From Squalus acanthias (Eukaryota), in contig CM059442.1 of the NCBI GenBank assembly GCA_030390025.1, positions 4,092,001 through 4,156,000 of the forward strand: a DNA stretch of 64,000 bases. Reading direction: 5' to 3'. Each line of letters starts with the position of its first letter. Within the stretch, counting starts at the first letter, position 1. Under the pieces are notes generated by a model. The model saw nothing but the letters and a program-made list of their open reading frames with translations. It had not been told where the DNA came from and made no database searches. Below are positions 1 to 64,000 of this stretch, piece by piece. Both the position numbers and the translations under genes were made by a program.

Positions 1-263
1 TGGTATTGGGGTAAGCCGCCAAATTCTCTTCCGAGGTGGGGCGGGAGAAAGATATCTGCCGGTGCTGGCACGGGAGGACACCCGCCTGGGTTAAATATCG
101 ACTAAACTAGCGTGTTGTTCGATAAACATCACATGACCAAACGACAACAAATTATTCCAGAATCACAGAACTATGTATAATTTTGTACAGATTCAGAACT
201 TCTCGGACCTGTAATATGTTATATTCAAGAGGGAGACCACCAATTGAAATATTGCACACATAC

Positions 264-518
264 CGTGAACGTGAACATGAACAATTCGAGAAATCTTATC
301 GTCAATAGTACAATGGTACGATCCGCTGTCTTTTGAACTATTCACTCTAATGCTATGCATAGCGTTGCAATTATTCAACTTCATTGAGTGGATCATTCTA
401 TTGCCTTTGTAAAAGCCAACATCTTTCCACAAATAATACTTTCTGTACCGACAATTCAGATTCAGAACATCTCCTTCCATAACCGAAGGTGGGTCGACCT
501 GGAAGGCCACATCGCCTT
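264..518 (-). CDS. Gene 1 Ig exon 'A' (FcR/FCRL D2-like C2-set domain), intact
   Basis: 255 nt, ttag|...|gtatgt, phase 1-1. Translates EGDVAFQVDPPSVMEGDVLNLNCRYRKYYLWKDVGFYKG...DSGSYHC with both Cys. Tandem TAG/AAG acceptor at 516-520. Confidence 0.9.
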
Positions 519-1527
519 CTAATGTTGGGAACACAATTTCATGTTTATTGTTTAAGAAATGCTTAACTCAAACTGAGAACTGCTTCTACAACAGCCGAAT
601 ACACTGGACACGTTATATTGACCCAATCCCAGCTTCAATCAACTCTGGGACAAATGAAGCACAAAAAGGAAGCAGTTGACATTTGGTGCTGAATTGACTG
701 ATGGTTCCAATTGCGGTTTATTGATATCGCTCTCCTCGTGCAGCACTTCCCCACCATTTGTCCCAACTCTTCTTTGGTTGGGACTCTGAAAATAATCTAT
801 GTTGTGCAGAGAGTGTAAGAAACCCCTAAGCAGATAAGGGAATAGAAAATCCGGCACAAAGGATCACTAATTGCTTACCGAACCCGCTGTATATGCATTC
901 TACTGATTTCAATAGAAGAAAATTCCGCCGGATTCTGCGAGGAGCATTCCATCCACCCCACCAGATTCTGGAAGAAGTGCATACAGCTCAGTCTGCATTT
1001 TGACACGCCCAGCGGGCACAGTGTGCCGGAGGTGCGTTGTGAACAGAAGGGAAAGAGTACCCCAAATCTTCCAGGCCTCAGCTATAAGCCTGACTCAGCT
1101 TCACACCCCATCCATTCGCATGAAATCCGCGTATGTTGGGATGGCTTACATTGGTTTTCATACGGCACTCACACACGCACATCAGTCGCCCCTAGAGAAA
1201 TGCCACTCATGTTAACTCTGAAATGGGACTTTCAGGTTGCGGCCGAAGATTAGCAGTTCAAAGGGCTGCAGGACCTATGATCGGCAGGCGGGAGTTTGGG
1301 GGGGAGGGGTGAGTATTAAAGTCAAATAACTACCAACCTTTTTATCTCTTTAGGATGCCCTTGGAACCTCACAAAGACTTTGGTTCGGAGATTATGCCGA
1401 CGAAAGCTCCACCAGCAGTGTTCTTCAAGAGCCCTGCTCTCTTGGGCCCGCCATTGCTAAATGGGTAGGACATTTTTGAGGAAGACCGGAACACCCCCTC
1501 CAGACTCAAATTACATTGTACACAGTA

Positions 1528-1725
1528 TTTACAGCAGAGAAGCAGCTCATTCGGCCCAATAAGTCCATGCAGGTGCTTATCCTCCACATGTGCCTCTTCC
1601 CACCCTTCATCATCTACCCCATCAACATACCCTTCTGTTGCATTCTCCCTCATGTGTTTATCCAGCTTCAGCTTAAATGCAGTTTCCTCACCTATTCCCT
1701 GTGGGAGATAGATCCACATTCTAAA
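1528..1725 (-). mobile_element. Old CR1-type 3' fragment (paralog ~37540-37740)
   Basis: Degenerate WxxLPxxxVE..FKxxLDxxM C-terminus and cattcggccca tail motif. Confidence 0.6.
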
Positions 1726-2110
1726 AGCCCTCTAATTACTCACCCATATGTAGGCCGAGCGATATGTGTACGGGGATGCCCAAGAAATCGCCCAGCAGCG
1801 CCAGAGCACGGGGATGAGACTCAAATGAACTCCAACGACATTTTTGGATAGTTGTCAGGAGCAACCGAGAAGGACCCTTCCCCTCCTACGGATTCATGGA
1901 GCCCTTACATTTAACGGTGTGTGTTATTTTGTCATGTGTGCCCCAGAAACTTGCCTAAAGTGTCCAGCTTGGAATGTTTTCCCAGGAATTGCAGATATTT
2001 ACCAATTTCAACAGCTTCTGACCAAAGAATGTTCTTCGAAACGTTTGCCATCTTTCAGCAAATTACCAAACGGCTAATTTCGGAGGAAAACAACAAAGCC
2101 ACTGACCAAC

Positions 2111-2371
2111 CTGTTACGGTGACGTTTACTTCCGGTGAGACCCACTTCCTGTAGCCTATTTTGCGTTCACATCGATAAGAAGCCTCATCTGTAATTTCCA
2201 CTTCATTTATGATGTACTGAGATTGAGAAGTTCCATGTATTAACTCTTCTTTTCGATACCACAGGATGTATCCTGTTTCTTTCTGGTCAGGCACCAAACA
2301 TTTCAGGATAATTATTTCACCTGACAGCGCGGTTCTTGGGTTTACTTCAAGAGTTATAATAATATCAGAAG
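2111..2371 (-). CDS. Gene 1 Ig exon 'B' (D1-like), intact
   Basis: 261 nt, ttttcag|...|gttggt, phase 1-1. SDIIITLEVNPRTALSGEIIILKC...LWY...DEASYRC...VNVTVT. Confidence 0.9.
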
Positions 2372-2994
2372 CTGAAAATATGTAAGAAATATAAAATAAG
2401 TACAAATTGGAATAATTCAAACTACCGGTATCATATCCTGTAGAATATTTCCTTTAAAGTGCATCGATAGTTATCACTTCAGTAACGAACAACACATCGA
2501 AAACTGAAAAGCCGTAGAGACAAGTGTGGCATTAGAAAGTCACGTGTCTCTTCTGATGTTGAGCTGACGCCCCGTATGTTGTCCTTCAAACGTTCATCAA
2601 ATAACTTTTACTTCGAAACCCGATTCTACAAATCAGCAACAAACTCGGCACTCTGTCAAGGAAAGTCTGTTATTTATTCATCAGATGTTTTGAGACTAAA
2701 GCAGCTGGGATTGTTCTATTTGGAGCAGAGCTGGTCGAAGGGAGATCCGCCAGAATGGTATCAGGGAAGAGGGTCTTCAGTTTTGTGGACTTGCTGCACG
2801 CTTCATCCTAGTGATCATTTGGCAATTTTGTTCAAGTATGTAATATGTTTGATACACTGTCTTACGAGATACTGAGAGGCCTCTTTAAAAACGTTACTTT
2901 TCGGGACAAGAGCTGAGTTGACTATGGGTCAAAGTTCATCGACCGATGGTGGCCACTTCCAGCGGTTTGCCTCAGCAGCCAATAATAAAGAATG

Positions 2995-3370
2995 GGCGTG
3001 GCTCACTGGGTGCCCACTCGCCTCTGAGACAGTATATCGTGGAGTCGAACCCCACTCCAGAGACTCCCGGTGTCATTATTAGAAGATAAACGGAGCCATT
3101 CTGATGAGACATTATACCGAGGCCCCGTATTTCCAATAAGATGGGCGGGAAAGATCCCACAAAAATAAATGGAAGAGCAATCCCTCAACCAGCAGAAGTG
3201 AAAAGATGATCTGATCATTATTGCACTGTTACTTGCGGGAGCTTGCTCTGCCCCAATTGGCTTTCACTTATCTCACGTTACATCTGTGACTATATTTGAA
3301 AAGTATGTAATTGTCTGTGAAGTGTTATCGGAGGTCATGAAAGACGGTATATAAATGCAGATCTTTCTGT
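2995..3370 (+). mobile_element. tRNA-derived Deu-domain-like SINE, degenerate (paralog ~39010-39372)
   Basis: tRNA-like head (gtggctcactgg...gtcgaacccc), central gatgagacattataccgaggcccc, L2-like tail (gctatataaatgca-type). Confidence 0.6.
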
Positions 3371-3413
3371 CTTTTGCTATTTTCTATGATTTAAAGTGTG
3401 AATGTTCACCTAC

Positions 3414-3664
3414 CGATGGTGACCACTTCCAGGGGCTCACTCTTCTCCCATTTGTTCGACCACAGATCACACTGGTAAAAGCCTCCACTGCTACTGTCCG
3501 CAAGCGATTCATAATACACATTGTGAGTTTCATGTAAATATATATTATTTTTGAACCAATTAGCGAAAGTAGCTTTGCCACTGTATCGACGCTGCAGTTC
3601 AAATTCCTCTCCTTCTTTACGACACCACTGCTGGGATAACTAATTAGCACTTCCGGCCCAGGAG
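3414..3664 (-). pseudogene. Gene 1 Ig exon 'C' (N-terminal Ig domain), frameshifted
   Basis: 251 nt versus 252 nt in the paralog at 39417-39668. 1-nt deletion after ...SSGVV and expected first Cys reads CGT (Arg). Corrected frame gives WFKNN...GGFYQC...EPLEVVTI. Splice sites ctgcag| and |gtaggt intact. Confidence 0.85.
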
Positions 3665-3869
3665 CTGCAGAAAGACAAGAAATTGAATTTATGAATAGAA
3701 ATATTTAAACTTGTAATCTATGCACTATCCACTGTAGTAAATACAGTGTGTATTTCTGCTCAGTGTCCCAACCAGTCTCTACGTCAAGGCTTTCTATCGA
3801 TCAGAATTTCTATTTAAGAGGTGATATTAAATTTCTGAAATCGGGAGGTAACGGCCTCGAAATGGGATC

Positions 3870-4075
3870 ATAGAAACACAGAAACATAGAAGATAGGAGC
3901 AGGATTAGGCCATTCGGCCCCTCGAGCCTGTTCTGCTATTTAATGAGATCATGGCTGATCATTCAAATTCAGTTCCCTTTCCCTGCTTTCTCCCCATATC
4001 CCTTGATCCCTTTAGCCTTAAGAAATATATCTAACTCCTTCTTGAATATATTTAATGATTTGGCCTGAACTGCCG
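3870..4075 (-). mobile_element. CR1 3' end with short-repeat tail
   Basis: (atagaaac)n tail, ggccattcggcccctcgagcc, ORF fragment SLNIFKKELDIFLKAKGIKGYGEKAG. Confidence 0.75.
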
Positions 4076-4304
4076 GTAGATTTACCATCCCTTTAACGCC
4101 GACACTCTGCCCCCTACCATTTTCACAAGGACCAGTGGGTGGGCTGCACAACACCTCCCTGTATCAGGCAGTAGTCTTTTTAATTATAACAAACAAGTTA
4201 AATCTGAACAGTGTCTCCTTATTTACTGTATCAAACCTTTCATGATTTTGAACACCTGTATCAAATCACACATTAAACTGCTGTGCTCAAAGGAGAACCT
4301 GAGC

Positions 4305-4935
4305 AGGGAGACAGAGGAAAGGGAAACAAGGATAAAAGCAAAAGACAGGAAGGAGAAACACAAAAGTAGAAGGCAAAGAACTCAACGGTTTAAATCAAAA
4401 ATGGTCACAGTAAATAACAATTCATATAGCTGTGACAGAGTTAAAAAACAAGCCTGAAATCTTTGTGTCTTAATGCAAGGAGCATTCGGAACAAGGTGGA
4501 TGAATTAGCTGCGCAAATAAAGGTAAACGAATACGATTTGATTGGGATTACCGAAACATGGCTCCAGGGTGGACAAGGCTGGGAACTCAACATCCAGGGG
4601 TATTCAATATTTAGTAAAGATAGGCAAAAATGAAAGGTTGGTGGGGTAGCATTGCTGGTTAAAGAGGGGATTAACACAATTGAAAGGAAGTATATTAGCT
4701 CTTATGATGCGGAATCTGTATGGGTAGAACAGTAAATTAAAAAGGGGCAGAAAACGTTAGTGGGAGTGGTATTTAGAACTCCAAACAGTAATACGGAGGG
4801 TGGGTATGGCATAAAAAGGGATATTAGAGAAGCATGCAGTAAGGGCACAGCAGTCATCATGGGTGACTTTAATTTACATATAGATTGGGCTAACCAATTT
4901 AGTAAAAATACTGTGGAGGAGGAATTCCTAGAATG
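4305..4935 (+). mobile_element. CR1 LINE ORF2 endonuclease fragment
   Basis: LNARSIRNKVDEL...IGITETWL...GGVALLVK...IMGDFNLHIDW (APE motifs), with stops. Confidence 0.9.
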
Positions 4936-7170
4936 TTGCGACCAGAACTGCACACTGTATTCCAGCTGTGGCATAACTAGCGTTTTGTACTGCTCCATCA
5001 TAACCTCCCTGCTATTATATTCTATGACTCGGCTAATGAAGGCAAGTATCCCATATGCCTTTTTAAACATCTTATCTACCTGTCCTGCTGTCTTCAGGGA
5101 TCTATGTACAAGCACACCAAGGTCCCTATGATCTTCTTTCCTTCCTATTGTCCGACCATTCATTGTGTATTCCTTTGCCTTGTCAGTCCTCCCAAAATGC
5201 ATCACCTCACATTTTTCGCGGTTGAATTCCATTTGCCACTGTTCTGCCCATCTAACCAACCCGGCTATATCATACTTAAGCCTGAGGCTTCCTTCCTCGC
5301 TATTTACCAGTCCACCAATTTCCGTGTCATCTGCGAACTTACTTTTCATATGTCCTATATTCATAGCTAAATCGTGAATTTACACTACAAACAGCAAAGG
5401 ACCCAAAACCGGTCCCTGCGTTACGCCATTGGACACAGGCTTGCAGTCACAAAAACATCTTTCGATCATCACACTCTGCCTCCTGCAACTAAGCCATTTT
5501 TGGATCCAATGTGCCAAATTGCCCTGTATCCCATGGGCTCTTAACTTCTTGACCAATCTCCCATGCGGGACATTGTCAAAAACCTTACTGAAGTCCATGT
5601 AGATTACATTAACTGCACTACTCTCATCCAGGCACCTAGTCACCCCTCGAAAAATTCAATCAAATTGCTTAAAAATGATCTCCCCCTTACAAAGCCATGC
5701 TGACTATCATTGATTATTCCTTTCCTCTTCAAGTGGAGACTAATTCTGTACCTCAGAATTTTTTTTCCAATAATTTCCTTACCACTGATGTTAGGCTCAC
5801 TGGCCTGTAATTCCCTGGATTATCCGTACTACCCTTCTTGAATAATGCTACTACGTTAGCTGTTCTCCAGTCCTCTGGCACCTCCCCTGTGGCCAGAGAG
5901 GTTCTGAAAATTTGTGTCAGAGCGCCTGCAATCTCCTCCCTTGCGTCACACAACAGCCTGGGATACATCTTGTCAGGGCCTGGTGATTTATCCACTTTTA
6001 AGCCCGCTCAAACAGTTAGTACCTCCGCTCTCTCAATACCAATTTATTCAAGTATATCACAATCCCCCTGCCTGATTTCTATGCCTACATCGTCCTTCTC
6101 CATAGTGTACACAGATGCAAGATATTTATTTAAATCCTCACCTACATCCTCCGGCTCTACACAAAGATTGCCTCTTTGGTCCCTAATGGGCACTACTCTT
6201 TCCTTGCTTATCCTCTTCCCCTTAATATACTTATAAAACAACTTTGGGATTTTCCTTTATTTTGTCCGCCAGTGTTTTTTCACGCCCGCTCTTCGCTCTC
6301 CTAATTTCATTTTTCAGTACCCCCTTTGCAAGTTCTATACTCCTCTCTGGCTTCCACTGTTTTTATTCGTTCTATTTGCCAAAAGCCTTCCCTTTTTACC
6401 TCTTACATTCTTGTTTGTTCCTGGACATCCAGGGTTCCCTGGGTTTGTTGGTCCGACCCTTGACCTTTACGGGAACATGTTGGCGTTGTAGTCTCTCTAT
6501 TTCCTTCCTGAAAGACTCCCACTGCTCTGATGTGGATTTTCCTACAAGTTGCTGATCCCAGTCCACTGTGGCCAGATGCTGCCTTATCGTATTAAAATAG
6601 GCCTTTCCCCAATTTAGAACCTTTATTTCCGGTCCATCTTTGTCCTTTTCCATGACTCCCTTAAATCTCGTCGAATCATGGTCACTGTCACCAAAATGCT
6701 CTCCTACAGACTCTTCTACCTCTTGTCAGGCTACATTCACTAGAATTAGGTCCAGTACTGCCCCCTTTCTTGTAGGAGTCTTTGCATGCGGTCTGAAAAA
6801 GCCCTCCTGGATGCACTTTAAGAATTCTGCACCCTCTATTCCTTTCATACTCTGACTATCCCAGTTAATATTGGGGACGTTGGAATCCACTACTATGATT
6901 ACCCTATTATTTCGACACTTCTCTGAGATTTGCCTACATATCTGTTCCTCTATCTCCCTCTGACTGTTTGGGGGCCTAACGTAAAGTCCCAGCAACGTGC
7001 TTGCCCCCTTTTTGTTTATAAATTCTACCCATATGGCCTCATTCGAGGAAGCTGCTAAGATATCATCCCTCCTTACAGCAGTAATTGACTCCTTGATTAA
7101 TATTGCGACACCCCATCCTCTATTACACCCTCCTCTGGCTCGCATGAAGATTCTATACCCCGGAATATTG
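4936..7170 (-). mobile_element. CR1 LINE ORF2 fragment (endonuclease-RT), disrupted
   Basis: KSPGPD, NYRPVSLTSV, YMDFSKVFD, QGPVLGP, KFADDT motifs over several frames; lacks the 3' tail. Confidence 0.92.
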
Positions 7171-7429
7171 AGTAACTACAGTGGGTATTCCTATTCAGTG
7201 TCCGAACCAGGCGCTACCTAACGGGTGTCTATTGATCGGCATTTTTATTTAAGAGCTGATATTAACTTGCTCAAATCGGGTGCTAACAACCTCGAGATGG
7301 GATCGGTAGACTTACAATCCCGTTAACGCCGACATTCTACCCCCTACCTATTTTAGAAGTACGAATTGCACAACCGCCTACCTGTATCAGACGGTAGGCG
7401 TTTTAAATCTAACAATTAACTTAAATGTG

Positions 7430-8030
7430 AGCAGTGTCTCCTTATTTACTGCATCAAAGCATTTCGTGTTTTTGAACACCTCTATCAAATCACACCTTAA
7501 CCTTCTGCGTTCAAAGGAGAACAGCTCTGGATTCTCCATAAACTGAAATCCCGTGTCCCTGCTATAAATTTAGTAACTTTCCTTTGCAATTTCCAGCGTT
7601 AAATTGCATCTGCCATGTGTCTGCCCATTTTGCTAGTCTGTCTTTATCCCCCAGAATTATTTTTCTATCTTCCACATTGCTTGCTACATTTCCGAACTTC
7701 TTTGATTCTGCAAGGTTTGTAATTGTGTCCGGTATATTCAAGTCCAGGTGATATATAATTATCAGAAAGAACAGTGATCCCAATACAGAACTCCGAGAGA
7801 CACCACTGAATATTCCCTTCCAGTCTAAAAAAGCGAAAATTCACAACTACACTCTGCTTTTTTGTCTCAGCGAATTTCGTCGCCACGCTGCCACTGCCCC
7901 TTAATCTCATGGTTTTCAATTTTGCTTCCAAGACTCTTATGTAGTGCTTCATTAAGCACACTGTGAAGGTTTTTCAACAAAATTAACCGCGCAAATTTCG
8001 TGTGCATTCTCTGTTGCTTCATCAAAGATC
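7430..8030 (-). mobile_element. Old CR1 RT remnant (paralog ~40000-40570)
   Basis: DRLAKWADTWQMQFNAGNC. Confidence 0.7.
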
Positions 8031-9014
8031 TCTCTATCTATCCATCCATTTATTTCCTCAGTTATGATTACTCGCTGCCAATCCTCAGTTAAGTGAGCTG
8101 GCAATTACAGAGACCAATTTCTAGGACAGACTAGTCTTTAACGTATTGTGGTAGACATTAAACCTGGCGTTGCTGCTTAAAACTGGGGTTCTGATTGGCC
8201 TGACCGTGAATGAAACCGCCCAAATTACATTCCCACTGAATCAATGGAAATGATGATCGAGCGTTTCTCTTGTAGGTGGCGAACCCAGAATGTCAGTTTT
8301 ACTCTCGGGCGACCGGCTGAAAATTACTCCATTGCTGGATTGCTGCTATTCTAAAATTGGCAGCTATCATTCAACAAACCGAATCATTTTCAAGAATTGA
8401 CATTAATTTCATCATACCTTGTGTGGTCGATTGATGCGTGATATGCACTGCAAGAGAGAAGACAATGTAAATTATGTTTGATTATCTGTGACCATCTTCA
8501 CTGTTGAACTAAGCTGCAAAGCTGGAAGACAGCTGAATAGAGGAATCAGCCAGGGTGTGAAATTGGACTACGGCAGGGATATAAATCAGGCGGTAACATA
8601 TTTGCCGGCAGTCTATACGTGCCGAAAGTTATTCAGTTCAGTTGATGTAAATAAAAATTAATAATACATCGAATTATGCCAATTGACCCTGTCACGAACA
8701 AAGATAAGATATGTGTTACTGTTGAAGATCCTAATGGTCTGAGGACTACACGGAAATAATGCTGCCAGATGAAAGGAAACTGACAAAGATTGAAATGATT
8801 CATTGTTCTGAGAGCCACTGAGTGTGATTGTTCAGACAAGGAGAAGGGAACATTTCTTCAAAATTAGTGATAGTCCATTTATGATGGAAATCAGAAATCA
8901 CCTTTTCAGAAAATGTTTAGTGATGAATGTGATGCTCTCTCCACAAAAAACGCTGTGGACTCTGGGTTAAATTGGAGCTTTCAAGACGGGGATCGATTGA
9001 TTTTAGTTAAAAGA

Positions 9015-9400
9015 ATGAAAGAAATAGTTGCATTTATACAGCGCCTTTCAAGATCTCAGAACTTCCCGAAGCGCATTACAGCCACTGGAGCACTTTTGAA
9101 GTGTAGTCACTGTAGGAAATGTGGCAGCCAATTTTCACAGTGATGCTGATAATGACCAGATAATCTGTTTTTGTTATGTTGATTGAGGGACAAATATAGG
9201 CCAGAGCACCGGAGATAACATCCCCGACGGGGCCTCCCTTTCATTTCTCATCCGAAAGACGGCACCTCCTACAATGCAGCACTCTCTCAGCACTGCACTG
9301 GAGTTCGAGCCTAGATTTTTGTGCTCCAGTCTGGAGTGCGACTGCAATCCAAGAAACTTCTCACTCAGAGGCGAGCATGCTACCCACTGAGCCTCAGCTG
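9015..9400 (-). mobile_element. tRNA-derived Deu-domain-like SINE (paralog ~41560-41940)
   Basis: Reverse strand aggctcagtgggtagc head and gtgctgcattgtaggaggtgccgtctttcggatgaga core. Confidence 0.7.
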
Positions 9401-10469
9401 AAACTAGTTCAGTAAGGTTATCAATAGATATTGAGAAAAGGGGGTTAATTGGAGTTGAGGTACAGATCAAACATGAAATAAATGAATGACAGAGCATCCA
9501 GGAAGAGCTGAATGAGCTACTCCTGTTCTTAATATTCTATCATCATTTAAGTTAACTTTGTCCTAATCAGAATCACAAGTTTTGACTGGGTTACAACTGT
9601 TGCTCGTGAAGACAGTACATGAACAAGCAGCTGGATGCAGAAATCTTTCGACGCGCCTCAGACAGCAGGAATCAAACTACTAAGGCAATGCCTGTTGCTG
9701 AAAACTTTGCAAAAATAATTGCAAAATATTAAACGATCAATGCAGATGTGTCTCCATATCATTGATTTACATGTAGAACCTGGGCCTTTTGTCCAGCTGG
9801 TATTCAATGGGGTGAATGTTTCAAGTATTTAATTTGGCCAATTCTTTCCGCAAGGTGGGTTTTATGTGCTGTGCAACAAATAAAACATGGGGGCGGTTAT
9901 AAGCTCAAGAACAAACAAGTTAAGAATTACTTATCATCGTTTAAGGTCTACCGCATTAAGCTGTGGAACTAGCTGTGGCTAACATGGTCCCACAACTAAT
10001 GTCAAGTTATTAAAATAGTTGAGGTTCTGGTAAAAAAGTCGGTGGTACATAAAAGATGCAAACACTGTGTGTGTTCCTGTTTTCTGCTCTTGTGGTCCAG
10101 TGGTTAACAAGACAACAGAGCGCTGTGGTCAGCATCTCACAGCAAGTCTCTCTCAATGTCATGTGACCATGAAGAGTCAATTCATTCTAAATTGCAATAA
10201 ATTGCATCAGACATTAATATTAAAGATCCACAATTATAAATTTCCCTGCCATAAACCTTGAAGCCGTCAGTTTAGGTCAAGTTAAATCAAAGTAAATGTT
10301 ATCTTATTCAGCTTTATTAACTCGAGGTTAGGTAGCAGATATTAAACTAGCCTGAAATTCAAAATGGTGCCCCATTATCACATTGCTGCATGTTGTTCTC
10401 CCTTACATCAGTAATTTAAAAAAAATAATCATAGTGTTTGCTCATAGGTGAGTTGAAAAAATTGCTAAT

Positions 10470-11110
10470 GCTTTCTCTCTCTCTGTCTCGCTCTGTCCCT
10501 ATCTGTGTATCTCTCGCTCTGCCTCTCTCTCTTTCTCTCTCTCTCTCTCTCACTGAATCTTAGCCTTCTGTTTGTCTGTCTCTCGCTCTCTCTGTCTCTC
10601 CCTCGCCGACTCTCTCTCTCTGTCACACTTTCCCGGTCTACATCTGTTTGCCTGTAGATCTCTCGGCCTCACTCTCTCTCTGACTTGCCTTATGTCAGTT
10701 TCACTGTCTGCATGTCACTCTCTGTTGCTCTCTCTCTGTCTATTTGACTCTCTTTGTCTTTCTCATTGGCTATCTGTCTCACTGCATTTGTTTTCATTCT
10801 ACCTGTGTCTCTCACTTTGTGTCTGTACCACCTTGTCTCTCCCTCATATTCTCTGTCTCTGTGCCTCTTTTTGTATGTCTCTCTCTATGTAATGTGTGTC
10901 TATGTCTTGCTGTATCTCTTTGACTCTGATTCTCGTGTGTAAATCTTCCTCTTTGACTCTGACACATTGGCTCCATATCTCTCTCTCTTGCTCTCTCTCC
11001 CTTTGACTCTATCTCTGTCGCGGTCTCTCTCTGCATTTTTCGCTATCTGTGTGTGTTTGTTTGTGTCTGTGTCTAAGTTTCTCCCTCTCTATCTCTCTAT
11101 CGATCTATCT
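10470..11110. repeat. TC/TG-rich low-complexity tract (paralog ~43390-44040)
   Basis: Imperfect (TC)n/(TG)n. Confidence 0.9.
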
Positions 11111-11716
11111 TTAGCCCGGTCATTCTATAGCAGATGTTAAACAAGAAGCCAGCCTGTGCCACACAAAATCATTAAGCAATAATATCGACAAAGATTAACA
11201 GCTAGCCACAGAAACCAAGCACTGCAAATCTCACTGCATTAATTAATAGCATTTAGTAAGAGTGAAACAACTGGGACAACGCTGACACTTGATATGAAGT
11301 GCATTAAAATTTTAATTCCTACTTTTAAACAAAACTACAGGAATTAGATATTTGAAAGCAGTTTCTGCAGTTGAGGCTAAATAATTGGTAAAGCAAAAAA
11401 TACGAGGCTGTATAGAAGCAATCTTAAGTGGGCTGCAACCTTTTATAGTAAAGGGGATCTCCTTGCATGAGCAGAAAGATCCTGCTACCCTGAATAATCA
11501 AACTTAGGTCTGTTGTTGCACTAAATTATGATTAAAACTGACACATAGAAATGACATTTCAAAGCATTTTAAATATATGTCTTACATTCAGAAACTGTCA
11601 ATATCAATTTAGTGTGACGCTCCCTCTCACAGAATGAACCATACTAATCTGATTATAGGTTTGGGGTGAGTGACGCAGATTTTCAAAGGCACTGGCAATA
11701 TTTGAGATTCACTTAC

Positions 11717-11747
11717 AGATGATCAGAAGGCGACAGATGTGCTTCAT
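11717..11747 (-). CDS. Gene 1 first coding exon (signal peptide part 1, MKHICRLLII)
   Basis: ATG at 11747, 31 coding nt then |gtaagt (phase 1). Exon acceptor cttttcag| before 11831. Conserved in the paralog at 44628-44658. Confidence 0.75.
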
Positions 11748-11929
11748 TTCGAATGCGGGGGATACCAAAAGAAGACGCTCTCCCTCTGTGAAGACGCGCG
11801 CTTCGGAGCAGCTGTTTTCAGTTCCTAATACCTGAAAAGTGTAATCATAGAATCACATTCAGCCGCTAACTCTGTTCGACTTCTTCAGTAACACACGCCC
11901 GCGCGCGCAGATCCCGAAACTGTACTTAC

Positions 11930-12010
11930 GGGCAATGTGGAGAGAGCGGCTGTAGCGAGTTTACCGAGTGCAGTCTGTAGCTGTGGAGATCACTGCCCAT
12001 GCGCCTGGCG
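11930..12010 (-). other. Gene 1 probable 5'-UTR exon (5' end uncertain)
   Basis: Strong donor |gtaagt at 11929-11924, 98-nt intron to the leader exon, GC-rich, conserved in gene 2 (donor next to 44841). Confidence 0.55.
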
Positions 12011-12038
12011 ACTGCGCACTGAGATCAGGCTGACTTCT

Positions 12039-12110
12039 GACCACATAAGAGAAAAGGGGAACTTAAACCAGACATGATGACCAGTCCACCCTAACGCTGA
12101 AAAGTGAACT
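12039..12110. promoter_or_regulatory. Candidate leukocyte promoter of gene 1 (RUNX, PU.1/Spi, IRF-like sites)
   Basis: GACCACA 12039-12045, GAAAAGGGGAACTT 12051-12064 and GAAAAGTGAACT 12099-12110, just upstream of the 5' exon. Motif match only. Confidence 0.5.
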
Positions 12111-12904
12111 GAGCCCTGTCAGTTTTAAAATAAATTCTTATCAAAAGCGAACAGTTAGAATACATGCCGGAGGCGACTCTGGAAACTGTTTTAAATAAGA
12201 TTTATTCTAACCGCAGCTTGTACCGTTAACACAGAGACAGACCTCATCGGTGGCCCCAGGCTGAAGGCTTCTTTGTTTCACGGACATAGGGAAGCGGTCA
12301 CCCCAGCTCTCTGAGTTTGCCTGGCATAACGGTAGAGGGGGAACCGAGGTGAAGGGCTGATACCAGTGGGAACTGTGATCACTGAACGTGTTTCACTCTG
12401 GCACCTTTAACCATTTAAGGCCCGAGAGTTTAACCCGGTGTTTTACAAAGAGGTGATTCGACTTACAAATTACTGAAGCCTAAACACAGTCTTATCCAGT
12501 GTATCTGCTTTAGCTGCCCTATATAATCCCACCATCCGGCTCACTCCAGGTAACCGTTAATATTGTTCTGCCAGAACCAATAATCTAATTATATTTTGAC
12601 GTTACATTTTGGACTCTAGATAAGTTTAGCCATCACATTGCAGACATGCGGGGCAATGGAATATCTCACCCACTCAGTGCTGACTATGTGACATAAATAT
12701 TTAAATGCAAGTTGTTGTTGCTGTGGTGTAACATTCTAATTAATGAGTATGTGTTGTCTGAATCTATTAAACCTGTCAGTGTCCCCACAGGCTGATCTAT
12801 AAGTCTCTGAATACAATCACTGAGTATGACAGTGAAACATTTGCCCCAGAATTACAAAGTGTATCTATACTGTGCAACCGGCACGGGTCTGTAATTTTAG
12901 AGAT

Positions 12905-13345
12905 GCATAGGATAGTACAGCACAGAAGGAGGCCATTCGGTCCATCAAGTTGCTTTTTTGCCAATCAACTTAATTCTCTTCCATCTGGTTATCTACCCTT
13001 TTGTCATTGGAAAGAGTCTCTCTTTATTTAATCAACCTAAAGAGTTCATCATTTTAAACACCTCTGTCAAATCTCCTCTTAGGCTTTTCTGCTCTAAGGA
13101 GAACAACCCCAGCTGCTCTAGTCTATCCACGTAACTGAGAAACCCTTATCCCGGGAACCATTCTAATAAATCTCTTCTGTACCCTCTCCAAAGACTTCAG
13201 GTCCTTCCTAAAGTGCGGTGCCCAGAATTGGAAACAACACTCCAGCTGGAGACGAACCAGTGATTTATATTGATTTGGCCTAACATCCTGGCTTTTGTAC
13301 TCTACGCCTCTCTTTATGAAGCTCAGGATCCCATATGTTTTATTC
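12905..13345 (-). mobile_element. CR1 3' fragment (longer paralog ~45805-46450)
   Basis: YKSLVRLQLECCFQFWAPHFRKD..LERVQKRF. Confidence 0.85.
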
Positions 13346-13359
13346 AATGATGTGCACCG

Positions 13360-13950
13360 AAACTGTCCTATTGTTACAGGTCTATGATTAGTATCTATGC
13401 TGAGGTCCTCGTCTGTAATTATTAACTACAATACCCGCTTTTCTGATTAGCGCCGGCACTGTTCTGCTGGTAAAGTTCTATGACAAATATCAATATTGTT
13501 CTACTGGTGCATGACTATGATTAGTACGTGTATAAGCAGTACGTATACTGTCCTATTGGTACTGGTCTATGATTAGTACATACAGTGCCGTCTGTGTACA
13601 GTTCTGTGATAAGTACCGACACTGCCCTAATGGGACAGATCTGGTATTAATACATAGACTGCAAAATCTACTGATTCCTGATTATACCAAAACTATCCTA
13701 CCTGTACAGGTCTATGATTAATACCTGCACTGTCATATAGGTGCAGACTTTTCATTATTACCTACACATGCCTATTGATACTGATCTGTGATTATTACTA
13801 ACTTCTTTGTACAGGTCTATAATTAATACCTACAGTGTCCTGCTGGTACGGGACTGTCATTACTACATGAATTACTGTGACTGATAAACTTGCTACCTAT
13901 ACAGGTCCTGCCCTTTGATTATGCCATAAACTTCCTGAACAAGTACCAGT
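13360..13950. repeat. Degenerate ~35-nt minisatellite (paralog ~46465-47040)
   Basis: Recurrent ctgtcctattggtacaggtctatgattagtac variants. Confidence 0.75.
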
Positions 13951-16900
13951 CAGCTTTCAATGTTTAAAGCATTTAGAGCCCAGCTTCTGAAGTTATCACA
14001 ACATTTCATTATATATTGCAATATTCATATCGAAATTGATAATGGATCATTTGTTGTGAATAATTCATTTGAGCTAGAAACACAGCAGACATGTCAAAAA
14101 ACCACCTGCTATTTTAATAACAAAGATACATTTACTAATTTCATCGTTATAAGGAGCAATTAATTGATTGCAGCACTTTAGATTATTCTGAGCTGCCAAT
14201 CGAAACAGTGTCTGCACCAATAAAACAAGCACAGTTGTATATTTAACAGTGCGATTTATTCAATGTCCGTCAGAGATTTGCTAATGAAGGGTTAAACTCT
14301 GAATGCCAGTCTCAAAGTGAAGCTGGTAACCAACACATTCGTTAATTACAGACCCTCGTCCCACACTAGACTGCCAGTCATCAATAAAAACTCTCCCCTG
14401 ATTACAATCACATAAATAGACTTTTTCAAACCTGTGAGTCGTGATAATGCTGCCACACCTCCTGGTGTAGGACAATTATCTTTCACCCATAAAAGCACTG
14501 CTATGCTCACAATTAATGCCCCCTAGCAATAGGCCTAGAAATCTCCAGGGGTTTACGTTTTCATTAAATCTGTCACCCAGCAGTATATTACCTCGTCTCA
14601 GGGTTTGCAAATCTCTGGTCGTGCTTTTCCATTACCGATCAATATCGCTCGCACTCTCACTTCCGCACAGTATCCCTCCTACTCATTGTTGGAACTCCAG
14701 AGAACATGAGCGGCTCAGCATGAAAAATTCCTGCCCATATAGTCTATGAATTAAACAATGTCAGTTGTGCTACACCCCACGTTAGCTTATGCATCTTAAA
14801 AAGTGACCTTCAGCCTCTCTGGTAATCTCACTGCAGGTCCACTCAATCTTCTTGCAGTCACTAAATTTCCGTACGATTTTGGGTAAGGTTCCAAAATTGC
14901 CCCTTTCTTCTGTCTCTCTATTAGTTTCTGCTCTCATTATGGCATCTACCCTGCACATTGCTATTTCTCAAATTATACTTCAGTTGTCCGAGTCTTTGCA
15001 AGCTGGTAATAACTTTCATTCCCAACCTGCCTGTAAGTCATTCACTTTATCAGCTTTTATTTTATTTCGATAATTCATGTTCCTGAGCAGACTGGCTGGG
15101 AATCAATAATTCTGCTCCTGTCCGAACCATTACCATAATATCAGTTAACCAGCAACAATCTGAATAGGAATGATTATTACATTTACTCAGTTTAGTTATT
15201 CTGTATTAAAATAGTTATATTTTAACTAATGTGTTATAAACCAATGAAATCTTGCCCATGTCCATTTGTCTCGATTTTAATTGCAAAGGATAATACGATT
15301 GATCCAGTCTGTAGACTGCAGTCTGTCAGTGAGTCATCAATTCTCCTCGACATCCAATCACAAAATACTGTCCTGCCCAGTCTTTCTTCAAGGCATTAAA
15401 ATCGCCATGTGTCAAGCACCAATCCTGCCTGCCTCAGTCTGTGGGGAAACTATTATGCTGTGTATCATTAACGCCACATCAATCTGTGAGCAGCTATTAA
15501 ATATGCTTCAAAATCACCACCCCACTAATCAATAGGGCTGCCTGGACTTGTGCTGTCATCCACCTGAAATTGTGCTTGGACACATAGTATTAGTAAATCA
15601 GCTGCAACAATGTCGAATTTCATAAGTCAGTTACTGTGCCTAGACTAACTGCAGCAATATTTTCAGATACAGCAGCGTTAAACATACAAGATTCCATTCC
15701 CATCACTTTAAGTGAATTAAGTCACTGGGGATACAGCATGGTTTACTAAACAAGTTTATCACACCCGGCGCTCGTGTCCAAACTATTAAACACGGCATCT
15801 CCACACTATGCTTTATTTCAATACTTCGTGCTTCTTCACCCTTTCAACCACTGATTCTAACCCTTCCCCAAGTCTGTTCAACAATAACCAACGCCGCGCT
15901 TTCATGTTTAGTCTTTTTAATAGTTAATCATTCATCTACTTAGTTCTCTTGTAAGAAAGACGATTCATGTTACAGAGCAGTCAGAAATATTCCCTTCCTA
16001 AGAAGTTAATTCAACCGGCCATTGAGAAGCAGAATGCGCTAAGTATTGCGTTGTTCATTCAGTAATGGGGAATAGTCTTCAGACGGGTTAGTTTTAATCT
16101 CCTGCTCATATGTGTTGCAATAGTTTTGTCGATTATCGTTAAATTGGAAGAGCCCACTATGGTTACAATCAGCCAATCAGTTTTCTCCGAATTCCATAAG
16201 AAATGTTCGGATATCCGGAAACTGAAAGAAGGCGTCCATTAGAGAATTATTCCAGTTAGAATCATGTAGTCATCTGCCAAAGACAGCGCCAAGGTTACAG
16301 TCAGCCAACCGGCTTTTACCTGAAACTATCGAGGCCCGAACCCAACTGATCAGGAACTGAAATGATACACTAAAGTTAAAATCAGCCAATCAGTGTGCTT
16401 CGACGTCAATCAGTTATATTTGAGGAAACATGACTCTGAAATAAATTGTCCAGCAGAGAATTATTCGGGAAACAAATATTCAGTATGCTTCAGAAAGAAT
16501 CAGATTTATAGTTAAAAATATGCAGACCCTAATCCAATTGGTTAGTAGCTGAAATGATACACCCAAGTTATAAGCAGCCAATTAGTGCCAATACGGAAAC
16601 TGCAGGCGAAATCAGTCAATCAGAAGATATCCGGAACATCTGGGAGATAAGCAGTTAATTATCTGGTGTATACAAGCGAAATGTCCAAGCGATAGAAAGT
16701 CATTTAGGTCAGAATGAAAATATTTCGATCACAGTCAAGAAGCTAGCGTACCAAAGGTTTTAATAGATCATTGGCCTTCCGGCAACTACATCCAGAAACA
16801 GATGCTGAAGTTATTCAAGGTGGGCGCCTTATTCTCTGTGATGATCAATCAAAAGCTGTATGCAACAGAGAGATGAATCAGGTTCTATACATAGAGCGTC

Positions 16901-17569
16901 TTGTGAAGAAGTATCCTAATCGTGCTTGGAATGTGACAATTCCACAGTTTTTGTTTCGAGTGAGCATCGCGAAATGAGTTGCTCCCCTAGCAATAACCTT
17001 CTTTAGTCAATTGTAGGAATAACATGTTTGTTTCAATTATTGCCGTCGGATCTTTCAGTAGATTTCTGTAGATTCCGAACATCTGTATTTTTCTTCTATT
17101 TGCCCAGTCTCTCGATCCCTTCCAATTGTTTATGATTCATGTCACAGGAGCCACGTAATAGTCAGAAGATTCAAACTTTCCATGAAAGGAAATTAACATT
17201 CTATCAATGCAACATTCTCAATTGTATTGCCGATTTTCAGTCCATTTCTGTTACTCGTACGATATATTCTCACAAGGAAATAATTTTCAGGTCGAATATA
17301 AGGATTAAGAAAGTTATTTCTAAGGAGAGTAAGATCACTTTTATTTCGGTCAATCTATTGGTGGGGAAGTAAAACCATATCGGCTTTTAAGAGTCTCCAA
17401 GTAAAGTAACTGCAAAATTTGCATAATTTGAATTCCTGTTTCCTCTACGTAATGCACACTTTCTTTTTGTCGAGATCCATCACACTTAACTAAGGATTTA
17501 CACAATTTAGCAAGCATAAGGTGTGCATAAGGGTAATATTGTAATATCAGAGATTTATTACAGATTAGG

Positions 17570-18615
17570 GACAGAGTTCGGGTTTAGAGATTATAAATAT
17601 AGATAGAGATAGAGGCAGAGATAGTGTTCGAAATGGAGATAGAGATCGAATACAGTGAAAGAGGGATATTAATCGACATAGATAGTGATAGGCACAAAGG
17701 CAGACAGAGGATTGAGACGGACATAAATTTGGAGAGCTGGCAGAAAATGAACTAGAGCTAGAGATAGAGATACAGATAAATGATTTGATACAAATAGAGC
17801 TATATAAATATATCGAAAGCGATAGGGATAGACGTAGAGAAAGGGGAGATAGAGGTACAGATCTGAATGGACATAGATAGAGAGAGTGATAGTGAGATGG
17901 AGAGGTAGAGAGAGATAGAGAAAAATAGAGATAGATACAATTAGATAGATAGAGATGGAGATAGAGAGACATAGATAGAGAGATAGATCAAGAGAGATTG
18001 TGAAATATAGAAATATGACGAGAGCTGCTGATGGAATGAGAGAGACTGGGATATACATAGAGATGGAGATTGGCGAGATAGAGTTAGAGGTGGTAGAAAT
18101 ATAGCTAGAGCTAGCGATAGACATGGAGATAGAGATAGCGATAGAGCTATTAATCGACATAGATAGAGACAGGCACGTGGACAGAGAAGATTTTGAAATG
18201 AATATAAGATGGAGAATCTCATAGACAACGAACTGGAGCTAGAGATAGCGACAGAAATAAATAACGTGCATACTGATACAAATTGAGATATATAAATGTA
18301 ATTTGTTATAAGTATAGAGACAGAGTCTTGGATATACAAAGAGATAGAAGAGATAGAAATATAAATGGATATGGACAGATATAGAGAGATACAGAGAGAG
18401 ATGCAGAGATAGAGAGATGGAGATTGATATGTACATAGAGATAGAGAGTTAGTGAAATAGAGAGAGATGGAGTTAGAGTGAGAGATACAGATAGAATGAG
18501 AGAGACTGGGATATACAGAGAGATATAGATAGGACAGGCAGATGGAGAGGTAGAGATAGATATGGAGATAGAGATATATAGGTAGATCTAGACAGAGACA
18601 TGGAGATAGTTATAG
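17570..18615. repeat. GA/GATA-rich low-complexity tract, continuing at 21913-22036 and 22774-23140 (paralog ~48350-49100)
   Basis: Imperfect (GA)n/(GATA)n, interrupted by MITE insertions in this copy. Confidence 0.9.
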
Positions 18616-19131
18616 ACTTGAGGCCGGATATTCTGATGTACACACCCGTAGGGAAATCAGAAATCCCGGTTTTAGGCAGGAAAGCGCAAGCGCTGAAAAC
18701 CGATATTTGCGATCTGTCAAGAATGTTCTTGACAGATCGCACGCCTGCCCTGTAGAAGGGATTCTGTGGGCAGATATTTCCGCTTTCTGGAGAATCTCCG
18801 CCCGCAGAAAACAATTAGAAATCTTACGCCTTCTAAAAGCGTAAGTGTTGAAAAGAGTAAAAAAAAATGTTTCAATCATTTACCATTTAACCATGCTTTA
18901 AAAAACTAAATTTATTTTCAGCCCCGTAAAATATTAAATATTGTTTAAGATATTTAATATATTTTAACTTAAATTCATTTTAAAAATGTGATTAAAAAAA
19001 AACTTAATGTTATACAGTGTTTTTGGGTGATCTCCAATCATATGTATGACAGGTCTGTCTATCAAGTGCCTAAAACGGGCATCTCCGATGTCCCTACTGG
19101 TGTGTACATCGTAATATTTAATGTAGTCATG

Positions 19132-19449
19132 GAAATCACAGAATCCCCACAGTGCAGATAGAAGCCATTTCGGCCCATCGAGCCTGCACCGACACATATC
19201 CCACCCTATCCCCGTAACCCATGTATTTCATCCCCCTAACACTAAGGGTCAATTTATCATAGCCAAATCAACCTGACCGGCACATCTTTGGACTGTGGGG
19301 AAAAAAACCGGAGCAACCGGAGGAAACCCACGCAGACACGGGGAGAATGTGCAAACTCCACACAGACAGTCACCCGAGGCCGGATTCGCACCCGGGTTCC
19401 TGGCGCTGTGAGACAACAGTGCTAAACACTATGCCACCTTGTTGCCCCG
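19132..19449 (-). mobile_element. HE1/V-SINE-like tRNA-derived SINE
   Basis: Reverse strand tRNA head with A/B boxes, V-domain ccgtgtctgcgtgggtttcctcc...cacagtccaaagatgtgc, CR1-like tail. Confidence 0.85.
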
Positions 19450-21680
19450 TGCAAAAGTGCAAAGATGGACCGGAAATAATGTTTCTAAATTGGGGGAACC
19501 CCGATTTTAACATGATAAGGCAGGATCTGGCCAAAGTGGACTGGGATCAGCTACTTGTAGGAAAATCCACATCAGAGCAGTGGGAGTCTTTCAGAAAGGA
19601 AATAGAGAGAGTACAATGCCAACATGTTCCCGTAAAGGTCCAGGATGGGATCAACAAACCCAGGGAACCCGGGATGTCAAGGGATATACAAGAATGGATT
19701 GAAAAAAGGGAGGCTTTAGGCAGATACAAAGGACTAAAAACAGTGGAAGACTAAGAGGAGTATACAAAGTGCAGGAGGGTACGTAAAAAAGAAATTAGGA
19801 GAGCGAAATGCGTGCATGAAAAAACACTGGCGGTTAAAATAAATTAAAATCCCAAGGTGTTGTATAAGTATATTGAGGGCAAGAGGATAACCAGGTTAAA
19901 AGTAGGGCACATTCGGGACCAAAGTGGAAATCTGTATATAGAGCCGGAAGATGTGGATGAGGTTTGAAATGAATATTTTGAATCTGTGTTCACTATGGAG
20001 ATGGACGTTGTAGGCAAAGAAATCAGGCAAGGTGGTTGTGATATACTTGAACAAATTAGTATTGAGAGGACGGATGTACTAGCGGTTTTAGCCGGCTTAA
20101 AAGTGCATAAATCCGCTGGCCCAGACGAGATGTATCCCAGGCTACTGTGTGAGGCTAGGGAGGAGATTGCAGGGGCTCTGACACAATTTTTTCAGATCCT
20201 CTCTGACCACAGGAGAGGTGCCAGAGGACTGGTGGACAGCTAAAGTAGTAGCATTATTCAAGAAGGGTAGTATGGATAAACCAGGGAATTACAGCCCAGT
20301 GAGCCTAACATCAGTGGTAGGGAAATTATTGGAAATAATTCTGAGGGATAGAAATAGTCTCCACTTGGCGAGGCAAGGATTAATCCAGGATAATCAGCAT
20401 GATTTTGTCAGGGGGAGATCATGTCTAACCAATGTGATTGAATCTTTCGAGGGGGTGACTAGCTGCGTGGATGAGCGTCGTGCAGTTGATGTAGTCAACA
20501 TGGACTTCAGTAAGGCTTTTGACAAAGTCCCGCATGGGAGACTGGTCAAGAAGCTAAGAGCCCATGGTATCCAGCGCACTTCGGCACATTGGATCCAAAA
20601 TTGGCTTAGTAGCAGGAGGCAGAGGGTGATGGTCGATGGTTGTTTTTGTGACTGGAAGCCTGTGTCCAGTGGTGTACCGCAGGGATCGGTGCTGGGTCCT
20701 TTAGTGTTTGTAGTGTGCGTTAATGATTTAGATCTGAATGTAGGAGGTATGATCAGTAAGTTCGCAGATGACACGAAAATTGGTGGGGTGGTAAATAGCG
20801 AGGAGGGAAGCCTCAGGCTACAGGATGATATAGACGGGTTGGTCAGATTGGCAGAACAGTGGCAAATGGAATTTAACCCTGAAAAGTGTGAGGTGATGCA
20901 TTTTGGGAGGACTAACAATGCAAGGGAATACACAATGAATGGTCGTACTCTAGGAAGGACAGACGATCAGAGGGACCTTGGTGTGCTTGTACATAAATCC
21001 CTGAAGGCTGCACGACAGGTAGATAAGGTGATTAAAAAGGCATATGGGATACTTGCCTTCATTACCCGAGGCATAGAACATAAGAGCATGGAGGTTATGA
21101 TGGAACTGTACAAAACTCTAGTTAGGCCACAGCTGGAATACTGTTTCCAGTTCTGGTCGCCACACTATTTGGGGGGATGTGATTGCATTGGAGAGGTTGC
21201 AGAGGAGAGTCACCAGGTTGTTACCTGGGCTGGAGCGCTTCAGCTATGAAGAGAGACTGGACAGACTGGGGTTGTTTTCCTTCGAGCAGAGAAGGCTGAG
21301 GAGGGACCTGATTCAGTTGTACAAAATTATGACGGGCATAGATAGGGCAGATAGAAAGGAACTTTTCCCCTTAGTAGAGGGGTCAATAACCAGGAGGCAT
21401 AGTTTCAAGGTAAGGGGCAGGAGATTTAGAGGGGATTTGAGGAAAAAACTTTTTCACCCAGAGGGTGGCTGGAATCTGGAACTAACTGCCTGAAAGGGTG
21501 GTCGATGCAGGAGCCCTCACAACATTCAAGAAGCATTTAGATGAGCACTTGAAACGCCATAGCATACAAGGCTACGGATCAAGTGCTGGAAAATCGGATT
21601 AGAGTAGATAGGGCTTGATGCCGGCGATGACACGATGGGCCGAAGGGCCTCTTTCTGTACTGTATAACTCTATGAATCTA
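19450..21680 (+). mobile_element. 5'-truncated CR1 LINE
   Basis: 343-aa RT ORF 20218-21249 ([21 protein letters not shown]) and 3' tail ...gggccgaagggcct...aactctatgaatct. Confidence 0.95.
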
Positions 21681-22036
21681 AGTGTGTGAAGGAAGATTAC
21701 CTTCTTTGATTGGTTCCCAAAGGCCCACGTGATCCCAGGGACATTTGCGAACCGCATGCGCCTCTGGGATACCTGGGCCCTGCGCGTTTCGAGTTGGAGA
21801 TGCCCAGGAGCGGAAATGTCCTGACCTCGGTAGCCCTCAGGTAAGTCCTTAGATTTTTTTCCAGATCGGAGGCCTCCGCACGCTGCAACCCTCCGATCCC
21901 AAACTACGGCCCATGGTGATGGAGGTTGACATAGATATCCATATCGAGCTCGAGATAGACACAGACATAGACATAGACAAATATATAAAAGTAGAGCAGA
22001 CATAGACATGGTCATTGAGATAGTGTAAGAGACATT

Positions 22037-22773
22037 GGGCCGGATTTTCCGACCCCCACATGTGCGTACGAGGTGCGTGCGCACCCGTAGAGGCCGCGCA
22101 AGTGCCGGTTTCAGGCATGGGAAGCGCATGCGCTAAAACCCGGCACTTTCAATCTGTCAGAAATTCTCTTGACCGATCATCCACCTGCCCGGGAGAAGAG
22201 CGTCCGCAGGTGGAGAGATCCGCTTTCTGCAGAACTTCCGCCCACTGAAAACCTTTAAAATCTTATACCTGTTAATTGCAGCCATGAGGCCTGCTTTTAA
22301 CAGCATAAGAATTACAAAAAAAAGTCACTCCTTTATACTTTAAAAATACATTTAAAAAGATAAGTTTATATTGAGCCCCGTAAAAAACTTCAATTTTTTT
22401 CCCCAAAAAATTAGATTTTTGTTTAAAATATTTAATTTAAAGCAATTTTAACTAATTTTAAATGTTGTTTATTTAATGTTTAAATGTGTTTTAAGTGATC
22501 CCCATTTATAATTTTGAAAATTCCTTTCGTAGAGACCTGTTAAAAGTGCGAATGACGATTCCCTTCTTTGATTGGTTCCCCATGGCCCACGTGATCCCAG
22601 GGACGCTTGGGAACCGCATGCGCCCCTGGGATACTTCGGCCTCTGCGCATTTCGTGGAGCAGAGTCCCAGGATCGGAAATCTCGGCAACGACGGAGCCAG
22701 CAGATAAGGTCCTAGATTGTTTCCGATTGGAGGCATCTGTCCGCAGGATGGCTCCGATCGGAAAATCCGTCCC
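22037..22773. mobile_element. MITE, 737 bp, with 16-bp terminal inverted repeats
   Basis: gggccggattttccga ... tcggaaaatccgtccc (15/16), AT-rich centre, no transposase. PIF/Harbinger affinity is only a guess from the GGG ends. Confidence 0.8.
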
Positions 22774-25512
22774 ATAGAGATAGGAGACCAAGAAATAGAA
22801 ATGGATATAGGCAGATTTAGAGCGATACCGAGAGAGATACAGAGATAGAGAGATAGAAATAGACAGGTACATAGAGATAGAGATTTAGAGAAATAGAGAG
22901 AGATAGAGTAAGAATGAGAGTAACTGTTCGATTGAGCTACACTGGGATATACAGAGAGATATAGATATAGTTAGACGTCGAGATAGATATTGAGTTATAA
23001 GGGTAGAGCTGGACATAGACATGGAGATTGTTATAGGCATGGTGTCGGAGGTAGATGTAGAGTTCGACATATCGCTCGAGATAGACACAGACATAGACAG
23101 ATACAGAGACATATAAATAGACTTGACATAGACTATATACATTCAGAAAGTGTTCGAGATATTGATGCTGAATGGAAATGTTACCCCGAACAATCTACGC
23201 TTCGTCACATGCAGATCAGCTCTAACTTACCGGTGCTTTCGGCTGATCCCACAACTGCATACTCGGAATTATCTGCAGACTTCTCTTCACTCGGGTGTCG
23301 ACCTCTATTTCCAGTTGCCTCCCTTAGTGTAGAAATGTTCTCAGATATTCAAGTTGAACAATAATCAGCAACAACGGAAATATCGCTTTTAAATACAATG
23401 AAATACTGGAATAATTGTCAAAAGTCAGCAAACAGATTAGAAGAGACAAATCTTTAAAATCGCAAGGCCACATCAATTGTACAAGTTGAAGAAGCTCAAG
23501 GTAGACAGGTCGCCAAGCTCTGGCACTTTCCTACCAATGGGTCTGAAGACGTTGTCTCAGCAGATCGTGAATGACCTCACTGATATTTCCCAGAGTTCAT
23601 TGCACATGACTCACTGGGGTAGGAATTGGTCCATGACGACGTAGGAAAGCGAGAGGTAACGAATTGGCTGTCACTTTAGAAGTCCTCCAGAATATTTTTG
23701 AACCATTGAAGTTTATACAAATGATAATCGGCGGAGTGCAAAATGCGCTACGGATTTGCTTGCGCCCGCTGTGCGCTGTGGCCCCAGATGAAGTTATACG
23801 GCTCATCGTTGAAGATTGTAAAGTGGTAAGAGTGACTGCTGGAGGTGGTTATATGATCGACATTACCGCCTGGGCAGTAAGAATCAACTGGGACAAGTAC
23901 AGAAATGTAAAATCCGGTGGAGGAATCAAATGCCGGTACAGCACTCGCCGGATTTTCCTAACTTCCAAATTGTTTCACAGGAAAATCGGGCGCTATCTGT
24001 AATGGACGGCTGACCAGTAACGCCAGTTTTATTCCGGAGCGGCAAGTTGCTAAATTAATGTTAATATTCACTTTTACCGTCCAGCATAAAGCGGGCGGTA
24101 GAGGATTTGCCGCTCTTTCTACACTCCAGTGGATTTTGGAAATGGAAATCAGGCGTTTTGTAAAACTGGCCGGCGATCCCTTACCACCTGTTTTCAACTC
24201 CACCGGAAAAGCAAACTTCACACCATTGTGTCCTAATAGGAAGGGAGATGTCAATACCGAATAAACGTAGGAATGTATCTTTTATATTTGGGGAGCAGTT
24301 TGGTAAAAACAGTGGGTGCAGTGTTCAAAGTTAATGAGGGAAGTGAAGATAATGTTGAAATATATCGCCACCGTGCAAACAATATACATCCAGAAAATAA
24401 CCTTCAAATTTTAGTTGGTATTGGTGCAAGACCATGGGGTAAAAATATCATTTTTTCCTGCCATTTGTGCGATATTAATCATGTTGAAGGAACGCAAAGA
24501 GGAGAGTATGGTGGAGAGGTTCACACATCCTTTACACAACACGCCGGATTTTCCTTTCACAGTACTTAATGTAACAGGAATCAAGCGGCTCTGCTTTCGG
24601 GAAGTGATCCTTCCCACCAGATCTTCCTTTCTGTGCTCTGCCCAGCAGATGTCCCACATCCGGCGTAGGGAGTACAGTGTTGATATCATTTTAATAAAAT
24701 AAGCATACTAGACATTTGTCGAACATAGAGTCTGGGTCACTAGATTAGTTCCAAAACCGGGGAGACAGATCATTGAATGGAGTTGGAGTATTTTGATACA
24801 ATTCAGTCTTGAAAGAAGAGTGAGAAGTGTTTGGTATAATTATTTATGATTATGAGGGGGTTGGGGAATATGTATACAGATGTGTTTTTATACCGAAGCT
24901 CAAGAAGAGAGTACAACAGTTTCAAATTGAGGGCCATGGAAGCATATCGGAAATTCAAGCAACTTTCAATTGGAGTTTGAAACACATGTGGAAAGATGTA
25001 TAGGAGAGTCGAACAATAAACTGCGACTGGATTCAGAAGTAGACGAGATATTCCCTCCCAAAAAAGAATGTTCAAGGTTATTAAATTTGGAACTTTATCC
25101 TTAAAAGCTTGTTGAGTTAAATGGCCACTGTCTGAGTTGTCACTGTGTGAAAGTTGCTAAACTTAAATTCATGCACAATCGGTCTGCACACTAAATTCTA
25201 GAATGTTTCAGTTCCCTGAGATTTACATGAGGATTAAATTTGAGCATTGAAGAATGGCCAAGCTCACTGTGTGATTGAAGAGTTTGGGGTATAAAGTATT
25301 TTTGGACGGTGCTGGAGAGCAGGGTGCAGAGAATCTCCAACGGTGTTTACACTCCGCCCAAAATTCGTTTACAAGTCACTGGAATCTCATATCGTGCGGA
25401 CCGTAAAATGATTTGTAATCATCCCTTTTACTGTACCACGCAGGGCGAATTTCACCCTGTTTACGTTCGGAAGTCCAGGGACAACTGACATAAGTTAGAA
25501 AAAGATCACTTC

Positions 25513-25519
25513 TTATAGA
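25513..25519 (-). CDS. Gene 2 candidate terminal coding exon start (..G-L-stop)
   Basis: Acceptor tatactctctgcag| followed by T CTA TAA, completing the phase-2 GG of the previous exon. Identical in gene 3 (52590-52596). Confidence 0.45.
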
Positions 25520-25852
25520 CTGCAGAGAGTATAATAGTGTGAGTGCGAGCTGCAACTAAGGCCTAGAGTCAAAGAGGCAGATTTTCCAATTTGCCGCCGG
25601 GGTTAAAAGGGGCGTAGCGGAACCGACACCCATTGTAGAAAGCACAAGTTATTCAATCCCGTTGAAATCAAAGGAAATAAACAGCAGGCGCGTTATGTAA
25701 CAGGTGGTTGATCCGTAACGTCAGACTTAAGCTCAATGCAAGTTGAAAATCTACCCCACAATCATTAACCGCGTTTAATTTAGCTATACAGCGACTGAGT
25801 ATATTCAGGTATATAGATGCGCCTTATTCGTGTAAAAATTTCTCGGACTTAC

Positions 25853-25883
25853 CCCAGCGAATGTGAGATTCTTGAGGAATTGT
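25853..25883 (-). CDS. Gene 2 cytoplasmic mini-exon (DNSSRISHSLG)
   Basis: 31 nt, ctattttattcag|...|gtaagt, phase 1-2. Confidence 0.7.
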
Positions 25884-26405
25884 CTGAATAAAATAGGAAG
25901 AGACCTAATTCAGGATGTTGTACAGTAAATATTGCCGTACACTTGGATTTGTTTAACAGCAAATATATTCATTCATCTTCAATCTATATATTTACAAACG
26001 TGCATTGAATGAAATATTAACACAGCATCAATACAGAAAAGACGGACTGAATCCTTTAAGATATTACGCTATAGTGGGTAAAAGTCATTTAGGCCACATT
26101 GTCTCCTCACACTAACTAGGAGTGAAGTTGTCACTTATTGTTCTGCACCTCGCCCAGATGCATACCTATTCTGAACAGCACACAGGGGATAAATTCACTT
26201 AACTGAGCAAATTCCCCCCAGAATTATGCTCCTGTCTGTTCTGATCTCATCATTGCAAATGATCTTTTCTTTTCTCCAGCCCAGATTATTCTTCTCTTTC
26301 TCAAATCATATGGTTACATTTTGAATGTCGCAATCGAATATGGAATACACTGAGTAACTTCACGTGACTATAGAGCCAATCACCTGCCTGTAAAACATGA
26401 CTCAC

Positions 26406-26507
26406 CTTGTTTCATGTTGGGAAGATTGACGCAAATCAGTGCAATAAGGCCAGCGACAAGAGAAAGTGTAAGTACTGAGGCTCTGATCGCGGTTGTGGGA
26501 CTCTGCA
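26406..26507 (-). CDS. Gene 2 transmembrane exon
   Basis: 102 nt, tttcattccag|...|gtgagt, phase 1-1. QSPTTAIRASVLTLSLVAGLIALICVNLPNMKQ, ~20-aa hydrophobic span preceded by Arg. Not in the ORF track. Confidence 0.85.
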
Positions 26508-27399
26508 CTGGAATGAAATAAACATATCCCATGAATAACGTAATACCGTTTCTGGAAATATAGATTCAATATATCGCCATGTGTCTCATTAACAATACAT
26601 TTTAGATCGGCAGTGAATTGACTCCCTCCAGCTCCACCGCAGCCCCTCCATCATAAAACATTGAACCATGGGTTTCTCAGCTCGATATTCGATTAATACA
26701 ACGCCTTCCTTTCTGGGCTCCTAAACCCACCCACTACAATGTCCAGATGATCCAAATATCTCCGTTCTGCACTAAATTTTATTCACCCATTTTTTTACCA
26801 TCTGGATCCGTAGCCGCCATTTTATCAAAACTGATTCGCCTTCTTTCTGAAACATCTCCTCTAAATTTAACTATTTCGTTGCATCCTTCAGCCCTCTAAT
26901 TGTGGCCTATTCGGATTACCAGTTCCATTCGCTCCTCAATTAATGCAAGAGATTTTAGCCACTATAGACATTCTATCCTAAACTGCTTCCCGAATTCCCT
27001 TCCCAGTAATTAATTCAGGAAGATCAAGTTCAAAATTAAAGCTCAGGTAAGCTGTAAATGCATTTCGTGAAAACACTTAACTCAGAATTGTCCTTGTGTA
27101 GTATCGTAAGTGACGTCGAATTTTTATTCATTCATGGGATGTGAGCGTCGCTGGCAATAGCAACATTTATTGCCAGTCCCCAATTGTCAAGTTGAAGTCT
27201 AACCTTCTGAATATCACTTCTAACTAACGTTTCTGGACACGAATGTAAAATGTGTCTGGGACGGAAGTGGCTGCATTGCTTTGGGCGCATGTTATATGCT
27301 CATAGGGGTAACTTGACCTTTGCAGGATGTTGTGAAATGCACCATGTCGAATTAACCGCTAGTCATGCACCAGGACGGAACTAACGGGAGGGGTATACA

Positions 27400-27730
27400 A
27401 TGGAAGGCCATTGCAAGATGATTTGAAATGTTGAAAGAGTAGATAGAGAAATACTAATCCCTCTGGCGAGTGGGTTTATAACCATTGGTAAAAGATTTAG
27501 TGGGGAGATGAGGAGATTTTCTTTCACTCAGAGAGTTGTCGGGCTCCACCTGAAAAGGTGGTGGAAGCTGATTCCATCAGTAATTTTGGCAGTTACTTAA
27601 GAATGAGGAACTTACAGTGTTATGGACAATAAGCGAACATCTGGAACTAAGAACGACTGCTCTTTATAAGAGCCAGCACAAGCACGACGGGCCGAATGTC
27701 CTCCTTCTGTGCTGTAAGTCTCTATGAGAC
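27400..27730 (+). mobile_element. CR1 3' fragment (paralog ~54300-54670)
   Basis: ttcactcagagagttgt and gggccgaatg..ctccttctgtgctg tail. Confidence 0.7.
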
Positions 27731-27840
27731 GAAGAATTCGATATGACCCAAAGCTAAAATTAGCCCTCAGGCCTTCAACATAACTCAAGAATGAAGACTG
27801 AGTGCTCCATTGATGCCAAACGAACAAGTTTATGTGACTC

Positions 27841-28134
27841 ACAGAATAACAGAATCCCCACAGTGCAGATAGAGGCCTTTTCGGCCCATCGAGCCTGCAC
27901 CGACACACATACCACCCTATCCCCATAACCCCACGTATTTAATCCCCCTAACACTAAGGGTCAATCGAACCTAACCCGCACATCTTTGGACTGTGGGAGG
28001 AAACCGGAGCAAACCCACGCAGACAAGGGGAGAATGAGTAAACTCCACACAGACAGTCACTCTGTGATCGGATTCGAACCCGGGTCTCTGGCGCTGTGAG
28101 GCAACAGCGGTAAACACTGTGCCACCGTGTTGCC
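27841..28134 (-). mobile_element. HE1/V-SINE-like SINE, gene 2-specific
   Basis: Same family as 19132-19449; empty site in the paralog at ~54790. Confidence 0.85.
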
Positions 28135-29007
28135 ACGGCTCGAGCCTATCTATTCTACTTGAGCTGAAGTACATTAGCAGCAACAGTCGAGAAATTATAG
28201 TCTAAAATCAATAGCCCAGAAATGACTGCCTGTGCTATTAAGATTGAAGCATTAATCTATTTGTATAAATTCACCCTATTTGACATTCATACAAAGAGGT
28301 CTATTTTGTTAAACGTACAAATAACTGTATTGGATTTTAGAATCAATACTTGATGCGTTAAGATGACATTCCTTGCTCTTTTTTGTCATTCACCTCTTTA
28401 ATGTAAATGGTGCAGGGCCACCCTTCAAACGGATGGATGTCAAAGAAGATGTAACACCATCCAAGCTTGCGGCACAAGCAGTAATTCCCGGGGTGCTAAG
28501 ACTTTGCGTCACTTGTTTCGTTCTGCCGCAGAGATACATATAATAACTCACCAATCGCGCAACCAAACAAGATGATTTTTTTTCCGGTAGGTTCGTTAGT
28601 GCACTGAAAAACTCATGTGCAGAGTTCCTTTGTCACCGGCCTCAAGGTGTTGGTGACAATGAGACAAATGTACAACTTGTGCTGAGTTTCATACGGAACA
28701 ACTCGGGGATATTTGAAATTTTACAAGATGCTATGAAATGCAGGATGTGGAATTATCCGCCAGTCATACACCACACCCAGATTCCCTTCTCATTGAAGAC
28801 AATGGAAGGAAATATAGAACGCGGATTGTTATGGGCGAACAGCTCGACATGACCCATGTTTCAATTTCGACAAAAGTTACAAAGGCCCCCTTCAGAGCGA
28901 TACCTAATTCGGGCCTGAAGCCTGAGAACTCCACTGCTGCCAATCATCCAATAATATAGGAATATAACTTATTTTGTCCAATTGAGCTTGAAATATATTA
29001 GCAACAA

Positions 29008-29614
29008 GCGCAAGTTAGAATCTGGATAATCTGCAGCGCGTCTCACCTCCTGACTCCCCATAGTCTTTCCACCATCTACAAGGCACAATTAAGGAGTGTA
29101 ATGGAACACTGTCCACTTTCCTGGATGAGTTCAGCTCCAACAACACTCAAGGTGCTTAACACCATCCAGGACAATGCAGACCCCTTGAATTACACCTCAA
29201 CCATCTCCTAAAGCATTCATTAAATCCAAACACAAGCGTACCGTGGCTGCAGCGTGCACCATCTACAAGATGCACTGCAGCAACTCGCCAAAGCTTCTTC
29301 GACAGCACCTCCCAAACCCGCGACCTCTTCCACCTAGAAGGACAAGGGCAGCAGTGGCATGGGAACACCATCACCTCCAAGTTCCCCTCCAAGTCACACT
29401 CCATCCTGATTTAGAAGTATATCGCCGATCCTTCATCGTCGCTGGGTCAAAATCCTGGAACTCCCTCCCTAAAACCACTGTGGGATTACCATCACCACAC
29501 GGACTGCAGCTGTTCAAGAAGGCGGCTCACCACCACCTTCTCAAGGGCAATTAGGGATGGGCAATAAATGCTGGCCTTGCCAGTGACGCCCACACCATAT
29601 AAACGAATACAAAA
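29008..29614 (+). mobile_element. 5'-truncated LINE (CR1/L2-group) with 13-bp target-site duplication
   Basis: TSD atattagcaacaa at 28995-29007 and 29615-29627; empty site at ~57100; decayed ORF2 end (SFIVAGSKSWNSLP...FKKAAHHHLLKG). Confidence 0.85.
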
Positions 29615-29994
29615 ATATTAGCAACAACTGTCGAGAGATGATGGTCCAAAATTTATGGCCCAAAAATTACTTCCTATTGTATTAAGCTTTGAGACATTAA
29701 CCTATCCGTATAACTTTCCTCAATTTGTCAATTAAACAGACTGATCGTCCTTTTGAAATCTACAAATAACTGTTGCAGTTTATAGACCAATATGGATGCG
29801 ATCAGATGACATTCTTGTTAATTTTTTGGCATTCACCTGCTTAATGTAAATGGCGCAGTGCCTCACTTCACACAGATGGATGTCAAAGAAGTTGTTACAC
29901 CATCCAAACTGACGGCACAAGCAGTGATTCCCGGGCTGATCTGACTTTGAGTCACTTGTTTCGTTCTGCCTCAGAGGTACTTATAATAACTCAC

Positions 29995-30281
29995 CTATCA
30001 CTGAAACCGTAACAGGATCGCTGTGTAGAGGACGTCCTGCCGCTTTCTTGGAAACAGCGCACCTGTAATCCCCTTGGGTGCTTTGGTTGACTTCAGCGAT
30101 TTGGTAATAATTGTGGTTAGGTTGGACTCCTCTCGGAATAATTCTTTATTCGGGTCTTTGTAGAATATGTAGGTAATCGGGGTAGAACCGTTGGACACTA
30201 AGCAGGTTAACCACGCTGTGTCTCCTTCTATTAACGCTTCACCAGGGCTGATTGCCAGTACCGGTTTGGACACTGGGATTC
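29995..30281 (-). pseudogene. Gene 2 Ig exon 'D' (FCRL D5-like), frameshifted
   Basis: 287 nt versus 288 in gene 3. IPVSKPVLAISPGEALIEGDTAWLTC...GSTPITYIFYK; 1-nt deletion near 30106; restored frame gives QGDYRCAVS...VTVSVI. Confidence 0.85.
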
Positions 30282-31175
30282 CTGTAAATATAACCATTTG
30301 TTAATTAGATTTTTTTTGTAGAAATTGTAGTGTTCCTATCAAAGTGATATAGGGCTCTCATCATAATAAAGAGCCTCGTCATGTAAGTTACCACACCAAT
30401 ATTGGGCGCCCGTTTCCCTCTCCTACTTTGGCAGTAGGTGGAAATAATAGAGGAAAGCCTGATCCTGGAACTACAATGATTCCTAAAGCAATCCACTTGT
30501 GGCCACCCTACTATCTCTGCCCTGGTCCTGATTCCTACTAACTCTAAGAGGAACTCTGCACTATTCCAGTACCATAAACACTACCCTACCTAAATGCAAT
30601 GATATCTAACTCCACCGCTCCACCTGGCAAATCATTCTATGTCCCAGCACTTGTCTACGTAAAGAGCGTTCTTCGAAGCACTATCCTCCCGCTTTTCGTG
30701 TTAATTATACTTCAATGATCTCTCCTTCCTGTCTTCACAATCAGAAATAATACCTTTCCCTAATCACTCTATCTCGCCCTTATCATGTAAAAAACACTAA
30801 TTAAATAACTATTAGCCATGGCTACTGCGGTAGTGCTCGTCCCAGTAGCTCAAGTCTATCCTGGCGAATAAAGGTTTCCATCCCTGGGTCATCTGGTGAA
30901 TTAGCGCTGCCCATTTTCTGTGATTTTACTGTTCTCTTTAAAATGGAAGGCACGACATTGTACACAGTATCTGTGGCCTCATGAATGTGCTGTACAAACA
31001 TGTTATTATTTCCTTTCTCCTGTTGTCTATGCGCCAATTATTTAGTTATTTATGTATTCAGTGCGTGTTGAACATAAAGGTAAGGCCCTTGATAGACTGA
31101 ACAATCCCCGTGTGAGCACTTGCTGGGAATTTTGTGGATGGAAGATGATAAATTATAACAGTAAATTTTACTCAC

Positions 31176-31454
31176 GTCTGACTGAAACTGAAACCTGATT
31201 GCTCCGTTTCGTCACCTCACTGTTCAAAGTAATTGCTTCACGCCAATAAATCCCCGAATGGTCCGGCCGAGATGCCTCCTTGATGTAATAGTTGTGTTCT
31301 GCTGCTGAAATGACAGCTTGTCCATCTTTGTAAAATCCGTATCTCAAAGAAGAACTGGAGCGAAATATTTCAAAAAAACAGGCGAGTTTAAACTGTTGGC
31401 CCTCAAATAATTCAGCTTCAGACTCAGTCCTCAATGTCGGTTCGGAGAAGACCT
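31176..31454 (-). CDS. Gene 2 Ig exon 'E' (D3-like), open but second Cys lost
   Basis: 279 nt, ttatag|...|gtgagt. VFSEPTLRTESEAELFEGQQFKLAC...SGIYWR (Arg where gene 3 has Cys in YQC). Confidence 0.85.
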
Positions 31455-32641
31455 CTATAAAATAGAAGTAAATATGGATTTGACAGTTTGCACATTTATC
31501 ACAGACTTAACAATTTCGGTGTTTGTGCAGCACATGTTAATGTTCAGAACAATGAATGGAAGGGAAATCCTGCTGGCCCTGTGAGATTTTCCCACAGCAC
31601 CCCAACGCGCCCCTAATCCTGAATTTGAACCCTGCTCTCCGCCGAGGCGATGCTTTACGCCATGGTCTTTATTATTGAAGTCTCCTTGGTCATTGTTGCA
31701 ACACCTGCAAATTTTGGGACATTCATGGTAAACGCTCAGCTACTGACAATACAATTCTTCTGAAATACACTGCCGACACAAGATCGATAATTCCCACCTT
31801 GTTTTCAGATTGCCTGCTCCATTGAAAATGCATGGATAGAGTTATGATTGGCAGGATCTAACGGAATGGAAAGGGAAGCCCGGGCATCAGAGGCACAGAC
31901 TTTAGTAGCCGCAGCCTTTTTTGTCACCATCCTCCACATCTACTGGAATTGGAGGGGGTGAAATTTCAAATTTGGTCGGGGTGCAAAACCGATGGCCGCA
32001 GATTGGTCACCCTTTATAAACACAGGCCAATTTCTATTCCATTGTCTGCTGATCCGCTTTAGCGCTCTCAAAGTTCAATTTTACCACCGAGTTTTCAACT
32101 ATAAATGAGTTACGGGACTAGTAAGTGGTAAAGCATTCTCTGATTTAAGACCCTGCTCTTCCTGACCAGGTTCTGCTCGGTGGTGATTCAGCCAGACTGA
32201 AACAGGAGGTAAATTTAAGGCGGGACCATGGGGTAAAATGCGCGGTATCGGTTCTTGCGCCAATTGTAGACCTCGCACAATTTTCCTATCCATTGAAGAT
32301 GTTGGGAGGCAAAAACGGGCGGGACATATAATTGGAGGCAAATCCAATATCGCCCATTCCACATTATTACAGGAAGCGAATATTACCCACTGGGAGTGGG
32401 CGCTGGTCTTCAAACTTTGCAGCTCTTACAAGTGAGGTTTTCAGCCAATGTATGGATTGTATAAGAGCCACGTGGCGATATGATTTAAACAGATTGCACT
32501 CAAAACTGATTTTTTTACGTGATAAAGCTGTGGGTAAATCCTTTACCAGACTGGATTCCTCCCGTATGTTTATTTAAATATAATCCCCTAAAGAAATGTT
32601 TAAATGAAAGATTAACAATAATTACAGCTGGTTGTCCTTAC

Positions 32642-32921
32642 CTTTTATCGCAATGGAAATCTCATCACTCTTCTTTTGCACATCGCGGTCGAAAACATTT
32701 GCTTCACACAGGTAAGTCCCCGAGTCCTTCAACGAAGCTGCCTCAATGCGATTATATTTTTTTGCATGAATTCAAGATCAGAGCTTTGCTATTTTTGTAA
32801 AATGTGTATTGAAGCCCAATATTGGACCGCATTGTTTCAACAAAACAGATGAATTTTAACTGGTCTCCCTCAAATATTTCAGCTGTAGGCTCAGTCCTCA
32901 GTTTAGGTTTGGCGAAGAGTT
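32642..32921 (-). pseudogene. Gene 2 Ig exon 'F' (D3-like), +1 frameshift in an A7 run
   Basis: 280 nt versus 279 in gene 3. LFAKPKLRTEPTAEIFEGDQLKFIC...; removing one A at 32757-32763 restores DSGTYLCEAN. Confidence 0.85.
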
Positions 32922-33965
32922 CTGTGAATATAGAATCTGGATAGAAGGTGACAGATCCTATCACTGAGTTAAACATATAGCAGAGATTAATAATAAGAGC
33001 AAGGCAATACGGAGAATCACCACGAGGGGCGTTTATACTTAATGGTCACCTGAAGCTGTATTGTGGAACACTGGAGCGGGCAGCATGACTATATTGTTAT
33101 GGAATTCCTCTCGTTACTTTGTTTGTGGAGAACTTAATCTGCTTAATATATTCTGCTGAAACAGGAATTCCATGTTGGGCAAGACTTCTGATTTAGCAGT
33201 AAACCTCCCACAGATCTTTTCTCTTTCAGCCATTCCCTGCTGCGTCTCACCGTATACTATGACCATGGTAAACTTCACAAATGTTCACAGCTACATCGCT
33301 CTGTCCCCAACCAACCCCAGCTCGGCTATCTTCAAATGAAATTACAAAGACTCCGGATTCTCACGGCCAGGGCGATGGATCGTTGATGATATAACAGTCC
33401 AGCTGCGATGACTAGGACATCCAAGGGAATCTGCTCCCACAGTTTATTCGGAATCTGTGGCGAAGCTTACGCCAAACATTTAAGTGAAAATAGCAAAAGA
33501 GAGGGAAGAGGAGCACACTGCTTATTCTATCCTTCCACAAAGTCCGTCAACGGAACCACCACTGCAGTTCCAGGGGCTCACGAGGACCTGCTGACACTTT
33601 TTGTCAACTCCTCATCGTGGTTGTTATGGACAGGGGCAGCATCATATTTCGGTTTCGTGGGAGAAAACTCCCCATCAGCTTCTGCATGTGACAGGATGGT
33701 AACGGGGTAAGCCGCCAAATTCTCCTCCGATGTGGGGCGGGAGGAGAAAGATATCTGCTGGAGCTGGCACGGGAGGTGTCCAGCCCGGGTTAAATATTGA
33801 CTAAAGTTGCACGTTGTTAGATAAACATCACATGACCTAACGCTAACAAATTATTCCAGAATCACAGATCTATGTATAATTTTGTACTGATTCAGAACTT
33901 CTAGGATATGTAATATTTATAAATATTCAAGAGGGATATCACCAATTGAAATATTGCATACATAC

Positions 33966-34220
33966 CGTGAACGTGAACATGAACACTTCGAGATTTCTTA
34001 TTGTCAATAGTACAAAGGTATGATCCGCTGTCTTTTGAACTATTCACTCTAAAGCTATGCAGAGCTTTCCGATTATTCAACTTCATTGAGTGGATAATTC
34101 TGTTGCCTTTGTAAAAGCCAACATATTTCCAGTAATAATCGTTTCTGGACCGACAATTCAGATTCAGAACATCTCCTTCCAAAACCGAAAGTGGGTCGAA
34201 CTGGAAGGCCACATCACCAT
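33966..34220 (-). CDS. Gene 2 Ig exon 'A' (D2-like), open
   Basis: 255 nt, phase 1-1, paralog of 264-518. GDVAFQFDPLSVLEGDVLNLNC...DSGSYLC. Confidence 0.88.
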
Positions 34221-34715
34221 CTAATTTTGGGAGCAAAATTTCGAGGTTATAACAAATGCTTAACTCAAACTCAGAACTGCTTCTACAACAGCGCGAATAA
34301 TTTGGACGTGTTTAATAACCCCAATCCCAACTCCAATCAAGTCTGGGACCAATTAAGCACAGAAAGGAAGCAGTGGACTGTTGGTGTTGAATTAACTAAT
34401 GGTTCCAATTGCGGTTTATTGATATTCCTCTCATTGTGCAGCACTTCCCCAATATTTGGTCCAGCTCTTCTTAGGTTGGAACTCTAAAAATAATCTATGT
34501 TAGTTACAGCGGGTAAGCAACGCCTGAGCATATAAGGAAATAGAAAATCCGAAGAAAGGATCACTTATAGCATACTGAACCCGCCGTACATGTTATCCAT
34601 TGTTTTCAATAGAAGGAAAGCCCGACGGATTCCATCCCCCTCACCAAATTCTGCAAGGATTGCATCCAGCTCATTTTGCGTTCTGAGTCGCCCAGCGGGC
34701 ACAGTGTGCCAGAGG

Positions 34716-37026
34716 GTAGATATGTCAGTAGGAGAGCATTTTGGTGACAGTGACCATAATTCAGTGAGATTTAAGGTAGTCATGGGAAAGGACAAAGCTG
34801 GACAGGAAATAAAGTTTCTAAATTGGGGGAAGGCCGATTTTAACATGACAAGGCAGGATCTGGCCAAAATGGACTGGGATCAGCTACTTGGAGGAAAATC
34901 CACATCAGAGATATGGGAGTCTTTCAGAAAGGAAATAGAGAGAGTATAACGCCAACATGTTCGCTTAAAGGTCAAGGGTGGGACTAACAATTCCAGGGAA
35001 CCCTGGATGTCAAGGGATATGCAAGATTGGATTCGGAAAAAAAGGTAGTTTTTTCAGATACAAAGGACTAAAAACAGTGGAAGTCCTAGAGGAGTATAGA
35101 AAGTGCAGGGATATATTTAAAAAAAATAATTAGGAGACCGAGGAGCAGGCATGAAAAATCACTGGCAGAAAAAATAAAGGAAAATCCCAAGGTGTTTGAT
35201 AAGTATATTAAGGGCAAGAGGATAACGAGGGAAAGATTAGTGCCCATTAGGGACCAAAGTTGCAATCTGTGTGTGGAGCCGGAAGATGTAGGTGAGGTTT
35301 TAAATTATATTTTTGCATCTGTGCTCAATATGGAGAAGGGTGATGTAGGCATATAAATCAGTCAGGGGGAGAGTGATATACTTGAACAAATTAGTATTGA
35401 GAGGGAGCGGGTACTAACGGTTTTAGCGAGCTGAAAACTGGATAATTCCACCGGCCCTGACGGGATGTATCCCAGGCTGCTGTGTGAGGCAAGGAAGGAG
35501 ATTGCAGGGGCTCTGAAACACATTTTCTGAACCTCTCTGGCCAGAGGGTAGTTGCCAGATGACTGGAGAACAGCTAACGTAGTAGCATTGTTTAACAAGG
35601 TTAGTAGGGATAAACCAGGGAATTTCAGGCCAGTGAGACTAACATCAGTGGTAGGGTAATTATTGGAATAAATTCTGAATCAGAGAATTAGTCTCCACTT
35701 CGAGAGGCAAGATTAATCAGGGATAGTCAGCACGGCTTTGTCAGCGCGAGATCATGTCTGGCCAATTTGATTGAATTTTTCGAGGGGGTGACTAGGTATG
35801 TGGATGAGGGTAGTGCAGCTGATGTAGTCTACATGGACTTCAGTTTGGCTATTGACAAAGTCCCACATGAGAGACTGTTCAAGATGGTAAGAGCCCATGG
35901 GATCCAGGGCAATTTGGCACATTGGATCCAAAATTGGCTTATTGGGAGGAGGCAGAGGGTGATGATCGAAGGTTCTTTTTGTGACTGGAAGCCTGTGTCC
36001 AGTGGTGTACCGCAGGGATCGGTGCTGGGTCCTTTGCTGTTTCTAGTGTACATTAATGATTTAGATATGAATGTAGTAGGTATGATCAGCAGTTCAAAGA
36101 CCTCCAGCACCTACGATCGGTGGACTGGTAAATAGCGAGGAGGGAAGGCTCAGGCTACAGGAGGATATAGACAGGATGGTTAGATGGGCAGAACAGTGGC
36201 AAATGGAATTTATCCCGGAAAAGTGTGAGGTGATGTATTTTGGGAGGACAAACAAGGCAAGGAATACACAATGAATGGTAGGATCCTAGAAGGACAGAGG
36301 AGAGAGGGACCTTGGTGTGCACGTACATAGATCCCTGAAGGCAGCAGGACAGGTAGAGAAGTTTGTTAAAAATGCATATGCGATACTTGCCTTCATTAGC
36401 CGAGGAAATTAACTTAAGAGCAGGGAGGTCATGATGGAGCTGTACAAAACGCTAGTTAGGCCATAGCTGGATAACTGTGTGAAGTTCTGGTCACCACACG
36501 ATAGGAGGGATGTGATTGCATTGGAGAGGGTGCAGAGGAGATTCACCAGGATGTTACATGGGCTGTAGCGCTTCAGCTATGAAGAGAGACTGGACAGGCT
36601 GGGGTTGTTTTCCTTCGAACAGAGAAGGCTGAGGGGGGACCTGATTGAGGTGTACAAAACTATGAGGGGCATTGATACGGTAGATAGAAAGGAACTTTTC
36701 CCCTTAGTAGAGGGGTCAATAACCAGGGGACATAGTTTCAAGGTAAGGTACAGAAGGTTTAGAGGGGATTTGGGGAAAAAACTTTGTCTCCCAGAGGGTG
36801 GTTGGAATCTGGAACGCACTGCCTGAAAAGGTGGTAGAGGCCGGTATGCTCACAACATTCAAGACGCATTTAGATGAGCACTTGAAACGGCATAGCATAC
36901 AAGGCTACGGACCAAGTGCTGGAAAATGGGATTAGTATGGACAGGGTTAATGGCCGTCGCGGACACGATGGGCCGAAGAGCCTCTTTCTGTGCTGTATAA
37001 CTCTATGACTATGACTCTATGACTCT
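34716..37026 (+). mobile_element. 5'-truncated CR1 LINE, gene 2-specific
   Basis: RT motifs with stops, (atgactct)n tail, empty site at ~1030 (gtgtgccggaggtgcgtt), short agg duplication. Confidence 0.95.
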
Positions 37027-38126
37027 AGGTGCGTTGTGAACATAATGGAAAGAGTGACCTAAATCTTCCAGGCCTCAGCTATAATCCTGAATCAGCTGCA
37101 CTCCCCCATTCATTAGCATCAACTCCGCCTTTAATGGGATGGCCTTACGTTGATTTGCATACAGCAGTCACAGGCGCACATCAGTAGGCCCTGGAGCACT
37201 GCCACTAGTCTCATGTTAACTCTGAAATAGGTTTTTCAAGTTGCGGCCGAAGCTTAGCAGTTCAAAGGCCTCCAGGACCTATGATCGGCAGGCGGGATTT
37301 TTTTTTTTTGGGGGGGGGGGGGTTGTAATTAAGTCAATTAACTGCCTACTTTGTTCTCTGTTTAGGATGCCCTTGGATCCTCACAAAGACTTTGGTATGC
37401 AGATTATGCCGACGAAAGCTCCACCACCAGTGTTCTTCATGAGCCCTCCTCTCTTGGGCCCGCCATTCCTAAATGGATAGGAATTTTTTGTGGAAGACCG
37501 GAACACCCCCTCCAGATTCATAGTACATTGTACACAGTATTTACAGCAGAGAGCCAGGCCATTCGGCCCAATAAGTCCATGAAGGTGCTTTTCCTCCACA
37601 TGAGCCTCTTCCCACCATTCATCATCTACCCCATCAAAATACCCTTTTATTGCATTCTCCCTCATGTGTTTCTCTAGCTTCAGCTTAAATGCAGTTTCCT
37701 CAACTATTCCCTGTGGAAGATGGTCCCACATTCTAAACACCCTCTAATTACTCACCCATATGTAGGCCTAGTGATATGAGTACGGAGATGCACAATAAAT
37801 CGCCCAGCAGCTTCAGAGCACGGGAATGAGACGCAAATTACCTCCAACGGCATTTCCGCATAGTTCTTAGGAGCAATCGAGAAAGAGACCTACCCTCCTA
37901 CGGATTCATGGAGCCCTTACATTGAACGGAGTGTGTTATTTTGCCACAAGCGCCCCAGAAACTTGCCTAAAGTGTCCAGCTTGGAATGTTTTCCCAGGAA
38001 TTGCCAATATTTACCAATTTCAACTGAACTTTTCTGACCAAAGAATGTTCTTCCAATCGTTTGCCATCTTTCAGCAAATTACAAAGCAGCAAAATTAGGA
38101 GGAAAACAGCAAAGCCAGTGACCAAC

Positions 38127-38386
38127 CTGATACGGTGACGTTTACTTCCGGTGAGACCCACTTCCTGTAGCCTATTTTGCGCTCACACCGATAAGATGCT
38201 TCATCTGTAATTTCCGCTTCATTTATGATGTACTGAGATTGAGAAGGTCCATGTATTAACTCTTCTTTTCGATACCACAGGAAGTATCCTGTTCCTTTTT
38301 GGTCAGGCACCAAACACTTCAGGATAATTCTTTCACCTGACATGCGGTTCTTGGTTTTACTTCAAGAGTTAAAATCATATCAGAAG
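38127..38386 (-). pseudogene. Gene 2 Ig exon 'B', 1-nt deletion
   Basis: 260 nt versus 261 in gene 1. Plus strand cctgacatgcggttc versus cctgacagcgcggttc near 38343. Confidence 0.85.
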
Positions 38387-39416
38387 CTGAAAATATGTAA
38401 GAAACTTAAAGTAAGTATACATTGGAATATGTTAAACTACAGGAATCACATACTATATTATATTTCCTTTAAAGTGCATCTATAGTAATCACTTCAGTAA
38501 CGAACAACCATCTGGAACCCGAAAAGCCGGGGCGACAAGTGTGGCATCAGAACGTCACGTGTCTCTTCTGATATTCAGTGACGCTCCTTATGTTGTACTT
38601 AACCATTTCATCAAATAACTTTGACTTCGAAATCCGATTCTAAAAATCAGCAACAAATTCGGCACTCTCTCTCGAGGAACGACTGGTATTTGTTCATCAG
38701 GTGTGGAGAGACTAAAGGAGCTGGGATTGTTCTATTTAGACAGAGTTGGTTGAAGGGAGATGCGCCAGAATTGTATCAGGGAAGAGGGGCTTGAGTTTTG
38801 TGCACTTGCCGCACGCTTCAATCCAGTGATTATTTGGCAATTTTGTTCAAGTATTGAATATGTTTGATACACTGTATTACGTTATACTGAGAGGCCTCTT
38901 TAGAATCGTCACTTTTCTGGACAAGAGCTGTGCTGACTATGGGTCAAAATTCAACGACTGATGGTGCATACGTCCAAGTTTTGACTCATCGGGTAGCAAC
39001 CAAAAAATAGGCGTGGCTCGCTCGCTGCCCGCTCGCCTCTGAGACAGCAGGTCGTGGGTTCGAACCCCAATCCAGAGACTGCTGGTGTCATTATTGGATG
39101 AAACGGAGCCTTTCTGATGAGACATTTTACCGAAGCACTGTATTCGCTCTTTGGTGGGCATAAAAGATCCCACAAAAATAATTGGAAGAGCAATCCCTCA
39201 ACCAGCAGGAGTGAAAAGATGATTTGGTCATTATTACACTGCTGCTTGTGGGAGATTGCTCTGCCCGAATTTACTGTCACTTATCCAATATTTCATCAAT
39301 GACTATATTTGAAAAGTACATTATTATCTGTGAAGTGCTATCAGAGGTCGTGAAATAAGCTATATAAAACTGATGTTTCTCATTAACTATGATTTTATGT
39401 ATCAAAGTTCACCTAC

Positions 39417-39668
39417 CGATGGTGACCACTTCCAGAGGCTCACTCGTCCGCCATTCAGTCGACCACAGTTCACACTGGTAAGAGCCTCCACTGCTACTGT
39501 CTGCAAGCGATTCATAAAACACATCGTTAATTTTATGTTAATATTCATTATTTTTCAACCAATAAACGTAAGAAGCTTTGCCACTGTATCGATACTGCAG
39601 TTTAAATTTCTCTCCTTCATTTACGACACCACTGCTGGGATAACTAACCAGCACTTCCGGTCCAGGAG
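39417..39668 (-). pseudogene. Gene 2 Ig exon 'C', in-frame stop
   Basis: 252 nt. PGPEVLVSYPSSGVVNEGEKFKLQY(expected Cys)RYSG...WLKNNEY* (TAA 39538-39540), continuing in frame to GGSYQC. Confidence 0.85.
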
Positions 39669-42192
39669 CTGCAGGAAGACAATAAAAGGAATTTATGATT
39701 AGAAATATTAAAACTTGTAATCTTTGCACTAATCACTGTAGTAACTACAGTGAGTTATTCCTAATCAGTGTCCCAATCAGGCGTTACATATCGGGTGTCT
39801 GTTGATCAAAATTTCTATTTAAGAGGTGATATTAACTTGCTGAAACCGAAATGCGGTCGGTAGACTTACCATCCCTTTAACGCCGACATTCTGCTCCCTA
39901 CCATTTTCAGAAGGACCAACGGTTGGGCGGCACAACCGCCTCCCTTTATCAGGCCTTAGGCGTTTTAACTATAACAATTAACTTAAATCTTAACAGTTTC
40001 TTCTTACTCAGTGTATCAACTCCTTTCATGATTTTGAACACCTCTATCATAGCATACCTTAACCTTTTGCGTTCAAAAGAGAACAGCCCTAGTTTCTCCA
40101 TGCAATTGAAATCTCGTGTCCCTGGTACAATTTAGTAAATTTCTTCTGCATCTTCCAGCATTAAATTGCATCTGCCATGTGTCTGGCCATTTTCCCAGTC
40201 TGACTTTATGCTTCTGAATTCTCTTTCTATCTTCAGCATAACTTGCTACATTTCCGAGGTTCGTGACTTCTGCATGGTTTGTAATTGTGCCCATGTATAC
40301 CCAAATCTAGGTGATATATAATTATCAGACAGAACAGTGAACCCAATACAGATCTCTGCGAGACACCGCTGAATATTCTCTTCACAACTGCTCTCTGCTT
40401 TTTGTCTTAGCCCATTTCTTATCCACACTGCCACTGCCCCTTATTCAAATTGGTTTCAATTTTGCTAACAAGTCTGTTATGTGCAACTTCATTTAGCACT
40501 TTTTGAAAGTCTATACAGAACATTAACGCACTAATTTCATCAACACTTGCTGTTACATCATCAAAGATCTGTCTATTTATCCATTCATTTATTTACTCAA
40601 TTACTATTACTCGCTTCCAATCCTCAGGTGTTTGAGCTAGCAGTTACCCAGACCAATTTATAGGTCATGTTGTCTTTAATATATTGTGGTAGACATTAAA
40701 CTTGGAACTGAGACTTAAAGCTGGAGTTCTGCTTGGACGTCCGTGAGAGAAAACGCCCACTTTACATTCCCAGTGAGTCAATGAAAATGATGATCGAGCA
40801 TTTCTCTTATAGGTCGCGAATCCAGAACGACAGTTTTACGCTCGGACCAACAGCTGACAATTAATCCATTGCTGGATTGCTGCTGTCCGATAGCTATAAA
40901 TTGGAAGTGTTCATTCCACAAACTGGATTATTACCAATAATGTACATTATTGTCATCATAACTTGTGTGGTCGCCTGATGAGCAATTTGCACTGCAAGAG
41001 AGAAGACAATGTAAAATATGTTTCATTATCTGTGACCATCTTCAATTTTGGCCTAAGCTGCTAAGCTGTAAGGCAGTTGAATTGTGGAAACACCCAGGGG
41101 GTGAAATTCGACTTCGGCAGGGACACAAAACAGGTATTAACAAATTTGCCGCCAGTCTATACGTGCCGCCAGGTATTCAGTTCAGTTGATGTAATTATAA
41201 AACAATAATGCATCGAATTATGCCAATTGACCCTGTCACGAACAAAGATAAGATTGTTGTTGTTGTTGAAGATCCTAATGATCTGAGGACTTCACGGAAA
41301 AATTGCTGCCAGATGAAAGGAAACTGACAAAGGTTGAAATGATTCAATGTTCTGAGAGCCACTGAGTGTGATTGCTCTGTCAAGGAGAAGGGAACATTTC
41401 TTTAAAATCAGTGATAGTCCATTTAGGATGGAAATCAGGAATCACCTTTTCACAAAATGTTTCGTGATAAATTGAAGCTCTCTCCACAAAAAGTGTTGTG
41501 GACTCTGGGTTAAATTGGAGCTTTCAAGACGGAGATCGATTGATTTTAGTTAAAAAAATGAAATAAATAGTTGCATTTATATAGCGCCTTTCAAGACCTC
41601 AGAACTTCCAAAAGCCCTTTACAGCCACTGGAACACTTTTGAAGTGTCGTCACGGTAGGACATGTGGAAGCCTATTTTCACACATTGATGCTGATAATGA
41701 CCAGATAATCTGTTTTTGTTATGTTGATTGAGGGACATCCCCAGGTCACCGGGGATAACATCCCCGACGGGGCCTCCCTTTAATTTCTCATCCGAAAGAC
41801 GGCGCCTCCGACAATGCAGCACTCTCTCAGCACTGCAATGGAGTTGGAGCCTAGATTTTTGATATTCAGTCTGGAGTGCGGCAGGAATCCACGAACCTTC
41901 TGAGTCAGAGGCGAACATGCTACCCACTGAGCCTCAGCTGAATCTAGTTGAGTAAGGTTATGAATAGATATTGAGCAAAGGGGCTTAATTAGAGTTAAGG
42001 TACAGATCAACCATGATATAATTGAATGACAGAGCATCCTCGAAGGGCTGAATGAGCTACTCCTGTTCTTATGTTTCTATCATCATTTAAATCAACTTTG
42101 TCCGAATCAGAATCACAAATTTTGAATGGGTTGCAACTGTTGCTGATGAAGACAATACATGAACAAGCAGCTGGTTGAAGAAATCTTTTGAC

Positions 42193-42571
42193 ATAGAAAC
42201 ATAGAAACATAGAATCTAGGAGCAGGAGTAGGCCATTCGGCCCGTCGAGCCTGCTCCGCAATTCAATACGATCATGGCTGATCATCCAAATCCAGTCCCT
42301 GCTTTAATCCCCACAGTACACATATCCCACCCTACCCCCATAAGCCCACGTATTTAATTCCCCCTAACATATCCCATCCTATCCCCATAACCCCACATAT
42401 TTAATCCCCCCTAACACTAAGGGTCAATTTATCATAGCCAAATCAACCTAACCCACACATTTTTGGACTGTGGGAGGAAACCGGAGCACCCGGAGGAAAC
42501 CCACGCAGACACGGGGAGAATGTGCAAACTCCACACAGACAGTCACCCGAGGTCAGATTCGAACCCGCCTC
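42193..42571 (-). mobile_element. Composite CR1-tail plus V-SINE insertion
   Basis: (atagaaac)n tail then V-domain; flanked by ttgac; absent at the paralogous site ~9650. Confidence 0.8.
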
Positions 42572-44627
42572 TTGACGCGCCTCAGTCAACAGGAATCACG
42601 CTACTAAGGCAATGCTTGTTGCTGAAAACTTTGCAAAAAAATTATTGCAAAAGTTCAATGATCAATGCTGATGTATCAGTATTTCATTGTTTAACATGTA
42701 GAACCTATGCCTTTTGTCCAGCTAGTATTCAATGGGGTGAATGTTTCAAGTATTCAATTTGGGCAATTGTTTCGCAAGGTGGGTATTATGTGCTTTGCAA
42801 CAAATAAAACATGGGCACGATTATAAGCTCAAGAACAAACAAGTTAAGTATTACTTATCATCCTTTAAGGTCTACCGCATTGAGCAGTGGAACTAGCTGT
42901 GGCTAACATGGTCCCACAACTAATGTCAAGTAATTAAAATAGCTGAGGTTCTGGTAAAAGAGTCGGTGGTACATTAAAAATGCAAACAGTGTGTTTGTTC
43001 CTGTTTTCTGCTCTTGTGGTCCAGTGGTTAACAAGACAACAGAGCGCTGAGTCAGCATCTCACAGCAAGGCAGTCTCAATATCATGTGACCATGAAGAGT
43101 CACTTCTGTCTAAATTCCAGTAAATTGCATCAGACATTAATATGAAAGATGCACAATTTTAAATTTCCCTGCCATAAACATTGAAGCCGTCAGTTTAGGT
43201 CGTTAAATGAAAGTAAATGTTATCTCTTCAGCTTTATTAACTCCAGGTTAGGTAGCAGATATTAAACGAGACTGAAATTCAAAATGGTGCCTCGTTAACA
43301 CATTGCTGCATGTTGTTCTCCCTTACATCAGTAATTAAAAAAAATAATCATTGTGTTTGCTCATAGGTGAGTTGAAAAAAATGCTAATGCTTTCTCTCTC
43401 TCTGTCTCGCTCTGTCACTATCTGTGTATCTCTCGCTCTGCCTCTCTCTCTCTCTCTCTCTCTGAATCTTTGCCTTCTGTTTGTCTGTCGCTCGCTCTCT
43501 GTCTCTACCTCGCCGACTCTCTCGTTCTGTCACTCTTTCCCGGTCTACATCTCTTTGCCTGTAGATCTCTCGGCCTCACTCTCTCTCTGACTTGCCTTAT
43601 GTCAGTTTCACTGTCTGCATGTCACTCTCTGTTGCTCTCTCTCTGTCTATTTGACTCTCTCTTTCTCTCTCATTGGCTATCTCTCTCACTGAATATTTTT
43701 TCATTCTACCTTTGTCTCTCACTCTGTGTCTGTACCACCTTGTCTCTCCCTCATGTTCTCTCTCTCTGTGCCTCTTTTTGTATGTCTCTTTCTATGTAAT
43801 GTGTGTCTATGTCTTGCTGTATCTGTTTGACTCTGACTCTCTCGTGTGTTAATATTCCTCTTTCACTCTCACTCATTGACACCATCTCTCTCTCTCTCTT
43901 GCTCTCTCTCCCTTTGACTCTATATCTGTCTTGGTCTCTCTCTGCGTTTTTCGCTAACTGTGTGTGTGTGTTTGTGTTTGTGTCTAAGTTTCTCCCTCTC
44001 TATATCTCTATCTATCTATCTTTATCCCTGTCTCTCTATAGCAGATGTTAAACAAGAAGCCAGCCTGTGCCACACAAAATCATTTAGCAATATTATGGAC
44101 CAAGATTAACAGCTAGCCACAGAAACCAAGAACTGCAAATCTCACTGCATTTATTAATAGCATTTAGTAAGAGTGAAACAACTGGGACAACACTGACACT
44201 TGATATGCAGTGCATAAAAATGTTAATTCCTACTTATAAACAAAACGACAAGAATTAGATATTTGAAAGCAGTTTCTGCAGTTGAGGCTAAATAATTGGG
44301 AAAGCAAAAAATATTAGGCTGTTAAGAAGCAATCTTAAGTGGGCTGCAACCTGTTATATTAAAGAGGATCTCCTTACATGAGCAGAAAAATCCTGTTACC
44401 CTGACTGATCAAACTTAGGTCTGTTGTTGCACTAAATTCTGATTAAAACTGACACGTAGAAATGACATTTCAAAGCATTTTAAATACATGTCTTACATTC
44501 AGAAACTGTCAGTATCAATTTAGTGTGACGCTGCCTTTTACAGAATGAGCCTTAGTAATCTGATTATAGGTTTGGGGTGAGTGACGCAGATTTTCAAAGG
44601 CACTGGAAGTATTTGAAATTCACTTAC

Positions 44628-44658
44628 AGATCATCAGAAGGCGACAGATGTGCTTCAT
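44628..44658 (-). CDS. Gene 2 first coding exon (MKHICRLLMI)
   Basis: 31 coding nt then |gtaagt; whole exon 44628-44742 is 115 nt, same as in gene 1. Confidence 0.75.
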
Positions 44659-44961
44659 TTCGAATGCGGGGGATCCCAAAAGAAGTCGCTCTCCCTCTGT
44701 GAAGACGCGAGCTTCGGAGCAGCTGTTTTCAGTTCCTTTTACCTGAAAAGTAAAATCATAAAATCACATTCAGCCGCTAACTCTGTTCGACTTCTTCAAT
44801 AGCACACGCCCGCGCGCGGAGATCCCGAGACTTCACTTACGGGGAATGTGGAGAGAGCGGCTGGAGCGAGTTTCCCGAGAGCAGTCTGCAGCTGTGGAGA
44901 TCAGTGCCCATGCGCCAGGCGACTGCGCACTGAGATCAGTCTGACTTCTGTCCACATTGGA

Positions 44962-45021
44962 GAAAAGGGGAACTTTAACCAGACATGATGACCAGTCCAC
45001 CCTAACGCTGAAAAGTGAACT
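44962..45021. promoter_or_regulatory. Candidate promoter of gene 2 (PU.1/Spi and IRF-like sites)
   Basis: GAAAAGGGGAACTT 44962-44975 and GAAAAGTGAACT 45010-45021 identical to gene 1; the RUNX match is lost (gtccaca). Confidence 0.45.
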
Positions 45022-48000
45022 GAGCCCTGTCAGTTTTAAAATAAATTCTTATCAAAAGCGAACAGTTAGAATACATGCCGGAGGCGACTCTGGAAACTGT
45101 TTTAAACGAGATTTATTCTAACCGCAGCTTGTACCGTTAACACAGAGACAGACCTGATCGTTGGCCCCAGGCAGAAGGTTTCTTTGTTTCCCGGGCATAG
45201 GGAAGCGGTCACCCGTGTTTGCCTGGCACAACGGTAGAGGGGGAACCGAGGTGAAGGGCTGATACCAGTGGGAACTGTGACCACTGAACGTGTTTCACTC
45301 TGGCACCTTTAACCATTTAAGGCTCGAGAGTTTAACCCGGTGTTTTACAAAGAGGTGATTCGACTCACAAATTACTGAAGCCTAATCACAGGCTTATCCA
45401 GTGTATCTGCTTTAGCTGCCCTATATAATCCCACCATCGGGCTCACTCCAGGTAACCGTTAATATTATTCTACCAGTACCAATAATCTAATTATATTTTA
45501 ACGTTACATTTTGGACTCCAGATAAGTTTAGACATCACATTGCAGACATGCGGGGCAATGGAATATCTCATCCACTCAGTGCTGACTATGTGACAAAAAT
45601 ATTTGAATGCAAGTTGTTGTTGTTGTGATGTAACATTCTAATTACTGAGTATGTGTTGTATGAATCTATTAAGCCTATAGGTGTCCCCACAGGCTGATGT
45701 AAAAGTCTCTGAATACAATCAATAAGTATGACAGTGTAACATTTGCACCAGAATTACAAAGTGTATCTATACTGTGCTACCGGCACGGGTCTATAATTTA
45801 GAGAAGCATAGGATACTACAGCACAGAAGGAGGCCATTTGCTCCATCAAGCCTGCACCGGTTCTTTCAAAGATCAAACCAGTTAGTCCCACTCCCCTGCT
45901 CTTACCCAATATCCCTGCAAGTTGTTTCTCCTTCCAGTATTTATCCAATTCGCTTTTGAAGGCTGCTACTGATTCAGTATCCACCAACCTATCAGGCAGT
46001 GCATTCAATATCCCAACCACTCGTTGCGATAAAACATTATTTTCTCATTTTGCCTCTGGTTTATTGCCAATCAACTTAATTCTCTGCCCTCTGGTTATCG
46101 ACCCTTTATTCATTGGAAAGTGTTTCTCTTTATTTAGTTGAACTCAAAACTTCATAATTTTAAATGCTCTATAAAATCTCCTCTTACCCTTTTCTGCTCT
46201 AAGGAGAACAACCCCAGCTGCTCTAGTCTATCTACGTAACTCTAAACGCTCATCCCGGGAAACATTCTAAACAATCTCTTCTGTACCCTCTCCAACGACT
46301 TCACGTCCTTCCTAAATTGCGGTGCCCAGAATCGGACACAGCACTCCAGCTGGGGAACGAACCATTGATTTATATTCATTTAGTCTCACTTCCTGGCTTT
46401 TGTACACTACGCCTCTCTTTATGAAGCCCATGATCCCATTTGTTTTATTCAATGATGTGCACCGAAACTGTCCCATTGGTACAGGTCTATGATGAGTATC
46501 TTTGTTGAGGTCCTCGTCTGTAATTATTAACTATAATACCAGCTTTTCTGATTAGCGCCGGCACTGTTCTACTGGTAAAGTTCTATGACTAATATCTGTA
46601 TTGTACTATTGGTGCATGTCTATGATTCGTACGTGTATAAGCAGTACATATACTGTCCTATTGGTACTGGTCTATGGTTGGTACTTACTGTGCCGTCTGT
46701 GAACAGACCTGTGAATAGTAGCGACACTGCCCTAATGGGACAGATCTGGTATTAGTACATAGACTGCAAAATATACAGATTCCTGATAATACCAACACTA
46801 TCCTACCGGTACAGGTCTATGATTAATACCTGCACTGTAATATAGGGGCAGTCTTTATGTTATTACCTACACAAGCCTATTCATACAGATCTGTGATTAT
46901 GACACACGTCTGTGATTTATACCTACAGTGTCCTGCTGGTGCAGGACTGTCATGACTACATTAATTACTGGGACTGATATACATGCTACCTATACAGGTC
47001 CTGCCCTTTGATTATGCCATAAACTACCTGAACAAGTACCAGTCAGCTTTCAGTGTTTAAGGCATTTAGAGCCCAGCTTCTGAAGTTATCACAACATTTC
47101 ATTACCGTACTACCGAAGCCAGACCCCAACTGATGAGGAGCTGAAATGATACACTGAAGATAAAATCAGCCAATCAGTGTGCTCAGACGTCAATATGTTA
47201 TATTTGAGGAAACAGGACACTGAAAGAAATTATCCAGCAGAGAATTATTCGGTTAACACATATTCAGTATGCTTCAGAAAGAATAAGGTTTATAGATGAA
47301 TCTATCCAGACCCTAATCAAATTGGACAGTAGCTGAAATGATACATCAAAGTTATATGCAGCCGATTAGTACCAATACGGAAATTCCAGGCGAAATCAGT
47401 CAATCAGAACATGTCCCGAAACATCTGGGAGATGAATAGTTAATTATCTGGTGTGTACAAGCGAAATGTCCAAGCGATAGAAAGTCATTTAGATCCGAAA
47501 GAAAATTATTCTGATCACAGTAAGGAAGCCACTATAACAAAGGTTTCAAAAGATCATTGGCCTTCCGACAACTACATCCAGAAACAGATGCTGAAGTTAT
47601 TCAAGGTGGGCGCCTTATTCTCGGAGATGATCAATCAACAGCAGTATACAACAAAGAGATGAATCATGTTCTGTACATAGAGAGTCTTGTGAAGAAATAT
47701 CCTAATCGTGGTTAAAACGTGACGATTGCACAGTTTTTGTTTTGATTGAACATCGAGAAATAGGGTGCTCCCCATGAAATAACCTTCTTCAGTCAATTGT
47801 AGGAATATCATGCTTGCTTCAACTATTGCCGTAGGAAGTTTCTGTAGGTTCTTGTAGACTCCGGACATCTGTATTTTTCTTCTAGGTGCCCAGGCTCTCG
47901 ATTCCCTTCCAGTTGTTGATGATTCATGTCACAGGAGCCACGTAATAGTACGAAGATTCAAACTTTCCATGAAAGGAAATTAACATTTTATCAATGCAAT

Positions 48001-51000
48001 AATCATAATTGTATAGCAAATTTTCAGTCCATTTCTGTTACTCGTTCGATATATTCTGACAAGGAAATCTTTTTCAGCTCGAATATAAGGATCAAGAAAG
48101 TGATTTCTAAGGACAGGAAGATCACTTTTATTTTGGTCAATATATTGGTGGAGAAGTAAAACCATCTCGGCTTTTAAGAGTCTCCAAGTAAAGTAACTGC
48201 AAAATTTGCATAATTTAACTTCCTGTTTCCCCTACGAAATGCATATTTTCTTTCTGTGGAGATCCATCTCACTTAACTGAGCATTTACACAGTTTAGCAA
48301 TCAGCAGGTGTGCATAAGGGTACTACTGTAATATCAGAGATTAGTGACAGATCAGAGACAGAGATAGAGATTAGAGATTAGAGAGGGAGATAGAGTCAGA
48401 GACAGAGATAGTGATAGAGAAAGAGATAGAAATAGAATACAGAGAAAGTGAGATATTTATCAACATAGACAATGATAGGCAGAGAGGCAAAGAGAGGGTT
48501 GAGACGGACATAAATTTCTAGATAATGGGTGAAAATGAACTGGAGCTAGAGACAGAGATACAGATAAATTATTTGATACAAATAGAGCTATCTAAATATA
48601 TGGAAAGAGATTAGAATGGACGTAGAGATAGGGGAGGTAGAGATAGATATCTGAATGGCCGTCGATAGAGAAATAGAGAGAGATGGAGTGATCGTGAGAG
48701 AGAGATACATAGAGATGGTACTTCTAGAAAGATAGAGAAGTTGAGAGAGAGAGAGAGAGAGAGACATAGATTGAGAGATAGAGAGATAGTGCGATAGAGA
48801 TATGTAAAAATAGCGTTGGAGATGCTGTTAGAATGAGAGAGAATGCAATATCCGTAGAGATGGATATAGGAGAGATTGAGTAAGAGATAGAAGTAGAGAT
48901 AGAGATAGAGACAAATATATAAAGATAGAGCTAGACATAGACATGGAGATAGGTACAGACACGGTGATGGAGATTGAAGTAGAGATCTATATAGAGCAAG
49001 AGATAGGAACAGAGATAGACAGAGACATAGGTATTGACAAATATATATACGTAGACTAGACATAGACATAGACATTGAGATAGAGTTAGAGATATAGAAG
49101 CTTAATATCCAAACAGTGAAGAAGAAAATCTAATGCTAGATTGTGCTAAGATTACGCAGATGAGGAAATATAATTTCTACGGGGCTTTTCCCAATGTCTC
49201 GTCGTAACTTCGGTGGAATTTCGGTGGAAAACTTGTTGAAAGGCTCATCTCTCTGGAGATATCGCCGATCTTCTGCCGAAGTGATAACGGAATTGGAGAG
49301 TGTTCCCGATGGAAATGTTAGCCCGAATAATCTACGGTTCATCACGTGCAGATCATGTCGAGCTTACCGGTGCTTTGGGCTGATCCCACATCTTCATACT
49401 CGGAATTGTCTGCAGGCTCCTCTTCACTTGGTGGTCGAGCTCTATTTCCAGTTGCCTCCCTTAGTGCAGAAATTTTCTCAGAGATTATAATTGAACAATA
49501 ATCACCAACAACGGAAATATCGCTTTCAAATAAAATGAAACAGTAGAATAATTGTCTAAACTCAGCAAGCAGATTACAAGAGACATAACTTTAAAATCGC
49601 AAGGCCACATCAATTGGACATGTTGAAGAAGCTCAAGGTAGAAGGTTCCCCGAGCTCTGGCTTTTTCCTCCCAAGGGGTCTGAAGTCGTTGTCTCAGCAG
49701 ATCCTAAATGACCTCACTGATATTTCCCAGTGTTCACTAAACTTGACTCACTGGAGTTGAAATTGGTCCTTGAGGACAGCGCAAAGCGAGAGGTAGCGAA
49801 TTGGCTGTCCGTTTCGAAGACCTCCCGATCATTTTTGAAGCATTGAAAATTATGGAAAAGCAAATCGGCGGAGTCCAAAATGCGCTAAGGATTAGCTAGT
49901 GCTCGCTGCGGCCCCAGATGAAGTTACACTGCTCATCGTTGAACATTGTAAAGTGGTAAGTGTGACTGCTGGAGGTGGGTATATGATCGACATTACCGCC
50001 TCGGCAGTAAGAATCAACTGGGACAAGTACAGAAATGAAAAATCTGGTGGAGGAATCGAAGGCCAGTAACAGCACTCGCCGGATTTTCCTAACTTCCAAA
50101 TTATTTCACAGGAAAATGGGGCGCTATCTCTCATGGACGGCTGGCCAGTAACGCCAGTTTATGCCTTGCGGCAAGTTGAAAAGTTGATGTTAATATTAAC
50201 TTTTACCCTCCAGCAGAAAGCGGGAGGTAGAGGATTAGCCGCTCGTTTTAGACTCCAGCCGAATTTGGAAACGAAATCAGGCGGAGTGTTAAACTGGCCG
50301 GCGATCCCTTACCACCTGTTTTCAACTCCACCGTCAAAGTAAACTTCACACCATTGTGTCCTAAATGGAAGGGATTTGTCAATATCGAATAAATTGAACA
50401 ATGCATCTTTTATATTTGGGTATCAGTTGGGGGAAACAGTGGTGCAGTGTTGCAAAGGAATTCGGAAAGTGAAGAGAATATTGAGATACATCGCCAACGT
50501 GTAACTTATAATTCAAGACTGATCCCCTTAAAATTATAGTGGGTATTGTTGCAAGATCGTGGGGTAAAATATTTTTTTCCTCCCCTTTGTGAGTGAAGAA
50601 TCATGTTGAAGGAACGCAACGATGTGAATATAGTGGAGAGGTTCACACATCCTTTACAGATCACGCCGGATTTTCCCCTCACGGTACTTAATGGAACAGA
50701 ATTCAAGCGGCTCTGCTTTCAGCAAGAGATCGTTCCCACCAGATCTTCCTTTCTATGCTCTGCCCAGCAGATGTCCCACATCTGGCGCAGTGAGTACAGT
50801 GTTGATATCATTTTAATAAAATAAAAATACTAGTATCTTGTTGCATATAAAATCTGGGACTCTAGATTAGTTCCAAAACCAGGGAGACAGAACCTTGAAA
50901 GGAGTCGGAGTATTATGATCCAATTCAGTCTTGAAAGAAGTGTGACAAGTTATTGGTATATTTATTGATGATTATGAGGGGATTGGGGAATGAGTATACA

Positions 51001-51110
51001 GATGTGTTTTTGAACCGAAGTTAAAGAAGAGAGTACCACAGTTTCAAATGAATGGCCACAGAACGTATCAAAAGTTCAAGCAACTTTTAATAAGAGGTTG
51101 AAACACATGT

Positions 51111-52058
51111 TGACAATAATGTTGCCAAACTTGCAGATGATACAAAAATAGGTGGGACAGTAAGCTGTGAGGAGGACACACATTGTCTGCAAAGGGATAT
51201 CGATAGGTTAAGCGAGTGGTCAAAAAATTGGCAGATGGAGTATAATTTGGGAAATGTGAGCTTATTCACTTTGGTAAGAAGAATAAAAAAGCAAACTATT
51301 ATTTAAATGGAGAGAGATTACAGAATGCTGCGGTACAGAGGGATCTGGGTGTCTTCGTACATGAAACACAACAAGTTAGCATGCAGGTACAACAAGCAAT
51401 TAGGAAGGCAAATGGAACATTAGCACTTATTGCAAGGGGGAGGAGTATAAGTTTAGGGAAGTCTTGTTAAAACTGTACAGGGTGTTGGTGAGACCGCACC
51501 TGGAGTACTGCGTACAGTTTCGATCTCCTTGATTTAGGAAGGATATGAAGGCAGTTCAGAGAAGTTTCACTCGGTTGATTCCTGAGTTGAAGAGGTTTTC
51601 TTATGAGCAGGTTGGGCCAATACCTATTTGAGTTTAGAAGTTGAGAGGTGATCTTATTGAAACATGTCAGATTCTGAGTCGGCTTGACTGTGTAGATCCA
51701 GAGAGGATGTTTCCCTTCATGGGGGAATCTAGAACTACGGGGGCGGGGGGGGGGCATAGATTCAGAATACGGGGTCGTCCATTAAAAATGAAGACGAGGA
51801 GGAATTTCTTCTCTCAGAGGGTCGTGAATGTTTGGAATTCTCTACCCCAGAGAGTTGTGGAGGCTGAGTCATTGAATATATTCAAAACGGAGATAGACAG
51901 ATTTTTGAAAGACAGGGCAGTCGAGGGTTATGGGGAGCGGGCAGGAAAGTGGAGTGGAGGCCAAGATCAGATCAGCCATGAGCTTACTGAATGGCGGACC
52001 AGGCTCGAGGGGCCGAATGGCCGAATCCTGCTCCTTTTAGTTAAGTTCTTATGTTCTT
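51111..52058 (+). mobile_element. 5'-truncated CR1 LINE
   Basis: KLADDT...MRGDLIET...FFSQRVVNVWNSLP, (atgttctt)n tail; empty site at ~24988. Confidence 0.92.
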
Positions 52059-52947
52059 ATGTGGAAAGGCGTCCAGCATAGGAGTCTCGCACATTGTAAG
52101 GCTGGAAGCACAAGGGGACTAGATATTCCGTCCCAACAAAGAGGGTTCAAGGTTATTAAATGTAGAACTGTATCCAGAATAGGTTGTTGAGTTAAATGGA
52201 CCACTGTCTGAGAGAGCCAATGTGTGAAAGTTACTAAAATTTATTACATGCACAATCGCCCTGCACACTAAATCCTAGAATGCTTCAGTTCCCTGCGATT
52301 TACACGAGGATTGAACGTGAGGATTGCAGAATGTGCTAGCTCACTGAGTGACTGAAGAGTTGGGGGTATAATGTCTTCTTGGACGGTGGTGGAGAGCAGG
52401 GTTCAGCGAATCTTCAACGGTTGTTACACTCTGCCCAATATTCGTTTACAAGTCACTGGAATCTAATATCGTGCGGGCTGTAAAACGATTTGTGATCATC
52501 GCTTTTACTGTAACACGCAGGGCGAAATTGACCCTGTTTACGTTAGGAAGTCCAGGTACAACTGACATAAATTGGAAAAATATCACTTCTTATAGACTGC
52601 AGAGAGTATAATAGTGTGAGTGCGAGCGACAAATAAGGCCTACAGACAAAGAGGCAGATTTTCCAACTTACCGCCCGTATTTAAAGGTGCTGCAGCGGAA
52701 CCGACACCCATTGTAGAAACCACATGTTATTCAATCCCATTTAATTCAAATGAAATAAAAATAAGTCGCTTTCTATAACAGGTGGTTGATCCGTAACGCC
52801 AGATTTAAGGTCAATGCAAGTTGAAAATCTACCCCACAGAATTTTAGCTCTTAAAAGCTTTAACCGCGTAGACATCAGCTATACACAGACTGATTATTGT
52901 CAGGGATATAGCTGCGCCTTATTCACGTAAAAATTTCTCGGACTTAC

Positions 52948-52978
52948 CCCAGCGGTTGTGAAATTCTTGAGGTATTGT
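52948..52978 (-). pseudogene. Gene 3 cytoplasmic mini-exon homolog lacking its acceptor
   Basis: Aligns to 25853-25883, donor gtaagt kept, acceptor reads tatgcga instead of tattcag. Confidence 0.6.
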
Positions 52979-53472
52979 TCGCATAAAATAGGAAGAGACA
53001 TAATTCATCAAGTTATACAGTAAATAGTGTTGTACAGTTAGCTTTGTTTAACAGCAATCATATTCATTCATCTGAATTGTAAATATTTACAAAAGTGCAT
53101 TAAATGGATAATTAATACATCATCAATACAGAAAAGACGCGCAGAAACATTTAAAATATTATCATATAGTGGGTAAAAAACCTTTAGGCCACATCGTCTC
53201 CTCACACTAACCACGAGTGATGCTGCCACTTATTGTTCTGCCCCTCGCCCAGATACATATCTATTCCCTTAACCGAGCAAGTTCACCCCAGAATTAAGCT
53301 CCTGTCTGTTCTGATCTATCTTTGCAAATAACCTTTTTCTTTCTGCTGCCCAGACTACTCGTCTCTTTCCCAAATCATATGGTAACATTTGAATGTGGCA
53401 ACTGAATATGGAATACACAGAATCCCGTCACGTGATTATAGAGCCAATTACGTGCCATAAAACATTACTCAC

Positions 53473-53574
53473 CTTGTGACTTGCTGGGAAGATTGACGAG
53501 AACCAGTGCAATCAGAGCAGTGATAAGAAAAAGTGCAAGAACTGACGCTCTGGTCGTGGTTGTGGCAATCTGGA
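53473..53574 (-). CDS. Gene 3 transmembrane exon
   Basis: 102 nt, tttgtttccag|...|gtgagt. QIATTTTRASVLALFLITALIALVLVNLPSKSQ; Arg conserved. Confidence 0.85.
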
Positions 53575-55204
53575 CTGGAAACAAATAAACATATATCATG
53601 AATAACATAATACCGTTTCAAGAAATACAGTTTAAATCTATCGCCATGTGCATCATTTAAAATTCATTTTGGATCTGCAGTGAATTGACTCCCTCCATCC
53701 CCTCCGCAGCACCTCCATCAGAAAAAACTGATTCATGCATTTCTGTGCTACAGATCCGATTATTACAATGCCTTCATTCCGTATCCGCCATTGCATCAAA
53801 TATGAATTACAGGTCCTCGTATTCAGCTTCTTTCTGAAACATCTCCTCTAAATGTATCTCTTTCGTTGCATCCCTAAGCACTTTGATTGTGGCCCATTAG
53901 GATAACCAGTTCCTTTCGCTCCTCCATCAGTGAAAGAGCTGTAAATGCATTTCGTGAAAACACTTCATTCAGAATTGTCCATGTGTCGTACCATCAGTGA
54001 GTCGAATTTTTATTCATTCATGGGATGTGGGCGTCGCTGGCAAGAGCAGCATTTCTTGCCAATACCCAATTGCCATTGAAAAGGTTAGTTCTAATCTTCT
54101 GAATATAAGTTCCAACTAACTTTTCTGGAAATGAGGGGATCAATCTTTCTCGGACGGAAAAGCAAAAGTGGCGGAATCGGATTGGGCGCATGTTATATGC
54201 TCAGGGGGGTAACTTGAATTTTGCAGGATGGTGTGAAATGCACCATGTCGCATTAACCGCCGTTCATGCACCAGGACGGAACTAAAGCGTGGGGTTTACA
54301 ATGGGAGGCCATTACAAGATGATGAGAGAATTTGATTGAGTAGATAGAGCAAAACTACTCCCTCTGGCAAGTGGCTCAATAACCAGAGGACATAGATTCA
54401 AAACCATTGGCAAAAGATTTGGTGTGGAGATGAGGAGATTTTCTTTCACTCAGAGAGTTCTCGGGATCCGCCTGAAAAGGTGTTGGAAGCTGATTCCATC
54501 AGTAATTTTAAAAGGGAGTTGGACAGGTCCTTGAGGATGAGGAACTTACAGGTTTATGGGCAATAAGCGGGCATGTGGGACTAAGAACGAATGCTCTTAG
54601 TAAGAGCCAGCACAAGCACGACGGGCCGAATAGCCTCCTTCTGTGCTGTAAGTCTCTATGATTCTATGAATTCGATATGACCCATGTTACTCCTTCTCCC
54701 AAAGTTAAAATTAACCCTCAGAGTGATCCCTTCAACATAACTCGAGACTGCAGACTGATTGCTCCATGATGCCAAACCAACAAGTTTATGTGGCTCGAAC
54801 CTATCTATTCTACTTGAGCTGAAGTACATTAGCGGCGACTGTCGAGAAATTATAATCGAAAATCTATAGCCCTGAAATGAGTGCCTGTGGTATTAAGATT
54901 TGAAGCATTAACCTATCTGAATAAATTCACTCTATTTGACATTTATACAAAGAGTTCTATTTAGTTAAACCTACAAATAACTATATTGGTTTTAATATCA
55001 ATAATTGATGCGTTAAGATGACATTTCTTGTTTTTTTGTCATTCACCTGTTTAATATAAATGGTGCAGGGCTTCCCTTAAAACAGATGGATGTCAAAGCA
55101 AATGTTGCGCCATCCAAGCTTACAGCACAAGCAGTAATTCCCGTGCTGATCTGTCTTTGAGTCACATGTTTCGTTCTGACACAGAGATACTTATAATAAC
55201 TCAC

Positions 55205-55261
55205 CAATCACTGCAACCACGACGAATTCGTTCTGCAGAGGAGGTTCTGTCATATTAACAA
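55205..55261 (-). CDS. Gene 3 candidate 57-nt stalk mini-exon derived from the 3' end of a D-type Ig exon
   Basis: catttatctgcag|...|gtgagt, phase 1-1, VNMTEPPLQNEFVVVAVI; similar to the end of exon D (EPPLTSKFVAVAVI) and shares its downstream intron. Confidence 0.5.
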
Positions 55262-55269
55262 CTGCAGAT

Positions 55270-55800
55270 AAATGATTCCCTCACTCCCCAACTCAGTCCC
55301 TCCTGAAAAACTGATCCATGGATTTGTCAGCGCTAGCCTCATTGACTTCAATGCTTACCTTTCTGGGCTCCAAGCCCCGCCGTCCACAAACTCGAACTAA
55401 TCCAAAGGTTCCTGTGCCACACGAAAAGCTGCTCGCCGTTTTGCCCATCGAGCTCCCTGTCCTTCAACTCTTAAATTCATCAAATTTAAACCCCTGCTGC
55501 TCATTTTCACCATAGTTCAGACAAATCTCGTCCACATTTGCATCGGCCTTCACACCCTTCAGTTAATTGTTTCTGGCCGATTCGACTTCCTCGTTTCCTT
55601 CGTCACACCATTAGTGAAAGTGCTTTGGCTCAACTCTCCTAAACCACCTCATTAATCCCATTTCCATCTCAGCTACATCCTGCTGCAAAGGCCTTCACAG
55701 GACCGATAGTTTCAGTTATTTCTTATCCCTTCCAATCTCTCACTCTCTCACATTCTCTCCAAGGCTCCTGTAGTTTCCCTGTCCATTTCAAGTTATAAAA
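55270..55800 (+). mobile_element. Old L2-like LINE remnant (related remnants ~26610-27040 and ~53680-53940)
   Basis: Decayed LIH.FV..(R)LD..N....GL...HKLELIQ-like segment. Confidence 0.5.
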
Positions 55801-56007
55801 CGCACTTGGGAAATGCTTCTTGTTTATTTCAAAAAACAAATTCCCTTTTTCTGTTCAATTTCATGTTAATAAGCTCAAATTTTAATTGTTCACCTGCGGT
55901 GTGATGTGTCGTTTAGGAGGTATAAATCATGAGAATTCAATATACTGTTTGCTTTGCCGAAAGTAAATTAATTCATAAAATCAGATCAAGCATAATGAAT
56001 CTGTTAC

Positions 56008-56310
56008 CTGCTACCGTGACTTCGATGTAATTGCTGGTTGTGTTAAATATTCGTTCATAGGTCCCTCTGTTGGTCGCGGCACAGTGATAGCGCCCTCCAT
56101 GGCCTATCTGGAATGAGTTGATAATGAGCTCACTGCCGTCCGTGTTTAAGTGATAAGATTCGCTGATGTTTTCAAACTGTTGGTTTTTTCGGTACCAACG
56201 GAAATGCGGTGCAGTGCCTCTCTTCACCAGGCACTGGAGAACGAGTCGGCAACCCGCTGAAATCTCAGTTTTGTTGGTATTGGAAGTGAGAGAAGCACCA
56301 GCTACAGGAA
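56008..56310 (-). CDS. Gene 3 Ig exon 'G' (D4-like), intact
   Basis: 303 nt, ttcctttag|...|gtaaca, phase 1-1. PVAGASLTSNTNKTEISAGCRLVLQCLVKRGTAPHFRWYRKN...GGRYHCAATN...IEVTVA. Confidence 0.88.
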
Positions 56311-57470
56311 CTAAAGGAAAGCAAATAAGATTAAAGGATAGAAAATTAATATTGATAATTAAAATTCAAAAATGAAACTCATTCTGATTACTAACTTAGA
56401 CTAAATCAGACAAGTAAATTAAACTGGAGCAGGAATTGATGTGAAGCTATAAATGCATTGGTGAAAATACTTAGTTCAGAACGTTCCTTATATTCTACAA
56501 TCAATGATTTCGAATATTAGTTCCAACTAATGTTTCTGGGCATGACTCCGAAGAGCAGGTTTTCGTCTAAAGTTCCAAGTCTTCTACAGGACTGTATATC
56601 AAGCGGGGAATATAGCAAGCGGACGATCAGATACTGCCATTTTCGCGCTGACACACAATATGATATTTTCCAGTAGGGTCGTTAATGGACTGAAACACTC
56701 ATGTGCAGAACTCCTTTATCAGCGCCCTCAATGTTGCGGTGACAATGAGCTAACAGTACAACTTGCGCTGAGTTTCATACGGAACAACTCGGTAGGGTTG
56801 GTGGGAGGGGGGCGGTATTTTGAATTTTACAAGATGGTGTGAAATGCAGGATGTGGAATTATCCACCAGTCATACATCAGAGCCGGTTTCCCTTCTCAAT
56901 GAAGAAAATGGAAGGAAGTATAGGGCGAGAGGTATAATGGGCGGACACTTCGACATGACCCATATTTCACCCTCGCCTGAAGTTACAATGACCCCTTTCA
57001 GAGAGATGCCTCACTCGGGCCTGAAGCCTGAGAGCTCCACTGCTGCCAATCTTCCAATAATATAGGGCTGAAAACTAAATTGTCCAATTGAGCTTGAAAT
57101 ATATTAGCAACAACTGTCGAGAAATGATGGTCGAAAATGTATAGCCCAGAAATTACTGTCTATGGTATTAAGCTTTGAGTCACTAACCTATCCGTATAAC
57201 GTCCCTCAATTTGTCACTTAAACAGAGTGATCGGCCTTTTTAAACCTACAAATAACTGTATCGGTTTATCGACCAATACTTGATGTGCTCAGATGACATT
57301 TCTTTCCATTCACCTGTTTAATTTTAATTGTGCAGGGCCTCACTTCAAACAGATGGCTGTCAAAGAAGATGTTGCACCATTCACGCTTACGGCACAAGCA
57401 GTAATTCGCGGGCTGACCTGTCTTTGAATCAGTGGTTCGGTCTGCTACAGAGGTACTTATAATAACTCAC

Positions 57471-57758
57471 CTATCACTGCAACCGCGACGAATTTGCTAG
57501 TTAGAGGAGGTTCTGCCGCCTGGTTTGAAACAACCCAACTGTGATCTCCTTGGGTGTTTCTGTTGACTTCCCCGAGTTGGTAACTAATTTAGGTTAGGTT
57601 GGATTCCTCCCGCTAGAGTTCTTTACTCGCGGCTTTGTAGAATATGTAGGTAATCGGGGTAGAACCGTTGAACACTGAACAGGTCAATTAAGCAGTGTCT
57701 CCTTCCATTAACTCTTTACCAGGGCTGATTGCCAGTTCCGGTTTTAACACTGAGATTC
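57471..57758 (-). pseudogene. Gene 3 Ig exon 'D', decayed
   Basis: 288 nt with three in-frame stops (57688-57690, 57613-57615, 57589-57591) and DYRC changed to DHSW. AG/GT retained. Confidence 0.85.
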
Positions 57759-58611
57759 CTGTAAATATAACCATTTGTTAATTACATTGCTTTGGTAGAA
57801 ATTCTAGTGCTACTTTCAGAGTGAAATAGGGCTCGCATCATAATAAAGAGCCTCGTCATTGAGGTAACCACACCAATATTGGGCGCCCGTCTCACTCTCC
57901 TACTTTGGCAGTAGGTGGAATTAATAGAGGAAAGCCTGATGCTGGAACTACAATGATTCCTGATGCAATCCACTTGTGGCCACCCTACCATCTCTGTCCT
58001 GGTATTGATTCCTACTGACTCTGCCATTCAAAGGCAGGAACTCTGCACCATTCCAGTACCATAAACATTAATCTACCTGCATGCAATTTTATCGAACTCC
58101 ACCGCTCCACCTGGCAAATCATTCTATGTTCCAGCACTCGTCAATGTAAGAAAGTTCTTCTAAGCTCTATCCTCCCGCTTTAAGTGTTAATTATGCTTTA
58201 CTGATCCCTTCTTCCTGTCTTCGCTGTCAGATGTAATTCCTTTCCAGTTTAACCCTATCTCGGCCTTATCATGTACGAAATAAAAATGTAATAACTCTTA
58301 GCCATAGCTACACCGATAGTGTGAGTCCCTGTATCTAAAGTATTTCCTGGTGAATAAAGGTTTCCTTCCCTGGCGTCATCTGTTGAATCAGCGCTGCGTT
58401 TTCTAGGACTTTCATGTTCGCTTTACAATGGAAGTCACAACATTGTACACAGTAACTGTGGCCTTACGAATATGTTGTATAACATGATATTATGTATTTT
58501 CTCTTGTTGGCTATTCCCCAATTTATGTATGTATTTAATTATTTATTCAGTACATATTAAATATATAGGTAAGGCCCGTACAAGACTGAGGAATACCCGT
58601 GTGAGGAGTTC

Positions 58612-58745
58612 AGAACATAAGAAACAGGAACAGAAGTAGGCCATTCGGCCCCTCGAACCTGCTCCGCCATTCACTAAGATCATGGCTGATTTTATACCGC
58701 AACTTCACTTTCCTGCACTATCCCCATATCCCTTAATTCCATTAC
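58612..58745 (-). mobile_element. CR1-type 3' tail fragment
   Basis: agaacataagaaa...ggccattcggcccctcgaacctgctccgccattc. Confidence 0.7.
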
Positions 58746-58807
58746 TATGCCATGTTGGGGATTTTTTGTATGAAAGATGATAAATAATTGCGTTACATTA
58801 TACTCAC

Positions 58808-59086
58808 GTCTGACTGAAACGAATAACTGCTTACTCATTTTCTTCACCTCACTGTTCAAATGAATTGCTTCACACTGGTACATCCCCGAATCTTCTGGTC
58901 GAGATGTTTCCTTGACGTAATAGTTGTAGGCTGCCGCTGAATTGAGAGCGTGTCGATCTTTGTAAAATCCGTATCGCAAAGAAGAACTGGAGCGAAATAC
59001 GTCAACCAAACACTCTAGTTTTAACTGTTGGCCCTCAAATAATTGCGCTTCAGACTCAGCCCTCAATGTAGGTTTCGAGAAGAGCT
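58808..59086 (-). CDS. Gene 3 Ig exon 'E' (D3-like), intact
   Basis: 279 nt, phase 1-1. LFSKPTLRAESEAQLFEGQQLKLEC...DSGMYQCEA. Confidence 0.9.
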
Positions 59087-59463
59087 CTATAAAATAGTCA
59101 AAATATGGATGTGCCAGCTAAAGCATTTTTTACAGAATTAACAATTTATATATTTGGGCAATTCACGCTAATGAGCAGAACAATGACATTCGACAGCGGC
59201 TCAGAGAACGAGCCTTTCAATAATCCATGATTGCGATCCGCTTACAGGAACATGCACTTTGGGAGACCGACAAAGGTATCACGTGAGATCTGAAAATCCT
59301 CTGGTGGCTAGATTTGTGGACAAGTTAACCCTTCCGTTAATATGAATTGAAGAAAAACCTGCTGGTGCTGTGAGATTATTCACCTACACCCCACCGCTAC
59401 GACCCCATCCAGAATTTGAACTCTGCTCTCCGCCCAGGCGAAGCCTTACGCCCTGGTCTAAAT

Positions 59464-60458
59464 ACATAGATACATAGATACATAGAAGATAGGAGCAGGA
59501 GTAGGCCATCCGGCCCTTCGAGCCTGCTCCGCCATTTAATGAGATCATGGCTGATCCTCCAATTCAGTATCCCGTCCCCGCCTTCTCTCCGTAACCCTTA
59601 ACCCCTTTTGCCTGTAGAAATATATCTAATTCCCTCTTAAATATATTTAATGAGCTGGCGTACACTGCCCTCTGTGGCAATGAATTCCACAGGTTCACCA
59701 CCCTCTGAGTGAAGAAATTCCCCCTCATTTCTGTCCTAAATGGTTTAGCCCTTATCCTTAAATTATGTCCTCTAGTTCTGTTCTCACCCGCCAAGGGAAA
59801 CATTCCTTCTGCATCTAGTCTGTCTAGACCTGTCAGAATTTTATACACTTCTATGAGGTCCCCTCTCAATCTTCTAAACTCCAGTGTGTACATCCCTAAA
59901 CTACATAGTCTCTCCTCATAGGTCAATCCCGCCATTCCTGGTATCAGCCTGGTGAATCGCCGCTGCACCCCCTCCATGGCAAGAACATCTTTCCTCAGAT
60001 GAGGCGACCAAAACTGTACACAGTACTCGAGGTGTGGTCTCACCAGTGCCCTGTACAGCTGCAGCAAGGTATCCCTGTTCCTGTATTCCAACCCTTTTGC
60101 TATGAAGGTCAGCATACCGTTTGCCTTCTTGACCGCCTGTTGCACCTGCATGCTCGCCTTCAGTGACTGGTGTACAAGAACACCCAGGTATCTCTGTACT
60201 TCCCCCTCTCCCAATTTATTGCCATTTAAATAATAATTTGCCCTCCCGTTCCTGCACCCAAGGTGGATAACTTCGCACTTGTCCACATTATAGTGCATCT
60301 GCCATTTATCCGCCCAATCACCCAGTCTGTCCAAATCGCTCTGGAGCTTCCTGGTCTCCTCCTCTGAGCCCACCCCCCCTCCTAGTTTAGTGTCGTCTGC
60401 AAATTTGGAAATGCTGCATCCGACTCCCTGATCCAGGTCATTAATGTAAATTGTGAAT
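59464..60458 (-). mobile_element. Young 5'-truncated CR1 LINE
   Basis: Uninterrupted 269-aa ORF2 C-terminus (59564-60373), FADDT just upstream, (acatagat)n tail; absent from the gene 2 intron (~31670). Confidence 0.93.
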
Positions 60459-61429
60459 TGTGAGTACTGAAGTCTCCTTGATCATTGATGCAGCAACTGC
60501 AAATTTTGTAACATTCATGTTAAAAGATCAGCTACTCACAGTACAATTCTTTGAAATACACTCCCGACACAGGGTCGATAACTTGCCCCTTGTTTACAGA
60601 TTCCCTGCTCCTTTGAAAATGCCAAGCTACGGTTATGATTGGCAGGATCTAACAGAATGTAAGTGGGAGCCCAGGACATCAGAGCCTCAGACTTTAGTGG
60701 CCTCAGAAGTTTTGTCTCACCCTCCACCCGCTCTACTGAAATCGGAGGCGGTGAAAATTCAACCTTTGTGCAAAACCGGTGCTAGCAGATTGGTCACCCT
60801 TGATAAACACAGGCCAATTTCTATTCCATTGTCTGCCAATCAGTTATTGCGCTCTCCAAGTTAAATTTTACCACCGAGATTTCAACTGTCAAAGATCTCC
60901 GGTGCTAATAAGTGGTAAAGCATTGTCTGATTAAATACCCTGCTGTTCCTGAGCATGTTCTGCTCGGTGCTGATTGAGCCAGACAGAAACAGAGGAGGTA
61001 ACTTTACCTTGGGACCATGGGGTAAAATGCGCGGTGTCGAATCTTGAACCAATTGCACACCACGCACGATTTTCCTGTCCAAAGAAGATAATGGGAGCCA
61101 AAAACGGGCAGGAAATATAATGGGCAGCAAATTCAATATCGCCCATTCCACACTATTGCAGGCAGCTAATATTAGCCAATGGTATTGGACACTGGTCTTT
61201 AAACTTTGCAACTCATACAAGTGCGGTTTTCAGAAAATGTATGGGTTGTGCAACAACCGGAAGTCATTGTGATTTAAACAGAACTCGTTCAAAATTGATT
61301 TGTTGCGTGATAAACTTTTGGGTATGTCCTTTACAAGACTGGATCCCTCCTGTATGTTTATTTACCTATAATCCCCTGAATAATTATTTTAATGAAAGAT
61401 AAAAGATAATTACACCTGGTTGTCGTTAC

Positions 61430-61708
61430 CATTTACTGAAATGGAAACGTCATCACTCTTCTTTTTCACACCGCGGTCGATAGCATTTGCTTCACACAGG
61501 TTGTTCCCCGAGTCAGAGAACGAAGCTACCCCCATGTGCTTAGCGTTGACGTAAAAATTCAAATTCAGAGCTTTGCCATTTTTGTAAAATGAGTATAGAA
61601 GCCCAATATTGGACCGCATTGTTTCAATAAAACAGATGAATTTTAATTGGTCTCCCTCAAATATTTCAACTGCAGGCTCAGTCCTCAGTTTAGGTTTGGA
61701 GAATAGTT
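61430..61708 (-). CDS. Gene 3 Ig exon 'F' (D3-like), open
   Basis: 279 nt, phase 1-1. LFSKPKLRTEPAVEIFEGDQLKFIC...DSGNNLC (Tyr of the YxC motif replaced by Asn). Confidence 0.88.
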
Positions 61709-62099
61709 CTGTGAAAACAGAATATGGATTGAAAGGTAACAAGTCATATCAGAGTTAAACAAATAGTAGAGATTAATAATAAGAGCAAGGCAATGCCGAG
61801 AATCGCCACGAGGAGCTTCTGTACTTATTAGTAACCAAAAGCTGTATTATGGAACACTCGAGCAGGCAGTATTATTATATTGTTTTGGAATTCTTCTCGC
61901 TCATTTGGTTACGGAGAACTTAATCCGCTTAATATATACTGGCTGAAACAGGAACTCCACGCAGTACAAGATTTATTGAAGAAAGAATCCTTCAAAAGAT
62001 CTTTGCTCTTTTAGCTATTCCCTGCTGCGTCTCACCATCCACAATAACCACGGTGAATTCCGCAAATATTCACAGCTACATCGCTCTGTCACCACCCAG

Positions 62100-62420
62100 C
62101 CATCACATTGGCTGGAAGGTATGATTCTGTGATCATCACTATGACAGGCTATTGCTTTACTGGTCTGTGGGACAGCTCCCCCAATTTTGCCACAATTCCC
62201 TAGATGCTAGGGAGGGGGACTTTGTAGGTTGACTGTGTGTCTTATCCGTGTCCGAATATGGTGCCTAGTTCAATGCCAGGTGGTCCTCCAAGTTTTAATC
62301 TTATTGTTTTTTTCTAGCGTGTTGATAAAATTGAGTTGCTTGCTATGCTATTTCAGAGGGCAGTTATAATTCAACTACATTGCTGTGGGTGTGGATTTAT
62401 ATAAAGGCCAAGGATTCTTA
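62100..62420 (-). mobile_element. LINE fragment at the point where gene 2/gene 3 homology breaks
   Basis: Sequence switches at ~62090 to LINE-like sequence (gtgggacagctcccccaattttg...ggactttgtagg); family and strand inferred. Confidence 0.4.
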
Positions 62421-62493
62421 GAATCCATTAAATCTTTCAACAGCTCATTACCAGAAAATATAATGAAAATTAAGAAAAAATGCATTGACCAAC

Positions 62494-62751
62494 TTGTTAC
62501 GGTGATGTTTATATCCAGGGAGACCCACATCCTGTAACGTATTTTCAGTTCACACCGATATAATGCCGCATCTGACTCTTTAGCGTTTTCTATGGTGTAC
62601 TGAGTTTCAGCAGTCTCTGCTATTACATGTTTATCTCGATACCACAGGAAGGGGAAATCTTCTCTCCTTTTCCAGTAAGGCATCAAACATTTCTGGATAA
62701 CAATGTCACCTGATGTTGGATTCACTTCCACAGTTAAAATCATATCAGAAC
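62494..62751 (-). CDS. Gene 3 Ig exon 'B-like' (D1-like), open
   Basis: 258 nt, tttttgcag|...|gttggt. SDMILTVEVNPTSGDIVIQKC...LWY...DAALYRC; divergent paralog of exon B. Confidence 0.85.
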
Positions 62752-63831
62752 CTGCAAAAAAATGTGAAACATATGAACTAAATACAAATTGAAATATTTT
62801 AAAGTAACCTTCATAAATCCTCAAGAACATTTTCAAGAAAGTGCCGCTGAACATCCAGACCAAATGGTATCCCCTCAGTAACGAAAAGTTATTAAAAGAT
62901 CTGAAAAGCCAAACCAACATTTGTTGCTTCAGAAAGTGACTCTTCCCTTTCTTATGTTGATCTATCACTGCTCATATTGTCCTTCAAGGTTTTATCAAAG
63001 AAGTTCAATTTCGAGGATCGATTCAACAGCCAGGCAGATGCCCAGCCCTCTCTAAATAAACGTTTGATATTTGTAAATGTTGTGGAATCAAGATATTAAA
63101 ACCGTGGCCTCCTTCACCCGGTCAGGTGCTTCTGATATCAGTTAGAAATCCCAAGGAACTGCTCCAAGACCATGAAGTTGTTCGAATTTCCTGAAGTATT
63201 GCTCGTTCGTCCAGCAAGACCAAGCGAATTAGCTGCTCATTGTCCCATTACCCTTTGTGGAAACACAGGGGAATTTCCTGCGCTCGCTCCTCTGCTTTAA
63301 CTTCGCCAGGTGCGCGCTAGGAACCCCCGTTTAGGCGTGTAAAGAATTTTCCCACCGCACGCCAAATAAACTTCTGGCAGTGGTCAAGGAGCCGCCCCTA
63401 TGTAATCACCTGTCAAAATTTGTCCAGCATTGTTTATTAACTAGATAAAAGCATTCGTTGCACCTTCTACTAATTTGTTCTTTGTGAGACACAAGATAAG
63501 GCACTAAATGTACACTCCACTTCTCACCATGCCTCGCGCCTGCAGATGCGCTTCCAACCAATCCCAATCCAAGGGGAGGGCCGGTAGAATATACTTTTCA
63601 CTTTTACCGCCAAGAGACCAAAGAGCAGGAATGGATCAGCCGTTAGTTTCAAACCAGTCTCGATGTAGTTAACACTGAAGTAAATGGAAATGCGACTCCA
63701 GCGGAATCTAAAACAGGCGACTGATTGGACAGCGACTGTTTATTTCCCCCAGCGATGAAAGGTAAAGTTATCCCCACTCCGGTATAAATTCGCCTTGAAC
63801 AATGGCGGCAAACGGGCTATAACGAATCATA

Positions 63832-64000
63832 AGAAATTAAGAACGTAAGGAATAGGAGCAGGAGTAGGCCATTCAGCCCCTCGAGTCTGCTCCACCATTC
63901 AATAAGATTATGTCTGATCTTTTTACTCATTTCCTCTTTCCTGCCCTATCCCCATATCCCTTGATTCCGTTAATATTGACAAATTATCGATCTCTCTCTT
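63832..64000 (-). mobile_element. CR1 3' end, truncated by the window edge
   Basis: (ataagaa)n tail and aggagcaggagtaggccattcagcccctcgag. Confidence 0.8.

Follow-up and report, generated by a model that had tools for sequence, protein, structure and literature searches.

A damaged tandem array of multi-Ig receptor genes in Squalus acanthias, probably of the FcR/FCRL lineage

The closest described system is that of the frog FCRL-like receptors (XFL), which are encoded by phase-1 exons in tandem arrays with shuffled domains, and which include a domain type, D6, that was published as Xenopus-specific and is missing from the mammalian proteins in the same alignment (Guselnikov 2008, PMC2413239). 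The mammalian FCRL1-6 and FcγRI genes share a split leader of 30(31) and 21 bp; only a fraction of XFL genes comply, so that this rule defines the mammalian genes and not the whole lineage (PMC2413239). Teleost LITRs follow another layout, D1-D2 and then KIR/LILR-like domains, with no D3-D5 (PMC2413239). Sharks are said to be without FCRL, both in a 2014 survey and in a 2026 review. The shark FCRL-like family described here would be at odds with that statement, and the databases already carry it under automatic names.

The window analysed is 64,000 nt of Squalus acanthias (assembly GCA_030390025.1, contig CM059442.1, positions 4,092,001-4,156,000 of the forward strand). As the first-pass annotation proposed, it contains three same-strand paralogues in tandem, lying on the minus strand between positions 264 and 62751 with self-BLAST blocks 76-92% identical. 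The annotation was equally right in recognizing seven kinds of phase 1-1 Ig exon with leader, TM and tail exons. There are 14 Ig exons with AG/GT ends, accompanied by leader exons of 31 coding nt and 30 nt, a TM exon of 102 nt and two short tail exons (Table 1). Nine of 11 exon pieces scanned match Pfam Ig_2 or Ig_3, the two exon-C fragments giving no match, and a search using 14 relatives as queries found no additional Ig exon in the window. Non-coding exons probably precede L1 in genes 2 and 3, ending at 44841 and 11930, respectively, as placed from genomic sequence rather than a transcript. FcR and FCRL loci are linked to CD2/SLAM genes, IGSF9, DUSP23 and TAGLN2; no flanking non-family gene lies within the 64-kb window.

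Table 1. Exons and exon remnants of the three genes, in window coordinates.
Gene	Feature	Position	Strand	Remarks
1	exon B, D1-like Ig	62494..62751	-	frame open; ~74% DNA identity to B of genes 2 and 3
1	exon E, D3 type	61430..61708	-	frame open; YxC Tyr substituted; directly after B, no A exon
1	exon F, D3 type	58808..59086	-	intact; top PDB domain match FcγRI D3
1	exon D, D5/PECAM-like type	57471..57758	-	3 in-frame stops; second Cys missing; splice sites intact
1	exon G, D6 type	56008..56310	-	intact; Heptranchias domain 76% identical
1	second D exon, 3′ remnant and donor site	55205..55249	-	
1	TM exon	53473..53574	-	Arg at N-terminal edge; fewer basic stop-transfer residues
1	tail exon c1, 31 nt	52948..52978	-	AG acceptor mutated
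1	tail exon c2	49368..49459	-	one Tyr motif
2	leader exon L1	44628..44742	-	ATG, 31 coding nt
2	leader exon L2, 30 nt	40962..40991	-	GT donor mutated
2	exon C, D1-like	39417..39668	-	in-frame stop; first Cys missing
2	exon B	38127..38386	-	frameshift of 1 nt
2	exon A, D2 type	33966..34220	-	intact
2	exon E, D3 type	32642..32921	-	frameshifted
2	exon F, D3 type	31176..31454	-	frame open; second Cys missing
2	exon D	29995..30281	-	frameshift of 1 nt
2	TM exon	26406..26507	-	Arg as in gene 1
2	tail exon c1, 31 nt	25853..25883	-	
2	tail exon c2	23231..23322	-	one Tyr motif
3	leader exon L1	11717..11831	-	ATG at 11747, 31 coding nt
3	leader exon L2, 30 nt	8418..8447	-	intact
3	exon C	3414..3664	-	frameshift of 1 nt; first Cys missing
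3	exon B, D1-like	2111..2371	-	intact; top PDB match FcγRIII D1
3	exon A, D2 type	264..518	-	intact; remaining gene outside window

The window edges cut genes 1 and 3. Gene 1 runs (off-window)-B-E-F-D-G-TM without an A exon, and its leader and any C exon were not found within the window. Gene 2 runs L1-L2-C-B-A-E-F-D-TM, having lost G by a 1.4-kb deletion downstream of exon D (junction near 28555-28565), and gene 3 runs L1-L2-C-B-A-(off-window). The order C-B-A-E-F-D-G attributed to the array is therefore carried by none of the three genes, and no copy brings all seven exon types together. The genes arose by tandem duplication, accompanied by the gain of some phase-1 Ig exons and the loss of others.

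How widespread is the family? The nearest relatives, 35 RefSeq proteins that come from 14 shark and ray species, provide 35 of 60 matches and all of the top 33, with sturgeon proteins ranking next; a chondrichthyan origin and a shark-wide FCRL-like expansion are thus upheld. Automatic naming has made 22 of the 35 Fc receptor-like (2, 3, 5 or 6) and nine PECAM-like, examples being Heptranchias P0005, Heterodontus P0151 and Chiloscyllium P0043. The suggestion that the family may be undescribed holds for the literature, where our search found no study characterizing these proteins, but not for the databases. The relatives are type I membrane proteins of two to nine Ig domains, with 28 domain strings among the 35 (isoforms counted), several per contig, and the shared contigs suggest a tandem arrangement like that of the window. 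They have the seven exon types (at up to 77% identity), the leader, TM and proximal tail in common with it, the best, from Heptranchias perlo, being 47-76% identical to exons B, C, E, D and G. The window copies differ from them in being damaged, in bearing a TM Arg and in lacking the distal ITIM exons. ITIM-consensus motifs occur in 28 of the 30 TM-bearing relatives, and a terminal YxNL-type motif in 25.

Exon A is of the D2 type, as first assigned. It joins frog, bird and sturgeon D2 in a clade supported at 98/96 in a tree of 106 domains (96 SH-aLRT in two other runs), the window copies score 48 bits against the D2 profile and no higher than 33 against any other, the D2 profile is best for 14 of 23 A domains, and the top PDB match is FCRL5 D2. 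In a 33-row tree the A+D2 grouping falls to 83/80. For exons E and F the D3 assignment also stands, the D3 profile being best in 70/70 domains and the PDB domain match of exon F being FcγRI D3. This likeness is not exclusive to FCRL because PECAM1 D1, D3 and D4 share the D3 clade of the 106-domain tree. The profile used for D3 also has much greater depth than the PECAM1 profiles. Sturgeon FCRL-like domains share both clades with A and E/F. The D1-like reading of B and C is favoured by PDB matches (FcγRIII D1 for exon B), by profiles (D1 best in 15 of 26 B and 14 of 19 C domains) and by the predicted model described below, but the trees do not place these exons (33-row tree, AU p = 0.218 for B+C+D1). 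The leader called FCRL-typical is split with a 31-nt first coding exon as in mammals, but the exon that follows, where seen (genes 2 and 3), measures 30 nt instead of 21 nt.

The assignment of exon G to D4 is not supported. D6 is the best profile in 27/27 domains (65 versus 33 bits for D4, whose profile comprises two sequences), in trees G clusters with the D6 domains of frogs and with a domain from an eagle (100/94 in the 106-domain tree, 98/94 in a second), and by eye it resembles the published Xenopus D6 block (PMC2413239); G+D4 is not formally rejected (p = 0.062). Since G fits D6 over D4, the order is best read as D1-D1-D2-D3-D3-D5-D6, which is also the fullest simple order among the relatives. 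Nor is it peculiar to sharks: one of 47 frog FCRL-like proteins, Pseudophryne P0225, has the same seven domains in the same order, and six of 47 have D1-D2-D3-D3-D5-D6. The shark family shares with the frog receptors the types D2, D3 and D6, D1-like and D5-like domains, phase-1 exons, tandem arrays and domain shuffling, but identity is only ~25%, and D4 and the NxxR motif of activating TMs, both present in XFLs, are not seen in the 35 shark relatives. With mammalian FCRL1-6 and FcγRI it shares D1-like, D2 and D3 sequence types and the predicted D1-D2-D3 geometry, the start of D5-like repeats and Tyr-motif tails; unlike these in the published alignment, it has D6. By published description the teleost LITRs lack D3, D4 and D5, the types that account for the greater part of the shark ectodomain, and by that definition the D3-type exons of the window set the LITR layout aside (PMC2413239).

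When whole proteins were compared with 16 references, each of six shark queries scored best against an FCRL-like protein of a frog or a sturgeon. Shark P0043 aligns with frog P0225 in a single alignment, 24-661 on 24-661, at 201 bits (best PECAM1 142, snake CD22 68), and is collinear with FCRL5 at 158.9 bits over 440 residues. In an AlphaFold model of Rhincodon (whale shark) P0173 (pLDDT 88.8), B-A-E is predicted to form a bent D1-D2-D3 head as in FcγRI (Z 19.3 over 255 residues at 3.0 Å; matches span 252-255 residues at 3.0-3.6 Å), with a TM score of 0.81 by target length. Fc receptors or FCRL5 account for 50/50 of the structural matches listed. The lowest Foldseek E-values went to PirB, with TM ~0.2, because of a length effect. 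The FcγRI overlay is not independent, because FCRLs of frogs and birds were part of the alignment behind the model and AlphaFold had been exposed to FcγR structures.

We therefore consider it quite probable, judging from sequence, that the window covers a section of a birth-and-death array, made up of elasmobranch leukocyte receptor genes of the FcR/FCRL lineage and comparable to the frog XFL. Rather unlikely is the rival reading that the family expanded independently in sharks, starting either with the ancestor that FCRL and PECAM1 have in common or on the PECAM1 side, and gave ITIM-bearing adhesion or inhibitory receptors whose FcR-like N-terminal domains were inherited from that ancestor. 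A link between FcR and PECAM-1 has been published (Guselnikov 2002), and here exons E-F-D-G are collinear with PECAM1 D3-D4-D5-D6 at 21-29% identity, with an ITIM-type tail in both. Exon D, earlier called D5, is divided. The best PDB match of its N-terminal half is to the FCRL5 D5 repeats, but its best profile is PECAM1 D6 in 31/31 domains (57 versus 34 bits, in a reference set without mammalian D5), and AU tests give p = 0.113 to D+frog D5 and D+PECAM1 D5 alike. When the four or five C-terminal domains are concatenated, the trees show shark, frog FCRL and PECAM1 as a trichotomy (AU p 0.22-0.44), orthology with XFL included: shark+frog has p = 0.355 and 0.215 in two trees and shark+PECAM1 p = 0.436 and 0.25, while the best five-domain tree joins frog and PECAM1 at 74/74. 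Against this origin, no domain of the sampled PECAM1 proteins enters the D2 clade that contains exon A, PECAM1 D1-D2 not being D2-type; G+PECAM1 D6 is rejected (p = 0.005); and PECAM1 keeps a fixed layout of six domains where the shark family is shuffled. Membership of PECAM1 itself is discounted by the variable two to nine domains and by the PECAM1 references forming their own clade apart from the shark proteins (99/99 and 100/100, in a set that lacks true shark PECAM1). A CD22/Siglec- or CEACAM-type identity is highly improbable: among 26 exon-B domains 11 have a Siglec C2 profile as their best, A+Siglec and B+Siglec are not rejected in the small 33-row tree (p = 0.155 and 0.226) and CEA came second (67 bits) in one whole-protein PDB search, but in place of an N-terminal V-set genes 2 and 3 have the 252-nt C exon as the first Ig exon behind their leader, the N-terminal exons being short and C2-like (84-87 codons) with V-set matches at most weak and partial, the best FCRL-like reference reaches 149-201 bits where snake CD22 and sialoadhesin reach 50-78, and the structural matches of the model are Fc receptors.

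If the FcR/FCRL-lineage reading is right, established FCRL/ITIM biology suggests that the receptor head would bind a ligand, that the tail would be phosphorylated by Src-family kinases, and that SHP-1/2 or SHIP would then damp lymphocyte activation. That the ligand might be shark immunoglobulin is a tentative proposal by analogy that we consider less likely than not, MHC-like or microbial ligands taking the greater share of our estimate. FCRL5 binds two IgG through D1-D3, and from this likeness polymeric IgM, held by avidity, would be the most likely immunoglobulin partner. Two D2 tryptophans of the classical FcγRs are contact residues; these positions are not conserved in the 23 shark A domains.

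Gene 2 is a dead pseudogene, and genes 1 and 3 are damaged. Stops or frameshifts affect six of the 14 Ig exons and a canonical Cys is missing from four, either lesion being present in seven; among named relatives such a Cys is missing in one of 196 domains. Two splice sites are mutated. The dN/dS ratios, 0.86 (0.60-1.21) and 0.87 (0.52-1.81), have intervals that include 1 and were counted as decay; for the pair of TM exons the ratio is 1.6. Only the proximal Tyr motif of the tail is retained: a search of genes 1 and 2 for the relatives' distal tail (ITIM) exons did not find them, its best score being 0.6 bits where a proximal-tail control scored 30.8 and 23.1 bits. Both TM-bearing window genes have a TM Arg, found in none of the 30 uncharged TMs of relatives. 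With this Arg and no distal ITIM exons, genes 1 and 2 are possibly an activating-type branch; N-terminal TM Arg and short tails are known from activating XFLs (PMC2413239). Their motif is TxxR/AxxR-like, however, with no Asn three residues ahead of the Arg as in the NxxR activating class, and the 2014 survey did not find FcR gamma in sharks.

It is improbable that genes 1 and 3 are alive, the gene 1/2 branch being an activating-type partner and some single-base frameshifts being assembly errors. Gene 1 would then skip its dead D exon to encode B-E-F-G-TM(Arg) followed by a short tail that has no motif, and the product would pair with an ITAM adaptor. All three stops of gene 1 do lie in exon D, the frame is kept if D is skipped, D is absent from a Heterodontus isoform (P0006), and the 14 exons hold four stops where ~11 would be expected at full neutrality (summed simulated per-exon rates). 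Besides the dN/dS values, the lost YxC Tyr of exon E and the mutated c1 acceptor of gene 1 speak against this, substitutions alone kill gene 2 (stop, donor, two Cys), and both open genes extend past the window. The matter is one of gene status, and live genes would be compatible with FcR/FCRL-lineage descent.

The cartilaginous-fish family to which the window's genes belong is well supported as being built like an FCRL, and it is likely to be an FCRL ortholog to the exclusion of PECAM1. A profile search with exons E/F returned 1149 proteins at E <= 0.001. The closest relative is P0005 of Heptranchias perlo, matching exons B, C, E, D and G at 47-76%. When this was used as the query against 7999 scored candidates there were 60 matches, of which 35 came from 14 shark and ray species and none from chimaeras. 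By these relatives the window is elasmobranch DNA. Automatic pipelines have named 22 of these 35 relatives Fc receptor-like, nine PECAM-like and four otherwise, and together they exhibit 28 domain strings, isoforms counted. Several relatives within a species apparently lie on one contig, which suggests that they too form arrays. Among the 30 relatives with a transmembrane (TM) segment, 28 carry ITIM-consensus motifs, and the tail ends in a YxNL-type motif in 25. A word-index homolog search of longer proteins with exon F alone gave none (0 of 72 candidates).

The frog protein P0225 (Pseudophryne) has the domain order D1-D1-D2-D3-D3-D5-D6, and the Chiloscyllium relative P0043 aligns with it over residues 24-661 of both at 201 bits, compared with 142 for the best PECAM1 and 68 for snake CD22. 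The idea of a domain order peculiar to sharks is therefore rejected, the order being common to this frog protein. An AlphaFold model of the whale-shark relative P0173 (Rhincodon; B-A-E-F-D, pLDDT 88.8) overlays three domains of FcγRI (Z 19.3, 255 residues, 3.0 Å), bearing in mind that this is a prediction and that the alignment behind the model contained frog and bird FCRLs. All 50 of the structural matches listed for the model are Fc receptors or FCRL5.

The individual domains were compared with those of named frog, eagle, sturgeon, PECAM1, CD22 and sialoadhesin proteins, with labels checked for eagle D1-D4 against FCRL4/5 and for frog D5/D6 against the published alignment. The domain tree retained 106 rows (32 of 138 were dropped); trees and profiles used 12 of the 14 window Ig exons, leaving out gene 2 B and gene 3 C, and AU topology tests were run on reduced sets of 30 rows (exons D and G) and 33 rows (A, B, C). 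Exon A is best taken as a D2 domain, as the first-pass annotation proposed. It falls in a clade with branch supports of 98/96 in the 106-domain tree that includes no PECAM1 or CD22 rows, and has FCRL5 D2 as its best PDB match, but in the 33-row tree the support falls to only 83/80. The assignment of E/F to D3 holds in that the best PDB match of F is FcγRI D3, but the D3 clade is not confined to FCRL and also takes in PECAM1 D1, D3 and D4. Similarly the D1-like character of B/C finds a counterpart in the best match of B to FcγRIII D1, but the trees place neither exon. The N-terminal half of exon D best matches the FCRL5 D5 repeats; the PECAM1 D6 profile is preferred in 31 of 31 exon D domains, using a reference set that lacks mammalian D5. 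Esox P0193, named CD22-like, was dropped as a CD22 outgroup as its domains grouped with sturgeon FCRL-like domains, and by sequence it is probably misnamed.

Exon G, originally read as D4, is better read as D6. It groups with frog D6 and the fifth domain of the eagle proteins at 100/94 in the 106-domain tree, and agrees with the D6 block of the published Xenopus alignment. With 30 rows the AU test rejected its grouping with PECAM1 D6 (p 0.005) and disfavoured, but did not reject, that with D4 (p 0.062). Searches with exon G found only generic Ig clusters in the ESM Atlas, and generic I-set proteins in the PDB together with a weak match to FCRL4 D4. D6 is termed Xenopus-specific in a passage of Guselnikov 2008 (PMC2413239). 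Yet the eagle FCRL proteins P0237 and P0238 comprise D1-D2-D3-D4 plus a fifth domain that falls in the D6 clade, so that D6 is not confined to frogs; it is now seen in sharks and birds.

How far can PECAM1 be separated from this family? When the last four or five domains are concatenated (the five-domain tree with LG+G4 and 15 of 19 rows), shark proteins, frog FCRL and PECAM1 form a trichotomy. The second exon of the leader has 30 nt rather than 21. An FcR-PECAM-1 link was reportedly drawn by Guselnikov in 2002. The FCRL-like build is thus firmer than exclusive orthology, because of the leader, exon D, the mixed D3 clade, the trichotomy and an overlay that is a prediction. Overall the family perceived in the first-pass annotation is real and mostly as guessed, with the corrections that G is best taken as D6, that the order is common to frogs, and that the copies are decaying.

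The window (G+C 42%) contains LINE remnants and large internal duplications. Its three tandem paralogs were correctly recognized, all on the minus strand, with 14 AG/GT-bounded, phase 1-1 Ig exons of seven kinds. The seven-domain order given in the first-pass annotation is in the window a composite of three copies, while it occurs whole in three of the 35 relatives, or four if E and F are scored alike. The 5′ end of gene 1 was not found within the window, nor were further Ig exons in a search of it with 14 relatives.

Features of the receptor array and associated blocks, in window coordinates
Feature	Positions	Strand	Content
Gene 1		minus	B-E-F-D-G-TM-c1-c2
Gene 2		minus	L1-L2-C-B-A-E-F-D-TM-c1-c2
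Gene 3		minus	L1-L2-C-B-A, then exits window
Gene 1 exon B	62494-62751	minus	74% to other B exons
Leader/promoter block	9650-12949; 42574-45850		putative promoter, non-coding exon, L1; genes 2/3 92% identical
P0008-like stretch	12084-12293; 44995-45204	minus	upstream of leader
Decayed LINE copies	4705-7175; 19450-21675; 34715-37008; 51094-51529; 59750-60457		PF00078 and PF14529 remnants
Block behind last tail exon	16325-18171; 47109-48961		adjoins GA-rich simple repeats
c1-c2 intronic block	23450-24990; 49580-51113		85% conserved

Exons E, F and D of gene 1 are 81-85% identical to those of gene 2; because its B exon is far more divergent, gene 1 may be chimeric, derived from two paralogs. The leader/promoter block of genes 2 and 3, in which the promoter is only probable, exceeds the 83-86% of the downstream blocks, and would reflect gene conversion or constraint. 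The stretch upstream of the leader has a match (E 9e-5) in the unusual N-terminus of P0008, a Mustelus gene model, which has probably taken conserved 5′ DNA or a repeat for coding sequence.

Gene duplication, exon gain and loss, and decay are all evident in the window family. Six of the 14 Ig exons contain a stop or frameshift, and a canonical Cys is missing in four, compared with 1 of 196 domains of named relatives. Splice sites are mutated at the gene 2 L2 donor and the gene 1 c1 acceptor, and a 1.4-kb deletion has removed exon G of gene 2. Pooled dN/dS comes to 0.86 (0.60-1.21) between genes 1 and 2, and to 0.87 (0.52-1.81) between genes 2 and 3. Judged from their sequences the window copies are decaying, and for gene 2 the substitutions alone are enough to make it a pseudogene. 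Loss of function is less certain for genes 1 and 3: four stops are seen where about 11 are expected under full neutrality (per-exon rates summed), three of them fall in one gene 1 exon whose skipping preserves frame, and gene 3 damage is limited to exon C. All four frameshifts involve one base, and some of them could be assembly errors. Such errors are ruled out as the sole cause, since the damage also takes in four stops, four Cys losses, two splice changes and exon deletions, none of which is a single-base indel.

The ectodomain is predicted to be an FcγRI-shaped head on a D3-D5-D6 stalk. By analogy with known ITIM receptors, ligand binding would lead to tail phosphorylation and phosphatase recruitment, damping activation. 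The D2 Trp positions of classical FcγRs are not retained in the shark family; the loop following the first Cys varies and has many Tyr and Trp residues, and may mark a ligand surface. An excerpt on human FCRL5 has it binding two IgG through D1-D3, and for that reason Ig binding by the shark family without the classical Trp residues is possible, though less likely than not.

Genes 1 and 2 have in common a TM Arg that is absent from 30 of 30 relatives, and their distal ITIM exons were not found in a search of the window. Exons E, F and D of the two genes showed no stop, frameshift or Cys loss in common; because this damage is not shared, the Arg and the ITIM-exon loss probably arose with the ectodomain still intact. 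This fits an activating-type branch, against which counts the TM Arg motif not being NxxR; drift can explain the changes as an alternative. In sturgeon, P0009 and P0088 have similar ectodomain ends, one with Arg and His in the TM and a short tail, the other with an uncharged TM and Tyr motifs, and look like paired receptors.

Where sharks have been discussed, excerpts of Akula 2014 (PMC4016189) state that FcRL is absent, placing its origin at bony fish, and those of a 2026 review (PMC13337447) repeat the absence from cartilaginous fish and ask how sharks cope without Fc receptors. Portions of a single-cell paper (PMC11372145) employ automatic FCRL names: in bamboo shark, B cells show high levels of fcgr1a-like, fcrl3 and fcrl5, and three PECAM-like loci serve as markers of B, T or erythrocyte clusters, one being present in 47.7% of B cells versus 3.2% elsewhere. 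From names only, it is plausible that these three loci belong to the window's family. A term search of PMC5278576, PMC10562807, PMC6795676 and PMC12227049 found no relevant text. Studies devoted to an FCRL family of sharks were not found in the literature searched, from which subscription journals are mostly missing, so one may exist. The family is already pipeline-annotated and apparently uncharacterised, at odds with the absence statement repeated in reviews. The window makes a poor starting point for its study, because its copies are damaged and intact relatives already bear automatic FCRL names.

If the assignment is true, the earliest jawed vertebrates already had the FcR/FCRL lineage, which then equals antibodies in age. 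It would provide cloneable candidates for a shark IgM Fc receptor, and make binding of IgM, IgW and IgNAR testable. A leukocyte receptor for shark IgM is said to have been reported by Haynes in 1988. A more ambitious reading, which we consider improbable in its entirety, is that sharks keep an ancestral jawed-vertebrate receptor, D1-D1-D2-D3-D3-D5-D6, still colinear with one frog FCRL, of which FcR/FCRL kept the head and PECAM1 the stalk. D6 would then be ancestral rather than Xenopus-specific, family members would be that IgM receptor, and genes 1 and 2, with their TM Arg and lost ITIM exons, would be the first activating-type partners in a system of paired receptors that predates bony fish.

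The LINE copies, with reverse-transcriptase and endonuclease remnants, differ in insertion site between the paralogs, and an Rfam search of the window gave no matches. The GA-rich repeats sit where distal tail exons would be expected. The minus-strand translation of the block they adjoin has a motif suggestive of a decayed piggyBac transposase; Pfam found no family at ~17000-17400, and lends this no support. The intronic block between c1 and c2 has no Pfam match over 23600-24700; it contains several open frames of 80-120 codons, and is possibly an old element.
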